Part shown: piece after piece, positions 1 to 64,000 of the stretch
Layout of the letters: every line of letters starts with the position of its first letter
Numbering within the stretch: position 1 is the stretch's first letter
DNA from: Neoechinorhynchus agilis
Lineage: Eukaryota; Animalia; Acanthocephala
Assembly (NCBI GenBank): GCA_051530055.1
Contig: CM121341.1
Span: forward strand, 19,198,784-19,262,783
Direction: 5' to 3'
Length of the DNA: 64,000 nucleotides
Made by a program: the position numbers and the translations under genes
The notes under the pieces: generated by a model
Seen by the model: the letters and a program-made list of their open reading frames with translations, nothing else
The model's database searches: none
What the model was told of the DNA's origin: nothing

Positions 1-792
1 CGCAAAACGTCTTTTATAAATAATCATTTACCGGGTGTTGACCTAAACAATAATTCCAATACGAAATTCATTTGGATCGAAATCGTGAACTTTCAACGTT
101 GTTGTCCAAATGTGTTTGATATTGAAATTATTGATAGAAATGTTTGCCTGAAAAGGTAAAGCATTTATTATGCATCTTATCAAATGCAAGTGATTGAAAT
201 CGATCATAAAGTAAGTACTGATACGGATATCGTCTTCGAAAAAGAGTGACTTACTTGGATACTTGAGACTTTTTTTATTTCTAAGCACTTGTCAGCCTTC
301 CTATTTAGGCGTTTTGATTGCTACTTCTAGCATTACATTTGAGTAAAAGTATCTAATGTCAATCAATATAAAGTGAAAAAATAAAAACCTGGGTTTTGAA
401 AAAAAAGCGATCTAACAGCACTTTTGGAAATTGAAAAAGCCGAATGCGTTTAAGTGAGAAATATTGCTCCAATCATGGAGTTGATCTGTTGATTGATAGG
501 ATGATAGGTCACACAAGAGTGCTTTATGAAACGCCGAAAATAACAAGGAGTTGATGGCATCATCTTCAAAGTATACAGACCGATCTGATCGGACGGATAA
601 CTTTCATGATCAATCAAGTAAATCACACTTTCCTTAGCGCGCTAATGTTTACGGTCTGCATTAGACGTCGTTATCCAAAAGTGCAGTGTATAATTTAAAA
701 CACCTCGAGAGTGCTTGAGAAGTACAACAGAAGAACATTTTATTAAAAAGACATTATGTGTGCTTCCAATAAAAATCAATAACAAAAATTAC

Positions 793-1626
793 TCAATCAA
801 TACGCCGCTTAAAAGCTCTTTCAAGGGCGTCAACAGTCATGTCCTCATCCTTTATTTTGCACTCATAGTTATCAAGTCCATGAAAGTATTTGACATGATC
901 TCTCAGCTTTGCCTCAATTGTAAAGTTTTTGACACATAAGGGACATTTTTCTGGTTTCATACCTAAAATCAGCATGAAAATTTTAAGAGCTATTTAAAAG
1001 CAAAATTTACCAAGATGTCGCATAAGATGATTTCGGTACAGATTCGCATTCCCATATTTTTTTCCGCAGGAGCATTTATAGGGGTGCTGACCCGAATGAG
1101 AATATTGGTGACATTTCAGTTCAGAAGGAGTAGAGAACGTTTTGCCACAATTCCCGCATTTGTGCGGTTTATTTTCTTTATGAGTCAGTTGGTGATAGTA
1201 AAGATTGCTTCCTGCTGTAAAAGTCTTCCCACAAACTTCGCATTTGCACGGTCGTATACCGTTGTGAATTCGAACGTGAGTATTTACAGAACTAGAAGTA
1301 GAAAACGCCCTACCGCAGATGGCACATTCAAACGGCTTCAATCCTAGACAAAACGGAATAAAAATATAAATATATAAAGGTAAGTGCATACCTGTATGAG
1401 TTCGTAGATGCCGTAGCATTAAAGAAGGTCTATCAAACGCTTTGCCACAATATATGCAACTTCGATCTTTTGATATTGTTCCCACATTTGAAACATCAAC
1501 GATTGTAAGGGAGTTGAGGCTTGCTGGTTTAGTCCAATTAACTTGCTCAGCAAGCGTTTTGGGAGAATTTTCTCGTATCTCCAAAATTTCATCGATCATG
1601 AACGTTGAATACTTTCTTTTGGTCAT
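793..1626 (-). CDS. C2H2 zinc-finger transcription factor, six fingers with N-terminal Eh1-like motif (Fez-like architecture); introns 1344-1391 and 963-1010
   Basis: FMIDEIL motif near ATG at 1626; tandem CxxC...HxxxH fingers with TGLKPF/GIRPC linkers; two 48-nt GT-AG introns remove the non-finger insert (MHLPLYIYIFIPFCL) and join the sixth finger encoded in ORF 793-975. Confidence 0.85.
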
Positions 1627-2966
1627 TGTACGCACTTTGGTAGCTTTCTGCAAACACAGTGTACTATAGTTCCTTGCATGCTCAAAGAAATCTAAGGGTC
1701 TCTTACTGATTTTGGCCTTCAACCAATAAGAATGCAGGAAACGTAATTAAGAAAATTAACACTTATTTGCCACTCAAGGGAATTTGACCTTCGTCTACTT
1801 CGACGTACAATATTATCAGTTACAAATTACTTTCACGTAATCCAACCCTTGAACATATAATTAATTTCTTTGACAACGAGAGTGATATTCCCTAAGGGAG
1901 ACGGTTTTGACCTAAGCATCCAGTACAAATATACAATGCTTTGTCTCCCTGGAGAAGGATATAATAAAAAGATTGAGAAATTATGCAATCGACATTTCTA
2001 AAATATCGGTCAATCTTTAGGATTAAATTACGTTACACTGGAAATTATGCTCAACCTGAAATTAAGCATGAATTATTCCTCCGCGTTTAAAATATCTAAA
2101 GCTTGCGGAATAGGCTTATTTCGAATCTTTGAACTTGATTGATTAATATAAACTCGCTCCATGAGGCGTACTTCAAATAGAAACCTAATTTCAGTAATGA
2201 CTCACGGACACCTACAATACGTCCACTTGACTTGCGTAATTGACTGTTAGTGAGTACTAGCAACCTCATTGAACATAGCGGCATCATTGGTCAGCATTTT
2301 TAGCACATATGCTCGAAATGTGAATTATGGTGTAAATTACACAGAAAAGGTAATTTTGCAGAGTGACCGATAACTCTGAATTTGACGCGTTTCACTAGGC
2401 TGTTTGAAAAGCTAATAGCTTAACTGGCATACAGAATGCTAAATAAATACCAATCGTACGACTGAGAGCGTTATAGGTTTAACTCTTTAAAAGAATCGAC
2501 ACACACTTCTCAAACTTCACTGTTCAGAAGAGTACGGGTTTTGATGAAGTTGAAATTGGATTTTTTAACTAAAAGATTTCGAAACCGATTGTTGTTTTAC
2601 ACCAAAAATAGAATTTTCCGATAAAAAATCATCGGCCTTTGCTTCAGTGTGCTCAAGAATCGCCCTTTTTCATATTCGACCGTATTTCTCTTCTAATCAT
2701 TAAGCAATATGAACGGCGATAATAGATATTCATGTCGAAGCAATGTTCGGACTCTGGCGCGTTTTCGACTGTTTTCACTGTAAGACGAAGAAAACATAGA
2801 TCGTTATGAGGACAATAGATTGTAAAATAAGTATTCATGGCGGAAATATAAAAAAATTAAGATTCAACGCATTGTGTTTCAGATTGGGAGGAAAAAGACA
2901 AAGCTAAAGGATTGAAGAGAAGACTTTCAAAACGTCGACATTTATTTTACTTTCCCATTGCAGAGC

Positions 2967-3941
2967 TTAGCACTGTTTTCGTGGCGCAAATATTTTTTGG
3001 AGTTCGTCGTAAAGTACTAAGACCAGCGAGCTTCCAATGCTTCTGACGATATTTGAGAAATTTCCTTTAAAGAATGCAGCGCTGCCTTCATTGACAAGAA
3101 TCTTTCTCGCGCAGTCGACTGTACCGGCATAAATGATCTCATTTCGTCCACTTTGCATCATCAACCGTCTTCGCACGGTATCCAGAGGATACGCGAACGT
3201 TTCTGAAGTTGTGGTAATGAATTGTGCAAAAGCGAATCTAACTATAATGCTCGATTGGTCGGCTTTTTCCTTCGAGCCGAACATGAGCATTTTCCCGGCG
3301 TCATATCCGCCAAAGTAGAATGCGCGATAAACGAATATACCGAGAACGCTGATGTTGAATCCGCGATACAGACCCGATAGACCGTCTGATTTATAAATCT
3401 TCACTAAACAGTCCATAGTTCCCGTAAATTGTCGTTCGTGGAGTGCTCTTCCGATGTCTACACCAAGACGAGTTCGAGCAAAGTCAAGCGGATAGACGAA
3501 AAGAAGCGAGGTGGCGCCAGCCATTCCGCCAGTGAACAGATTTCCCATAAAGAATTTAGTTTTGTCAGATTGAGCAGTGTACGGATTGAATTTCCCGTAA
3601 AAGTCCTTGAACGAGAAATTTAGGGCTTGAGTTGGGAAATATCTGACTACGTTGACTACATTTCCTCTCCAGAGTGAAAGGACGCCCTCTTCCCGAACAC
3701 AACGAACAAAACAATCGCCAATACCCTTGTACTTCCGAGCACCAATGGCAGCATTAGCGTCCTGCGTTTGAAGCAATAGCTTGACTCTTTCAATGGGCGC
3801 GGCTACTGTTTTGGCAATAGCGCCGGCCGTACCGCCAATCATGAAATCCATCAAAAACTTTCTGGTTCCAGGCGAAATAAGACTCGGCTTTACGGTTGAT
3901 TCCTCAACTGGTTCGGTTCGGGCATACAGGACCTTGTACAT
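2967..3941 (-). CDS. ANT: Mitochondrial ADP/ATP carrier (SLC25 family), intronless
   Basis: Three carrier repeats ([25 protein letters not shown]) and an RRRLMM variant of the AAC signature RRRMMM. Confidence 0.97.
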
Positions 3942-5372
3942 CGTCTATAAAATGGAGGGAAAAGTTAGTACACTTTAATCGAACCAAGTGAATAGCGTAT
4001 GTTATCGTAGTCAAACGCCACTCTTAAATCGCCAAATTTCCCGAAACTATTGCGATCCAACAAAGTCTTCTTGTTTGGTGTTGCCCTTCGGGAACGAAAA
4101 TCAGCATTTTAGGAAGATGGCAGAAAGAACTTGATCTAATTTTGTCGTCATTCTCTAAGAAACACTATTTCATGGAGCATTTCAGCGAAAAGTGGATTGG
4201 TTTCGGAAAATGAACTTTTCTTCTTCATTGAGAAAAGGCCCATCTCAGCGACGCCGTCGTTTCTTACAATGCTCTCGCGTTGTTCTTCAAAAGATTATGT
4301 CTCAGCGTCTGCGTGCCATTCATGTACGCGGTTGCTGGATTATGCACCACGCCATGAATTCTCACATTGCTCATTGACGTGAGTCTTTTACCATAAAATC
4401 ATATCATCTGATGTGGATTACCAAAAGTGATGGAAACCCAATTTTGTTAAAAAAATTTAAATGGAGATAAAACCAAAATGGAAGTCGTCCTTTTGATGAT
4501 TACACCAGGAGACGGCAACTGAACGATTCAGAGCGATGCCGTTGATCTAAATCAAACTCTTCTTGTTCCCTACTAGCTTTTATGTTTAATTATATAGATT
4601 TAGGTATTGTACATTACTATTTGCAAAATGTTATGTGACCTAAAACTATGGCGCCCGTTCAATTTTTTTAACTGAATCCATCTGAATTTTTATAAACTTA
4701 AATAGCTCCTAAAACATGCTTGTCGATCTTCGCTTTAAAAGTGTTTTGAGCAAAAACCAAAAATAGTCATCGTCGCTTAGATTCAATGATGGGTTTTTCT
4801 GATCGCATTATTAGACCAACAAAATTCATATATTCAGTCACTGAGTTTAAATTTTCGAATAACCAATGATTCGCTTCTATATGAAGGCAGGAAACGTTAA
4901 AACGAACGATTGGATCGCAAGCTCGTGCTCTTATTATGCACATTCATAATAATCGCGTAAGAGGAAAGATGGAAACAGCTTTTATACGGCGAAACATCCG
5001 CTTCCGCTAATTTGCGGATCAAATGGAAGGAAAACACGAAAATAATGGGAAACGTTAAGTATTTTCAGCAATAAAGATCATTGATTCCAATTTTTAAATC
5101 ATAATATTAGTCCGGTTCCAGCACTTAGCCATTGCACTCAGCAAATTTTTGATATTCCACAAAATATTCAAAGAAAGGTAAAACAACAAATTATAAAAAT
5201 TACAGCAAGTCAACAGATTTCTACTTTCCCTTGTATTTTTCTTAACGTTGCGATCAAATTATACTCGAATAAAATAATTGAACGAGTGTAGATAGAAATT
5301 TAACTGTTCTGGGTGTCCGACCTTTCTCTTCCTCGAATCTATTTTTGTAGCTGTAGCCGATGTCCAGTAGCG

Positions 5373-7582
5373 TTAAAAGACTGAACGGTCTCGTTGTTTT
5401 CGACGACTCCACATTTTGAACGTGTAGATTGAAAATCCGAAAAATGCGATAATCAACGATGAGGCAAGGGTAAAAATAAAAAACGGGTTCTGTGTCAAAC
5501 TTTGTAGAATAAAATCCGTCTCTTTATCAACTAATCTTCTTTGTAAACTTTTGAATCCCTCAGAAGCTTTACGGATAAATTCCGTCTTATTGATGGAATT
5601 ATCGCCTACAGCCAAAATAACTTATCCGGTCACGTTTAAAGAATTCTGGCCTTTAAGATATGAAATATCCTTTGCCTTCAATATAACCGCATAAAATACA
5701 GTCGGTGGTTTACTTTCGGTAAAGTTCGAATTTGTGGGAGTTATTCACTCGTTGAACGAACATTATACTCAATTGGTGTTTGTAGCTGGATGAAATCAAG
5801 ACTTCGACTCGGTGGCCATCCATATCCTTGACAGTAAATTCGCAGGGCTGCCTTTGTTGAACATCACGATTTATGAAGTGAACGTTTTCCTTGAAGAAAA
5901 ATCTCGGAGGATTGTCGTTAGTATTCTCAACAAAGAATCTCACCCGCGCTCTATCAGTAAGCGGTTTCGGGTGGCCAAAATCATGGACGCAAACGTCAGT
6001 AGCATAGACGGGAATTTCTTCATAATCCACAAAATTCGATAGCTTTATAGTACCGGTTTGATCGATGGAAAACGGCAAAACTCTTTGAATGTCTTTGCGT
6101 TTTCCAACAGGGAAGCAAAAACTGAAACTTAGTTTCGCGTTGTCGCCCACATCAAGATCAATTGCGGATACGTGTCCAATCGTTGTTCCAGGTACCGCGT
6201 CCTCGTTGACTTTAAAGACATAGGATTTTTGATTAAACGAAGGACAATTATCGTTAACGTCGACGACACAAAGTCTCAAAGCTTCGATTGTTTTCCTTGG
6301 CGGTTGACCATTGTCGCTCAGTTTAACTTTTAATTCAAAACATGTGTCGTTATTTTCCCGATCGAATTGACGGATTGTTTTTAGAAATCCATCTCGCGTC
6401 AGATTAAATTCAGCGGAATAATCTAAGAGAGCATAACTAATACTTGAGTTTTGGCCGTTGTCTAAATCCGTCGCATTAAGTTTAACCACAGTTGTACCCA
6501 CAAATATATCTTCTCTAAAGTCGATCTGACTGGGAAAATCTCCAATGGGGGCATTGTCATTGACATCCAGGACATTGACATCGAACTTAACGATCGTTTC
6601 GTAAAATGGATGCGAGATGTCAGTAGCAAGAACACTGCATTCGTAGTACGACCGATTTTCTCGATCAAGTCGATTTGCAATCAGTGAGTATTCCCCGAGG
6701 TCGTCGTTGAAGGGCACGGCTCAGAGGGCGTCACAATCGAACTTTAAGGTCCATCGAGAGTATTCAGAAGGTTTATCAGGATCTCGTATAACCATTTCGC
6801 TTATTTGAGTGTGAAACGGCACATCTTCGCTAATAGCAATCAATAGGCGTCCACTTGGAAGCAATTCAGAATCAAAGAAACTTATGGTAATCAACGAAGG
6901 ATTATCGTTTATGTCTATAATCTCAACTATGACGGTGCACAGAGCAGGCAGTGATCCTTCGGATACTTCACGGACTCTCACTTCGATTTCATATCTGGAT
7001 GAAGTCTCGTAATCCAACTTGCCGACCAGGTACTAGGAACCACTTTGATGATCAATGTCAAATAGTGGACCATCGTTGTGTGACGAAATTGAAATAATTG
7101 AATAATGCAGTGTTCCGTATTTCGGCGAATCTTTATCCATTGCACTAACAACCGCGATGACTTTTGAGATTTCGACGTCTTCTCTAACCTGGATGACTTG
7201 CTTCGCTGGATCGCATTGTGGTTCATTGTTATTCACGTCGTCAATAATCACGGTGATATCGATTTCTGAACGCAGATTTGACCTGCCGTTATCCAAAGCC
7301 ACCAGTCGAAATAGATACTCTGCCACGTTTTCACTTCGAGGCTTGGAATGTTCTCTACCAATCGAAATATATTTGAAAAAATGTATGACTGATTGCTTCT
7401 GGATCGCTTTGCTTGTCGAACAGATAATAAGCGATTGGTGAATTATTACCTTGATTCCTGTTCCTTGCTGTAGGCAGTCGTTCTTGGTATCCGATTGGTG
7501 CATTTTCCAAAATATGGATTGTGTACGATTTTTGATCGAATTGAGGTGCATTATCGTTTGCATCTAATATTCTCATTTGCAC
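5373..7582 (-). pseudogene. Protocadherin-like gene broken by in-frame stops and frameshifts
   Basis: Repeated cadherin motifs (DxNDNAP, LDRE, LDYE, AxDxD) and a C-terminal TM segment (FFIFTLASSLIIAFFGFSIY); in-frame TAG at 7033-7035 (QSGS*YLVGKLDYE) and TGA at 6721-6723 (DAL*AVPF); frame changes near 7400 and 5700. Confidence 0.8.
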
Positions 7583-8694
7583 CGTTTGTTTTTCGTTGTT
7601 TAATCCTTTGAAGCTCCGGTCGATCGATTAAGACTGATCATTTGTTCCAAATGTGATTCATAAAGTTCGCTGATGTGAAAGTCACATTTTTTATGGTGGC
7701 AGGCATTGCCGTGTCGAATTTCTGATGGTATAAACACGAGTTGAAAAAATAGTACTAAAACGTTCAAGTTGAACATTTTTATCTCCTGAAAACAAACTAG
7801 GAGGGTCTTTAAAAAGATGAAAATGGGGATTCGGTATCATGGGTAGCGGTGGGCGTTTCTCGTGTATATATCTCGAATCTTAGCGTTCGGAATGACAGGT
7901 TGGCACATTGATATTGCCTTATTTCTAGACAATAATTAGATTATGTCCGGACGAATAGATGCAGAATTTCTGTGGTTAGGAGCAACAACTGTCGCTTTGC
8001 TACCAATTTTATCCTTTTAAGACATTGATGCAACGCTATTATAATTTTATTGCTGATGTGTTGTTCAATAGATTGAATTCTAATCGCTGGTTTAAATCGC
8101 CTCTCAAACAAAAATTCAATGTATAACGAATAGGTATCAGAGATGCTTGATTACTCGAGATTCGGTAAGCGCACTTTTGATTAATGGTTTAATCATTTGA
8201 AGGCGGCACTTGAGCGAGTGGGTGTAAAGATCAAAGAGTATTGTATAGCTGATATAGTTTTTAAGGTTCTAAAGAACCTGAGCAATCAGATTTACTGGAA
8301 TGAGCAAATGGTTGGATGCTGGTCTAGACACCTGCCAGGTGAGACAATCCCCAACGTCGTTAATGTATTGTCCCTTATTTATGAAGAATCTTATCCTGAA
8401 AAATTTTCCCCTTCCAAATTGAATAATACAAAGATTTTTCGGGAGGAAATTATTCCTTTTCAGATTCAGAAGATTTTCTGGGACTTTAAACGATGCGGTA
8501 CTGGCATTAGAGCGATGCTTTAAAATAACCAAGATGTATCAGGTTGATGTACGAGTGTTAAAAGATTTCTATATGGCATATTCTTTTTCTTAAACTGAAT
8601 ATTGATAAAGCAAGTTTAAAAATCATCAAGATAAACTCCTTCGCGATGATAGAGTTGGAGATGAGGTGATCTCATATCGTAGAAAACTTGCAAA

Positions 8695-8785
8695 TAATGA
8701 CTGATGAGGCTTACTCGCGAAATATTTCAATTCAAAAAATATTTTCTATTCGGGATTATGATAACCACATCTGCAAGTTTAGAAA
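8695..8785 (+). ncRNA. Degenerate hammerhead-like motif of the dispersed Penelope-like repeat
   Basis: atga-CTGATGA-ggcttactcgc-GAAA-tatttc; stem II has lost GAGG relative to other copies; downstream cgggattatg resembles the family sequence. Confidence 0.5.
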
Positions 8786-11159
8786 TGTTTGGTACTTTTT
8801 AGTCATGTACAGTGAGTAGCGTATCTAACTAAACAGGAGTCTTTCTAAATTAACAACGATGTTGGAAAAATTGATTTAATATGCATTATGCTTATTTAAA
8901 ACACAAGAAACCTCATAATTACCTTCAACGATTCAGGTATTAAAAATTACGAGCATGTTTGCTGATTGGCCAGAGTGGTACTAGTTAATAATTTCCATTC
9001 AGTAATTATTAGTTATCTTAGCGAATTATTATTTCTAGCATTAAAAACGTCTTTTTGTTAAAAAAATTTAATTTTATTTAAATTTTAACGGGTCATGATT
9101 AAGGCACATTGTTGGATTCAAAGAATCGATTGTCTCTTGCAATAAAGTCTAGGACAATCAAGAAGTAGCAAGATTGATTTTTTTAAATAATAAAATTTAA
9201 TAGGTTTTACAATAATAAAGCACAAAACGTGCAATCACCACCGTCCGAAAAATTGGAGCTTCTCTCCTTCCTCGGCTGTCGTTATCACGCTGATTGATTG
9301 TTGCAACAAGTGAAGAAGCTGGAGCGCATTAGCGGCGTGATTAAAGAACGATATTAATAAATTATGGGGTTTGTCTCAATATATTTAAATTATTGATCTT
9401 AGGAACATTTTCGCTCTTGTTATTACGGTAATCGGTAGCAAAGTCCTGATAGTATGGCGATAGAATTTTTGTGTCAGCAATTTATTAGTTCTCATATTTT
9501 AAAATGTCATTTTGACGTATGCCAAGCAGAAAATCAAGCACAGTAAAAGATGATATTTTTATTGATTATTTATACCAAGTGATAGAAATTCAAAGTCACA
9601 ATTATCACCATATTTCGCTCTTGTTTCCTATTTTTAGCCTTTTGAATAGAGAAATATTCGGGTTGATTTCTTTCACTTTATTTTTCATAGTAGAAGTAAA
9701 ACGATTGCTTACGCAAAACTTAAATACAATAATTGACAATCCATATTTGGAAACTAAATAAGTTATGTTCCCGATTGAACACGTTAGACATTTGAAGTAA
9801 TTTATAACAAACATTCTTTGAGTAGAATTTCGTTAAATTTGAACATGTTTTTGGTCTGAATTTTTCCTAATCTATACAACAAATTACACCGCAAAGACAA
9901 CAAATTTGTGAGTGTTAGCCCGACCGTATTTTCAAAATCAACCGCATAAAAGAAGCTACCGTAGTGCTCGCTGATCACCGTAAAATAAGTTACAAAGTTT
10001 TACGTTCAATTGTGAAGTATAATCTCTTATTTTTCACTGACAAATCAACGCAGAAATAGCATTTGTGGAAAATCGACTTTAAATACATGGTTTTTGGCCA
10101 AGCCAAATAAAGAAAAATGATTTAATTTGATTCGGGACTTCTTCAGAATTGTTTAAGTGTTGTATTCTCACTAAGTGTGCGTCCGAGAGCCAGTGATGAA
10201 AATCTAAATCATTTGATGAAATTTGGAGCTATTAATTCGCCTTTAATGTAATTTTAAGTTCCAAAAACTATCGTTTCTTATCTTCGATAGGTTGAAATGC
10301 CGAACGAAACAAAATCATAACGAGTGCATTCGTCAAAAACAATTGCTTCGATATTCCCCTGAATTGGTGTTCCTTGGAGAAATGAATGTACTGGCGATTC
10401 TTTACGGACCAGTTGAAAGTGGCATGGTCATAAGTGTGGTTCCATTCCTACAATGAAATCGCAACCACGTTTGTTTATAAACTCAGAAAAAAGTAATTTT
10501 TCATAATTTTGCGTGGTTTATTAAGCGATAAAACCGAGAGACTTTTGAAACATTACCATACAAATTGTTAAAAGTAAGACGATTATTCGGACACGGCCAA
10601 AATAAACGCTGTTGCCTTTATGACAAAAATGACGAAAAAGCACATCTATTATATCAGATAAGCCCGAAGAGATTGTCTATATCCCTAATCTACTAAAACT
10701 CCAGTTGAACGGCAAAACAACGTTGTTGTTTATCGGAAAGCTTGGCTATCGACTCAGATATCGAGTGCAAATAGCCACATCGGAACATTTTAGATTTGAT
10801 TGGTTCTTGGTTTTGGAACACATTTCCATTTTGATTTTATTTCTTTATAGCACCTTGCGTCTCTAAGGTTTAAAAAAGTACGATTAATCATAAGGTTTCA
10901 TAGGCCAAAGAGAATCTCAACCAAAAGAGAGTTGTTGAATCGAAGTTCCTAAGCAAAAATGTACACTGAGGTGAGACACAGTATGCATTTTGGAATAAAG
11001 CTTTCCCATATTACTTTAGCGAACCTACGATACTACTTTTATTGTGCAATTCAATTATGAGATAGATGAGAAACCATTTTAAAATAAAATTGTATTTGCC
11101 ACCTAATGTATACCAGTTTCAATTTGAAATATTTTTTAAAACATAATTCGTTTAACGTC

Positions 11160-11850
11160 GTAAACACTTGCGAACAACACATCCAGCAGGAACATCCTCA
11201 TCCTTCGGTCGGAGTAATCCTTGGGGAGTCCTGCCCTTCCTAACCACAAACGAACCATCATCTCCTTCCAGAATTATGCAACTGTACTCAACTTCTACTG
11301 CTTTACTTCCCATGATTTCTGCGTATGATATCCTCATGCTCCTTTGGAAACTACCACGTAAATCTTCCACTATCTTTCCCATTCCCAATTGGGCTTTACA
11401 CTTTATTATCCCAGTTTTAATTGACCCTCAGACTCATATAATCAACCAAAGTTTCATGACTGGAATCTTCCCTAATTGCCTTAAAGAGCTCTGGCAACCT
11501 TGCTCCTGCAGGGAGGCTAACTAATATCCACCTAAAATTTTCCGGCCATCTCCATCTTACCTTCCATCTCAAAAGTCAATTCTCTTCGTCATAATCTTTA
11601 TGCACGCCCTTCATTTATCTCTCGACCCATCCGAATCGACATTTATAAAGCTTTTGATTCCATTGATCACAATCTTCTCCTTGAGTCATGATTTAAGTTT
11701 CGTCTTGCCGCCCGGCAAATCAAGTGGTTGAAATCATTCCTAACAAAGTGATTTTTATCGCGATACGTTTGCTTACAATTGTTTAAAACTTTTGAAGTCG
11801 AGTTGCGTTTGTAATGCACAAGCAGTGAGGATAATGACATTCTACATACG
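11160..11850 (+). mobile_element. Degenerate L2/CR1-like LINE reverse transcriptase fragment
   Basis: LWKLPRKSS..IPNW..LIDPQTHIINQSFMTGIFPNCLK and later IKWLKSFLT match motifs of the pre-RT/RT region of APE-type LINEs; multiple frameshifts. Confidence 0.6.
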
Positions 11851-11920
11851 CTGACTATAGTGACACATTCCAATCAAATAAGGCGGATTACAGACTAAAA
11901 CTCAGAAATCCTGCGAAACA

Positions 11921-14900
11921 ATGGAAATTGACGGAACGAATATGAGGAAATCAGACGATGGATATAGCGACGGATCAGATTCACCTCCCAGGCCTATACC
12001 TCCAACAAGGCTCAGGACGATCTCAGCATCGGATAGGTTTTGCCGAAATTCCAAATTACGTCACAATGTGTTCAAATCGTCTACAATCGACGCTGCTGAC
12101 GCAGATAATTTGAACGCACCACTCATCGATCATGATCAACCTGAGAAGACCAACGCTGCCGGGCTCCCACGCGTCTCTACTGGTTTGTGTCCGGTTTGCG
12201 GTAAGTCTTTTAAATTAACCAATCTGGGGGGTTTTGTTTGTCCATGGTCCCCAGGATCTCCGCTGTAGCGGGTCTGGTTCTCCACCACAATTAACCGAAC
12301 CTTTTGTGCCTGAGACCCCTCAGATCACCACTGATTCTATTTCTATACCTGATATCGTGCGGTTTCTGCCCAGGAACGTCCTGAAACGGATCCCTAAAGG
12401 CGCGCGATATCTGGTCGCCAAAGCATTTACGGGATTGCTCAACGATTGCGTGCAAACGAACTGTGCACATTCATGGACACGGCTCTTCGCTTTCCCGCGC
12501 TTAGCCCTCTGCACCAGCGGTGATTCTGGGGTGTCTTTGACATCAACAATGAAGGAAAGGTTAGCCTACTTTGAACAAATATTTAACAATTTTGAAAGGA
12601 ATCTGCGCGAGGTTCGTAAGGGACGCACGAATGAAGAGTTTCGCTGCCGTTTTTCAAAACGATCACTGACTGAGCGTGTCTCTTCGAAGCTTGCTGACGG
12701 GGATGTTCGGGGGGCTGTTCGGTTATTGTCATCCTCCGACAGTTTCGCAAAAGGAAACAGCGAGACGCTACAAATACTCCGGTCGAAGCACCCATGTAGT
12801 AGCGGAAGTTTTGAAATTCCATCTCCTCCCATACAAGAAAGGACGCCCACTCAAATTTCAGAGATAAAAAAGGCCATCTCAACTTTTGCAAATGGTTCGG
12901 GTCACGGGCTTGACGGACTAAGGCCACAGCACCTAAAGGACACGATGTCCTTTTCAACCGGTGAAGCAGCTCTCTCTCTAGGAAGTGCGCTTTCTCGAAT
13001 AGTCGACCGCCTGACTGGAGAGGACCTGAACCCCGCTGCAAAGGACCTATTTTTCGGAGCCTCATTGTGTGAGCTCACAAAAAAAGAAGTTGGGATCCGT
13101 CCCATCGCCGTATCTTCGACGATACGACGACTAGCAGGAAAATTTCTCTGCAAACGTATTACAGAGAAAACCGGACAGCAACTTCTTCCAGTCCAACTGG
13201 GCTGCTGCATATCCTGCGGGGCGGAGGCTATTGTCCACTCGCTCCGAAACTTTGTTACGAGAAGCTCAGAGCCGTGCGTGATTCTTAAGTGTGATTTTCG
13301 GAACGCCTTTAACTCTCTCAATAGAGAAACCATGTTCCGCGCAATAAGGGATCATGCCCCAGAAGCCTTCCAGTATTTTCTCAATGCCTACGGGACGGCG
13401 ACTCTTTTGCTTTTCGAAGACCGCCTCATTTGGTCCGAAATAGTAGTGCAGCAAGGAGATCCCCTCGGTCCAATCGCATTCTCACTAACAATAAATCCAA
13501 TAGCGCATTCTCTCCATTCCAGCTTCAACGCTTGGTACTTGGATGACGCTACGCTCGGAGGTGATCCCTCCGTTGTACTGCGCGATTTGGAGACGCTGAT
13601 TAGGGAGACCTCGAAGATGGGCATTGAGCTCAATGCTGGAAAATGTGAGCTCCTTGTATTGAATATTGGAGACGCCGCCAAAGTCAAAGAACTAATGGCT
13701 GGGTTCGAGGCCGTAGCTCCAGGTCTGAAACTCGTGACTCGGGAGCAACTCAGCCTCCAGGGCAGTTGCGTCTTTGATTCAAATGTGGAAGTTGAGATCG
13801 GTCATATCATACCGAAACTTTCGTTGCTGTGCGATAGGGTGAGCGCTCTCTTGGCTCATGAAGCCTTGTTTCTCAAAAAGAACGCGCTCTTCATCCCCAA
13901 ATTATTGTACAAGGTTCGCACAGCAACATTTTTCAAACATAAGGAAGGATTGGCTAAGCTCGACGGCAAGGTGAGGGCTTGTCTCGAGCGTATTTTAAAT
14001 GTCCAGCTCTCAGATGAGGCGTGGCGACAAGCTTCTTTGCCTGTGTCATCTGGGGGATTGGGGATTCGGGCACTAGTGGACCTTGCTTTGCCGGCCTTTC
14101 TTGGATCGTTTGAGGGGAGCCTACCAATATCGAAGAACATTTTGAAGGAAAAGTTCTGTCTTGACCGGGATTTCGTGGTGGCGGTTTAGGAATGGTGCCA
14201 GCAGACAGGCGCTAACCATGTTCCCGTGAATGGCCTCAGACAGTCGATCTGGGACGGACCTCTTGTCGCGAGAGCTCACAGCTCTCTACTTTCAGGTTCT
14301 CGCGATGGGGTCGTCCGAGCTAGACTGTTGGCAGTTTCAACACGAGAATCTGGGGCGTGGTTGGAGGCTGTTCCTCTGGCATCAGTGGGAAATCTTCTTA
14401 TTGATGAGGTAACGAGGATCTCAGTATCCTTAAGATTTGGTCTATCGATATGCACGCCCCATCGCTGTCGATGTGGGTCTTTGGTTGATGCTTTCGGGCG
14501 ACACGGTCTCGTCTGCAGAAGGTCAGGAGGAAGGTTCTCACGCCATTCTGAAATCAATAACGCAATTTCTCGGGCGTTGAGAACGGCGAACTTCCCGAAC
14601 ATCCTGGAACCCGCCCACCTTTGTCGACTAGACGGCCGTAGACCCGATGGAATTTCGGTCTTCCCGTGGCGGGAGGGCAAATGCCTTCTCTGGGACGCCA
14701 CGTGTGTGAACACCCTCGCAGCCAGCAACATTCGCTACTCCCTCGAAATCGCCGGTGGTGCCGCCAGTGCAGCGGAAGGGAGGAAAATACGCAAATATAT
14801 TCAGTTATCATCGATAGAAAGTCCTTCGGGATAATAAAATTACACTTTCGGTGAGAATATTCCCGGTCATTACATATTTTATTTATTCGAAATATTTCGC

Positions 14901-15345
14901 GAGGTATCCTCACCTCTTCAGTCATTGTTTCGCAAGCGCTGAAGTGACAAACTTGCGAAACAATGACTGAAGAGGCGAGGATACCTCGCGAAATATTTCG
15001 AATAAATAAAATATGTAATGACCGGGATTATTCTCACCGAAAGTGTGATATTCAGTTATCGAGGACTCACTATTTTGTCCCCTTTGGGGTAGAGACGTAT
15101 CGAGCGCTCGGCAGCTCGGCACTCTCTTTGTTCCAGGATGTCTCGAAGAAATTGATAGAGGCAACCGGAGACTCAAGAGCAGGTGTATTCCTTCGACAAA
15201 ATATCTCGCTGGCAGTACAATGAGGCAATGCTGCCAGCGTGATGGCTACGGTCGAGGAAGGACAAAAGCTGGAATTTGGCGGGAGGTGGTGAGTGTGCTT
15301 CAAACAGATTGTTTGAATTGTTAAAAATATATTATGTTTTTTTAA
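11921..15345 (+). mobile_element. Near full-length, inactivated CRE-like non-LTR retrotransposon (Zn finger + RT + restriction-like endonuclease)
   Basis: CPVC...HGP...C finger; RT motifs IRPIAV, DFRNAFN, VQQGDPLGP, WYLDD, GGLGIR; RLE motifs RH..IN, RPDG, WDATC, PFGVET, SLAVQ*GNAA. Frameshift ~12230, TAG at 14187, TGA at 15221, insertion at 14810-15047; ORF end at 15292. Confidence 0.9.
14810..15047. mobile_element. 238-bp fold-back insertion with 95-bp arms and two hammerhead-like cores (Penelope-like pLTR derivative)
   Basis: Arms 14842-14936 and 14952-15046 (two mismatches, 15-nt loop); flanked by a 13-bp direct repeat ATATTCAGTTATC (14797-14809 and 15048-15060); removing it restores RKYIQLSRTHYFVPF in the RLE domain. 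Confidence 0.85.
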
Positions 15346-15541
15346 GCTAATGGTTTAATCATGGCTCACTATAAAGTCAGACATGAAAACAAGAAGCCGT
15401 TTAACCTAGGAGATCGCATGATTCTCGTAGCGCTTTCGTTACTTTAAATTTAAGGCAAATCATAGAGCCCTAGGAAAAACCCAAAGACATTAAATAGTGC
15501 TTCATTATTGTGTACAAATCAGAGCCGTCAAAGAAGGCAAC

Positions 15542-16562
15542 TTAGGTTCGTGCGAAAATATCCAAATCGTGAAACTCTCCATGCTTTACGGTGACGAATG
15601 AGCTTGCTGGGAGACCTCTGAACTCCAGTGCTTTCTTCAAATCGTCTTTTGGTCGTAACCAATGCTAAAGATGAATATTAAGGTGCAAACACATAACAAG
15701 GAAATACGTATAAAACCTCTTGACCCAGTTGAAAAGTTCCCCAATGAATGCCAATTGATTTCTTCGATCGTATATCTTCATGAATCTTTACTGCTTCGTT
15801 CGGATCAACGTGCTGTTGAGACAAAGCATCCCTGTAAGATCATAGACTTTCAAATATTCGAGCTTAATGCGAAGCACATGCGAACCTCGGAATATAAGCG
15901 CCAATCGGAATTGCAGCTAAATCAAAAGGACCGAATCGATTGCCGATGTGCTTAAATAGGGGTTCGTAATATCCAGTGTCACCAGCGAAATAGAATTTCC
16001 GTTTCGCATCACTAATAATCCAACTCCCCCACAGTGCCTAAAATAGAAAAATCTACAGAAACAAATGCAAGATGATATGTGAACGAACTCGGTTAAAGCT
16101 CACAGGCGATCGTGCACTCCAATGTTGAGCAGGAGCGAAAACAAATCGTAATCCGTTGGACAATAAGTATTCATCAAACCAATTACATTCGACGATTTTC
16201 TGACATCCAGTTGAACGCAACACTCGGCTAACACCGACTCCACAGAGCCAAAAGACTCTAGAACCGAAGCGCTGATTAATAGCGTCGATGGTAGGAGCAT
16301 CGAGGTGATCGTAGTGAGTGTGGGAAATCACTACTGCACATAAAGATTCCGGTAACTGTCCAACGTCGATCGGGGATAATCGAAATCGCTTCGGGCCATA
16401 AAAAGCAGGAACTCTACTTGAAAATACAGGATCCGTTAGAACTGTAGCTACTTGATTGTCATCGTCTACAAAATTAACCAGGACGGTGGAATGACCTAAC
16501 CACATAAAACCTGGAACAGTGGCGACGCTGCCGGAACACACAGGTAGCTCACTGTCTAGCAT
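15542..16562 (-). CDS. NAPEPLD: N-acyl-phosphatidylethanolamine phospholipase D (metallo-beta-lactamase fold), multi-exon; 5' exon(s) not resolved
   Basis: [31 protein letters not shown]; after a 51-nt intron (16038-16088) [37 protein letters not shown]; stop at 15542-15544. Confidence 0.92.
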
Positions 16563-17393
16563 CTAAAGAGTTAGCTAAATGTTTAAGTATGAAAAATTTC
16601 GATTCGCTTAACACTTTAATCAAACACGATTGACTTCTGTGAAAATATAAAATTCAATAAAAATAAATTATTATGCACTATAATAAACCAAAATTCAAAC
16701 GGACTAATAATTGAACGCGGCGGGTTGCTGCGCCAATAAGGGTTTTTACGATTGCTAAAAACGAAACATAGTTCGCTGGATGCTTAGCTTCCGAGCAAAA
16801 CCACAGTGCAAAAATATCTTAGCTCCTTCGAATTCATTGATGCTACGGTTTTTCTATATTCGCATTAAAAACTAAAACCAAAGTCAGGTTTGGTTTTTAA
16901 ATGGAAACTCGGGCGGGCTGTTGTAATATGATAAATTTAAATCCATATTTACGAGCTTTTGCCTTCTCATAGCTTCTTCAGGAATCTACAAAGGCACGTG
17001 GAAATGAGAAATGTTTATTAAAGAAGCGACATAAACAATTCCTCGACGAACATTTTTCTTTATCACATTACAACAGTCCGACCAAGGTTCCATTTTAAAA
17101 CAAAACGTTGATCACTTATGCGGCTGGAAAATCAAGTAGTATTTCACAAGAAAATAAAAGTCATTTGCAATGAAAGCAAATCAATGGGATGTTTGTACAC
17201 AAATTTGGTACAAATGGTAGAATAAACCACATTTAGAAAAAAATAAAATTGCCAATTAAAGATCATAAGTGGAAAAGGAAGATCCATTGGTTTTTTTAGG
17301 ATAGCAGGTCTAAATTCGTTCTTTATCACACGCAGATTTTGCGTTTATAACATAAATTTCAAGTCTTTAAATAAAGGCGACGAATCAAAATCA

Positions 17394-17878
17394 TTAAGAG
17401 TACAACTGAATTTCAATTGCGAGATGAATTAAATTGTCAACCGCATTTGATGAAATTGTAGCATAAAGTGTCAGTTCGTTAACCCTGTAGTCTATTCTTT
17501 GTCTTTTTGCGAAGAAAAACTTCAACATAGGCCATGGTTTGAGCAAAGTGAACTTCCAAGGGTGGGCATAGGTGCCCCAGCAAGTGATCACGGGCATAAA
17601 CTGAGGCTTATTAAAGTAGGTTCGAACCACACAGAAGCTTACTTCAGCATCCGTTGTCAGCATCCGCTAAAAATTATGACTTGCGATCAATGCGCAAATA
17701 AGAAACAAACCTCCATCTTCGAAGAAAAAACCGATAGGTTGATAATGCTCCTTCTAATGTGGCACACAGAAAAGGGACAAGTGCATGAAAGAATGTGAGG
17801 CGTTTGGCGCAAGATTTCTATGAGCAACTTAGCCGACGTAGTGTTGAAAAAGAGTGCAGAACAAAGATCGAAGTTCAA
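17394..17878 (-). CDS. Hypothetical two-exon protein of unknown function
   Basis: ORFs 17687-17878 and 17394-17663 can be joined in frame by a short GT-AG intron after KME; no recognisable domain. Confidence 0.3.
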
Positions 17879-18469
17879 GCTTTTACGATCCCAATATTAA
17901 ATAATAAAGTGATAATCAAACACGGGATGTAACTCGATATTAACTTGCTCCGAATGCCCTTTCTAAGACGATATTCTAACCTCTATTTAAACGGCAACAT
18001 CGATTTTATCGACCTAAGAACATGAAAATAATCACTGAGTTTTAAGAAAATACATATAACATCGATATCTTCAGAAGATAATTAGTTGAAATAAAAGCAG
18101 AATCCCGACCAACTCACGCATGGGCGCTTCTTTAATTCAACTTGTAAAATCTATTCGCTTGCACATTTTAACACCAGCAAGCACATTTTGAGGAAAATCA
18201 AAAAAGATTTGCGATGCTGAACGCATTGTTATATTTTTAATTGAGTTGTATTTATGAACAAACTCAATTTAGCCATTTAAGATTTAAGGGCGAATCAATA
18301 TCAAAGCTGCGTTTCCATACTCATCAACGTTATCGCTGTTCGACATCAAATTCGATATGTAACTTTAATCGATTAAGATCATTGGAGAGATCAAACTTCA
18401 TCGAATACGATAATCGTTTAGATTTTCGGAGCATTTTGGTGCTCGTCCACAAGGGATCGCCTTTATCAA

Positions 18470-19985
18470 TATCAACCTTACACAATCTTTAAAGGATAAC
18501 TTTCATTAGATGTGGAAGTAACTTGGAGGTATAAAGGACAAAATTTAGTCGTAGCTGACGCTTAAGAAGCGGACAGCGCAAATAATGGATTGCTTCGATG
18601 CTGTCCCTTTTTTAGGAATGCTACCTTCATGCACTGCATTTGTTGATCGTAGCATTTTGTAGAATACAAAGGAAAATTAGACAGCGAGTTTACTAACGTG
18701 TACAAAACTGACTTCGAGAATCAATTTAAAAGACGTTCTATCGATATCGACGGCACCGAGTCTTTAAAGGATAACTTTCATTAGATGTGGAAGCAACTTG
18801 GAGGTATAAAGGACAAAATTTAATCGTAGCTGACGCTGAAGAAGCCGACAGCGCAAATAATGGATTGCTTCGATGCAGTCCCTTTTTTTAGGAATGCTTC
18901 CTTCATGCACTGCATTTGTGGATCGTAGCATTTTGTAGAATACAAAGGAAAATTAGACAGCGAGTTTACTAGCGTGTGGAAAACTGACTCCGAGAATCAA
19001 TTTAAAAGACGTTCTATCGATATCGACGGTACCGAGTCTTTAAAGGATAACTTTCATTAGACGTGGAAGTAACTTGGAGGTTTAAAGGACAAAATTTAAT
19101 CGTAGCTGACGCTGAAGAAGCCGACAGCGCAAATAATGGATTGCTTCGATGCAGTCCCTTTTTTTAGGAATGATTCCTTTATGCACTGCATTTGTTGATC
19201 GTAGCATTTTGTAGAATACAAAGGAAAATTAGATAGCGAGTTTACTAGCGTGTGCAAAACTGACTCCGAGATTCAATTTAAAAGACGTTCTATCGATATC
19301 GATCGTACCGAGTCTTTAAAGGATGACTGTCATTGGATGTGGAAGTAACTTTGGAGATATAAAGGACAGCATTTAATCGTAGCTGACGCTTAAGAAGCGG
19401 ACAGCGCAAATAATGGATTGCTTCGATGCAGTCCCTTTTTTACGAATGCTTCCTTCATGCACTGCATTTGTCAATCGTAGAATTTTGCAAAATAACAAGG
19501 AAAATTAGACCGCGAGTTTACTGACGTGTGCAAAACTGACTCCGAGAATCAATTTAAAAGACGTTCTATCGATATCGACCATACACAATCTTTAAAGGAT
19601 AACTTTCATTAGATGTGGTAGTAACTTGTGAGATATAAAGGACAGCATTTTATCGTAGCTGACACCTAAGAAGCCGACAGCGCAAATAATGGATTGCTTC
19701 GATGCAGTCCCTTTTTTGAACGCTACCTTCATGCACTACAGCATAATAGATTGCTTCGATGCAGTACCTTTTTTTGGAACGCTACCTTCATGCACTGCAT
19801 TTGTGGATCGTAGCATTTTGCAGAAAACAAAGGAAAATTAGACCGCGAGTTTACTGACGTGTGCAAAACTGACTCCGAGAATCAATTTAAAAGTGATTTT
19901 GTCGATAGCGACCGGACCCAGTCTTTAAAAGATAACTGCCATTAGATGTGGAAGTTACTTTGCAGATATAGGACAGCATTTTATG
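18470..19985. repeat. Tandem array, ~276-bp unit, about 5.4 copies
   Basis: Marker TTTAAA(G/A)GAT recurs at 18488, 18763, 19039, 19315, 19591 and 19924; the last unit has an extra ~57-bp internal duplication. Confidence 0.95.
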
Positions 19986-20855
19986 CGCGTTTCAACCGTT
20001 TATCCTTATAGTTATTTGATCCTCCTTTCGCTCTTGTTCCTACTCGTTCAGATGTTTCTTCGACCTTTTGTTCGACCGTAGCTTTCTTAGTAGTTACTGA
20101 AGGTGAATCACTTTCACTTTTCCTATCGTTACCTTTTATCTTGGTCACAATATCATGCTCCTTCACAGTAATTTTCGAATCATTAAGTACTGCAGGCTGA
20201 ATACCCTCCTGAGGTTGGTACCAAGTCCCTTGTAATTGTTGAAATATTCGCTGTCTTTTGGATACCACTCGTTTCCAACGAATCTTCGCTTGAGTTTGCC
20301 ACAATGATAGAATCTTCCAAAACCGTATTATCCTTCGTGGCAGCTTCACTAGCCGATTTATGTAAGCCTTTAGCTCATTTCTTAGAATTCCCCTTTGAAA
20401 TCTTTGCCTCTTTGTACTGTTAACTTTTTTCCCTTTGCACTTTTTGACTTCGACCAACTGTTCACTTTTGAGAGCTTCAATTTCGCACTGAATAGCTTCC
20501 GCTAATATACCCTAAACTGTGCTCATCGCTTCAATTAATGAACCCTTTAGAGTATCAGTGACTCGTTCAAAACACTTCTTTTGTGCAACATCAAGAAAAG
20601 CAGAATACTTGGTAGATTCTTGTTCACCGTTCATTGATTTGTTGAGAGAGTAGACGTTAACGAGAGGGAGAGGACGTTATCGAGTTCAGCGGTACGGCAG
20701 ATTGAACTACGAAGGTCTGCGATTTTTTGTGTTAAGAAGTGGATGCCACTAAAAAAGAAAGGTACTTTAATACTGATTTTAACAGACTTCAGCGATCTTG
20801 CTGCAACTTCGCTTCGAAAATGGCTTAATGAAGAAGAAAGTTCGGTTTCAACCAT
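19981..20855 (-). pseudogene. Orphan, probably disrupted coding sequence inside the inverted duplication
   Basis: Reading frame MNGE...AMSTV*..AEAIQCEIEALKSEQLVEVKK continues through one TAG; Lys/Arg-rich with an IQ-like RIIRFWK/IRWKR stretch; no family recognised. Confidence 0.4.
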
Positions 20856-21004
20856 TTTAAAAAGGGGTTATGACAAAATCGGAAACGTGATTTTCTTTGA
20901 ACAATCGTATTAAACAAAAGATCATTATAATGTTTAATCTTTTTTTCGATAATTTTTAAATTGTTAATTTCTGTTTGGAGGATTTTAAATTATACGAAAA
21001 ATAT

Positions 21005-21288
21005 ATGACGTTACTGATGAGGCGAGGTTACCTCGCGAACTCAAATAAATCAAATAGGTTATGACCGGGATTACTTTCACCAAAAGTACACTTTGATTAA
21101 CCCGAAGGATTTTCTCTGTCGATGATATACGAAAAATGTTTCATGAGAATTTATTGGTTCCAATATTTCGGCCCATTATCAAGGTTAATTTATACGGATA
21201 ATGTTTAGCGCTCAAATATTGAACGAATCATTTTAAAATCGAAACCGGCAATCGATTTTTTCGTGGAAGTGTGAACTTGGGTTCGTTT
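21005..21288 (+). ncRNA. Degenerate hammerhead-like core plus downstream Penelope-like repeat sequence
   Basis: CTGATGA-g-GCGAGG-tta-CCTCGC-GAAc at 21014-21040 (ATATT lost), followed by gaccgggatta...ccgaaggattt shared with other copies; mirrored at 56302-56328(-). Confidence 0.55.
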
Positions 21289-21660
21289 GGCTATTTCAGG
21301 ATAGTAATTAGCAATTAGATTGCTGAATCTTTCCTTTGACGAACCAATGTTTTTAAGAAAAGTCTACTGCCCTAATTCACCCTTCAAAAGAAACTACCTA
21401 TTATGGTAGTCGGACTGGATTGAAATGAAGTTAATGAAAGATGATTGGTTCGCTGTCATGCCCACAGAAAGAATTGCGAATGACCAGCTCCTTTGACGAA
21501 TTATTTACGGACCAATCATTTTCCTTCGATTTGATTGTATCCTCTTTTTTCTTGCTCGTTTGGGTCCGACACAAGTTTACTGCGGAATGTTGTCGTTTGT
21601 CAATTGAAGTAAGAATTGAGATAAAATTAGTTTATGTAAGACGCGAAGCGTTTTATAAAA

Positions 21661-21787
21661 CAACATTTTTTTGAACTTTTCTCTCATTTGAGAGGTCGTT
21701 CTTTTCAGCATTGTTGGTTTTCGACTTTGTTCTTCTCCTTTCCCAGCGTCTTGAAATCTCCGCTCACACCGTCCTCCCACCTCTTCT
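21661..21787 (-). mobile_element. 5'-truncated 3' end of the RTE family found at 58701-60415
   Basis: Reverse complement is nearly identical to ~60292-60415. Confidence 0.9.
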
Positions 21788-22255
21788 TGAGCCGGGATAA
21801 AATATTGTAATCCCTCAGATTTCTAGGATTTTAAAAATAGTAGTAGCGTTTTGTATGAAGGATTCGGGTGAAACGATTTTTAAACGTTAAGAATTTACAT
21901 TATGCCCATCAATGTTGGCTCTTTGTCAATCACATAGATAATTCATAAATAATTCAATTTGGACTCTAAATAATCTATTAAAACTTGGTCTGAGCTGACA
22001 GCATTTTCAATTGTTCGCTAAAACTAAGAAATGGTCATTGACGTCTTCATAAAATCACAATGCATTACAGAAAGGAATAGAAACGACTAATTATTTTGAA
22101 GAAACCAGCATGAAAAATAGTTCGTGTTCTCATAAAAATTTAGCTTACTTGTTCATTTGCTCCACAATATTTTGCATTAAGGTGTAAATGTAAAATTAAA
22201 CATGAAAAGGTTTACAGCACGCGTTCCCCTTCCACTATGAATTCCGTTTCCTCAG

Positions 22256-23437
22256 ATGAAGACTTATTTGCCCCAAATAAATTGGCACGATCAAGATCAG
22301 ATTTCATCGTGCCACTTCAATCCCGCGGATCCAGGGGAGTTAGTAACTTGCGGTGCTTCGCCCAATATTAGGATATGGCGCTTTGACGCTTTGGATCCAG
22401 GAAATCTGGTCACGTTCATGAGCGAGTACACTGTTCACGTTCCGTGGATTAACTGTGTCAGATTTAACTCCACCGGAAGGCAAATTGGCTCTTGCTCGGA
22501 CGATGCGACTTTATGCATTGTAGAAAAACACATTCAAGTGACGGATGATCAAACGGCGACCAATTCTTGGAGAAAGGTTAGGAGATTAAGAGGTCATCTA
22601 CAACCAGTGGTGGATTTTGCTTGGTCGACGGATGATAGATTTATCGTAAGTGGATCGATGGATAACATCCTAATGGTATGGAATGTCGAGCACGAGAATC
22701 GAATTGCAATGTTCCCTGATGCTACCGGTGGGATCGTGGGGGTTTGTGTGGATCCTTTGGGACAATATTTCTGCTCTCAGAGTACAGACCGTTTCTTGAG
22801 ATTATACGATTGGGACAAATTAAGGTTGGCAAATAAGGTGTGCAAAGTGCCACCGTTCAAATTACCGGGTATAAAAACACCAAGGACCCTTTTGAGTATT
22901 TTTCAAGGACACGATGTTGCATCACTCAATCGCAGGCTGTGCTTTACTCCCGATGGTCAATTTTTAATCGCCACAAGTTGTAGTTGCGAAGGAATGGATC
23001 TCCCAAGCGGGCATAGTCTCAGTCGATCAGCCGCAGTATTTCATCGTTCTGATTTCGAAAAACCAGTTGCCTTTCTACCTGTTGACCCAACTGAATCGAC
23101 CAAAGGAGTAGCGGCATATCCATTTAAGCTCAAGCTTATATCGGATAACTGCCAAGGATTCGGTAAAGGCCTGAACTTAGTTTATCGGTTGGTTGTCGCG
23201 GTCGTGACGGGAATATCACTCATAATCTTCGATTCCCATCAACCAATTCCACTTGCTTACATGACTGGTGCTCATTACGGTGACCTATCAGATGTACAGT
23301 GGTCTTCGGATGGATGTGCTCTTTGCATTTCATCCTTAGATGGATTTATGACACTTATATCTTTTGAAGCTGGAGAATTTGGGGAAACGTATTTTGAACG
23401 TCAAACTGCGTGCGAGCCAATGGATCTGAGTGAGTGA
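22256..23437 (+). CDS. CHAF1B: Chromatin assembly factor 1 subunit B (p60/Cac2), WD40 protein
   Basis: N-terminal MK...QINWHD, WD repeats (GHLQPVVDFAWS, SGSMDN, VCVDPLGQY, SQSTDR), RRLCFTPDG, HYGDLSDVQWSSDG...SSLDG. Confidence 0.9.
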   Translation: MKTYLPQINWHDQDQISSCHFNPADPGELVTCGASPNIRIWRFDALDPGNLVTFMSEYTVHVPWINCVRFNSTGRQIGSCSDDATLCIVEKHIQVTDDQTATNSWRKVRRLRGHLQPVVDFAWSTDDRFIVSGSMDNILMVWNVEHENRIAMFPDATGGIVGVCVDPLGQYFCSQSTDRFLRLYDWDKLRLANKVCKVPPFKLPGIKTPRTLLSIFQGHDVASLNRRLCFTPDGQFLIATSCSCEGMDLPSGHSLSRSAAVFHRSDFEKPVAFLPVDPTESTKGVAAYPFKLKLISDNCQGFGKGLNLVYRLVVAVVTGISLIIFDSHQPIPLAYMTGAHYGDLSDVQWSSDGCALCISSLDGFMTLISFEAGEFGETYFERQTACEPMDLSE

Positions 23438-24809
23438 TCATGATGGGAAGAAACGCGAACATTTTAGCTTGTTTGAGGCATTTTTGGTTGGATTTATTGG
23501 TTTTTGGCCACTTGACGTCTACGTGGAAACACATCTAATTTTGTGGTAATCTCAAAGTAAATCACATTTGAAGTGACTGCTCCTTCACTCTGATACTTGC
23601 ATGATATCACAATACTGGCTGACTTTCTAACAATTTCACTTAAAACATGCTAAATGCTAATCAGTTGATTTTCATAAACTGGTTAGAATCTTTTGACGTT
23701 AGCGAACATCAGTTTGATTCGCAAGGTTCCTTGTAGCGACGTCGTCGAATGAATTAAATGTATATTTTTTTATACATGATGACATACGTTAACTTATACT
23801 GGTACAATTCACCAATAAATGGTAATCACATCATCAAGGTGCAAAAATACTTTTGGCAAGATAATGTTCTAAAGGACATAATAACATAACGAATACGTAC
23901 ATGTTCAAATCCACAATCGCCCATGACTCATAATTAAACGGGACGAAATACCGTCGAAGGAAGGAAACTCACTAATGAATCTCGCGTCCTGGAGGTATCT
24001 GAGAATCCAAAGGTATGTACAAAACTTACTACCATGCGGTTAAGGGCCATAGGGATTAAATCACTTCCATGATCGAAGATATCGGTTGGCTGTGAAGGAA
24101 AAAACCGAGTAGGGGATGCTCCAACACTTAATCAATAATTAGTTAATGGATGGTTAACCTTAAAACTCGCGTTTAACTGTGTCATACCTTTTATTAGGCA
24201 ATTCAAGTTAAATCTATTTTTAGTAAAACAATTATACTGTAAATTTTTTAATCGAAGAAGCATAGCGTTGCTTCCATACTTGAAATGCAATTTCTTCTAC
24301 CGAACTCCTTCTTCGTATATTATTTAGAATTAACTCTATAAGTGTATAGATTATTCTGATTAAGGTCACGAATTTGCATTTTTCTTTTTTGAAAAAATAA
24401 AGTGAAGGACCGAACGCTTACCTCCGCTTTGTACTTTATTTAACAAATTTTGTCGTATAATTGAAATTGAGCCACGGTTTTATATTATGTTTGAAATGCG
24501 TCCTAATTTTATGTCAAGATTTCACAGTTCACCACATACTATTTTTTGACCTATTTTGAACTCATCCAATTTAATTTCGACTTCAAAACCACAGCAACTA
24601 AAAATGCGAGTTGTAGTTGTCATAGGAACAAAAATTTAGGAAATAGGACGGCTGACAAATTTCTATGGACAGCATGTCAGTTACAGGAAAAGCATGGAGG
24701 CAAGATCCTTGTATTTTGAAGGTTAGATGTAATCATTGTATCGCTTGAACTCAAACATTCATTATTATAGATAGACAGTGGTCTAACAAAACCAAGATTT
24801 CTGCAGGAT

Positions 24810-27361
24810 TTGCTGAGGGATATAAGTTATTCTGTGGGCACCTCCTCGGAGGCGAATTCGGTGAACTTGATGAGCGGAGAGTATAAAGGAAAGTCCATAA
24901 TTCTAAAAGTAATAACAATTAAAGATGCAAATCAGAACGTAGAGGCTCACATTGTTCGAAACTTTTATCCAACAATCAATGAACTTTACAACGCCTGGGC
25001 TCATACTTCGTCAAAATACCTTCAGCTAAATTCGGATTATGTCGAGGTAAGCGTACTTACAAGTCCTAAGCTGTTTTGTATTTTATTATTTCAAGGATCA
25101 TAACGCCAAAGAGTACAATATTCTTGAAATAACTCATTGGGCATCAATTTTAAGTCTTGATTTGATAGAGTTATCACTTATAATTCACGCTATTAATACG
25201 AACCGGGATTCGTTCAGTACACCTTTCAAGGCATATATACATCAAATGTGCAGCCTTCTTAGAATATTGAACATTGCGATCTTTACCATGGAAGGAATCA
25301 TTAAGATGGACAAACCAATAAACGATTTGGGTTTTAATATTTTTAAGGTTATAGACTGTCTTAAGGAACTACTTGGCGAATTTACTGGTCACCGAATCAC
25401 TCTCCCAATCGGAATTCCCTATCATTCCAATACTTGGCAGAACGAATTTAAGGACGCTACGCTCAAGTTAGTCGAAGCAATTTTCGATGACCAAGAAGGT
25501 ACATATGTTGTTAACTGTTATCCTTTATTATCTGATAAAATCGAATAGTTCCCGATGGATTTTTAAACGATTTAAGATCCCGACTAATCTTGGGGCGTGA
25601 CAAAATTCAAGCATTTAGTCGGACTTCCGATGATCCAACGTGAGTTGATCAAAAATTATGCTCTGCTGAAGTTGTAAGAGCAAGGTTCAATAGTTTTAAC
25701 CTTGGTAGAAGACCCATAGAGGCGGGCGTAACCCGCAAGAGATTATTGCTTTAGGAATTACAAAACGGCAAGGTCACAATATTTAAGCAAAATGGCAGAC
25801 TTCTCAGTGTGATAAGCACCAATGCCCCTATTTTAAACTATCATTTTAAAATAATTTTAGTTGTGTTTATTACTAACGAGTACCATTCTTTAGATTGAAA
25901 AGCAGTAAAGTTTATGGAGCACAGTTGGATGTTACTTCTGATTTAATTCGGATCTGCGAGCACATAATTCGTGACTTTGCGAAGATCGATCAATGTAGAT
26001 TACCAAGAAGTCCAAACAATAAATCTGATAGAACTTCGGTTTTCGACGAACTTATGACTCGCCTGCCTATAACAAGAAGCTTTACGTTATCTTCTCATGG
26101 AAAGCAAAATAAGATAAACCCTGACGCTGCGACCGGAACCATTGATTGGGGAAATATCGAGAAAATCCAAGACTTAATAATTGAACTATGCAAATGTAAG
26201 TCGGTCGAAGATGAGAATACCGATCGAACGAGTAATCAGGACCTTAACATGATACAGGTGATTATAAAGACGGCAATCAGTGAGCTTTATGATGATCAAA
26301 ATGTTTCGGTTTTGGACCAAGCGCTTAATGGGATTGAAATGGACCTTGAATTGTACCGTCAGTATGCCATATCGAATCTTTTCCGTCGTTTTCTGCTTGT
26401 ATCTCACGTTGATTTAAAGCCTATATTTGTCAAGGTGCATTCTGTACTGTTTCCAAATGATTTTTTGGGACTGAGCAACCATTTGGAAAGATTAATGAAG
26501 GTGGCTAAGACATACGCTTTTCGAAAAACTGGATCGGGAACATTGACGACAGAATCCTTTGCACAGACTGCAAAATGGTTGGGAAACCTTAAAGGAGTAA
26601 ATAACGCTGTTCTCTATGACACAATGGTTGATAAAGGTCTACGAGTAAAAACCGGGTGTACTTATCAGCGATTGGCTAGTGATTTGATAAAAAGCGTGAA
26701 GGAAAAATTCTCTCTTGATTCATTTTGTATTCTTAAGTATTCACTCCTGACAAGCCGTACTGATCGTTTTCCTGAATTCGATCAAGATACCAATAAAATT
26801 CCTGTATGGTTGTACAAATGGAACTTTTCACAAGGACCAATAAAGTTTAACGCCCCAGTGAACTGGAGTGAAATGAACTCGAGCAATTTTAACCGTGGAG
26901 ACAAAACATGGATATATAAAGTGGATTTTTCACTTAAAGAGGCCGTAGGTGAAATGTTGGGCGTTTTCAATTATGCGGGTGATATTTGTGACAAAGACGA
27001 AGTTCGAAAAACTTTGACCGATGCACCTGAACTACGTTCCGCGTTTCACATTCAAAATGATGACTGTATGAGTTTTAAGACAAAAGAGAGAGCGTGGAAC
27101 TCGCGCTCTTGCAATGGTGACTTCGAGGAAGCGTACAATACAAGCGATATTCAGAAGCACCCTAACCGCGTTGCGAGGTATTACCCTGATTGTGCTCATA
27201 TAAGTTTAAAGGATGATGCGACTTGTGGAGAACTTTCAGGTGGCAGTGGACGGAACAGTCAGAACAAAGAGCCAAACAGAAGTGTTAGAGAGTGGACGGA
27301 GAATGTGAAAGGAACACCGTGGCATGCCACTCTCGGAATTCATTCCACGAACTATCTATAA
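24810..27361 (+). CDS. Orphan multi-exon protein; 5' end and some middle exons unresolved
   Basis: Frame-preserving introns 25047-25095 (49 nt) and 25499-25548 (50 nt) link ORFs 24810-25103 and 25162-25548; long terminal open frame 25895-27361; no domain recognised. Confidence 0.55.
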
Positions 27362-27610
27362 GCGCAAAATAGAGACGTTCTGAATGCTAGACTATTTCAA
27401 TGACAACATAGCGCCTTTTCTTTTAGTTGTTAAAAAATCCAGTTTTAAACGATGCCTTCGTTAAAAATATGATTCACAATCAATTCTCGTTCATTATAAT
27501 TTCTCATATCTCTAAATTTTCCAAATTTAGCACAATTACTTACCTTAGAGAAAAGATAGCTTGTAATGAATTCGATCATCGATAGACAAAAAGATAAATC
27601 GAAAGCTTTT

Positions 27611-27950
27611 TGTTATGTTCTCCATGGATTTGAATAACTGGGTTTTTATCATGTCACACCAACCAGCCTGAGCAGGTAAGCTTTCTTGCCGTTTTCCTTC
27701 AGGCCACAGGCAACAAAGTGTTGCTCTAATAGTCCAAATGGGCAGAATTGAGGCACTGATGTTCGAGCTACATGTTTTCCCTGCTTCAGTTCTAGAATTC
27801 GTTCGTACAATTAACGATTCCTTGATTGTTCCTCCCTTAGCATCTGCAGCAATTCTTTTGCCATATCTACTTTACCTCGTCGCCAATTGTTGTGTTCTCC
27901 ATGGATTTGAATAACTGGTTTCCATTATGCCACACCAACCAGTCTCGGCA
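27611..27950. repeat. Pair of ~60-bp imperfect direct repeats about 277 bp apart
   Basis: tgtt(a/g)tgttctccatggatttgaataactgg...cacaccaaccag at ~27611 and ~27888. Confidence 0.8.
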
Positions 27951-29435
27951 CCACACACACCAATAAGTATATTAATAATTCCGTATGGCACTAATCGATA
28001 TATAAAAATATAAATCAATATATAACACTTTTAAGCTTAATACAGGAAAGCAAGTTGAAGTTTCTTCATAGTTGTGTATAAATAGATGCTCTTGAAGACA
28101 AACTTTCGCTCTAAGCAATGGCAGAGCAGTCAAATCGGCTAACGGTTTAGTGTTTATAAAAGTATTATTAAGAGCTCGAATGAGCACAGATGATAAAGCT
28201 TCCTTTTGAACAGATACATAATTATTTTTTAAGTAATCAAATCGACCATGTGCACAAAAAAATTTATTGTGCTAAGAAGCTTTTTTAGTTTTTTACAACA
28301 CGAAACCTGTTGCCTGATCACGAAAACCTGCGAAAATATGGAAACAGGTAAAAATTGTCTCCCATTGCTACAATAGGCAGGGTCGTTATTTATTCATTAC
28401 CCCAAACTTTTTTCTTGCAGTTCAAAACAGAGGTATGTCAAAATAATATACCTTCAATATTATACCCCCTATTGGCTCGCAAGTTTCCGTCTTGTTTCCA
28501 TGGAGACTATGCTCGTAAGAAAACTTAAATGTTGATTTGTCAGTGTTCAGTTTCGCATTAATATTTCAGCAATGAACATTTACAGACCGCTCATTTGCAC
28601 ACTTTGTCTTGTATTCTGTTCATCAATCTCAATGGCATTACGCGGACGTGAAGTGCCTGGGAAGGATATTGATAAGTCTTTTTTTGCTGGAGTTGCGGGT
28701 ACTGAATATAATGAGCATGAATGATTAGTCATAGATGGCGGACACTAGATGAGCGATTTTGCTATAATAAAACTACAATGTCTTTTTAATGAATTCTGCA
28801 TCATTAAGCATAGGTAACCTAAGGAAACAGCACATAAACCAATTGATTTGATCCAAAACCTAGACGAGCATGATTTGAGCTTGAGTCAACCATGCGTTTA
28901 AAGAAAGCAATTGTCCATTAAACACTAATTGCTGAATCCGCATCCGTAACTAAAAATTGTAAAACCAATCACAGTTGTTTGGAGTTATCGATAGAGAGAC
29001 AAGTTTAGAGATATCATGTAGACGCTAAGCGATCAAACATGGTTGCACACAAAATGTGGTTGGGGCATGAAATGGACCATTAATGAACTAATGAAGCACT
29101 TATCGGAAAGTCGTTGAAGCGATTGATGCACAAAGATATTCACTCATTGCATTATCAAAATAATGAAACGATCAATGCATTGTTGCGAAGTTCTTTAGAA
29201 TAAACCCGGTGATGATTAACTAAAATTACGTTCGAACTGTTTCACTATATAGTATTCGTTTGATAGTTGTGCATCTAAATTGAAAATGGCTAACAAAAGA
29301 TCGTAAAGTGTTAGTAGTTAACACCCGTCCGATCCTTCACTAGTGCCAGAGATCATGGCACAGCGTAAAAAGGGAGAAGTCCAGTTGTAAAGCCGTAAAT
29401 AATGTTAGTGTTATCTTTATACACGATTTCTCTAA

Positions 29436-30937
29436 TCACACAGTGCTGAACGTCCCATCCTTCATGCTTTGTTCAAAATATTTGCCTATCCTAACATGTT
29501 TGCGACTCTCCGTCTGATATATGTCATCTTCTGGAGACTTACTGGTTTCGGTCATTTCAACGCGATTTTCCGGACTGATAGATAGAGCAACTCTCTTAGG
29601 AGAAAGATGACGGGCAGTAAAATCCCTAACAGTTGGATCTGACGAGTCAATGGGACTCGAATCACGAGTTGGCATGCTCAGTTGGCGATAGAAGACAAAC
29701 GCCATGGCACATATCATGGAGGATAGGAAGCAAAAAAAGGCTGCAACAAGCTCCAGAATAAATGAAGAACCTGCTTTGACTACCATTGAATGAGCCAGAG
29801 CGTTGTTTGCACGTGAGATCATTTTACGTGAAAGGAGCTTTACTGGTACCCAAAGCTCAATTCCTCTTTAAGATCAGAAACAGGATATTGTCGTGATTGT
29901 CTTATATGAAATACAGAGTCCAAAAGATGTGTTACTTCAGCCCTCTGGTTCTTCCAATGGTACATTATGATTAGAAGGAAAAAGAGATTTGATAGGGCGA
30001 ATAAGATACAAGACAAGACTAGGATTAGTTTCCTAGGCGACAGTAGGTTCCGCTCATGAAGGCAACTTCCTATAGCCAAAAGAAGCACGCCGATAAGACA
30101 CAATAGGGTAAGAATGTAAAGTCTAAATATTTTCCTTGCGTATGGCATATATTCGCAGGAACATCGGTAGGCAGAATCTTCGTCATTTTTGTGGTTCCGT
30201 GATAATGATGGTGTCCTGTGCCATTTTACTAGTCCTCCGTCGTTTGCGAGTCGATTCTCGAAGCTGCAATCAGTACTGAAAGCACAGGTGGATGGCAGAT
30301 GAGATTTTCCGTCGTTCGCGGAGGCCATTATACGTCTTTGGTCATTATTTAGAAGAAGTCGAGATCGTCTCCTGGCAATCGTGATCACTTTATTTTGAGT
30401 GCATAATTTTTGTTGCTTACGGTTGATGTGGTTACCGCCAGTCGACTGGTGGTGATATAGTGTACACTTCAAGAATAGGCCGTATCGGTATTGTTCATCA
30501 AGGCTATACATTTTTTCATAGATATTCAATATTCCTTCTCGATTGACAACATCATCAAGCAGTGATAAGCTCTGTACAGTCTCACTTACCGACCTTTCTA
30601 GGTGCAGAGTTTTCCAATGGTCGATAAAAAACGTCAATACATGGCACATGATGGACAACAGGCAGAGTACAATGAACACAGCGTACCAGCCCGATTTAAA
30701 TCCGGTAAATATAGAATGCTGTAACGGTTGGTAGAGCTGGTTATGAGGATGTTCAGTTTGAAGTGCTTCTGACTGGCTAAATCGTCTTCTGTCCTCAGGA
30801 AGATCGTTGTGCTGGTACTGGCAAAGCGTGGATGCCAATACCATCAAAAAAAGAGCACCTTTGTATGCAGTTGTCTTGATCGACGATGTCAGTATTGAAC
30901 CGGGCAACATAAGGCCGACTGTCGGTCCGGTCGGCAC
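29436..30937 (-). CDS. Claudin/PMP22-like four-TM protein, split by a frame change near 29840
   Basis: TM1 ending in HW, first loop with GLFLKC plus further cysteines, TM2 and TM3 in ORF 29840-30937; TM4 with GSSFILELVAA in ORF 29436-29822; junction needs an intron or an indel. Confidence 0.55.
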
Positions 30938-31264
30938 AGCACTCGGGGCCGTGCCAATTACCTGGTTCTAGAAACTGTTGTTGTTGGCAGCAGCAATTGT
31001 AGCTTGAATAAAGGATGGACAGAAGATACTCGATTGTGCTGACTTGACTTGTCGTTGAGGCAAATCTCATCGCAATAACAGCTTTAGCAAAACTGGGTAA
31101 AACACAGGTTCGGCCTCAATCTCTGAAGTGGGATTCCTTTAAGGAATGTAGGGCAAGTCTTATATAATGTGAATGAGAGAAAGCGGTCGAGATACACACA
31201 TTAGACCGGGAGACGTCGCGATCTAAAAAGAATGTGACATGGATTATACTTTCTCATGGTGTTT

Positions 31265-31500
31265 CTAAAAGTGGTACGCTGCCATCGCCGCCGCAGCCGA
31301 CAGCGGGCGTGTGACAGGCGTTGTGGTATGGGGGTAGGCGATAGTTTTGGTGGTGTACAGATTTTGTTGTTGGATGAAGCACAGGCTGCTGCTGACTGAA
31401 ATGTCGATTTTAATCAAATTAATGGGCTGGCCTCCGCGGTTTTTTTGGAGGAGTGGTGCGTTACAATAGAAATGTGAGAGCATGGAGAGTAAATCAAGTG
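31265..31500 (-). mobile_element. Possible degenerate LINE APE-endonuclease fragment
   Basis: QKNRGGQPINLIK..I resembles the R..GGGV..LIK motif of Jockey/L2 APE domains; weak. Confidence 0.25.
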
Positions 31501-33227
31501 CGGAAATTAGAAGATGGGGATGGATAAAGTGTAAAAGTCGCTAGTGAATGACTTTTAAATAAGTGAGGATCAGATTAATTCTCTGATTGTAACACGTAGT
31601 GTACGTAACTTTTAGGTACTTTTACAAGATTAGTGAGTCCATTGTGGTCCTCTGAAAGAGAAACACTTTTTATAAGGTTTTTCCGTGGGAAAGGTAATGA
31701 GGCTGTCGGGTTTGACGAATGATTGGCATTAATTTATGAGAATGTGGCGCAGGTTTTTCCCAGATAGGCGCTTAAAATGGATGGAGCATTGTGGGAACAA
31801 AAATATTGTAAACTTTAAGACTGATTTTTGTTACCATGATGGTTTTTCTATAAACAGAATAAGATACTGAGAGTGAGAACATGTGTAAAGTCCCGGCTCA
31901 TCTCTAGCTACCACACGATAGATTCTCGTTCGTCTGTCAACTTCTTATAAACCTTCACATGAATCTTCGTTCTCATTGATTAAGATGGTGGCGGAGAAAT
32001 CGGGTAAGAAGAGAGTCCTCGTCTACAAATGGATCACTGTAGGATGGAGAATGTCACATTGGAAAGTTAATCTTGGCAAAAGACCTAAATAGTGTACAAG
32101 CATTTCGATCCAATTGAAGACGACACGAACTGCGCTAGCAAGCGATAAGACTTGCGCTAACGAAAACCTAGCTTTTGGCGCACCTCATCAAAGTGCTCCA
32201 ACCGACAAAAATTGATCCACACTTTCGCGCTTCTCCCTTTTTCCAATACGGTACCGCTGCACTGCTACTGCTGCAACTAGACGGAAATAGCGGAATCTGT
32301 GCGCGTTTTGTATGTGACAATGAAACAGCAATGCACTTGATGTCAAATTCTTGGGACAGCTTGATAAAATATATCACCATCGAGTGCTCCATGGAGTTCG
32401 CCAAACCCTAAGGGACTTTGATCTCCTTTTACTTGCGCGCAGACGCACACGAAAAATTCTGAGCCAATAATGAATTGGAGACAGCTTCGTGTACCGGTTA
32501 CAAAGCCACCATAACCAACAATTTATAATAAATCTTGTGCTTCGTACACTATAGCAATATCAAACTTAAAATGACAAGTGCGGTATTCCCAGTGAGGAGG
32601 GGAGCGGACACCTTGAATCAAACAAGAGTAAACTGATCCATCGATTAGGTATAAGTGATCTTTGTCGGGAATTTGACAGGCTCATCAAAAAAGAACAAAT
32701 TAACGGCGAAATGCTCTATACTGCTGAAAATATCAAATGAATTATCGATCACTCAGCAAGGACGAACTGACAAATCGGTTTGCAATTACACTCCTAATTT
32801 CGCTACCGATGATTAGTGAATTCTTCGTTCGCATAATCCTCGTTTTGTGTCTACCAAAACTGTCACAATGACATGAAAATGAAAGGCATCAAATCCGCAT
32901 TCCGCGGAAAGTTATCAATTTGTTTTCCCCCAAAAAGGAACAAGCCTCTTGTGACTATACGATCGCCTAATATGTAACTAACCATGGCGAAAAAGAAGAG
33001 TATTCCCTCTCAATACTTCTTGAAATAACCTTAGTAAACCGATTTTCGGTTTTTTTACAGTAGTGCGCTAAAAGGGTCCTTTTTCAAAATCATACCATAA
33101 CCCAACAAATACCTCTCCATTCAGCCGTACACAAATGTCTCCATGGTAACATTAACTTACACGTCAGTCTCTGGACGACATTTACACCATGAAAGGGAAG
33201 TAGTCAGCTCCAAGGATACAGTTTTCA

Positions 33228-34265
33228 ATGTACATACCGAAAAGAAGGAAAGCTGAAGTTACAGGGAGATCGCGCAGCAGATTAATACCAAAAAGCAGAA
33301 ATGCAGCGGACAGCAACAATGCTAAACGCAACGTGAAACTAAGAAATTCACCATTAGTTGACAATAAATTTAGGTGCCTCCCGGAAATGGATTTGCCGCC
33401 ACTAGGAGAATATCTAAGAAGGACATTCGTTACTATCCGAAATCGACAAATGTTCTTATACATTGGAAAGGTCAGCTTGTTTAAGTTAGCTGGCGTTGAT
33501 GCTCAGCGAAATGGCAAGACCGAATTTATATTCATACCGGTAATTGAGGTAGGCACAAACCACGGTGATGATGAGAAATGGCAGGAGTTCCAAAATGCGA
33601 AAGTAGTATCTCAAACACCAGCAAACATGTCTGTAGCATCAGAAAACACTGTTAATACTGCCCAGATCAACCCGAAAAGACCTTTCGACAAACAATGGTA
33701 TTCAGAAAGTAAGATCGAAGAAAGTGGTAATAAATACGGATATGCGCATTCTGAAAGAGATGATGACTCCGAATACGATTTAGAACCTGAAGGAGCTAAA
33801 AACACGGGCCGGAGAGCAGTAATTGAAAATTCGAAGGTCGATAACCAAGATCCCCGAAAGCCCATTGGAAATGCATCTAAACAGACCGATCGCCTCACGG
33901 GTTACGATGCAGTTTTGGCCAAACCGGATCGAAATAACCATGTAGGACAGCCAGTTCGGATGCAGTTCTCAAATAATGGCTCGCATTTTGGACAAAATCT
34001 ACATGCATCTTCAACACTTTTCAACTATTCAAAAGAAGATTTAGAGAAACGGCAATTATTCAGTCAGTTTACATCTTACGGGACTACCAGCTCTAAGCTT
34101 TCAAGTGAGCTGCGAGGTAAGCGATCTCATAATGGTAGTGCTAGCTTTTCTACCAATACTTCATACATGAAGAAAGATAACGAGCGAAGTTTGGATGTGT
34201 GGACAGAAATAGAGGAAGTGTTAACTAGACTGCAATCTCTGTCAGCTAAATTGGTTTCCGAGTAA
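33228..34265 (+). CDS. Hypothetical 345-aa protein, mostly low complexity
   Basis: Uninterrupted ATG-initiated ORF; no recognisable domain. Confidence 0.5.
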   Translation: MYIPKRRKAEVTGRSRSRLIPKSRNAADSNNAKRNVKLRNSPLVDNKFRCLPEMDLPPLGEYLRRTFVTIRNRQMFLYIGKVSLFKLAGVDAQRNGKTEFIFIPVIEVGTNHGDDEKWQEFQNAKVVSQTPANMSVASENTVNTAQINPKRPFDKQWYSESKIEESGNKYGYAHSERDDDSEYDLEPEGAKNTGRRAVIENSKVDNQDPRKPIGNASKQTDRLTGYDAVLAKPDRNNHVGQPVRMQFSNNGSHFGQNLHASSTLFNYSKEDLEKRQLFSQFTSYGTTSSKLSSELRGKRSHNGSASFSTNTSYMKKDNERSLDVWTEIEEVLTRLQSLSAKLVSE

Positions 34266-36541
34266 AGTGTTGTTTTTATGCGTCTTAGCACAGTGTTCGT
34301 TCAGCCGGGATAAAGACGTTGGTTTCATTATTTAGACAATGGAACGGGGAGCATCTTGAATAGATCATGGAAGTGTGATCTTCTCGCAGCTCAATTATAT
34401 TTTCTAGAGATGGATTACCGGTAGACTGTTTCGTGTTAAATAAACATTCAAAATGTTACATTGCTCATCGCGGCATTCTGAGCATCCCAAGGCATAATGC
34501 GCGCATTAATACGATCGATTGAGAGTAGAACATGCGACAAAAACCTCAAAAACGGATGCGAGTTTGTTTTAGTGAAGAGATGTTTCCTCAAGGAAGTCAT
34601 TTTTGGCATCAGACTGCCGTGCGCAGAATAACTTGCATTCGTTCGAGCGCAGCATCATATCGAACATATTTGCTCAAAGAAAACAACGGGGCAGAAGGAA
34701 GCGGACTGAGACATTTTAAGGAAAAACATTACAGCAATCACTGGAGGGGAAAAATTCCACTATGAGCTTGTTTACTTCAAATGTCGAGAAGCTAATTATG
34801 AAGTCAGAAGTTAAATCTGAGTTTGATGTCATGTTTCGAAATTAATTCGTTATATCGGCTTCCCTTGCTCAGATATTCAATTAAAAACTCAAGTGAATAA
34901 ACGCGTATTAGCCCGAATTTTGCCACCAGTGCATCCTAAATTCTTGGGCGATTGTCATTCATATGATTTCGATAAACTGATACGGCATCTAAAGAAATAC
35001 CAAAATGCCCAAAGGTTCACACTAGAAATTTGCGACAATGATGCTGATATAAGCCAATGCAATTTTTAAATTTTTCTTGCTGACCAAGTATTGATATTAA
35101 TATTGGACAAATCCAATGTATCTAAAGCCTAAAATAATGAAATATAAGACAACAATTTGTCATAATCGCAGTGCAACATTAGTAGTTGAAAAAAGAATGC
35201 GAAAAAATGTCGACATAAAAAGTATAAAAATTATTAAGCGATTCAATCCATTCGGCTGAGTTAAAGCAATAGGAGTCAATTGAAAATACTAGTTTCTTTT
35301 GCAAAAGCTCAGTTGTAAGGATTTTCAATTTTATAATATAGGGAAGCTTTGGAATTAAAATACAATTCGGGGCCAGTTTCAAGCAGAAAATTGGTTATAG
35401 GCTTCATATACCGAAATAAAAGCTTCAATATCGTCCATGCGAAACTTTGGTAGCGGATAAGATTTAGTCCCAGGAAATAAGAAGTCAAATCTAAGGTAAG
35501 ATTGTTAGAAGCGTTGAAACTATAGCTAATGGCGCACAACCAAAGGGGGCGAAATAACGCTGAAAGTAGGAAACTCACTGATGAGTGCCTCATACTCGGG
35601 AGATATCGGACTATCCGGAGGGATGTATAAACTCATAAGCGCATTATTAAGGGTTAAAATTATTCATTCGCTTCCCTGACCCATATTGATGGGCTGTGGA
35701 AAAGGCCTCACTTCAGCACAGAATAAATATAACTAAAATTAAATTTCAATTTTCTAACAATCGAAGCAGTTTTCACTTAAGGAATAAAAATGTTTGGAAC
35801 GCGAGTGCAAAAGTTGTGTTTTATGGGCTGCGAGAAATGTACCTTCCTAGGTTCACATTTGTAGTCTATAGCAATGGATAATTAATTCATCCAGGAATGT
35901 TTCCATGTCGAACACCCAAAGGGAATATCATTTGCATAGCATCCATTATCTGTAGATTCCCCAATGACGAATAGTAATTGAAGACAGATGACCAATGAAA
36001 TTCCTAAATTGTCTAGATTTTAGGTAATCTTAGAGGGATACTTAGATGTGACATTAGAGCTGGAAAATGTGCTCCGAATGCAGGTTAAGAGCAAACATGT
36101 TAAGATAAGTTGAGTATTGCTTGAACATTGTCAAATCAAAATAATTTATGTATGTCAGAGTGTGGAAGCGCACTCTGATAACATATCGACGACCGATGTG
36201 AGTGATTTTTCTTATAAGGATCCAGCCAACCTAAAGGGGAGGGAAACGTTTGAGTATCGCTGAAATCGAGTATGAAAGCATAGGCCGTTTGAAAATCGGC
36301 TTCGGACTACTCGTAGTTTTGACCGTCACTTCAGCACTTCACGGAATCGCCGTTAATTAAAAGCAGAGAAAATGCAGAGAAGCTGGATTTTCTTAAAGAA
36401 AAAGACTGCTTCGGTATTTAGTAAAGTATAAACAGCAATGTGTGAAAGGGATCCTAAGATTTCAATCACACACACGACTATCATTGGGTATTCGAGGATT
36501 TGTGTATAATATCTGACATTGTCAAGCGCGCTTTGAAGAGG

Positions 36542-38310
36542 TCATTTCCTGAATCCATTGGTTAACATATCTCTCGAAGGTTGTGATCGTTTTATTCTCT
36601 GTCGTCTTATCATCAGATAACGGCTGGGGTAGAGGCGATATGGATGTATATGCTTTTCGTGAATAGCAACGGAATGATCACGTCGAACGTGAGCAATACC
36701 TAACATTGCCGTGGCACCGATTGAAATAAAGAGACAAAAAATTAAGAACAGTAAGAGTTTTGAAGAAAGGTAAAGCCGTGAAATGTCGTCCGTGAACTTT
36801 GATTCAACAGATCGTAGACTTGAGTTTATGTCATTTATGAGTGACAGAGTTTCCTGTGAGTGCTTTAAATATAATTCTCCTGAAAGATTGTTAAAACAGT
36901 CAAGTAGAGTTTTGAGTGCCTCGATTTGTGACTTGTAATGTTGACTGAGTTGCTCGAGGTACGCATTTGTAAGCGATACGTTCTTATCGAGTTTTTGTAT
37001 CTTTTGATTGAGTCGAATTAAAGGAGGAATATTTGATTTTGATGAACTGTCCTCGCTGGTTCGATTAAAGTACGCACAAGAACCACTAGAATGACCAAGC
37101 GATGAGTTGGATAAATAACTTGGTTTCGTGAGCAGTAACTGTAAGTATCCATGGTAGTCATTGAGTGGATTAATGCTTCGTTGTAATAATCCTGATGACA
37201 TACGTTTAGACATTTGACAAAGTACTGAGCACTCCAAATCGGCACCTTTTGCTTGAAGGCCTCCAATTACATCATCACCGGTCTCCGTAGATTCAAGTTC
37301 AGCGTCGATGTGTTCATCGAATACAGTTCCGAACACTCGGAAAGAAGAAAGGGCACAATTTTGCTCGGTTCCGTACGTATCCAATATATCTGCCCTCACA
37401 TATTTAACGTACAGATTTGACCTATTCGTAGAAAATCGTTGTACTTTGCGTTCATTTTCACATGCAAATACATCAAGAATGGGTTGACCATCCCAATATG
37501 TTTTACGATGAACGATCTCAGGCTCATTTGCAGACTGGTTCACGGGCACTACTATTGCAGCCGATCTATTATTAGGACGAGTTGGAATGTAAGTTTTTGC
37601 ATTGCTTACTCGCAGTTCAATGACTTTAGGAAGATTGACAAACAGCTCTAAAGTGCCAAGTTCAATGTGAGTTATACGTATTAGTGTCAGATGATCGAAA
37701 AGATGCTATGTTCCCAGTTCAATTACCGCCGAACAACTAACAGCTCCTATGGGCTCACATAGTTGAACAACGAACCACATTTTCGATCGCCGTGGACATA
37801 GCATGTAAGTATCCGGACTATCATGTAAAACATTTTTTACATACTTCGAATCCATACTGTGTTCAATAATCTTTGAACCACAAGAAGCACTCGCATAGTT
37901 CTTTTGGGGAACATTGGTAACATCGGGATGCGATGTAGCTGTATGATTGTGCCTCGAATAGAATTCGCTATCGTTTTGCGGAATCATCGATTGAGCTCCA
38001 TTTGTTGTTTGTTTATCATTAAACGATCTGATTCGTATATTTTTCCATTCCTCAAACGAGGAAATGTTGGAGTCTAGAACGTAAACAACCGAGGATGATT
38101 CAGGTATCATTACGGTATCGTTTGTCCCATTGCAATATGAGTCAAATTGATTTTGTTTTGGGAGTAAAATAAACGCACATCAGAAAACCAATTTGAGCAT
38201 TTCGGTGAATGGTCTAGCATCTTCGAGCCCGACAAGGATCGGATACATAAACAACACATGGTACACAAAAGTCGGACCATTATTTGCAGATCCCAATTGT
38301 CGCTGAACAT
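36542..38310 (-). CDS. SUCO: SUN-domain ossification factor (SUCO/Slp1-like)
   Basis: KNYASASCGSKII, YMLCP, WFVVQLCEPI, KYVRADILDTYGTEQNCALSSFRVFGT, coiled coil LNQKIQKLDKNVSLTNAYLEQLSQHYK and a C-terminal TM; at least one short intron near 37700; 5' junction at 38110 unresolved. Confidence 0.85.
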
Positions 38311-38847
38311 CGTTCTAATCTAAAAATCGATCACAATTTTCGTTTAAATTGGTTCATCGGGAAGTAATGCCAAAAGGCATTGTAAACCAAAAGCTACTTT
38401 CAATAAAGACAAAGAGGTGCCACCTTGAGAAATAAATAGACAATATTTGGGTTCGTCAATGATAAAATACTGCTTGTTCGCAAACTAAATTGACATTAGA
38501 AGACAAGTTGTAAAACTCAAAGTTATCGTCGGAATCTCCTTTTGTTTAGATTAAAAAGGGGAGCTGTGGCCTAAAGTACTAGTCAGCAAAAGACATTGAT
38601 TAGCAATCTATACACTTGCATCATTGAACGCGAACAGCAATGATTTTTCTTGACATAATAGGATTCATAATGAACCATAACTATCGTCGTGTGGTTAATG
38701 AGGTGATAAAAATAAGAGGGTTGACTTTGAAATGCCCAATCTTAAGCAGATTCTAATGATTGAAATACTATCACACGTTGCTTAAGCAAATGCGTATCTG
38801 ATAGAGAATTCAATTGCGGTAGCATTTCTTGATTTATTTGACGAATC

Positions 38848-41774
38848 TTAAATACCAACCAACAACACTAACAAGCGCTAAACCGTACCTAAATGCGATA
38901 TGACCACTTATTTGCATATTGAAAGTTACGTACCATGTTAGAATATAACCCAAATGATTATCCGGCAGATCGAATCGAATTTGACCCGCTAATGGACCAC
39001 CCAGCACATCGCATCCTTAAGACATATTTTAGCCTAGAATTTGCATTATTGCACACCTTCTTCGGCCGTCACCAATATATTTTCGGTATCAGCATGCTCC
39101 GCCATTTGACCAACAATCTTCTGACACCAATGGTTTCTCTTCGGAGAGTTCATATTCAGTATAGAATACTGCAAAATTTGATAAAAAAATTAAGTTTTTG
39201 CAGGATCCAACCGTTTCAGATGGGGTTACATATCCGATGATCGTAGAAGGGCGAGGTCCTTCTGCGCATAAATTCTTCATGTTCATGGGCACAAATCCGC
39301 GATTGACTAAAATACGGCGATTCTTTGTTTTACTGTAGTCAGCGCTAGATCAATATAAGTTGAATCATTCTGCCCTTACCCAGGAAGGTTTGGATATGAT
39401 AGTTCGAATGGGGTGATCACATGAACTCCAACGGAGCGAATATTCTTATCTGGCCAGTGTTTTTTAGCTGCTTGATTACCCAATATATTTGCTCGAGATT
39501 CAAGTAGTATCTGTCGCTGATGATCGAAAGTTCCGGTGCATTTGACTTTTGTGTACAAGGGAATACTTTCGATCGATTGATTTCTAAATGAATCCGTAGA
39601 TCAAAAGTGAATTCGTTGAACCTACAAAAAGACGCATGAGAAAATAGGAAAATCGTCTTCGGCAAAAATACTGTCATCACGCAAAAAATTAGTATCTGAC
39701 GCTGATGATCGAAAATTCCGGTGCATTTGACTTTTGGGTACAAGGGAATACTTTAGATCGATTGATTTCTAAATGAATCCGTAGATCAAAAGTGAATTCG
39801 TTATACCTACAAAAAGACGCATGAGAAAATAGGAAAATCGCCTTCGTCAAAAATACTGTCATCACGCAAAAAATTGGTATCTGACGCTGATGATCGAAAA
39901 TTAAGGTGCACTTGACTATTGTGTGCAAGGGAATGCTTACGATCGATTGATTTCTAAATGAATCCGTAGATCGAAAGTGAATTCATTAATCTTACAAAAA
40001 GACGCATAAGAAAATAGGAAGATCGTCTTCGGCAAAAATACCGTCATCACGCAAAAAAATTGGTATCTTATGCGGATGATCGAAAATTCCGGTGCATTTG
40101 ACTATTGTGTACAAGGGAATACTTTCGATCGATTGATTTATAAATGAATCCGTAGATCGAAAGTGAATTCATTAATCCTACAAAAAGACGCATAAGAAAA
40201 TAGGAAAATCGTCTTCGGCAAAAATACAGTTATCACGCAAAAAATTGGTATCTGACGCTGATGATCGAAAATTCCGGTGCATTTGACTATTGTGTACAAG
40301 GGAATACTTTCGATCGATTGATTTCTAAATGAATCCGTAGATCGAAAGTGAATTCATTAATCCCACAAAAAGACGCATAAGAAAATAGGAAAATCGTCTT
40401 AGGCAAAAATACTGTCATCACGCAAAAAAATTAGTATCTGACGCTGATGATCGAAAATTCTGGTGCATTTGACTTTTGTGTACAAGGGAATACTTTCGAT
40501 CGATTGATTTCTAAATGAATCCGTAGATCAAAAGTGAATTCGTTAATCCTACAAAGAGACGCATAAGAAAATAGGAAAATCGTTTGGCAAAAATACTGTC
40601 ATCACGCAAAAAATTAGTATCTGACGCTGATGATCGAAAATTCTGGTGCATTTGACTTTTGTGTACAAGGGAATAATTTCGATCGATTGATTTCTAAATG
40701 AATCCGTAGATCGAAAGTGAATTCATTAATCCTACAAAAAGACGCATAAGAAAATAGGAAAATCGTTTGGCAAAAATACTGTCCTCACGCAAAAAAATTG
40801 TATCTGACGCTAATGATCGAAAATTCTGGTGCATTTGACTTTTGTGTACAAGGGAATACCTTCGATCGATTGATTTCTAAATGAATCCGTAGATCAAAAG
40901 TGAATTCATTAATCCTACAAAAAGACGCATGAGAAAATAGGAAAATCAACTTCGGCAAAAATACTGTCATCACGCAAAAAATTGGCATCTGACGCTGATG
41001 ATCGAAAGTTCCGGTGCATTTGACTTTTGGGTACAAGGGAATACTTTCGATCGATTGATTTCTAAATGAATCCATAGATCGAAAGTGAATTCATTAATCC
41101 TACAAAAAAGACTCAAAAGAAAATACGAAAATCGTCTTCGGCAAAGATACTGTCATCACGCAAAAACAATTACCGAAAATCATACGGGTTGTTGTTGTTT
41201 CCGCAGAGCGCAGCAATTTCCAATCGAAATGTCTACGGCGGACTTTTCAGAGACTTTTTTGGAAGACAACATTCGACAGTGTCATTACATGCATAATCAG
41301 GAAACACTTTTTTAAAATTGTAAAGAAATTAATCATTATTGTTTCAATTTCAATTAGCGATATTCACTCAGAAATAGATTTATATTGAAAATTGTCGGCC
41401 TTTTCGTTGGCCTTCTTCAGTCAGATTACTTTGGGGAGGAAAATTCGTGATTATAAATCTATTTCTGAGTGAATATCGCTAATTGAAATTGAAACTTTTT
41501 TAAAATTCAAGTTTTCACGGAACTCCAGAAATGTTATCGCTTTGGAAAAATGGAAGTTACTTTACAATTTTATGGTGAATTAAACTTACTCCATGAGAGA
41601 TAAAAGATCCACGGGCTGTGAATATCGCCATTTTTCAATTTGCTCCAAAAGATCATGTTTCCATTTGTGGCGCCGTATCTGCCAATTTCCAAGAAGAGTA
41701 AAAGTCGTAACGGGAACCACGAGCGTCACCAAAGACCCAGGTGAAAGCCACTTTGCTTTTAAAGGATATACCAT
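38848..41774 (-). CDS. SURF1: SURF1 cytochrome c oxidase assembly factor; exons 41774-41590, 39583-39380, 39332-39212, 39168-39057, 39015-38934, 38888-38848
   Basis: TFTLLGNWQIRRHKWK, VKCTGTFDH, GVHVITPF, ILVNRGFVP, GGPLAGQ, NHLGYILTWYGL; all five GT-AG junctions are phase-compatible (introns of 2006, 47, 43, 41 and 45 nt). Confidence 0.93.
39507..41165. repeat. Tandem array, 183-186-bp unit, nine copies, made of the SURF1 intron-1 3' end plus the start of exon 2
   Basis: Marker positions 39517, 39702, 39887, ~40073, 40258, 40444, 40627, 40810, 40995; minus strand of each unit reads ...catttag|AAATCAATCG...YxxVKCTGxFDHQRQ. Confidence 0.95.
41341..41495 (-). mobile_element. 44-bp perfect inverted repeat enclosing a mutated hammerhead-like core
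   Basis: Arms 41341-41384 and 41452-41495; the 67-bp spacer on the minus strand reads tga-CTGAAGA-a-GGCC-aacgaaaa-GGCC-GACA-attttca. Confidence 0.7.
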
Positions 41775-42069
41775 TTAAAAGAATGATCAAACGACGAACT
41801 TATCCGAATTATATAGGATTCTTTCATCTCCTGGAACAATCATGCTAAAGACTTGGGAATCTGTTCTTCAAATTCTCAATCGTACATTTGGGAGTTCCGC
41901 TCGCTCTATCTCACAGTATTTCTTAACTTCCATTATTGTAATTTTAACGAGTCTGAACAACATGGATTCCGATCGCCTTGGCATATTTTTTGTTCGAGAA
42001 ACCATAAATAATCTTCAAAAATTGTCGAGCTTAGGTTTTTGTTAATGTGCGATGGATTACAGGTATACA

Positions 42070-44365
42070 AATGAATCTTTTCGTTAGTTTTTATGTAGCC
42101 CTAAGACCACACACCCCTCCGCCCCGTTTCTCTCAAACGTCGGTCTTCAGCCACACAATTTTTCCATCGCTTTCTCAGCCTTCCGCGATCCATTCGATTT
42201 TCATTTCCTAAACTTTTCGAATGAATCGATTCGGCTCTTCACGTTTCACCATATCGCTCCATTGGATCCTTCGTTTCGCGATAGCTTCCTTCACGTCTTC
42301 CACCTTCGCTGAGCCCCGGACCGCATTATTTGGGATCATCTCTTGCCTGGTCACCCCACACATCCACTTCATCATGTTCAATTCGGCTCCCTGCATTCGC
42401 TTGATGTGATTGGCAGTGGTGTTCAATGTTAGTGACTACAAACAAATAAGTGCTCAAAACTGAACCTTGATGCAATCGTACGTTCACCGAGGAGCTATTC
42501 GTATCACCAACTGGCGTGCTTATATTCACTTTGCTCTGCCTGTACATGCCCTGAATTGTGGTGATATAAGTCTCGGGCAGAGTTTTCTTCTAAGACAGTT
42601 CCATACCAGTTTTCTAGGGACAGTATCATAGGCCTTTTCGAGATCGATGAACACGCTGTGCATTTCCCATCGTTTTTCATGACATTTTTCATATAACTGA
42701 CGTAACGCAAATACAGCTTCAGTACTACCCCTGCCGGACATAAATCCTTTCTGCTCCTCTGATATGGACATTTCGCTCCCCAGGCCTTGATCGATTATCC
42801 TTTCGTATAGCTTCATCGTGTGGCTCGACAATTTGATTCCTCGATAGCTTGAACAAACTCTAACATCTCCTCTCTGTTTGTATATCGGTACCAGCGTGGT
42901 CTGCCTCTATTACTCTGGCATCTTTTCCGTAGTAACTATTCGCCGGAAGAGATTTGTTAATAGTGGAACAGCATCAACTTAAAGCACTTTCCAGACCTCT
43001 ATGGGTATTTCGTTTGGGCCCGTCGCTTTCCCGTTTTCATCTTGGAAAGTGCTGTTTCAATTTGACCTCTGATATTGCGTTGACTAATCCTTCGTTAGGT
43101 TCGTGCACTCTTTCTACCCCATTCTTACTGTTCAGCAGTTGATCAAAGTATTCTCTCCACCTTTCTTTAACTTCTTTTTATTCGCTCAAAATGTTCCCAT
43201 CCTTGTCCTTAATTTGCTTTACCGTCGTAATGTCCTGCGATCCTTGATCTTCGCCACTTTGAACACATATGACATTGTTTTGTCTTCTTGCAGATTTAAT
43301 CCACCATCTGTTCGTATCCTCAATGTCGTGATTTAGAATGCAAATGACCTTCTTGAATTCCTCACGATATGGAGTTTAATCAAGTCGCCACCATTTGATT
43401 TTACTAGGCATCCTGTATTTGCGCCGTTTGATGTTCTTGATCTCCAGGTCCATGTACAGTAAAGGGTGTTTCGAAGCGCATGTCTCTCCAGGTATAGTTT
43501 TTACGGTTTTCACTTCTCTCAATTTTTCTTGTGGATAGAGGATATAATCGATTTGAGTTTTCCTCCCGCCGCCGATGTTGTAAGTCACAAGTTATCGTTC
43601 TTCTTTCTTAAAGTAAGTGTTGGTGATCCGAAGTTTATTTGCCAACGCAAAGTCCAAAATGTTTTCACTTCTACCGTGTGCTTGACACCAGCTCGAGTTT
43701 TCCGCGCCATTATGACCGTTGAGGTCTCCACATATTATACATCTTTCCTCCTTGATTTCATGGACCACATCATATAGATCTTCTCAAAACTGGTCTTTCT
43801 CCTGCTGCGTGAGTCCAGCTTATGGGGCATAACAAGAAACGATCACCAAGCATTGCCCTCCAAGATCCATCTGCATCCACATTATCCTATCACTTTTCCT
43901 ATAGACTTCTAAGACTCCATCTGCATGTTTATCACTCAAGACAATTCCAACTCCATTTCGATCAGAAGATGAACCATTATAAAATAGTTTGAAGCCGTCT
44001 CCAAGATCCCGTGCTTTGGCTCCTTTCCATTTCAGCTTCTGGGAACACATAGACATTCAATCCTCATTCTCTTCATCATATGCACTATTTCCATCGATTT
44101 ACCCGTCATTGTCCCGACGTTTAAAGATCCAACTTTCAGTTTTCGTTCGCGTTTGGGTCTTTGTCCATTTGATAATTTATTCACAGAGATCGGACCAGTT
44201 CTTTGTGCATCGCATACAGGGTACGCCCTAATCCTTCTTTGTGTGTTTGTTATACCGCTCAATTTTGATTTTTATTGGTGCAAGGTTTTATGGTCGGATG
44301 CCATTCCTGGCACCAGCCCTCTTCATTTATCCGGGCTCGGGACTGGCACCGAGTTTCCTCGGCCA
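42070..44365 (-). mobile_element. Decayed RTE-clade LINE (APE + RT) with intact 5' region and an internal RT deletion
   Basis: KVGSLNVGTMTG, KWKGAKAR, NGVGI, SCYAP, KTQIDYIL, TIPGETCASKH, YRGIKL, FIDLEKAYD, LHQGSVLS, AELNMMKWMCGVTR; many frameshifts; 3' boundary approximate. Confidence 0.9.
44313..44364 (-). ncRNA. Twister ribozyme (P1 type) 3' portion at the RTE 5' end
   Basis: GC-CGAG-GAAA-CUCG-G-UGCCAGUCCCGAGCCCGGAUAAA-UGAA-GAGGG-CUGG; 21 of 23 positions match the recalled twister core UGCCGGUCCCAAGCCCGGAUAAA; 5' strands of P1/P2 absent. Confidence 0.75.
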
Positions 44366-44367
44366 TA

Positions 44368-44520
44368 ACATAAATGATTTATTTGAAATATTTCACGAGG
44401 TAGCCTCGCATCATCAGTCATTGTTTAAGTGTTTTATTGAACCACAATTCTAATTTGATTATGCCGAAGGATTTTATATCGATGATTTAAGCGAATTTTT
44501 CTGTTCAACTTTAATGAGCT
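44368..44520 (-). ncRNA. Intact-looking hammerhead-like core with an adjacent inverted Penelope-like remnant
   Basis: Minus strand: atga-CTGATGA-t-GCGAGG-cta-CCTCGT-GAAA-tatttca (44417-44385); plus strand 44440-44480 accacaattctaa...ccgaaggatttt is the downstream part of the same family. Confidence 0.65.
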
Positions 44521-45128
44521 TTGTAAACTCTTCCATCTCGTCTCTCAGTGATATCAGCTGCTTTGTCATCCAACGACGTCTTCGTTATCAAGGACTACGA
44601 GAGCTTTATCGCCAAAACATATTCGCGAATGTTGATAAAAAAAGAACTCATTGCAACCTTTCTAGATTTCGTATTATGTCGTTTTTACTGTCAAAATCTG
44701 TTATTTGTCTAAAGTGTACATAATCGTGTCCATTCATCAAAATTGAAGCTTGTGAATAGTGCCGTTTTTTACATATTTGTCTTTACACTTCTAGTAGCTC
44801 TACTTGGTCAGAGTTCAACAAGTATCACCAAAGTCGAATCAATTTCGACAGTGCAAATAATGGCCAACAAACTATTTATGAACCGCAAACACCTCTTTTT
44901 AATTTACGTTTTTAATGATGCCTAAGCTTCCCTGGTGCACATTTGAGTATCGCAAATTAACGATGCCATTTGGAAATTTTTGACTGCGCGAATTTGACGG
45001 AATTTGTCGCTTAGTTTTTCGAGTTACTGTGACCATCGGAAAAGCGAATGCGATGGATCGAACTTCTGTACGTTTCCAACAAGGATCTTTTTTGCTTATA
45101 GAGAACCTTCTTTTAACCGGCAAAGACA

Positions 45129-46080
45129 ATGGAGAACAAGTCAAATTCATCGCTCAATCACGAGGAAAACAACGGTCTAAACATTGACGAGGAAGATGAC
45201 GACCTTCGCCTCTTGCTGTCGGCAAATAATGCTGACGCGGAAGTTCAGAAGGAAAAAGAATGGTCGTCATACGTCAGTAGCAGAATATCTTCAGCTTTCC
45301 AAAGACGATCTTCGTCATCAACCTCTTGGTCATCTAGCGCATCTTCCTCATCCAACACACACTGGCTCACAAGATACTATAGTTGTCTTGTTTGTGAATC
45401 ATTGTGATAGCTCACAGCATCGATCGACCTGCACTTCCAGCGATCCAAGCCATATGCAGTCGTATACCGAACAATTCATGAGACTTCAACCGGATCTTAA
45501 TGGAGTACTTAATCGTGATCAGGCTCTTGAATTCTTTTCAAAATCAAATATGCCCATGGAAGAGATTGAGACGATTTTTAAACTTGCGGACAATGATCGG
45601 GACAACTGTCTAAATCTCGAGGAATTTGTGTTAGCAATGCACATGATTGTGGCAAGCATGAAACAATCCGAGCGGTATGGAATGGATAGCAGCGATAGCG
45701 GAGAAACTGACGCAGGACGAGAAAGTCCTGTTCTTGAGCTGTCCAATTTTAGTTCTGAAATTAGTACTGATCGGATTAATGCAGGAACTCTTCATGCACC
45801 TAAGCCTATCAGATCCGACTTTCCATTCAACGATCAGCACCATAAGATAGACCCCTTTGATTTCAGTGAACTCGAAGTGCTTTTGGAAAAGGCCGATGAT
45901 CATAATGAGCTAATCGCTAGGGCAATCGAATCAGTGAAAGACGATCCAATAGCAATCGAGGAACTTACAATACGGCAAAATGAATTTAATTCCGAATTGG
46001 CGAATGCCGTCAGGCAATGGAATCACGTTTTTGTCAAATTTGCCGAATTTTCAATTGAAAGCAAAGCTCGTAGAGAATAA
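45129..46080 (+). CDS. EH-domain protein, REPS1/2-like; 5' exon junction unresolved
   Basis: YTEQFMRLQPDLNG...FFSKSNMP...IFKLADNDRDNCLNLEEFVLAMHMIV (EH/EF-hand domain) and a C-terminal coiled coil ending NSEL. Confidence 0.75.
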
Positions 46081-46599
46081 CGATTGTAAAAGAGTAAAAT
46101 CTAGGATATCACCATGGTCATTTTTCGGCAGCTCCTAAAAACAGTCATAAAAATGTGTGCTACTTGAAATTCCGCTTTCGTAGCCTCGTACCAATCGTAA
46201 ATTTCACAAAATAATAAAGTAGAATCCGTTCCGGCGGCTGTGGTTATTCCAATTATTTAATTGCGTTCCTTCAGTTCTGAACTTCCATAAATCAAGCTTG
46301 AAAAAACAGTGGTATTCCATCCTAGGGGTTGTACATTTTTGTCTTAGGTGGTAAACCTCGATAATGAAGTTATCCGACGAAATACTGGAAATAAATTAGT
46401 CACATAAAAGAGATGTTTGTACTCTAAATGTATGCACTGTAATTGTTCTTATTGATCAGTCATTTGACGAATCTAACGAAATAGGATTAAGGTTGTGAGT
46501 CAGAGTTCAGAAACCTAGAATCAAATAGACTCGCGGTTAAATCTAGCTTGCAGTGCCGATGTGTATTATGAAAGGGGGCATTTAAATGATTAAATTAAC

Positions 46600-47490
46600 A
46601 ACATACACTTAAAGGTTTAATCACCGAGAGAGAAAATCCTTCGTGATAATAGAGTTAGAATTGTGGTAAGCATACTCCCGAGCATGACATATTTAATAAT
46701 AAATACACGTTTTATTTAAAAGAAGATCAAGTCACCGAGCCTAGTACCTTAGGTATCCAGTGAATCTTCTACTAAGTTGACTTTGGTTTGTTTATTGTTA
46801 GTTGTTGTTTTCCGTTCTTTCCTCCGAATAGATTCGCAGTTGGAGGATTGAGCGGTTGAGAAAAAAGACCGGAAGTAGAGATTTGTGCGACGAAATGAAT
46901 GATGGAAAATGTTGGGGCGACGCGAGCGCTGTAAGGGGGTAGTAAAAGGCGAAATGTGTGATAAAAATTGAAGAGGCGGAAGAGCATCGAGGCCCTTTGA
47001 GTGCTTTTGAAAGATTGGAGAGAGGTGTTATTCTAAGGGCACGAGTTCGGAGGAGCAGATTATAGCGCACGTCGTGTGAAAAGTATTAACTTTTGTGAAT
47101 AGTTTAGAAGAAAAATTTCAGAAGGTTGGACTTGTGTAGGTGAGCGTTGGTTAGGATGGCGGAGTACTTAAGGTCTTTGGATGATAATCCAAGGAATCGG
47201 AGGCGCTTAAGAAGATAGAGCTTAATGGACCCCTTGCGCGACAAGATTGATATGTGCTTGCCCCACTTTAGATTTTCTTGAAAATGAAGACCGCGTATAC
47301 GAACAGAGGAGAGACGATTGATAGGAAAAGGAAAAAGTGGCTGATTGGAAGGGCTATTTGAGATTGAGGGGACGATTTCAAAGCACTTGGTTAAGGATAA
47401 GACATTTAGAGGAGTTAAATGCTTGAACGTGAGAAATCTCGTTAGAAATATTTCACGAAGTAACCTCGCCTCACCATTCATTGTAAAATT
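46600..47490 (-). mobile_element. Penelope-like repeat remnant split by an L2/CR1-like RT 3' fragment (~46730-47440)
   Basis: Degenerate core ATGGTGA-g-GCGAGG-tta-CTTCGT-GAAA-tatttc at 47477-47445; family sequence resumes near 46710 (cgggagtatg..accacaattctaa..cgaaggatttt); insert encodes LKWGKHISILSRKG..LYLLKRL. Confidence 0.7.
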
Positions 47491-47871
47491 GTTATATCCA
47501 CAATCGAACATAAACCTTTGCTAAAAAAGAAACCTGCCTGATTAAAGCGCATAATGGAGGTCTCTTCGAAACGCGATAAAACGAGACAAATGTTGTTTGA
47601 AACGGGTAAAAAGCCGAAGCTATTTTTTTGTAAGGAGGAAACCACATAAGAATGTCAAAATACGATTCTCGTTCGATTCGTTCTAATACGTCACTGGCAA
47701 CGCATCATGAAAAGAAAGAAGCACTAAAAATCAAAGTTTCCGCATTGATGCGTCGGTGGTGACAGGTCTTTTAAAAGACATTAGAGCCATTCATATCCGT
47801 TGTTTTAAAAGGTTCGATTCTTTTTATTTGTGTCTTTTTTTAATCCGTGGAGTAGAGGGTTCTGAACACCA

Positions 47872-48868
47872 TTGGCCATTTCGTTACAGATGAGCTTCCA
47901 CAATTTTACGAATCAAATCACAGTACGCGATACAGTAATAAAGGGTAGCCTGTCTACTGGAATCGTTATACTCTTTAACAATGGACTCGTCTATATTAAG
48001 TCATTGCGCAAATATCCCCTTCCTTTCAGTGATGTTCAATGTTTTGATTATCAGTATCCGTTCCTTGTCATGGGCACATCTAGGAAGTTCGTAATATTAA
48101 TGGAAGTGCACGATGATTGTCGATGGACTTTCAATGGTTTTGCTCAACTTGAAAAGCGCCCTAAATTATTTGCTATTTCCTCTAACTTTGCGGTTTGTCT
48201 AAATTCCGTAGGAGAAATTCTGTTATTTAACATGTCTGATTTTCAAAAGAAATCCATTGTTACGGGCAATTTCAGTCTCGTTACCGATATGATTTTGATC
48301 AGCATCGGAACTATTAGCAGGTTGTTTACTTGCGACATCGATTTAAAAGTAAAGATATCGCAATTTCCCGAATGTTATGACATTGAGTGGATTGAACTCG
48401 TCAAAAAGCCGGATAGTAAAAATATTGATTATGTCGCAAGTATGTTTGTCGATGTTTACCGAAATAAGTTGAGGCTCTTTTGTGGTCTACGTACACGAAG
48501 GACGGCTGTCACGGAATTTTTATAAGCGACAGCCGTTCATGCCTAGAGGTGAGTGTTACTCCTATGAATATGAATTGAAGGTTTCTGGGATCCATTCATC
48601 TAATGTGTCGAAACGAATACAGTTCAATCTTACAAAATCTTCACTGGTCGAAAAGATCCTTGCAATGGACGAAAGTGTCTTTGTTATCACCTCGGATGAT
48701 GAGTTGATTGAGTGGCAAAACGGAACTATACGAACAATCGGAAGGAATGTCAAGGATGTCTGTTTGGACGCTTCAAAAGACGGAACATTGATAGTATTGG
48801 ACGTCAATCAAATGATTGGATCATTGGATAGAACACGGGAATTACAGGTGCTTTCGACGGCTGAATAG
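47872..48868 (+). CDS. WDR4: tRNA (guanine-N7)-methyltransferase non-catalytic subunit (Trm82/WDR4-like); exon structure not fully resolved
   Basis: LEKRP..., GNFSLVTDM, FTCDIDLKVKISQFPECYDIE parallel the Trm82 pattern KRP, GH.S.LTD, TCDRDEKIRVS.YP...IE. Confidence 0.7.
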
Positions 48869-49401
48869 ATATTGAAGAAAAGTGAAATAGTGTGTTTCCT
48901 TATTAATTTTGCATATATTTTTCTTTTAAGTAAAGACACCGAAATCCTCATGGTTTAATGAGATCTACTATCTCTCAAAGAGATCTCCAAACTTCATACA
49001 TTCTAAGAAATTAGATTCTAAATGATTTTAAACTGCGGTTTTTATAACGCCTGCATCGCTGCCTTTTCAATATATCCAATACACATTGTCCGATTCGGCC
49101 CGCGTCGATAATTGTCACTACTGTGAAAATGAATGCACCAGGAATGACATGTATATTCTGAATATGTGTCCTACGATCAGTAAGCTCTTGTCGTGTACAG
49201 GAGTATCGGTATGTTTTCCTGGTATTTGTATGTTTTGGAAACAAGGAATCTGGATATGCCTACTTCATAAACGTGACGAACTATCGAGTTCATCAAACTG
49301 TACAGTCAATCCCTCGCATAGATCTCTACCCTTTCCTTTTAGGGTTAAGGTGCGAGTTTAAAAGAATTATTTAATGGTTAATCGAACTTGAACTTACCGG
49401 A

Positions 49402-51828
49402 ATGCTTGTTATGCACGACTTTTTTAAGGTTCCAACGCCTACTTCAGATTATTTACTGATGGCCTACACACGTTCCATATCTTCTCCGACAAAATCAAAC
49501 CGCAGTAGCGGACTAACGCTCATCGACCCTAATATCGCCATTTGGCCATTATCTGAGCCCTTTGACTATGGCACTTTAAATGTTTCGTTAAGCTCAAAAG
49601 TGGGCGTCATGGTAAGTGAATCTTTTGTCGTGAGATTAATTATCGCCAAATTTCATATAGGCAATGAAGCGAATCATAAAGTATTGTGTTGCAAAAGGTC
49701 CAGCGGCATATCCCAATTTGAGCTATATGGTCTGGCGCCACATAGCATGCGCACGATTGTTTTTATCGGAGAAAATCGCATGGCTCTATTTCGATACGTT
49801 CTGGTTGCTGAAGGATATATTGCCTAGAAATCGTCAAGTTTATGAACAGCAATTAGCCCGCCTTGCCTGCAACGACGTCAAATCTGAACGGCACAAGGAT
49901 AATCGGAAAGTTGACTGCTTGTCTTTTATTGTTTTGCTGTATCTTCAACAATACAACGTAGTTGCTAGAAGGTCCTTATTGTACTCACGAGAAGACTGGC
50001 CACTACATCTATCCGTTGGTGGTCACAGGAAGGTCAGTAGTACCAGTCAACCAAACTTAAATAGCGATTCAGCGAGGCAATGCTCAAAGAAAAGTAGTGG
50101 TTCATGTTGTTGTAATGAAGATACTCATCTTAGCTTTATCGTCAACCATTTAGAGGAACTCATTTGTTTACTTTCGACAGAACATAGAAAAAACTTGTCT
50201 GATTCACGAGTTCCTTTGGATTGCGTGCTGGCACTTGACTTTATACTCGAAGGTTCAATTGACAGCGGGCAGACATCGATGCCATTGCATAAAGTGCTCA
50301 TGTCGAAGGCCGAAGATTGTGGTTATAATCAGGTAAAATGACTGTTATTAGCGACGATATACCGATAACATTCTCTCTTATAAACGTATACGTAGCACCT
50401 AGAAACGTTTGAATTCAATCGTCTAGTTCATTTCATTAAAGTACATTTAAATACCAATCCTTACATCGGTACTAACTGTCTTAAGAACGGAGTAGCAATC
50501 AGCAAGCACTGTGAGTTAAGGGATAGGGTTTATGGGTTTGCAATTGTTTTACTAGTCGCGGGCGTAGTAAGACAGAACAAAGAGAAGGCAACCGTAGCCC
50601 AGGATCATCAGAGTGAAGTAAATCTTAACTCGCGAAGAAGGAAGATCGCCGTGGTTGCGTCCAATCACCCATTCGCTCCAACAAAGTATGTGCTCTTTTA
50701 TTTACTACCCTTAACATAGTTGCCGTTTTCGCTGAAAGTCGAAGGATGGTCATAATCGCGAATCTTAACAAGCAAACAATAATAGAGGTAAATTCTTGAA
50801 AATCTTTTTAGGACAATCCAGTATTTGGCTTGTGTACAACACACACTTAGACATCCCCATACTATGAGAACGCAGAAGTAAAAATCCATAAGTGCCACGT
50901 ATCCTACATTTACGTCCTCAATTCAATAAAGTGAGACGCGTACTCTAGATAAACAAAACAATTCTATTGCTTCTCTAAATCTAGATGTGCATTCATCACT
51001 CGATGCCGAAACACGACAATCGTTTTACCATCCGTCCAAACCACGGTGTTGATTGACCAATGTGATAATATAAATGTACTTACAGCATGTCGCCGATTCG
51101 CGATAGGGTTAGACCCAAGTGCTCTTCAATTGAATATACACAGAAATTTTAGACTTTCCTCCGACTGCACTGCTTATCTATTAACATCATATTCTCCCAT
51201 TGTCCTATCCGGTAACCAGACAATCAAGTTCGCCCCCTTCAACACAAACTTCGTCGGTCTCGATAATCTAATCAACAAAAATGGTCTTTACTTCTCAGAA
51301 AATAAATGGAAACAACCAGTTGTGCCAAGCATCGCTGCGAGCAATTCCCTTACAAGTGACCGGAATAGCATTGGTTCAGTGGATGCCTTTGAGTTCTTAA
51401 GTCCTTCCGATTTCCACCTAACAAACGTACCTGTGAAAAGCAGAGTTGCTTTACACATCCCTCTACCGGATACGTTTTTCCCACTTCCACTTGAGTTTCA
51501 GAAAAAGATAAAAACAAAATTTTTTGTGGGTTTTCTTCATTAGAGGAGAATTTTTGTTGTAGACGAACGAAAGGCATGTGTAGAAGAATGGAAGCAATTG
51601 ACTAAGAAGGCTTCCTTGAATCCGGATCAAAAAGCAGAATTTCAAAACTTTGTAGAGAAACAGTTTCACTTCTGGTTAAAGGCTACTGGATCCAAACGTG
51701 AAATAGAACAGTTGCTGGTGGCCGTGGCCAACGAGGGAGACGCAAAATCGCAATCCACGTGCTCCGCTGATTCCAAGATGACATCCAATCATTACGAAAA
51801 ACCGGATAGTATTCAGCATTCTTTGTAG
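49402..51828 (+). CDS. TBCCD1: TBCC domain-containing protein 1, multi-exon
   Basis: IWPLSEPF, YPNLSYMVWRHIAC, AWLYFDTF, VDCLSFIVLLYLQQ, EDWP, TACRRF, GNQTIKFAPFNT, FQNFVEKQFHFWLKATG; first intron 49612-49660 (49 nt). Confidence 0.85.
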
Positions 51829-52236
51829 AAAACTTCAAATTTTTGCATCATTCTGCAAAAAGTACCAAAAATGAAATTATGGTCTTTTCGCTATAGATTG
51901 TGCATCTAAGAAAAAAACGTTGGCGTTAATGTGCAATCAGACTTTCTTCAATAAATGATTATCGATTGTACGTAATATACCAACATCGTGCGTGTAGAAT
52001 TCAATATAAATACCGATATCTGAAGTAATTTATAGTCTCAACTAGTTTCCCCCTATAAACCTCATATTATACATTAGTTTCGCTAACCTTCCCCCTAAGC
52101 TGTAACGGTTAAAAATTATTTTGGATCTACTACTAATTAGTTTTAATATACGATACTAATAAAGCAAAAAAGGCACAAAATGGTAGACAACACGATTTGT
52201 TTCACTAAGGCGAACAAAACGTGACCATCAAGGAAT

Positions 52237-53983
52237 TTATTGAGAAAGTTTGATATCTAATCTTTGTCTGACAGCTTTGATAAAGTCCAGAGACGACAAA
52301 TAAGACGTATCACTAGACCTAGACATCTTTTGAATATTATTCTTTATAAAAACTGATACCTTGTGAGATCTTTGTCAATACTCATGCCTAGATCCTTTGT
52401 ATATTTACCAGCTTCAATAGTCTCGACGCACGCATCTTCGAGCTTCTTACACCATCTTTTCAACTCGGAGTTATCGTCCAATCGAGCTCGGTGGGCGATT
52501 CCACGTGACCATGCAAATATACTAGCAACCGGATTTGTACTTGTTCGCTCACCCTATTAAACGTTCAGAAGCTGAAAGCAATGCTAAAAAGTGTCCAAAT
52601 ACTCAACCCTTTGATATTTCCGAAAGTGTTTAGTAACAGTACCGTGCGCAGCCTCGCTTTCCATGATACGTCCATCAGGAGTTAATAAAACGCTGGTCAT
52701 AAGCCCCAATGATCCATAACCTTGGGCTACCAAATCAGACATGACATCACCATCATAATTCTTAAGAGCCCACACGAATCCTCCTTCTGATCGAAGGCAC
52801 ATCGCCACCATATCATCAATTAGTCTATGCTGGTAACTGATTCCCAAAGCGTCAAATTCCAATTTGAATTCACTATGTGAAAGGCACGAAGCATAAAAAA
52901 CGCTTTTCTAAAAACTTCCCAAGTCTTTTTTGACTCCTTTGCGCTTGTGGCAAACAGCCGATCGGTTTAAAACGTAGTGGCGCAAATGATACAAGTTATA
53001 ATATTATGACTTTTCGGAAATTACCTCTTAAAGACTTGTTCAAAAATATCTTTGAAGCGCCCGTCATAAATCTTCAATACAGTGTTTTTCGTCGATAAAA
53101 ACATGGGCATTTTGACTTTAACTGCGTATTGAAAACAGGACCTTGCAAAATCCTCAATTGATTTGTCGGTATTATACATTGATAAAACGATGCCGCTTGA
53201 ACATTGATTTTTGATAATTTTTTGTTGATTTTCACCAGCACACTCAGACTCAAAAAGGAGCTTTACAATGCCTGGACCCTTTGTTAGCATTTCAGTAGCG
53301 TCATACTGTATAAATATTGTTTAATTTAGCAAAAATATTACTATTTACCTGATCGGCATGAGCGTGTCGAGCAACTATTATAGGCTTTTTCCACGAGGGA
53401 ACCAGAACTGGGACGCTCGGACACACAATGGGTTGTCGAAATATAGTCCCACCGACAATATTTCGTATTGTAGCATTCGGGCTCTTCCACATCTTTTTCA
53501 GTCCGAATTCTAGTTGCAGGAACGTGAATACTAAAAGTAAACGCCAATTTCACCGACCTTTCACTCGAGCTTCGTCAGGAGTAATCGTTGCGCATTTTAT
53601 GCCAACGCCATGCTGAATTGTGGTGCGGATGAACAAGTTCGTTTTGCTCAGGTAAAGAGGAATCAACCAGTGGTATGAAAAAGTGAAATTTGTTCATCCG
53701 CACTTGATTGCATGGGCGGCATCTTTGGTCACCGAATCGTGGGTTCCATCACGATTAGAGATGGATAGATCATAAACGATAGTGTTTAGCTTCAAATATG
53801 GATTAATCAACTAGCAGGAAGGAACATGGATTAAGATTAAATTGGATAACTAGATACCTGGTCTTTAATCCAATTCCACATGACGTCAGCCATCTCATCG
53901 CCGGTTATTTCAACAATGTTTCCTCTGGTAGATAGCCGCGTATTAGAATGCATAAAGCGATTAAGCTGCCGCAGAATTTTCAT
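52237..53983 (-). CDS. IDH: NADP-dependent isocitrate dehydrogenase with a possible mitochondrial presequence, multi-exon
   Basis: [96 protein letters not shown]. Confidence 0.95.
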
Positions 53984-54076
53984 TTGTTCTAAAACGTCGG
54001 TTAACATTATGAAAGTATCAATACTAAAATTGTACAAAGTTGTCAGAGAACCGTAAACCGAAATTTATTGCTAGTG

Positions 54077-55393
54077 CTACCGAGCCAACAAATCTTTCTT
54101 TTCCTTTAGATCGTCAAGGTTGCTCTCGAACTTTACTTGCAGTTGCATAAGTCTTGTTTTTTTTGACAAAAACGAGACCTTGATTTGGCGGAACCTTGAG
54201 CTCATCTCTTGTGCAATTAGTTTCCTTTGTTGGGAACCAACTTTTGCAACATCGAATACTCGTTTCATTGCTGCGAATTGTGCGCTGATATGTACGACAT
54301 ATTCTCGCAATTCTCGGTATTCAATCAAATCGTTTCGAAGAGTTTCATCACTTACGGACTCCAATCTTTTAAGAAACGTTTCTTTATCCATGGGACCACT
54401 GTGCGAGTGCTTTTCGCTGTCCGAATTCGTTGAGAAAATTTCAGTATGTTCGGTGCTCGACGCTGCACATGATGTCTTAGTCACTTGATCGTGATGATCC
54501 ACTTGTAAAGGAACGTTGTTCTTACTAATAGCAATCCTCTTTGTAGAAGGCGGGCTTATACTATCATGGTTGCTTTCAGTTTGATCGCCCCTTTTCGACT
54601 CTAATAAGCATTTTGTAAAAGGACTACCAGTGGACCTGATGGAATTTGCAGACGCCGTGGGTTTTGATGAATTCCTCTTGTGAGGATGTACGCAGATCGG
54701 CGGACCTGTAATTCCACGATTATCCAAAACTTTACTTACAAGATACTTTTCATACTTCGAGTAACCTTCCCAATCGCGATCCACTTCGTCAAACAACTGA
54801 TGCTTTAAATTATACAGGTGATCGGTTTTAAAGGAAATTTCGGACAGTATCTCCTCTAGCGAGCTCGCGTACTTTTTGGTGGTTCGACCGATGCGCACTA
54901 GTACCTTTTCCTTTCTCAATGAACCCAGTGCAAGAATTTGAATAAATCGCCTACGAATTTCACCCTTTGTCTTCGACATGCTAGTTAAACGAATGGGTTT
55001 GTCCTGATTTACGGTGACTATTTTGCGTATCACATTATTGAGTTTTAACGTTTCGTTCTTCCCAGTAACGCAGAGGCCGAGAAGTAGACGAGTCGCTTGA
55101 ATCGATTTAAACTCAAACGTCGATTGTGCCGATCGTTCGTCTTCGATGACAAAAGCGCCCTCGTTTTCACCCCCGAACATGACATATGTACGCTTTGTTG
55201 ATGGATCCAAAAGACTGTTCAATAGATCGGCTGTTAAGGAAATCAATCCAACTTCCTGTTCATTGTTTTCTTTTGATTGCAAATCCCCTTTCAACGTAGA
55301 GCGCCGGTTCTTAGTTGCAGATGCAACTGTTCCAGAAATGTGCTCAATTCGTTTGTTCAATGTTTTTGACCGTCTATTGGTGCACTTCGACAT
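54077..55393 (-). CDS. ELL: RNA polymerase II elongation factor ELL
   Basis: IRRRFIQILAL, YNLK..LFDEVDRDWEGYS (ELL N-terminal region) and a C-terminal occludin/ELL-like helical domain (EYRELR...SKKTRL.QL..K). Confidence 0.8.
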   Translation of the reverse strand: MSKCTNRRSKTLNKRIEHISGTVASATKNRRSTLKGDLQSKENNEQEVGLISLTADLLNSLLDPSTKRTYVMFGGENEGAFVIEDERSAQSTFEFKSIQATRLLLGLCVTGKNETLKLNNVIRKIVTVNQDKPIRLTSMSKTKGEIRRRFIQILALGSLRKEKVLVRIGRTTKKYASSLEEILSEISFKTDHLYNLKHQLFDEVDRDWEGYSKYEKYLVSKVLDNRGITGPPICVHPHKRNSSKPTASANSIRSTGSPFTKCLLESKRGDQTESNHDSISPPSTKRIAISKNNVPLQVDHHDQVTKTSCAASSTEHTEIFSTNSDSEKHSHSGPMDKETFLKRLESVSDETLRNDLIEYRELREYVVHISAQFAAMKRVFDVAKVGSQQRKLIAQEMSSRFRQIKVSFLSKKTRLMQLQVKFESNLDDLKEKKDLLAR

Positions 55394-56486
55394 CTGAACG
55401 AAGACCGAACTTACATTTAATACGATCGGGTTTTAGACAAAGAAACTGCAAAAGTAGGAGCTATAACGAATTCTCTCCATATTTCATCGAGCAACGGCGA
55501 CAAATACACTTTTCAACTGCTGTCAGTTCTGTCTTCTGACGCGAAAAGAGTTTAGAGTGCACTCACAATTTGAAATTTCGCAAAAATTAAGTGCAAAACT
55601 ATTTCTAAACCTATCCTCGAAATAATTCGTTACGTTAAAGATTTATGCAACGAAGACGCACATACGATCCAAGGAAGACTAAAGGATGGCAAACGCTGAC
55701 ATTACGAAACACTCGTCGGTATCATGGAAGCTCGACGCAGGTGAATCGTTTGTATGCAACAGTAGAAACGGTGCTCGATTGAACAATAGTGGAGGTGAAA
55801 GACTACAGCAATGGCGAAGGAAAAAGTTCATTTGCGTTAAACAACGGCTGAGACCTTAGGATGCGCCAAAGTACGAACACTGGTCGCAAATATCGGCGAA
55901 TTCTAGGTTATTAAGCGCTCATCATCCAAACGTATTGATAAATAACGTGAGTTGAGCGATTTACGGCAAGTGCTTTTTGCACGCGTATTCTGTATTCTCA
56001 ACGATTGCACGTTCGCTCATCGTGCGAAACACTTTACCGAACAGTCTTGAACTAAACGAACCCAAGTTCACACTTCCACGAAAAAATCGATTGCCGGTTT
56101 CGATTTTAAAATGATTCGTTCAATATTTGAGCGCTAAACATTATCCGTATAAATTAACCTTGATAATGGGCCGAAATATTGGAACCAATAAATTCTCATG
56201 AAACATTTTTCGTATATCATCGACAGAGAAAATCCTTCGGGTTAATCAAAGTGTACTTTTGGTGAAAGTAATCCCGGTCATAACCTATTTGATTTATTTG
56301 AGTTCGCGAGGTAACCTCGCCTCATCAGTAACGTCATATATTTTTCGTATAATTTAAAATCCTCCAAACAGAAATTAACAATTTAAAAATTATCGAAAAA
56401 AAGATTAAACATTATAATGATCTTTTGTTTAATACGATTGTTCAAAGAAAATCACGTTTCCGATTTTGTCATAACCCCTTTTTAAA

Positions 56487-57361
56487 ATGGTTGAAACCGA
56501 ACTTTCTTCTTCATTAAGCCATTTTCGAAGCGAAGTTGCAGCAAGATCGCTGAAGTCTGTTAAAATCAGTATTAAAGTACCTTTCTTTTTTAGTGGCATC
56601 CACTTCTTAACACAAAAAATCGCAGACCTTCGTAGTTCAATCTGCCGTACCGCTGAACTCGATAACGTCCTCTCCCTCTCGTTAACGTCTACTCTCTCAA
56701 CAAATCAATGAACGGTGAACGAGAATCTACCAAGTATTCTGCTTTTCTTGATGTTGCACAAAAGAAGTGTTTTGAACGAGTCACTGATACTCTAAAGGGT
56801 TCATTAATTGAAGCGATGAGCACAGTTTAGGATATATTAGCGGAAGCTATTCAGTGCGAAATTGAAGCTCTCAAAAGTGAACAGTTGGTCGAAGTCAAAA
56901 AGTGCAAAGGGAAAAAAGTTAACAGTACAAAGAGGCAAAGATTTCAAAGGGGAATTCTAAGAAATGAGCTAAAGGCTTACATAAATCGGCTAGTGAAGCT
57001 GCCACGAAGGATAATACGGTTTTGGAAGATTCTATCATTGTGGCAAACTCAAGCGAAGATTCGTTGGAAACGAGTGGTATCCAAAAGACAGCGAATATTT
57101 CAACAATTACAAGGGACTTGGTACCAACCTCAGGAGGGTATTCAGCCTGCAGTACTTAATGATTCGAAAATTACTGTGAAGGAGCATGATATTGTGACCA
57201 AGATAAAAGGTAACGATAGGAAAAGTGAAAGTGATTCACCTTCAGTAACTACTAAGAAAGCTACGGTCGAACAAAAGGTCGAAGAAACATCTGAACGAGT
57301 AGGAACAAGAGCGAAAGGAGGATCAAATAACTATAAGGATAAACGGTTGAAACGCGCATAA
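56487..57361 (+). pseudogene. Second copy of the orphan disrupted ORF
   Basis: Same reading frames and the same internal TAG (acagtttag) as 19981-20855. Confidence 0.4.
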
Positions 57362-58560
57362 AATGCTGTCCTATATCTGCAAAGTAACTTCCACATCTAA
57401 TGGCAGTTATCTTTTAAAGACTGGGTCCGGTCGCTATCGACAAAATCACTTTTAAATTGATTCTCGGAGTCAGTTTTGCACACGTCAGTAAACTCGCGGT
57501 CTAATTTTCCTTTGTTTTCTGCAAAATGCTACGATCCACAAATGCAGTGCATGAAGGTAGCGTTCCAAAAAAAGGTACTGCATCGAAGCAATCTATTATG
57601 CTGTAGTGCATGAAGGTAGCGTTCAAAAAAGGGACTGCATCGAAGCAATCCATTATTTGCGCTGTCGGCTTCTTAGGTGTCAGCTACGATAAAATGCTGT
57701 CCTTTATATCTCACAAGTTACTACCACATCTAATGAAAGTTATCCTTTAAAGATTGTGTATGGTCGATATCGATAGAACGTCTTTTAAATTGATTCTCGG
57801 AGTCAGTTTTGCACACGTCAGTAAACTCGCGGTCTAATTTTCCTTGTTATTTTGCAAAATTCTACGATTGACAAATGCAGTGCATGAAGGAAGCATTCGT
57901 AAAAAAGGGACTGCATCGAAGCAATCCATTATTTGCGCTGTCCGCTTCTTAAGCGTCAGCTACGATTAAATGCTGTCCTTTATATCTCCAAAGTTACTTC
58001 CACATCCAATGACAGTCATCCTTTAAAGACTCGGTACGGTCGATATCGATAGAACGTCTTTTAAATTGATTCTCGGAGTCAGTTTTGCACACGCTAGTAA
58101 ACTCGCTGTCTAATTTTCCTTTGTATTCTACAAAATGCTACGATCAACAAATGCAGTGCATGAAGGAATCATTCCTAAAAAAAGGGACTGCATCGAAGCA
58201 ATCCATTATTTGCGCTGTCGGCTTCTTCAGCGTCAGCTACGATTAAATTTTGTCCTTTATACCTCCAAGTTGCTTCCACATCTAATGAAAGTTATCCTTT
58301 AAAGACTCGGTGCCGTCGATATCGATAGAACGTCTTTTAAATTGATTCTCGAAGTCAGTTTTCCACACGCTAGTAAACTCGCTGTTTAATTTTCCTTTGT
58401 ATTCTACAAAATCCTACGATCCACATATGCAGTGCATGAAAGTAGCGTTCCAAAAAAGAACTGCATCGAAGCAATCCAAAATTTGCACTGTCGGTTTTTA
58501 AAACATCAGCTACGATTAAATGCTATCCTTTATATCTGTAAAGTTACTTATTTTGCCATT
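57360..58560. repeat. Tandem array, ~276-bp unit, about 4.3 copies
   Basis: Reverse complement of the 18470-19985 array, including the 57-bp internal duplication in the innermost unit. Confidence 0.93.
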
Positions 58561-58700
58561 AGTAGTCATCCTTCGTAGACATGGTCATAAAAATGGTAAA
58601 CTCGGACTTAGATTACTTCTAAAACGTTAATTTTTCCACTACAGTCAGATTGTTTCCGTCCCATATTGTAAATTGTTATAATTGAACAATGGGATGTTTT

Positions 58701-60415
58701 GACATTGCTGATGTGTTTTTGGCTCGAGGGTTTACCCTGACGTTAATCCTCCCCATTTGTTCGGGCTTGGGAACGGTACCGAGTCACCCCGGTGGCTTGG
58801 TTCAAATTAATACTAGGAGAGGAGTGTACCACGGAACATAGAGTGCTCTTGGTGGACCTCGATATTCGAGGGAAACCCAAACAGCCGACATCCTATACTC
58901 AGGGAAAAGATGAAAATGGTGCTCACCCAGAAATTGAGTGCGAATGTGGCTGAACTGGAACGCTGGTGGGATGAGACAGCCGAAGCGATTCGTAGTGAAG
59001 TATATGACGAGGCCGTACTCGTACAATGAGGTGGCTGCACAGCTCAGGAAAATGAACACTGGTATTAACGCCGGTCCAGATAACATTCCGATCGAGCTGT
59101 GGCAATCCCTGGGAGTCTTCGGAATAAAGTTGCTCACGAGGCTATTTCAGAAGATAGATTTGGAGGAAAAGATCCCGTCGGAATGGCAGGTAAGCATATT
59201 GATACCGATCTTCAAAGGCATAAGAGATGTTCTGTAGTGTCAGAGCTACCGCGACATCAAACTCATGTATCACACAATGAAACTGTGAAAACGAATGATC
59301 GATCACAGGATTAGAGAGGAGATCCGAATCAGCGAGGACCAACGAGGATTTATGCCCGGCAGAAGTACAATCGATGCAATATTCGTGCTAAGGCAGCTGT
59401 ATGAGAGGCTCAGTGAGATGCAGTGCCCTTTGCACAGTGTGTTCGTCGATTTGGAAGAGGCGTACGATACGGTTCCTCGAGATTTGGTGTGGGCATGCCT
59501 CAAAAAAAGTAATTGTCCCGAACACCATGTCGCCGCGATCCGAGCGATGTATCGAGAATGCTACACCTGCATGCGATGCCACAGCGGAACGACCGACTAT
59601 TTCCGAGTATCAATGGGTCTTCAACAAGGTTCGGCTCTGAGCCCATTCTTGTTCACGATTGTGATAGACGTCCTAAGAAATGCGGAAAGAGAAATGATCG
59701 CACCATTCGCGGACGCTTTGGTGCTTACAGCTAGGGATGTGGACACGCTCAAGAATTTGCTGGAGAGTTGGCGACAGCAATTAGAGAGCAACGGATTGAG
59801 AGTGAGCAGGCGCAAAACGAAATACATGGGACCGGGTAACCTCGATATGGAAGGAACTCAGATCGAAAAGATGGACACCTTCGAATATTTGGGCAGCATG
59901 TTGAACATGCATTGTGAGCTCGAACCAGAGATCGGACAAAGAGTTCAATGCGGGTGGAACAACTGGAGGAAAACAGGTATCCATTGAGATAAGCATCTCC
60001 CGAACAAGCTCGAAGAGCAAGCCCGCCATGGTTCTACAGAGCAGAGATGTGGGCTATGAAGAAGGAAGACGTTCAACGATTAGCCGTCAACGAAATGCGG
60101 ATGCTGAGATGGTCCGCAGGATTGAAACGCAAGGATCGAGTGCCAATGAGGAGGTTCGAAAGCTGTTTGCTGTCGAGCCGATCGAGGAGGCAATCGCTAA
60201 GAGGCGGATGCGATCGTATCCGCAGGTGACACAAGCAGATGAAGACGTCTGGGTGAAGAGCGCGTGGAGAATCGAGCTCGAGGTGAAAAGGAGAAGAGGT
60301 GGGAGGACAGTGTGAGCGGAGATTTCAAGACGCTGGGAAATTAGAACAAAGACGAAAACCAACAATGCTGAAAAGAACGACCTCTCAAGTGAGAGAAAAG
60401 TTCAAAAAAATGTTG
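58701..60415 (+). mobile_element. RTE-clade LINE insertion with 5' inversion and 19-bp target-site duplication
   Basis: TSD TTGAACAATGGGATGTTTT at 58682-58700 and 60416-60434; plus-strand body from KLILGEECTTEHRVL through GPDNIP, FMPGRST, DLEEAYD, LQQGSALSP, FADAL; 58701-~58803 is the inverted 5' UTR. Confidence 0.9.
58742..58803 (-). ncRNA. Twister-like motif in the inverted 5' UTR of the RTE
   Basis: GAACCAA-GC-CA-CCGGG-GUGA-CUCGG-UACCGUUCCCAAGCCCGAACAAA-UGGG-GAGG; 19 of 23 positions match the recalled core; GNRA-capped P3. Confidence 0.6.
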
Positions 60416-60674
60416 TTGAACAATGGGATGTTTTACTTTATTTGATCCTTCGTTTCTTTTTTATAGAATAAAAAGATAGAATCGATAAATCTGAACAAAT
60501 ATAATGCATTGGGCAATGCTAGGACAAACTACACGTGGAGCTCGGTAAAAGATTTTGAGATTCGTTAGAGGCACGAAAGGTTTTGTGTGGAGAAGCCAAA
60601 GTTGTTACATAAAAGGTTGATTCGGGAAACGAAGATGACCACACATTTTTTTGAAAGTAAACGAATCCTTTTCC

Positions 60675-61262
60675 TTAACCTTCCTCCTCTTCGTCATCGT
60701 TATCTCCACCGGCACCAGTTTCTGCCTTCTTTCTGGCATTACGTCTTTTAACACGACCAGGTCGCCCTGACCTATAAGGAGAATTAGCACTGTGTTCAAT
60801 GTGTTTCTGAGAGTCCAGTCGAACAATAAACGAAGGAACATTGACCAATTGCTTTCTAACACTAATATGGCGCTGTCTGATCATCACTCGAGCATGATGA
60901 ACACTCTTGGCCAATCCCAATCGATGAACTTGCGTCTGAAGACGCCGTTCAAGGAAGTCCTGTGGCTTTAGACTCAAAACGTAATCCAATTTCATTCGAC
61001 CTTCATCGAGAATTCCGTATCGCACGAGGCGACGTAACAGAGCATTTCCTTGAAACACCCTTTTCGGATCCTTTGGAGGAAGAGTCAACAACAAGCGAGC
61101 CGTCTTACGGACCTTCGCCAACGTGAATTTCACACGCCACAGTTCTCTCTTATTGCGGAGACCATACTCACCGACCAATCTTAGTTCCTGATCGAGACGT
61201 TCCTTTTCGAAGGGGCGTCGCGGGGTAATGTAAGTCTTGCTGCAAACGCGGGGAAGACGCAT
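60675..61262 (-). CDS. RPS9: 40S ribosomal protein S9 (uS4)
   Basis: [54 protein letters not shown]; true ATG at 61262, the upstream part of the listed ORF is not RPS9-like. Confidence 0.98.
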
Positions 61263-61933
61263 TGCCTGAGCACAAACACGCGGGCGGGGCAAAATAATGC
61301 GAACAGGAGCGCACGGAAGAATTACGAGGATGCGCAAACGGGTGTGGCCATGCGATATTTCGGCGTTTTAGGTACGAGGACTTATATCGGATCGCATTTA
61401 TCGGCATAATTTTATACTTTATAAAATGGAATATTGAGTTGAACTCTTCGTGTAGGATGTAGTGGTCGAGTAAATATTGAGCTGCGTTCTCAAAGGAAAC
61501 GTAAACTCCATTTTTGCGGGCCGAGGGTTTGTAAATATATTTCGATCGCGTATGGTAAAATTCACATTTCCGCACACAACACTCGGACTGTTCTTACGCT
61601 GAAACTAAAGTTAGTTTATTTTGATAAATCCGCACAAACATTCGGAACAATCCAAGTCGCTATTCATTGTTCACTAATGTCGATTTTGTACCGAAATAAA
61701 AAGAATTGTCAAACATTTGACACCTATCCTAGAGCAAATTTTCTCAGATTGTCAACATCGCCAAACTGCTACTTCCACAAAAACAAACACTTCTATCAAC
61801 ATAGTCTTCCCTTGCAGCAACATCCAAAACGCTCCCATTCGTAATCTGCAGTCTACAGGAATGTTGCCGCAATATAAAGCAAGTTATTCGCGTCTTCTCT
61901 TCCTCCTCCAGTCGTATATTTCGCCATCAATCA

Positions 61934-62167
61934 ATGCCGAGCGACAAAGACAATTTCGAGGATAAGCTAAGAACTCTACAAGGTATGATTCCAAGCTAGC
62001 CTTGTACGCAAATACACATTTGCTACTTTTCTTCAGATCTTATCAGCAAGGTTAAATCTGTCAAAGAACGCAATGCAAGAACGAAACTCGAGAACGAGCT
62101 TCTTAAACAACAGATGCAATCTCTCCTTCTTACAAGCTCAGTGTTTGAACAAATGAACAATATTTGA
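61934..62167 (+). CDS. SCOC: Short coiled-coil protein (SCOC/UNC-69 family), two exons, intron 61983-62036; absent from the ORF track
   Basis: Spliced product MPSDKDNFEDKLRTLQDLISKVKSVKERNARTKLENELLKQQMQSLLLTSSVFEQMNNI matches the recalled SCOC pattern TL.DL..RV..VKEEN.KL..EN..L.Q....L...SSVF. Confidence 0.7.
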
Positions 62168-62172
62168 TCTTT

Positions 62173-62479
62173 GATAGAAAGTCCTTCGGGATAATAAAAT
62201 TACACTTTCGGTGAGAATAATCCCGGTCATTACATATTTTATTTATTCGAAATATTTCGCGAGGTATCCTCGCCTCTTCAGTCATTGTTTCGCAAGCGCT
62301 GAAGTGACAAACTTGCGAAACAATGACTGAAGAGGCGAGGATACCTCGCGAAATATTTCGAATAAATAAAATATGTAATGACCGGGATTATTCTCACCGA
62401 AAGTGTGATATTCAGTTATCGAGGACTCACTATTTTGTCCCCTTTGGGGTAGAGACGTATCGAGCGCTCGGCAGCTCGG
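62173..62479. repeat. 307-bp copy of 14813-15119 (hairpin insertion plus flanking RLE sequence)
   Basis: Constant offset of 47360; two differences seen, both restoring perfect arm pairing here; one copy of the 13-bp TSD followed by 59 bp of RLE. Confidence 0.95.
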
Positions 62480-64000
62480 ACGACATTGTTTTTCCATAAA
62501 GGGAATTTTGTTATTTATAGGAGCGGTGAAATTTGTTATAAACTAAAATTCTTAATTTGCGGATGCAAATCTGTTCACGTCCATCAATCGTGTGCACAAA
62601 AAGAAAATTAAAACCCAATAAAGAATATTTAAATCACAAGAACAACTCTTTTGCAATAATTTATTTTTTCGAACGTAAACGACATTGTTTTTTTATTAAG
62701 GGAATTTTGTTGTTTATAGGAGCAGTGAAAGTTGCTATAAACTAAATTTCTTATTTTACCGATTCAATTCTGTTTACGTCAATAAATCGTATGAACATAC
62801 AAAAGAAAATTAAAATCCAATAAAGAATATCTAAATCACATGAACTGCACGTTTGTATTAATTTAATTAAAATCCAATGAAGAATATCTAAACCACAAGA
62901 ACTTCACTTTTGTATTAATTTAGTTGTTCGAACCTATACGACATTGTTTTTCCACAAGGGGAATTTTGTGGTTTATGAGAGCAGTGAAAATTGTTAAAAA
63001 AATTTTTTAATTTGCTGATGCAAATCTGTTTACGTCCATAAATCGTATGCACATACAAAGGAAAATTAAAATCCAATCAAGAATATCTAAATCACAAGAA
63101 GAACTGTTTTGTATTAATTTATTTGTTCGAACGTATACGACATAATTTTTCCACGAGGGGAATTTTGTGGTTTATAAGAGAAGTGAAAGTTGTTATAAAC
63201 AAAAAAATTTAATTGCTGATGCAAATCTGTTTACGTCAATAAATGGTATGCACATACAAAATAAAATTAAAATCCAATAAAGAATATTTAATCACAAGAA
63301 CTGCACGTTTGTATTATTTTTTTTGTTCGAACCAATACGACATTGTTTTTCCATAAGGGGAATTTTGTTGTTTATAGGAGCAGTGAAAATTGTTATAAAC
63401 TAAATTTCTTATCTTACCGATTCAAATCTCTTTACGTCCATAAGTCGTGCGCACATACAAAAGAAAATTAAAATCCAATAAAGAATATCTAAATCACAAG
63501 AACAACTCTTCTGTATTAATTTATTTGATCGAACGTATACGACATTGTTTTTCCATAAAGGTAATTTCGTTATTTATAGGAGCCGTGAAAGTTGTAACAA
63601 ACAAAAATTCTTAATTTGCTGATGCAAATCTGTTTGCGTCCATAAATTGTATGCAATACAAAAGAAAATTAAAATTCAATAAAGAACGGCACGAAGCTTT
63701 TGTTCGGAACTCGGAAGACGACTTGCAGCAGAAACAGGGGAGCGACGCGAGAGGATTTTACTGATACAAAGAATAAGCCTCGCAATCCAACGAGGAAATG
63801 CGGTCAGCGTCCGGGGGACGATTTAATCATTTTAAAATAAATCTGGAATAAGCAAAAAAAATCACAAGAACAACTCCTTTGTATTAATTTATTTGTTTGA
63901 ACGTATAAGACATTGTTTTTCCATAAAGAGAATTTTATTGTTTGTAGGTTCAGTGAAAGTTGTTATAAACTAAAATTTTTAATTTGCTGATGCAAAGCGT
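62480..64000. repeat. AT-rich tandem array, ~200-bp unit, at least 7 copies, running off the window end
   Basis: gacattgtttttccataa marker near 62481, 62680, 62940, 63140, 63340, 63541 and 63910. Confidence 0.9.
63687..63861 (+). mobile_element. 5'-truncated 3' end of a second CRE-like RLE family with an A-tail, inserted in the satellite
   Basis: Encodes ELGRRLAAETGERRERILLIQRISLAIQRGNAVSVRGTI*, then AATAAA and A8; the satellite resumes with a few bases lost and no TSD. Confidence 0.85.

Follow-up and report, generated by a model that had tools for sequence, protein, structure and literature searches.

Predicted minimal hammerhead ribozymes in short fold-back repeats of Neoechinorhynchus agilis, very probably derived from Penelope-like retroelements

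Introduction

The minimal hammerhead ribozymes (min-HHRs) of metazoan Penelope-like elements (PLEs) lack helix III and loop 3, and their positions 15.2-16.2 are palindromic (Cervera & De la Pena, 2014; PMC4209133). Insertions of PLEs carry an inverted 5'-truncated copy and a tail of 30-40 bp at one end (Craig et al., 2021; PMC8557442). For the Poseidon element of Anolis, reverse transcription has been found to start at two internal sites, with both strands of AT-rich targets being cleaved and extended, and the hammerhead overlaps the start of the ORF, so that an overlap of ribozyme and coding sequence is already on record (Frangieh et al., 2024; PMC11167929). Another related group, the non-LTR retrozymes of animals, consists of head-to-tail tandem units of ~170-400 nt with canonical helices I and II, which give rise to circular RNAs (PMC7229834; bioRxiv 10.64898/2026.07.22.740005).

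Here, we describe repeats from a 64,000-nt stretch of the N. agilis genome (the window), for which a sequence-only reading had proposed ten hammerhead-like sites of the Penelope-type minimal type-I form in an inverted arrangement. Judged by its sequence, the motif has every published feature of the metazoan PLE min-HHR (PMC4209133): the core (CUGANGA and GAA), one unpaired nucleotide after A9 (A9/10.1), the G10.1-C11.1 pair, a long helix II (4-7 bp here), A15.1-U16.1 around a palindromic dinucleotide with no helix III beyond A15.1-N-N'-U16.1, U, C or A at H17, and a short helix I. The likeness to the published PLE ribozymes extends to the coexistence of numerous consensus families in one genome, with compensatory changes, to pairs on opposite strands ~100 bp apart and to the prevalence of solitary truncated copies. 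Unlike in the published set, the hammerheads of this genome have, with few exceptions, A at N7 and U at H17, and several families contain a 10-12-nt palindrome (CGAAAUAUUUCG) that overlaps the GAA core. The repeats also resemble the retrozymes in being non-autonomous, related to PLEs and equipped with a type-I hammerhead that needs a nearby second copy. In contrast to retrozymes, the hammerheads here are minimal and are arranged in inverted pairs; head-to-tail tandem repetition, by which retrozymes are recognized, is not seen in the window, where each copy is either part of an inverted pair or a single arm and where these hammerhead units form no tandem array.

Hammerhead motifs in the window

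The ten proposed sites are precisely the ten best matches of a covariance model (R1) that was built from nine distinct hammerhead families of this genome and run over the whole window with filters off (E 7e-13 to 0.05), the 11th match having an E value of 0.7. Given that MAFFT shifted the AAUU-type families by one column, the AUAU-type subset was used for the model and the remainder was aligned by it. A strict pattern, CTGANGA..GAAATATTTC, occurs at six sites in the window and at none in 100 shuffles. The catalytic core is intact at five of the ten sites (14967, 14921, 62281, 62327 and 44417) and decayed at the other five (Table 1). Two of the latter, at 21014 and 56328, represent a single sequence counted twice, by virtue of a 2.4-kb inverted duplication with 99% identity. 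The copy at 41420, correctly noted to use a different stem, belongs to a separate family (GGCC aacgaaaa GGCC) with intact members elsewhere in the genome. The predominant hammerhead family of the window, with the GCGAGG stem, is found genome-wide in 46 identical copies and in 104 copies with at most two mismatches, compared to none for a control pattern.

The search with hammerhead models that had been suggested as a check gave no match in the window when Rfam models were used at the gathering score (Hammerhead_1, _3, _II, HH9 and HH10), nor was any hammerhead family recovered at E values up to 10 from the 341-nt region 14780-15120, where generic long-hairpin families (mir-4716 and MIR6020) were the sole matches. 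This miss counts against the assignment, but it is expected because the Rfam models include helix III, which is absent from min-HHRs.

Table 1. Features of the window (positions are those of the 64,000-nt stretch; scores are those of covariance model R1; the slash marks the predicted cleavage site)
Feature	Position	Strand	Score	Remarks
R2-like LINE	12234..14809	+		Host of the insertion; outside the PLE system
LINE RT ORF	12234-14189	+
LINE C-terminal part	14226-14809	+		CCHC/PD..D restriction-like endonuclease
Left target-site duplication, 14.9-kb unit	14797..14809			ATATTCAGTTATC; LINE sequence
Fold-back mini-insertion attributed to a PLE (14.9-kb unit)	14810..15047	.		Two hammerheads, long and short arm
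Long arm, 14.9-kb unit	14810-14936			Minus-sense hammerhead; includes 37-nt tail
Intact min-HHR motif	14883-14929	-	59.4 bits	One G-U wobble in helix II (GUGAGG)
Short arm, 14.9-kb unit	14952-15047			Follows 15-nt centre; plus-sense hammerhead
Intact min-HHR motif	14959-15005	+	61.3 bits	CUGAAGA G GCGAGG-AUA-CCUCGC GAA AUAU U/UCG
Right target-site duplication, 14.9-kb unit	15048..15060			ATATTCAGTTATC
Second fold-back unit (62.3-kb unit)	62173..62407	.		99% copy of 14.9-kb unit; first 3 nt missing; two intact min-HHR motifs
Intact min-HHR motif, second unit	62243-62289	-	61.3 bits
Intact min-HHR motif, second unit	62319-62365	+	61.3 bits
Older single arm, intact min-HHR motif	44379-44425	-	57.7 bits	CUGAUGA U GCGAGG-CUA-CCUCGU
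Inverted tail fragment near this arm	44451-44482	+		32 nt
Decayed copy (site 8701)	8693-8734	+	40.3 bits	5-nt deletion collapses helix II
Decayed copy (site 47477)	47439-47485	-	34.8 bits	Core CUGA changed to AUGG
Separate arm/tail fragment, GCGAGG family	46628-46697	-
Decayed copy (site 21014)	21001-21048	+	22.1 bits	GAAA changed to GAAC; arm reaches ~21115, with tail-like sequence
Decayed copy (site 56328)	56294-56341	-	22.1 bits	GAAA changed to GAAC; duplicate of 21001-21048
Decayed member of other PLE hammerhead family (site 41420)	41381-41428	-	18.8 bits, E 0.05	GAA changed to GAC

Motif features and covariation

A descriptor search of 290,697 genome bases, in loci that had been selected, not at random, for their resemblance to the unit or to transposon proteins, yielded 29 distinct matches, 28 of which also show the features left free by the descriptor; in a reversed-sequence control, two matches were obtained, neither with the full feature set. 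For instance, the one-nucleotide bulge after A9 is found in all 28 full-feature matches, even though the descriptor permitted zero or one nucleotide, and G10.1-C11.1 (or G-U) is present in nearly all of them. Similarly, AUAU or AAUU followed by U, C or A occurs in 28 of the 29 matches and is absent from the reversed control.

Covariation of helices I and II is seen in a set of at least 11 hammerhead families from this genome. Between families, 88.9% of the cells are paired, compared to 62% in shuffles (0 of 500), both sides change in eight of nine pairs, and controls with a slid register are at most 47% paired; the covariation of helix II is partly built in, as stems shorter than 4 bp were excluded by the descriptor, whereas helix I lies outside the descriptor. 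For helix I, 80.6% of the cells are paired and both sides change in all four pairs. Across 40 distinct rows aligned by the model, the paired fraction is 83% versus 66.7%. The covariation that the sequence-only reading had put forward as a check is thus present, and its register is supported, with an A-UA-U or A-AU-U palindrome, predicted cleavage after U17 and helix I next, for helix I covaries in exactly that register. The 4-nt helix III, by contrast, is not shorter than usual as had been thought but is the published min-HHR form (PMC4209133).

The sequence-only reading had also pointed to the stem II changes, and all three that occur in the window do give G-U wobbles; among young copies genome-wide, pair-breaking changes (CCTCAC, GAGAGG, GCGATG, CCTGGC, CCTCGA, GCGTGG and CCGAGG) are about as many as wobble changes. 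Stem changes in recent copies hence look like neutral decay, the real covariation being that between families. In the GCGAGG family, helix I comprises only 3 bp and helix III only four A-U pairs. For two such hammerhead segments, RNAcofold predicts, instead of the catalytic fold, a 10-bp GAAAUAUUUC duplex in which the GAA core is tied up. Self-cleavage after U17, in a dimeric or protein-assisted form, is predicted from the sequence.

Fold-back units and their insertion signature

The fold-back units are 200-260 bp long and consist of two ends joined head to head, each truncated 15-45 nt upstream of the hammerhead. As RNA, the 14.9-kb unit is predicted to form a single hairpin of ~100 bp (-171 kcal/mol, z -27). 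The 62.3-kb unit copies this pair together with 59 nt of the adjoining LINE sequence (62408-62466) and has no target duplication of its own. Downstream of the hammerhead, every insertion continues for ~90 nt or for another 37 nt beyond these, and of 14 inverted pairs, from 14 independent loci, 13-14 have this 37-nt tail at one end and not at the other. AT-rich target duplications of 10-14 bp (10, 11, 11, 12, 12, 12, 12, 13 and 14 bp) flank nine of 13 insertions, and two more have imperfect ones. The central junction is unique in each copy, and one arm is often truncated within the hammerhead. The arms extend no more than ~45 nt upstream of the hammerhead, and the stretch upstream falls into a few subfamilies. 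One pair of long PLE copies elsewhere (L055) is likewise arranged head to head, with hammerheads facing outward. A unit is a head-to-head junction of two PLE ends with extreme 5' truncation, and the AT-rich target duplications, the one-sided tail and the private junctions are all known hallmarks of PLEs. Unlike in canonical EN+ PLEs, the commonest product here has both copies cut down to the leader.

Parental Penelope-like elements

An intact RT and GIY-YIG element of 826 aa (PLE826) is present in tandem elsewhere in this genome. Its hammerhead, CTGAAGA G GCAAGG-AAAA-CCTTGT GAAATATTTCGAATA, is nearly identical to the window type and lies 42 nt before the ATG, and its copies end ~93 nt after C3 or ~35 nt beyond. 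A PLE transcript of this genome has a minimal type-I hammerhead at the junction of pseudo-LTR and ORF; in contrast to Anolis Poseidon, the ATG of the intact element is downstream of the predicted cleavage site, not within the hammerhead. Adjacency of hammerhead and RT/GIY-YIG ORF was read directly for the GCAAGG family and for L055. For the GCGAGG family, the linkage to an RT/GIY-YIG element rests on coordinates at two loci: in C1:321193-323753, RT and GIY-YIG matches lie between two hammerheads in direct order, and in C2:1002731-1004922, a 5'-truncated RT is preceded by one hammerhead in inverted orientation, with another located past the end of the ORF. A GIY-YIG match near the units at C1:613-620 kb was rejected as a partner, being a 270-bp tandem array of endonuclease fragments. 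The linked ORF that the sequence-only reading had suggested searching for is thus found elsewhere in the genome. Its observation that no such partner is visible in the window is accurate with respect to PLEs, as tblastn with the intact element detected no PLE coding sequence in the window, but an RT is present, namely, that of an R2-like LINE. Protein database searches with the 826-aa PLE returned relatives at 24-34% identity only, none from this genome, and these do not show where the ORF of the GCGAGG family starts.

Origin of the repeats

Collectively, the motif features, the insertion signature and the link to PLEs support the Penelope-type assignment, and the repeats are very probably 3'-terminal pieces of PLE insertions. 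Like fold-back MITEs, the units form a long perfect hairpin, are small and reach a high copy number, and a non-autonomous DNA transposon carrying a hammerhead-like string in its long inverted repeats by chance could account for the near-perfect 217-bp palindrome, for the many copies with 94-99% identity and for the restriction of Rfam matches to long miRNA-type hairpins. Such an origin is highly improbable and already largely refuted, given that the duplications are not of fixed length, the ends are asymmetric by the 37-nt tail, the centre is private to each copy with one arm often cut within the hammerhead, and the same leader and hammerhead are found at the ends of RT and GIY-YIG ORFs. It is equally hard to regard the repeat as the 3' tail of the R2-like LINE at 12.2-15.3 kb, or as a SINE mobilised by it, although the unit directly follows the RT/endonuclease ORF of this LINE and variable target duplications would also suit LINE-type target-primed reverse transcription. 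The LINE resumes at 15048 and ends near 15295; four other copies (L032, L033, L034 and L040) are continuous across the site; only one of 12 LINE loci, the window's own, has the unit at that place; and public contigs from four small sequencing runs include LINE copies that lack the unit (joints and loose ends at 14799-14809 / 15048-15051). The RT beside the 14.9-kb copy is thus that of a LINE into which the unit inserted, as attested by the 13-bp duplication of LINE sequence that brackets it. Assignment of the unit to a MITE, and then to the 3' UTR of the adjacent LINE, was accordingly rejected on the alignment of LINE copies and the target duplications.

The remaining alternatives concern what was conserved and what was copied. 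The frame MT..ARLPREIF..IIPKDF might be a real protein N-terminus, either a PLE ORF start or part of a host gene family, conserved without any RNA function; in the young family it runs for 38 codons without a stop, old copies are similar to it in part, the Poseidon ORF begins within its hammerhead (PMC11167929), and the spacing to the RT match at C1:322774 is compatible with an ATG at -3. We consider this rather unlikely: the ORF of the intact PLE starts 42 nt after C3 in another frame and aligns with a second open frame of the unit (MTGNILTESVILLSRRTFYR), stop codons interrupt the proposed frame in the leader of PLE826, the C2 copy at L053:752 and the 46.6-kb copy, and the covariation of helices I and II extends across families that would encode unrelated peptides. 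The proposal that this frame resembles a Penelope ORF start is thus not supported, as it is not homologous to the N-terminus of the intact PLE and contains stops in related families; an F-box-like or other protein N-terminus was dropped because no ORF continues from it and related copies have stops. Two candidate starts remain for the GCGAGG family, an ATG at -3 (MTEEARIPREIF), which would entail an overlap of ribozyme and ORF, or one at +52 (MTGIIL..); a long ORF beginning at ATGACTGAAGAGG would favour the overlap without removing the evidence for the RNA. A somewhat stronger, if still minority, possibility is that the units are true non-autonomous PLE mini-elements, in which a ~170-nt RNA from master copies, comprising the leader, the hammerhead and the RT binding and initiation region, is copied in trans, rather than by-products of full-length PLE RNA. 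The short reach of the arms upstream of the hammerhead, the few subfamilies of the upstream stretch, and the 104 near-identical hammerheads as against few long copies of the GCGAGG family are in line with this possibility, but the same short product would also arise from a full-length PLE mRNA if the RT began at the initiation site close to the 5' end of that mRNA, and the private junction of each unit implies that fold-back units do not copy themselves as units.

Under the preferred derivation from PLE insertions, the GIY-YIG endonuclease would make a staggered cut in the target, reverse transcription would proceed from two internal RNA sites primed by both DNA strands, as for Anolis Poseidon in vitro, and the two short cDNAs would meet in the middle to form a fold-back unit. 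The hammerhead may act in the parent element, as a dimer or aided by protein, in processing tandem or read-through PLE transcripts. In the fold-back units it would be masked by the ~100-bp perfect hairpin, for which reason these units most likely are not functional ribozyme genes but inert by-products. More tentatively, the units may be the natural footprint of dual-strand target-primed reverse transcription on a dedicated short leader RNA, that is, a mini-element consisting of the hammerhead and the RT-binding region only. One DNA strand might be extended from a proximal RNA start and the other from a start 37 nt further; such strand-specific start sites would explain the tail at exactly one end of every pair.

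Concluding remarks

The repeats are a clean new example of a known ribozyme class, not a new kind of ribozyme, and leave the knowledge of hammerhead ribozymes unchanged. The sequence-only reading was right about a ribozyme family that escapes annotation with Rfam. Our analysis adds a small, 46 Mb invertebrate genome in which more than ten PLE hammerhead families coexist, with clean covariation in helices I and II. The mechanism of Penelope integration is still poorly understood, and the regular mini-insertions, with their duplications of 10-14 bp, one-sided tail and private junction, could be natural test material for it. If the units are indeed the footprint of dual-strand reverse transcription, they would provide a genomic read-out of a transposition mechanism that has so far been seen only in vitro, for one lizard element.

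Genomic setting and the interrupted LINE

The window codes for a cadherin, ELL, a CAF1B/HIR1-type WD40 protein and a mitochondrial carrier, and is animal DNA. These host genes occur as single long ORFs (mitochondrial carrier, 2967-3941, minus strand; cadherin repeats, 5710-6717, minus; WD40 protein, 22256-23437, plus; ELL, 54077-55393, minus), a sign that introns may be few or short in this small genome (46.2 Mb, 102 contigs).

The sequence-only reading saw no RT in the window. An RT ORF does lie at 12234-14189 (RVT_1, 1.3e-15), with a restriction-like endonuclease part (CCHC / RPDG..D) on its 3' side. Its nearest solved relatives are R2 proteins, which identifies the element as an R2-like LINE and not as the partner of the hammerheads. 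Such LINEs are very abundant genome-wide (2692 first-look candidates, many copies at 90-93% identity), with open frames reaching 1221 aa. The window copy spans 11921-15295 and is interrupted at 14810-15047 by a fold-back hammerhead repeat. The LINE can be rejected as the source of this repeat: other aligned copies continue uninterrupted across its position, 13 bp of LINE sequence, ATATTCAGTTATC, are duplicated on either side of it, and LINEs without it are present in public contigs. The LINE was the insertion target.

Hammerhead cores in the window

The sequence-only reading had listed ten hammerhead-like cores. When the whole window was scanned, filters off, with R1, a covariance model trained on nine N. 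agilis hammerhead families that differ from one another, the top ten matches were exactly these sites (scores of 61.3 down to 18.8 bits, E from 7e-13 to 0.05) and the eleventh had an E of 0.7, so the list neither misses nor miscalls a site. As a strict string, CTGANGA-N(4-30)-GAAATATTTC matches the window six times, versus 0 in 100 dinucleotide-preserving shuffles. Read individually, the ten places represent a single repeat family plus one outlier, the 41420 copy, rightly set apart by its stem.

Hammerhead-like cores of the window and their state
State	Position	Strand	Basis or lesion
Intact	14967	+	site reading
Intact	14921	-	site reading
Intact	62281	-	site reading
Intact	62327	+	site reading
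Intact	44417	-	site reading
Decayed	8701		helix II deletion
Decayed	47477		CUGA to AUGG
Decayed	21014 and 56328		GAAA to GAAC
Decayed	41420		GAA to GAC

Not all sites are independent. Those at 21014 and 56328 are one sequence within a 2.4-kb inverted duplication whose arms (18885-21288 and 56054-58457) are 99% identical, lie 34.8 kb from each other and each carry a 276-bp satellite array (18330-20041; 57292-58585). The 62.3-kb pair duplicates the 14.9-kb pair, including 59 nt of flank, at 99% identity; its fold-back unit has no target duplication and so came in through DNA duplication, not retrotransposition. Together, the inverted duplication and the 14.9/62.3-kb copies suggest that a large segment around ~38.6 kb was duplicated in partly palindromic form. 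Further tandem arrays include nine copies of a 185-bp repeat (39502-41166), the last of which stops ~200 bp short of 41381-41428, the decayed hammerhead of GGCC type, and an array of ~200-bp period (62432-63996) directly after the 62.3-kb unit and its 59-nt LINE-derived flank.

Covariation among hammerhead families

Minimal type-I hammerheads of metazoan Penelope-like elements (PLEs) share a definition in which the two catalytic boxes are combined with a short helix I and a long helix II, one base between A9 and 10.1 stays unpaired, G10.1 and C11.1 form a conserved pair, and helix III is limited to A15.1/U16.1 around a palindromic 15.2-16.2; they form many covarying families per genome, sometimes with opposite-strand motif pairs 100-700 bp apart (PMC4209133). 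All of these features are present in the N. agilis motif. The 4-nt helix III, previously taken to be shorter than usual, is the standard minimal form.

A descriptor (CUGANGA, 0-1 nt, stem of at least 4 bp, GAAA) applied to 290,697 fetched bases yielded 29 distinct sequences, versus 2 in the reversed sequences. Among the former, 28 of 29 display features that the descriptor does not demand (a single bulge, A-(UA or AU)-U, and H17, the residue 5' of the predicted cleavage, other than G), as against 0/2 in the control. At least 11 families have unrelated helix II sequences (GCGAGG, GCAAGG, GTCTG, GTCCG, GTCCAAT, GGAGA, GATCC, GACGC, GTGAAC and two GGCC types), and the bases directly 5' of CUGA are complementary to those directly 3' of H17 in a family-specific manner (for instance, UAAUUGA/UCAAUUA, AAAUUG/CAAUUU and UCGA/UCGA). 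In a nine-family alignment, 88.9% of cells are paired compared to 62% in shuffles (0/500), with changes on both sides in 8/9 pairs; sliding the partner by 1-3 columns lowers pairing to 25-47%, and the pattern recurs when 40 distinct rows are aligned by the model. Because helix I lies outside the ascertainment, its covariation is the cleanest evidence for a hammerhead, and it fixes the originally proposed register, with predicted cleavage after U17 (between AUAUU and UCG).

Counting against a hammerhead, helix I of the GCGAGG family in the window has only 3 bp, and nearest-neighbour folding of two copies favours a 10-bp duplex, GAAAUAUUUC, in which the GAA box is hidden. The Rfam hammerhead models gave no match. 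Published minimal hammerheads cleave poorly in vitro (PMC4209133), and that of Anolis requires the element's own protein (PMC11167929).

Link to Penelope-like elements

The genome contains at least 145 GIY-YIG matches. In a tandem PLE array at C2:12.24-12.26 Mb (period ~2.6 kb), CTGAAGA G GCAAGG-AAAA-CCTTGT GAAATATTTCGAATA sits 42 nt upstream of every ATG; it differs from the window motif in its loop, in a closing pair that is G-U and in the compensatory replacement of a G-C pair by A-U. Terminal copies of this element stop ~93 nt after the core cytosine C3, or ~35 nt beyond, and its tail resembles that of the fold-back units (CCCGAGGAC versus CCCGAAGGAC).

For the GCGAGG family, the linkage is drawn from combined coordinates only. 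At C1:321193-323753(-), two of its hammerheads, 2.53 kb apart, surround RT and GIY-YIG matches in the correct order, the RT match being 51% identical to the 826-aa protein of PLE826, the intact tandem element. At C2:1002731-1004922, an inverted hammerhead arm is followed by a 5'-truncated RT (49% identity, open 481 aa) and, after the expected ORF end, a second hammerhead; contig C71 carries a twin of this arrangement. Another PLE family has a head-to-head pair of long copies at L055:1974-5393 (C1:17.70 Mb), with a hammerhead at each outer end, equal distances from hammerhead to terminus and a 703-aa open frame on the plus strand; this repeats the architecture of the small units at full scale. 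The helix II closing pair there is apparently G-A. GIY-YIG N-terminal fragments also form tandem arrays flanked by GTGAAC-type hammerheads (L052:4402-6424, i.e. C1:620.4-622.4 kb, and C2:5204799-5213238; periods ~270 and ~410 bp), which appear to be RT-less PLE stumps.

The evidence is divided on the proposal that the repeat retains a Penelope ORF start. The frame MTEEARIPREIF.. is open for 38 codons through the end of the long arm, partial similarity is kept in old copies, and the RT match at C1:322774 lies at a distance compatible with a start at the -3 ATG. Against this, stops interrupt the frame in the PLE826 leader, the L053:752 copy and the 46.6-kb copy, and a second, equally open frame, MTGNILTESVILLSRRTFYR, aligns at the nucleotide level with the intact PLE N-terminus ..TGGRIRQRTIKFTPRTM.., whose ATG is located downstream of the predicted cleavage site. 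A PLE hammerhead overlapping an ORF start has already been published (PMC11167929).

Anatomy and origin of the fold-back units

A 33-nt hammerhead string (≤2 mismatches) occurs 104 times in the genome, compared to 0 for the string read backwards, and many copies of the unit exist at 94-99% identity, mainly as head-to-head pairs. Alignment of 13 independent loci, with a scan for flanking duplications, revealed fixed outer ends: one arm terminates in ..CACCGAAAGTGTA(A), ~90 nt past C3, and the other extends 37 nt beyond, terminating in ..CCCGAAGGACTTTCTATCGAT. Of 14 inverted pairs, 13-14 have the 37-nt tail at a single end, and none has it at both. AT-rich duplications of 10-14 bp flank 9 of 13 cases. 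The centre is unique to each copy; one arm continues upstream past the hammerhead for 15-45 nt, and the other breaks off at any point, often within the hammerhead. With fixed outer ends, variable duplications and copy-specific centres, the units are independent events that did not arise by mutual copying, and a DNA transposon with fixed duplications is ruled out.

A whole-unit transcript is predicted to fold into a single ~100-bp hairpin (-171 kcal/mol, z -27). Because this would mask both hammerheads, we regard the units as probable by-products, which fits the roughly equal frequency of pair-breaking and wobble changes in helix II of young copies.

The repeats, described at the outset as Penelope-type hammerheads in a fold-back arrangement, indeed combine the PLE minimal hammerhead with PLE insertion architecture, both already known. 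PLE insertions are strongly 5'-truncated, often with an adjoining inverted 5'-truncated copy, and have a 30-40-bp tail, often at one end only (PMC8557442). The Anolis Poseidon protein, assayed in vitro, cleaves AT-rich sites on both DNA strands and extends both, and reverse transcription begins inside the RNA, ~110-120 nt into the ORF, at two positions separated by 30-40 nt (PMC11167929). The units look like the minimal product of such a dual-strand reaction: two short cDNAs, each with its start at either of two positions separated by 37 nt, would join mid-unit. In every arm, each alternative 3' end adjoins a small CGAA(A)-loop hairpin (CAC-CGAAA-GUG and UCC-CGAA-GGA; 15035-15046 and, on the minus strand, 14819-14828), and these hairpins may correspond to the stem-loop at which the RT of Anolis Poseidon starts. 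The one-sided regularity of these mini-insertions could inform the mechanism of Penelope integration.

Follow-up and report, generated by a model that had tools for sequence, protein, structure and literature searches.

A probable "mirage"-type minisatellite across the intron 1/exon 2 boundary of SURF1 in Neoechinorhynchus agilis

The term "mirages" was introduced with the amphioxus gene Adh3 for tandem repeats that extend across an intron-exon boundary, according to the account of that work (Canestro et al., 2002, NAR 30:2871) cited in PMC3087553. In the amphioxus globin gene BflGb6, the repeated unit consists of the 3′ end of an intron followed by the 5′ part of exon 2; units are 150–160 bp long and are present in three to six copies (Ebner et al., 2010; PMC3087553). 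These copies share 81–100% identity, most of them keep the splice signal, and normal splicing was found by RT-PCR (PMC3087553). In the amphioxus arrays the boundary units lie outside homogenisation, and allelic or somatic length instability is part of the description of mirages (PMC3087553). Intron 7 of the human F7 gene contains a 37-bp VNTR whose terminal unit lies across the exon-intron boundary (Borensztajn et al., 2006; PMC1557585); identical and functional pseudo-donors remain silent there while the first donor is used, and the mechanism was tested experimentally (PMC1557585). Intron retention can also be promoted by decoy exons (Parra et al., 2018; PMC6097662), which are conserved and regulated and go along with strong retention. 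In the potato RdRp gene, a tandem duplication over the boundary between intron 1 and exon 2 led to the conversion of the upstream copy into a new exon accompanied by a new intron (PMC4974935).

We analyzed a 64-kb stretch of DNA of N. agilis (referred to as the window; all positions are counted from its first nucleotide), which includes a SURF1 gene on the minus strand. The gene model comprises six exons and an open frame of 252 amino acids. Its parts are as follows:

41590–41774, minus strand: SURF1 exon 1, 185 nt, with the ATG at 41774 (gene model, Pfam, RNA contigs at a depth of 101–114)
39584–41589, minus strand: intron 1, 2006 nt, GTAAGT...TTTAG, holding eight extra repeat units and a foldback element (joint 39583/41590, with CT..AC ends, in RNA runs X2 and X4)
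39380–39583, minus strand: SURF1 exon 2, 204 nt (gene model, Pfam; RNA contigs continuous with exons 3–5, with 0 differences)
39212–39332, minus strand: SURF1 exon 3, with the ILVNRGFVP motif (gene model, Pfam, joints on either side in three RNA runs)
39057–39168, minus strand: SURF1 exon 4 (gene model, joints in three RNA runs)
38934–39015, minus strand: SURF1 exon 5 (gene model, joints in RNA runs)
38834–38888, minus strand: SURF1 exon 6 (gene model, exon 5/6 joint in run X2)
41341–41495, no strand assigned: foldback element in intron 1 outside the repeat array; its arms are 44 nt long and perfect, its loop 67 nt (repeat search)

Exon 1 encodes the first transmembrane stretch and the WQxxR motif, and the stop codon (38836–38834) is located within an AATAAA. 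Introns 2 to 5 measure 47, 43, 41 and 45 nt. When compared with the Pfam SURF1/Shy1 profile (PF02104, curated cut-off 23.4 bits), the pieces encoded by exons 1 and 2 score above the cut-off, with 33.4 bits (E=7.6e-08, profile positions 2–40) and 30.3 bits (E=6.3e-07, positions 53–89), respectively. The piece encoded by exon 3, 40 amino acids taken alone, scores 17.6 bits (E=0.005, positions 93–127), which is below the gathering score but colinear with the other two. At the exon 1/exon 2 junction a gap of 12 profile positions corresponds to about 13 residues, and hence exactly one copy of the exon-2 start belongs in the SURF1 protein. A word search with the 67-amino acid piece of exon 2 gave 0 homologue candidates, a blank that so short a query makes uninformative. 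The foldback element falls in a bin with a DNA word depth of about 109,000, as against about 125 for single-copy sequence. A match of this element to mir-3140, the sole Rfam match between 36000 and 46000, was treated as chance (30.7 bits vs. a gathering score of 93). A 27-nt leader-like sequence was absent from the window at up to three mismatches.

The unusual part of the gene is the 3′ portion of intron 1, which contains the following:

39507–41166, minus strand: tandem array of nine 185-bp units, u1 to u9 in the direction of transcription (TRF; unit alignment and identity matrix)
39769–41063, minus strand: eight decoy acceptor dinucleotides (unit alignment, sequence)

TRF reports the array as a single one, with a period of 185, 9.0 copies, 93% matches and a score of 2824; a period of 371, as an alternative, has nearly the same score. 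Each unit consists of the last 108 nt of intron 1 and the first 77 nt of exon 2, the exon part of u9, which bears the authentic acceptor, being the beginning of exon 2 itself. The units are thus minisatellite-sized and stand head to tail, as they do in mirages. The first 31 nt of exon 2 occur nine times in the window, always on the minus strand and with three mismatches at most, against a chance expectation of 0; a BLAST of one unit against the 64-kb window found no copy outside the array. From u1 to u9, the first exon-like base is at 41061, 40876, 40693, 40510, 40324, 40139, 39953, 39768 and 39583. The AG is kept at 41063–41062, 40878–40877, 40695–40694, 40512–40511, 40326–40325, 39955–39954 and 39770–39769, while the sixth unit (first exon-like base 40139) shows AT at 40141–40140. 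An intact AG is therefore present in eight of the nine units and in seven of the eight extra acceptors. Four further tandem arrays, with units of 200–280 bp, are present in the window.

Aligned units are 88–96% identical to each other (mean pairwise divergence 7.1%); substitutions account for most of the differences, next to a small number of indels. The most divergent one is u1, and a C at position +54 is exclusive to the boundary units u1 and u9, the internal units having T. The tree of the units is without supported forks; a weak odd/even split (55/85) echoes the 371-bp period found by TRF. At the unit junction, GATACTA/ATTTTTTGCG, direct reading of the sequence reveals a TA common to both parental sequences, that is, a 2-nt microhomology.

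Much of this structure had been recognized in the first-pass annotation. Its composition of the 185-bp unit, intron 1 end plus exon 2 start, agrees with TRF and with the unit alignment, and its list of acceptors, including the loss of AG near 40141, is correct within 1–2 nt. It described the exon-2 acceptor as amplified nine times; nine is the number of copies in all, but the extra ones are eight, seven of them with AG. It also held that only the last acceptor continues in frame into the rest of exon 2, and the other eight indeed reach stops. The contrast that it drew between an intron 1 of 2006 nt and four introns of 41–47 nt agrees with the gene model, and RNA contigs confirm the joints, that at u9 by depth.

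To see which acceptor is used, four sequencing runs were compared over positions 38000–42500: X1, which is DNA, and X2 to X4, which are RNA from individual worms and come from a second study. Runs X2–X4 behave as RNA, with zero depth over the intergenic stretch 38453–38754. In all three, the four small introns are removed as modelled, with exact joints and CT..AC ends (GT..AG on the gene strand). The junction of exon 1 (41590) leads to one of the repeated acceptors, whose placement is 41061 in run X3 and 39583 in the other two, X2 and X4. The contigs over this junction stop 30–35 nt past the acceptor, and u1, u4, u5, u6 and u9 do not differ from each other in the first 31 nt. The joint at 41061 in X3 was accordingly rejected as an instance of decoy use, the 30 letters past it being the same in these five units.

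The choice among units can be made by depth. The contigs over the exon 1 junction have depths of 114, 106 and 101 in the three RNA runs, and the contigs that contain u9-specific bases and run into exons 3–5 have depths of 125, 168 and 94. RNA contigs specific for other units (39962–40104 and 40754–40842) reach only 3.6–8.0, about 2–6% of the exon depth. Over the unique 5′ part of intron 1 the RNA depth is 0–3.5, or 0–3% of the exon depth, so that intron retention is low; the RNA in the bin 41473–41623 is wholly accounted for by 34 nt of exon 1. No joint that is necessarily at a decoy was found in the contigs of X2–X4, which drop rare variants, and none within the array, of either the 42-nt or the cassette type. 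The dominant steady-state SURF1 mRNA is exon 1 joined to the last acceptor, the unit being assigned by depth because exon 1 and u9-specific bases never occur in the same contig. The SURF1 RNA contigs match the locus without differences over more than 500 nt, at a depth about that of the neighbouring gene. Taken together, contigs, depth and Pfam register show a gene that retains its coding capacity, uses one terminal copy of the repeat and is regularly spliced, as in mirages. We consider that the SURF1 array is probably a minisatellite of this type, functionless and either neutral or slightly costly, and that normal mRNA is obtained via the last acceptor.

The first-pass annotation had suggested that the decoys could tune complex IV assembly. 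According to this explanation, a controlled share of SURF1 transcripts would be spliced to the decoys or held unspliced, giving NMD targets or retained introns and thereby setting the level of a complex IV assembly factor. Seven intact and near-identical acceptors do precede the real one, and every decoy product meets an early stop: from all eight decoys a stop is found 16–277 nt after the junction, and only the acceptor at 39583 reads on in frame. The promotion of intron retention by decoy exons is, moreover, a known mechanism (PMC6097662). Unit-specific RNA (about 4–8) lies somewhat above the upstream unique intron (about 1–3.5), an excess that could represent low-level decoy use. As contigs lose rare variants and NMD hides decoy-spliced RNA, real decoy use could far exceed the steady-state 2–6%, and there could be a hidden splicing cost masked by NMD. 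Against a regulatory role, the steady-state RNA of three individual worms contains the array at only 2–6% and the unique 5′ intron at 0–3% of exon depth, and zero decoy joints are present among the RNA contigs.

The divergence of the units bears on the same question. Changes relative to the unit consensus average 4.0% and are spread evenly along the unit: the distal and the proximal part of the intron have 4.3% and 4.2%, respectively, and the exon part has 3.1–4.1%. At 4.0% per site, 7.4 intact AGs would be expected among the eight decoys, and seven are seen; retention of the decoy AGs matches neutral drift. A mildly low substitution rate in the acceptor core could speak for regulation. The lowest sliding window is found around the acceptor, with 6 changes vs. 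a mean of 13.8, and the core (-25 to +13) shows 1.8% vs. 4.0%. Selection on the core was nevertheless rejected, as the corresponding P=0.017 is uncorrected and does not stay significant after the choice of window is considered. Both AG retention and divergence fit neutrality, and with the RNA figures they make the tuning of complex IV through the decoys decidedly improbable.

It could also be argued that one or a few real units were inflated into an array by the assembler. The assembly of N. agilis is a hybrid one, obtained from a pool of about 50 worms, and the data set includes 74 RNA libraries that were sequenced individually (PMC12690905). Of the words sampled from the stretch, only 0.70 are present in run X1, base 40069 of the assembly differs from all four runs, and the copy number is taken from the assembly, the contigs being short. 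In X1, however, the unit-specific DNA contigs have depths of 112–124 vs. about 125–128 for single-copy sequence, and the unit-specific stretches (39962–40104, 40754–40842 and 41079–41343) recur in the RNA runs of the second study. The unit variants are thus real and each is present once, although the copy number is not readable from short contigs. Units differ, furthermore, at 3–11% of positions, which an echo of the assembly process would not yield. That the array is no simple echo had already been proposed from the differences between units, and the single-copy depth of unit-specific DNA bears this out; an assembly artefact is very unlikely.

A third explanation is that the birth of an intron and an exon is underway, with repeat copies recruited as exons and a new short intron arising between them, as in the potato RdRp gene and the Rogers model. 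There is a precedent for it in potato (PMC4974935). In every unit there is a GT...AG stretch (GTAGGA...TTTAG) that measures about 42 nt, like the normal introns of the gene, and in a few units the pseudo-exon that extends from the decoy acceptor to the GTAGGA-type donor is open and in frame. The length of the pseudo-exon is not constant, though, and lies between 141 and 147 nt depending on the unit; the frame is broken in some of them (u5, 143 nt) and closed by stops in others. Use of such cassettes or mini-introns was rejected, there being no consistent open frame and no such joint in any of the RNA contigs. In addition, the Pfam register over exons 1 and 2 leaves inserted copies no room, and we regard this explanation as extremely improbable. 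Finally, decay of the SURF1 locus with an intact paralogue doing the work elsewhere, which the first-pass annotation had also raised, together with the possibility that this locus gives no SURF1 transcript, has nothing in its favour except the unusual intron and is contradicted by an intact open frame, colinear Pfam matches and correctly spliced RNA that is identical to the locus and about as deep as that of the neighbouring gene.

For a mirage-type minisatellite, the following course of events may be proposed. A 185-bp segment across the intron 1/exon 2 boundary would have been duplicated in tandem, with the 2-nt TA microhomology at the junction, and slippage or unequal exchange, chiefly of internal units, would have brought the array to nine copies. 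The divergence of u1, together with the C at +54 shared only by u1 and u9, would be compatible with an array that grew as its internal units were copied, which is how the amphioxus arrays are described. Intron 1 without the eight extra units measures about 528 nt, and growth of the array would have taken it from that length to 2006 nt. The last acceptor would win because it alone is backed by the rest of exon 2 and by the GTAAGG donor 204 nt downstream, provided that exon definition, that is, recognition across the exon, operates here. Transcripts spliced to a decoy would run into an early stop and would presumably be lost by nonsense-mediated decay. The array would be tolerated since the distal copy still gives normal mRNA, and it would be a by-product of a minisatellite-rich genome. 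Exon sequence and context are known to govern the choice between duplicated splice sites. In a gene with such tiny introns, the nearest acceptor should have the advantage if splice sites are paired across the intron.

The locus amounts to a natural experiment: between the donor and the productive acceptor lie eight others that are nearly identical, and every one of them has a branch region and a pyrimidine tract of its own upstream. As the productive site still dominates, the outcome must be decided either by context beyond the acceptor or by decay of the wrong products. It is conceivable, but rather unlikely, that acceptor-spanning mirage arrays exist at many genes of this genome and that the spliceosome, otherwise faced with introns of about 45 nt, reliably takes the most distal of many near-identical acceptors over 2–4 kb. 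If that were true, it would imply a rule for the 3′ splice site that is independent of proximity, such as exon definition dependent on the downstream donor or a search policed by NMD, and the arrays could also lower the expression of the genes that contain them in a real and tunable way. The SURF1 array also illustrates one route from short to long introns. Nothing special about SURF1 or complex IV is implied by it. Since the mirage architecture has also been published for amphioxus, a general mutational process is indicated rather than a device specific for SURF1.

When the known systems are compared with this locus, the potato RdRp gene shares with it the same type of initial mutation. In SURF1, unlike in RdRp, the upstream copies stay intronic, with no new junction in the RNA contigs. 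Like the decoy exons that promote retention, the array places non-productive sites within a long intron, where they could engage the terminal sites; it differs from them in that retention is 0–3% and there is no sign of selection. Human F7 is similar in that the authentic site is accompanied by silent sites carried by a repeat, but in F7 it is the donor that is repeated, the most upstream one is used and the units are far shorter, whereas the SURF1 repeat contains the acceptor, of which the most downstream copy is used. We came across no paper on mirage arrays in the phylum of the SURF1 case, no dedicated literature search having been made. As for the amphioxus mirages, both they and the SURF1 array span an intron-exon boundary and carry the splice signal; the differences are that the SURF1 array occurs in another phylum and in a host gene whose other introns are of only 41–47 nt. 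The SURF1 array is of a kind already known, and with it the range of mirage minisatellites would pass beyond amphioxus to include a second, distant group of animals.

One RNA contig links SURF1 with the gene downstream of it, which encodes a SUN-domain (Sad1_UNC) protein. Two features of the latter gene are needed here:

38319-38320, minus strand: acceptor TTTTTAG (cut after the G), 9 nt 5′ of the SUN-domain gene's ATG (38310)
38136-38200, minus strand: 65-nt piece of the SUN-domain gene removed in RNA contigs

In RNA run X3, a contig of 2288 nt was obtained in which the SURF1 exon 5 donor is spliced straight to the TTTTTAG acceptor (38934 to 38319, minus strand), omitting both exon 6 and 614 nt of intergenic sequence, and the SUN-domain gene follows 3′ of the joint on the same RNA as SURF1. 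The joint forms a TGA stop, split as TG and A, at SURF1 codon 235, and SURF1 made from such an RNA would therefore be without its C-terminal helix. Exon 6 has zero depth in both X3 and X4 (a further RNA run), gaps in contig coverage not being proof of absence. At the SURF1 3′ end the stop codon lies within an AATAAA (38833-38838), and the stretch between 38453 and 38754 has no RNA depth at all; these two observations suggest that the 3′ UTR of SURF1 is only a few tens of bases long.

The same acceptor carries other 5′ sequences in the remaining RNA runs. In X4, 27 letters, CCGATCTGTCGTAAACACTTGCAAACA (RNA sense), are attached at this site, and they were not found anywhere in the 64-kb window; X2 has 4 extra letters at the position where X4 has its 27. 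The 27-letter sequence is a candidate spliced leader, the alternative being a 5′ exon that lies very far away. Within the SUN-domain gene, the 65-nt piece is absent from the RNA in all three runs (X2-X4), and the reading frame is restored once it is taken out. Its ends read AT..TA, or AA..AT if the cut is shifted by one, with no GT..AG, and as judged from the sequence the two ends would base-pair as a stem.

Repeated or retrotransposon-like sequences are found within SURF1, directly upstream of it and elsewhere in the window, where tandem arrays account for several percent of the 64 kb:

41341-41495: perfect foldback in SURF1 intron 1, 44-nt arms and 67-nt loop
18464-19737: tandem array, 276-bp unit
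57605-58549: tandem array, 276-bp unit
62606-63686: tandem arrays, 201/259-bp units
about 42200-44300, minus strand: broken ORFs, reverse-transcriptase-like and endonuclease-like, directly upstream of SURF1

DNA word depth over the foldback reaches about 109,000, versus about 125 for single-copy sequence, and part of it must thus be extremely abundant in the genome, despite the foldback being single copy within the window. Its sole Rfam match was mir-3140, below threshold. In the SURF1 array, position 40069 (unit u6) is T in the window versus G in the DNA run and in the three RNA runs, a difference due either to a polymorphism or to an error left in the assembly. Comparison of unaligned consensus units suggests that the two 276-bp arrays may be one family in opposite orientation. 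The ORF remains upstream of SURF1, as read from the sequence, would be as expected for a non-LTR retrotransposon.
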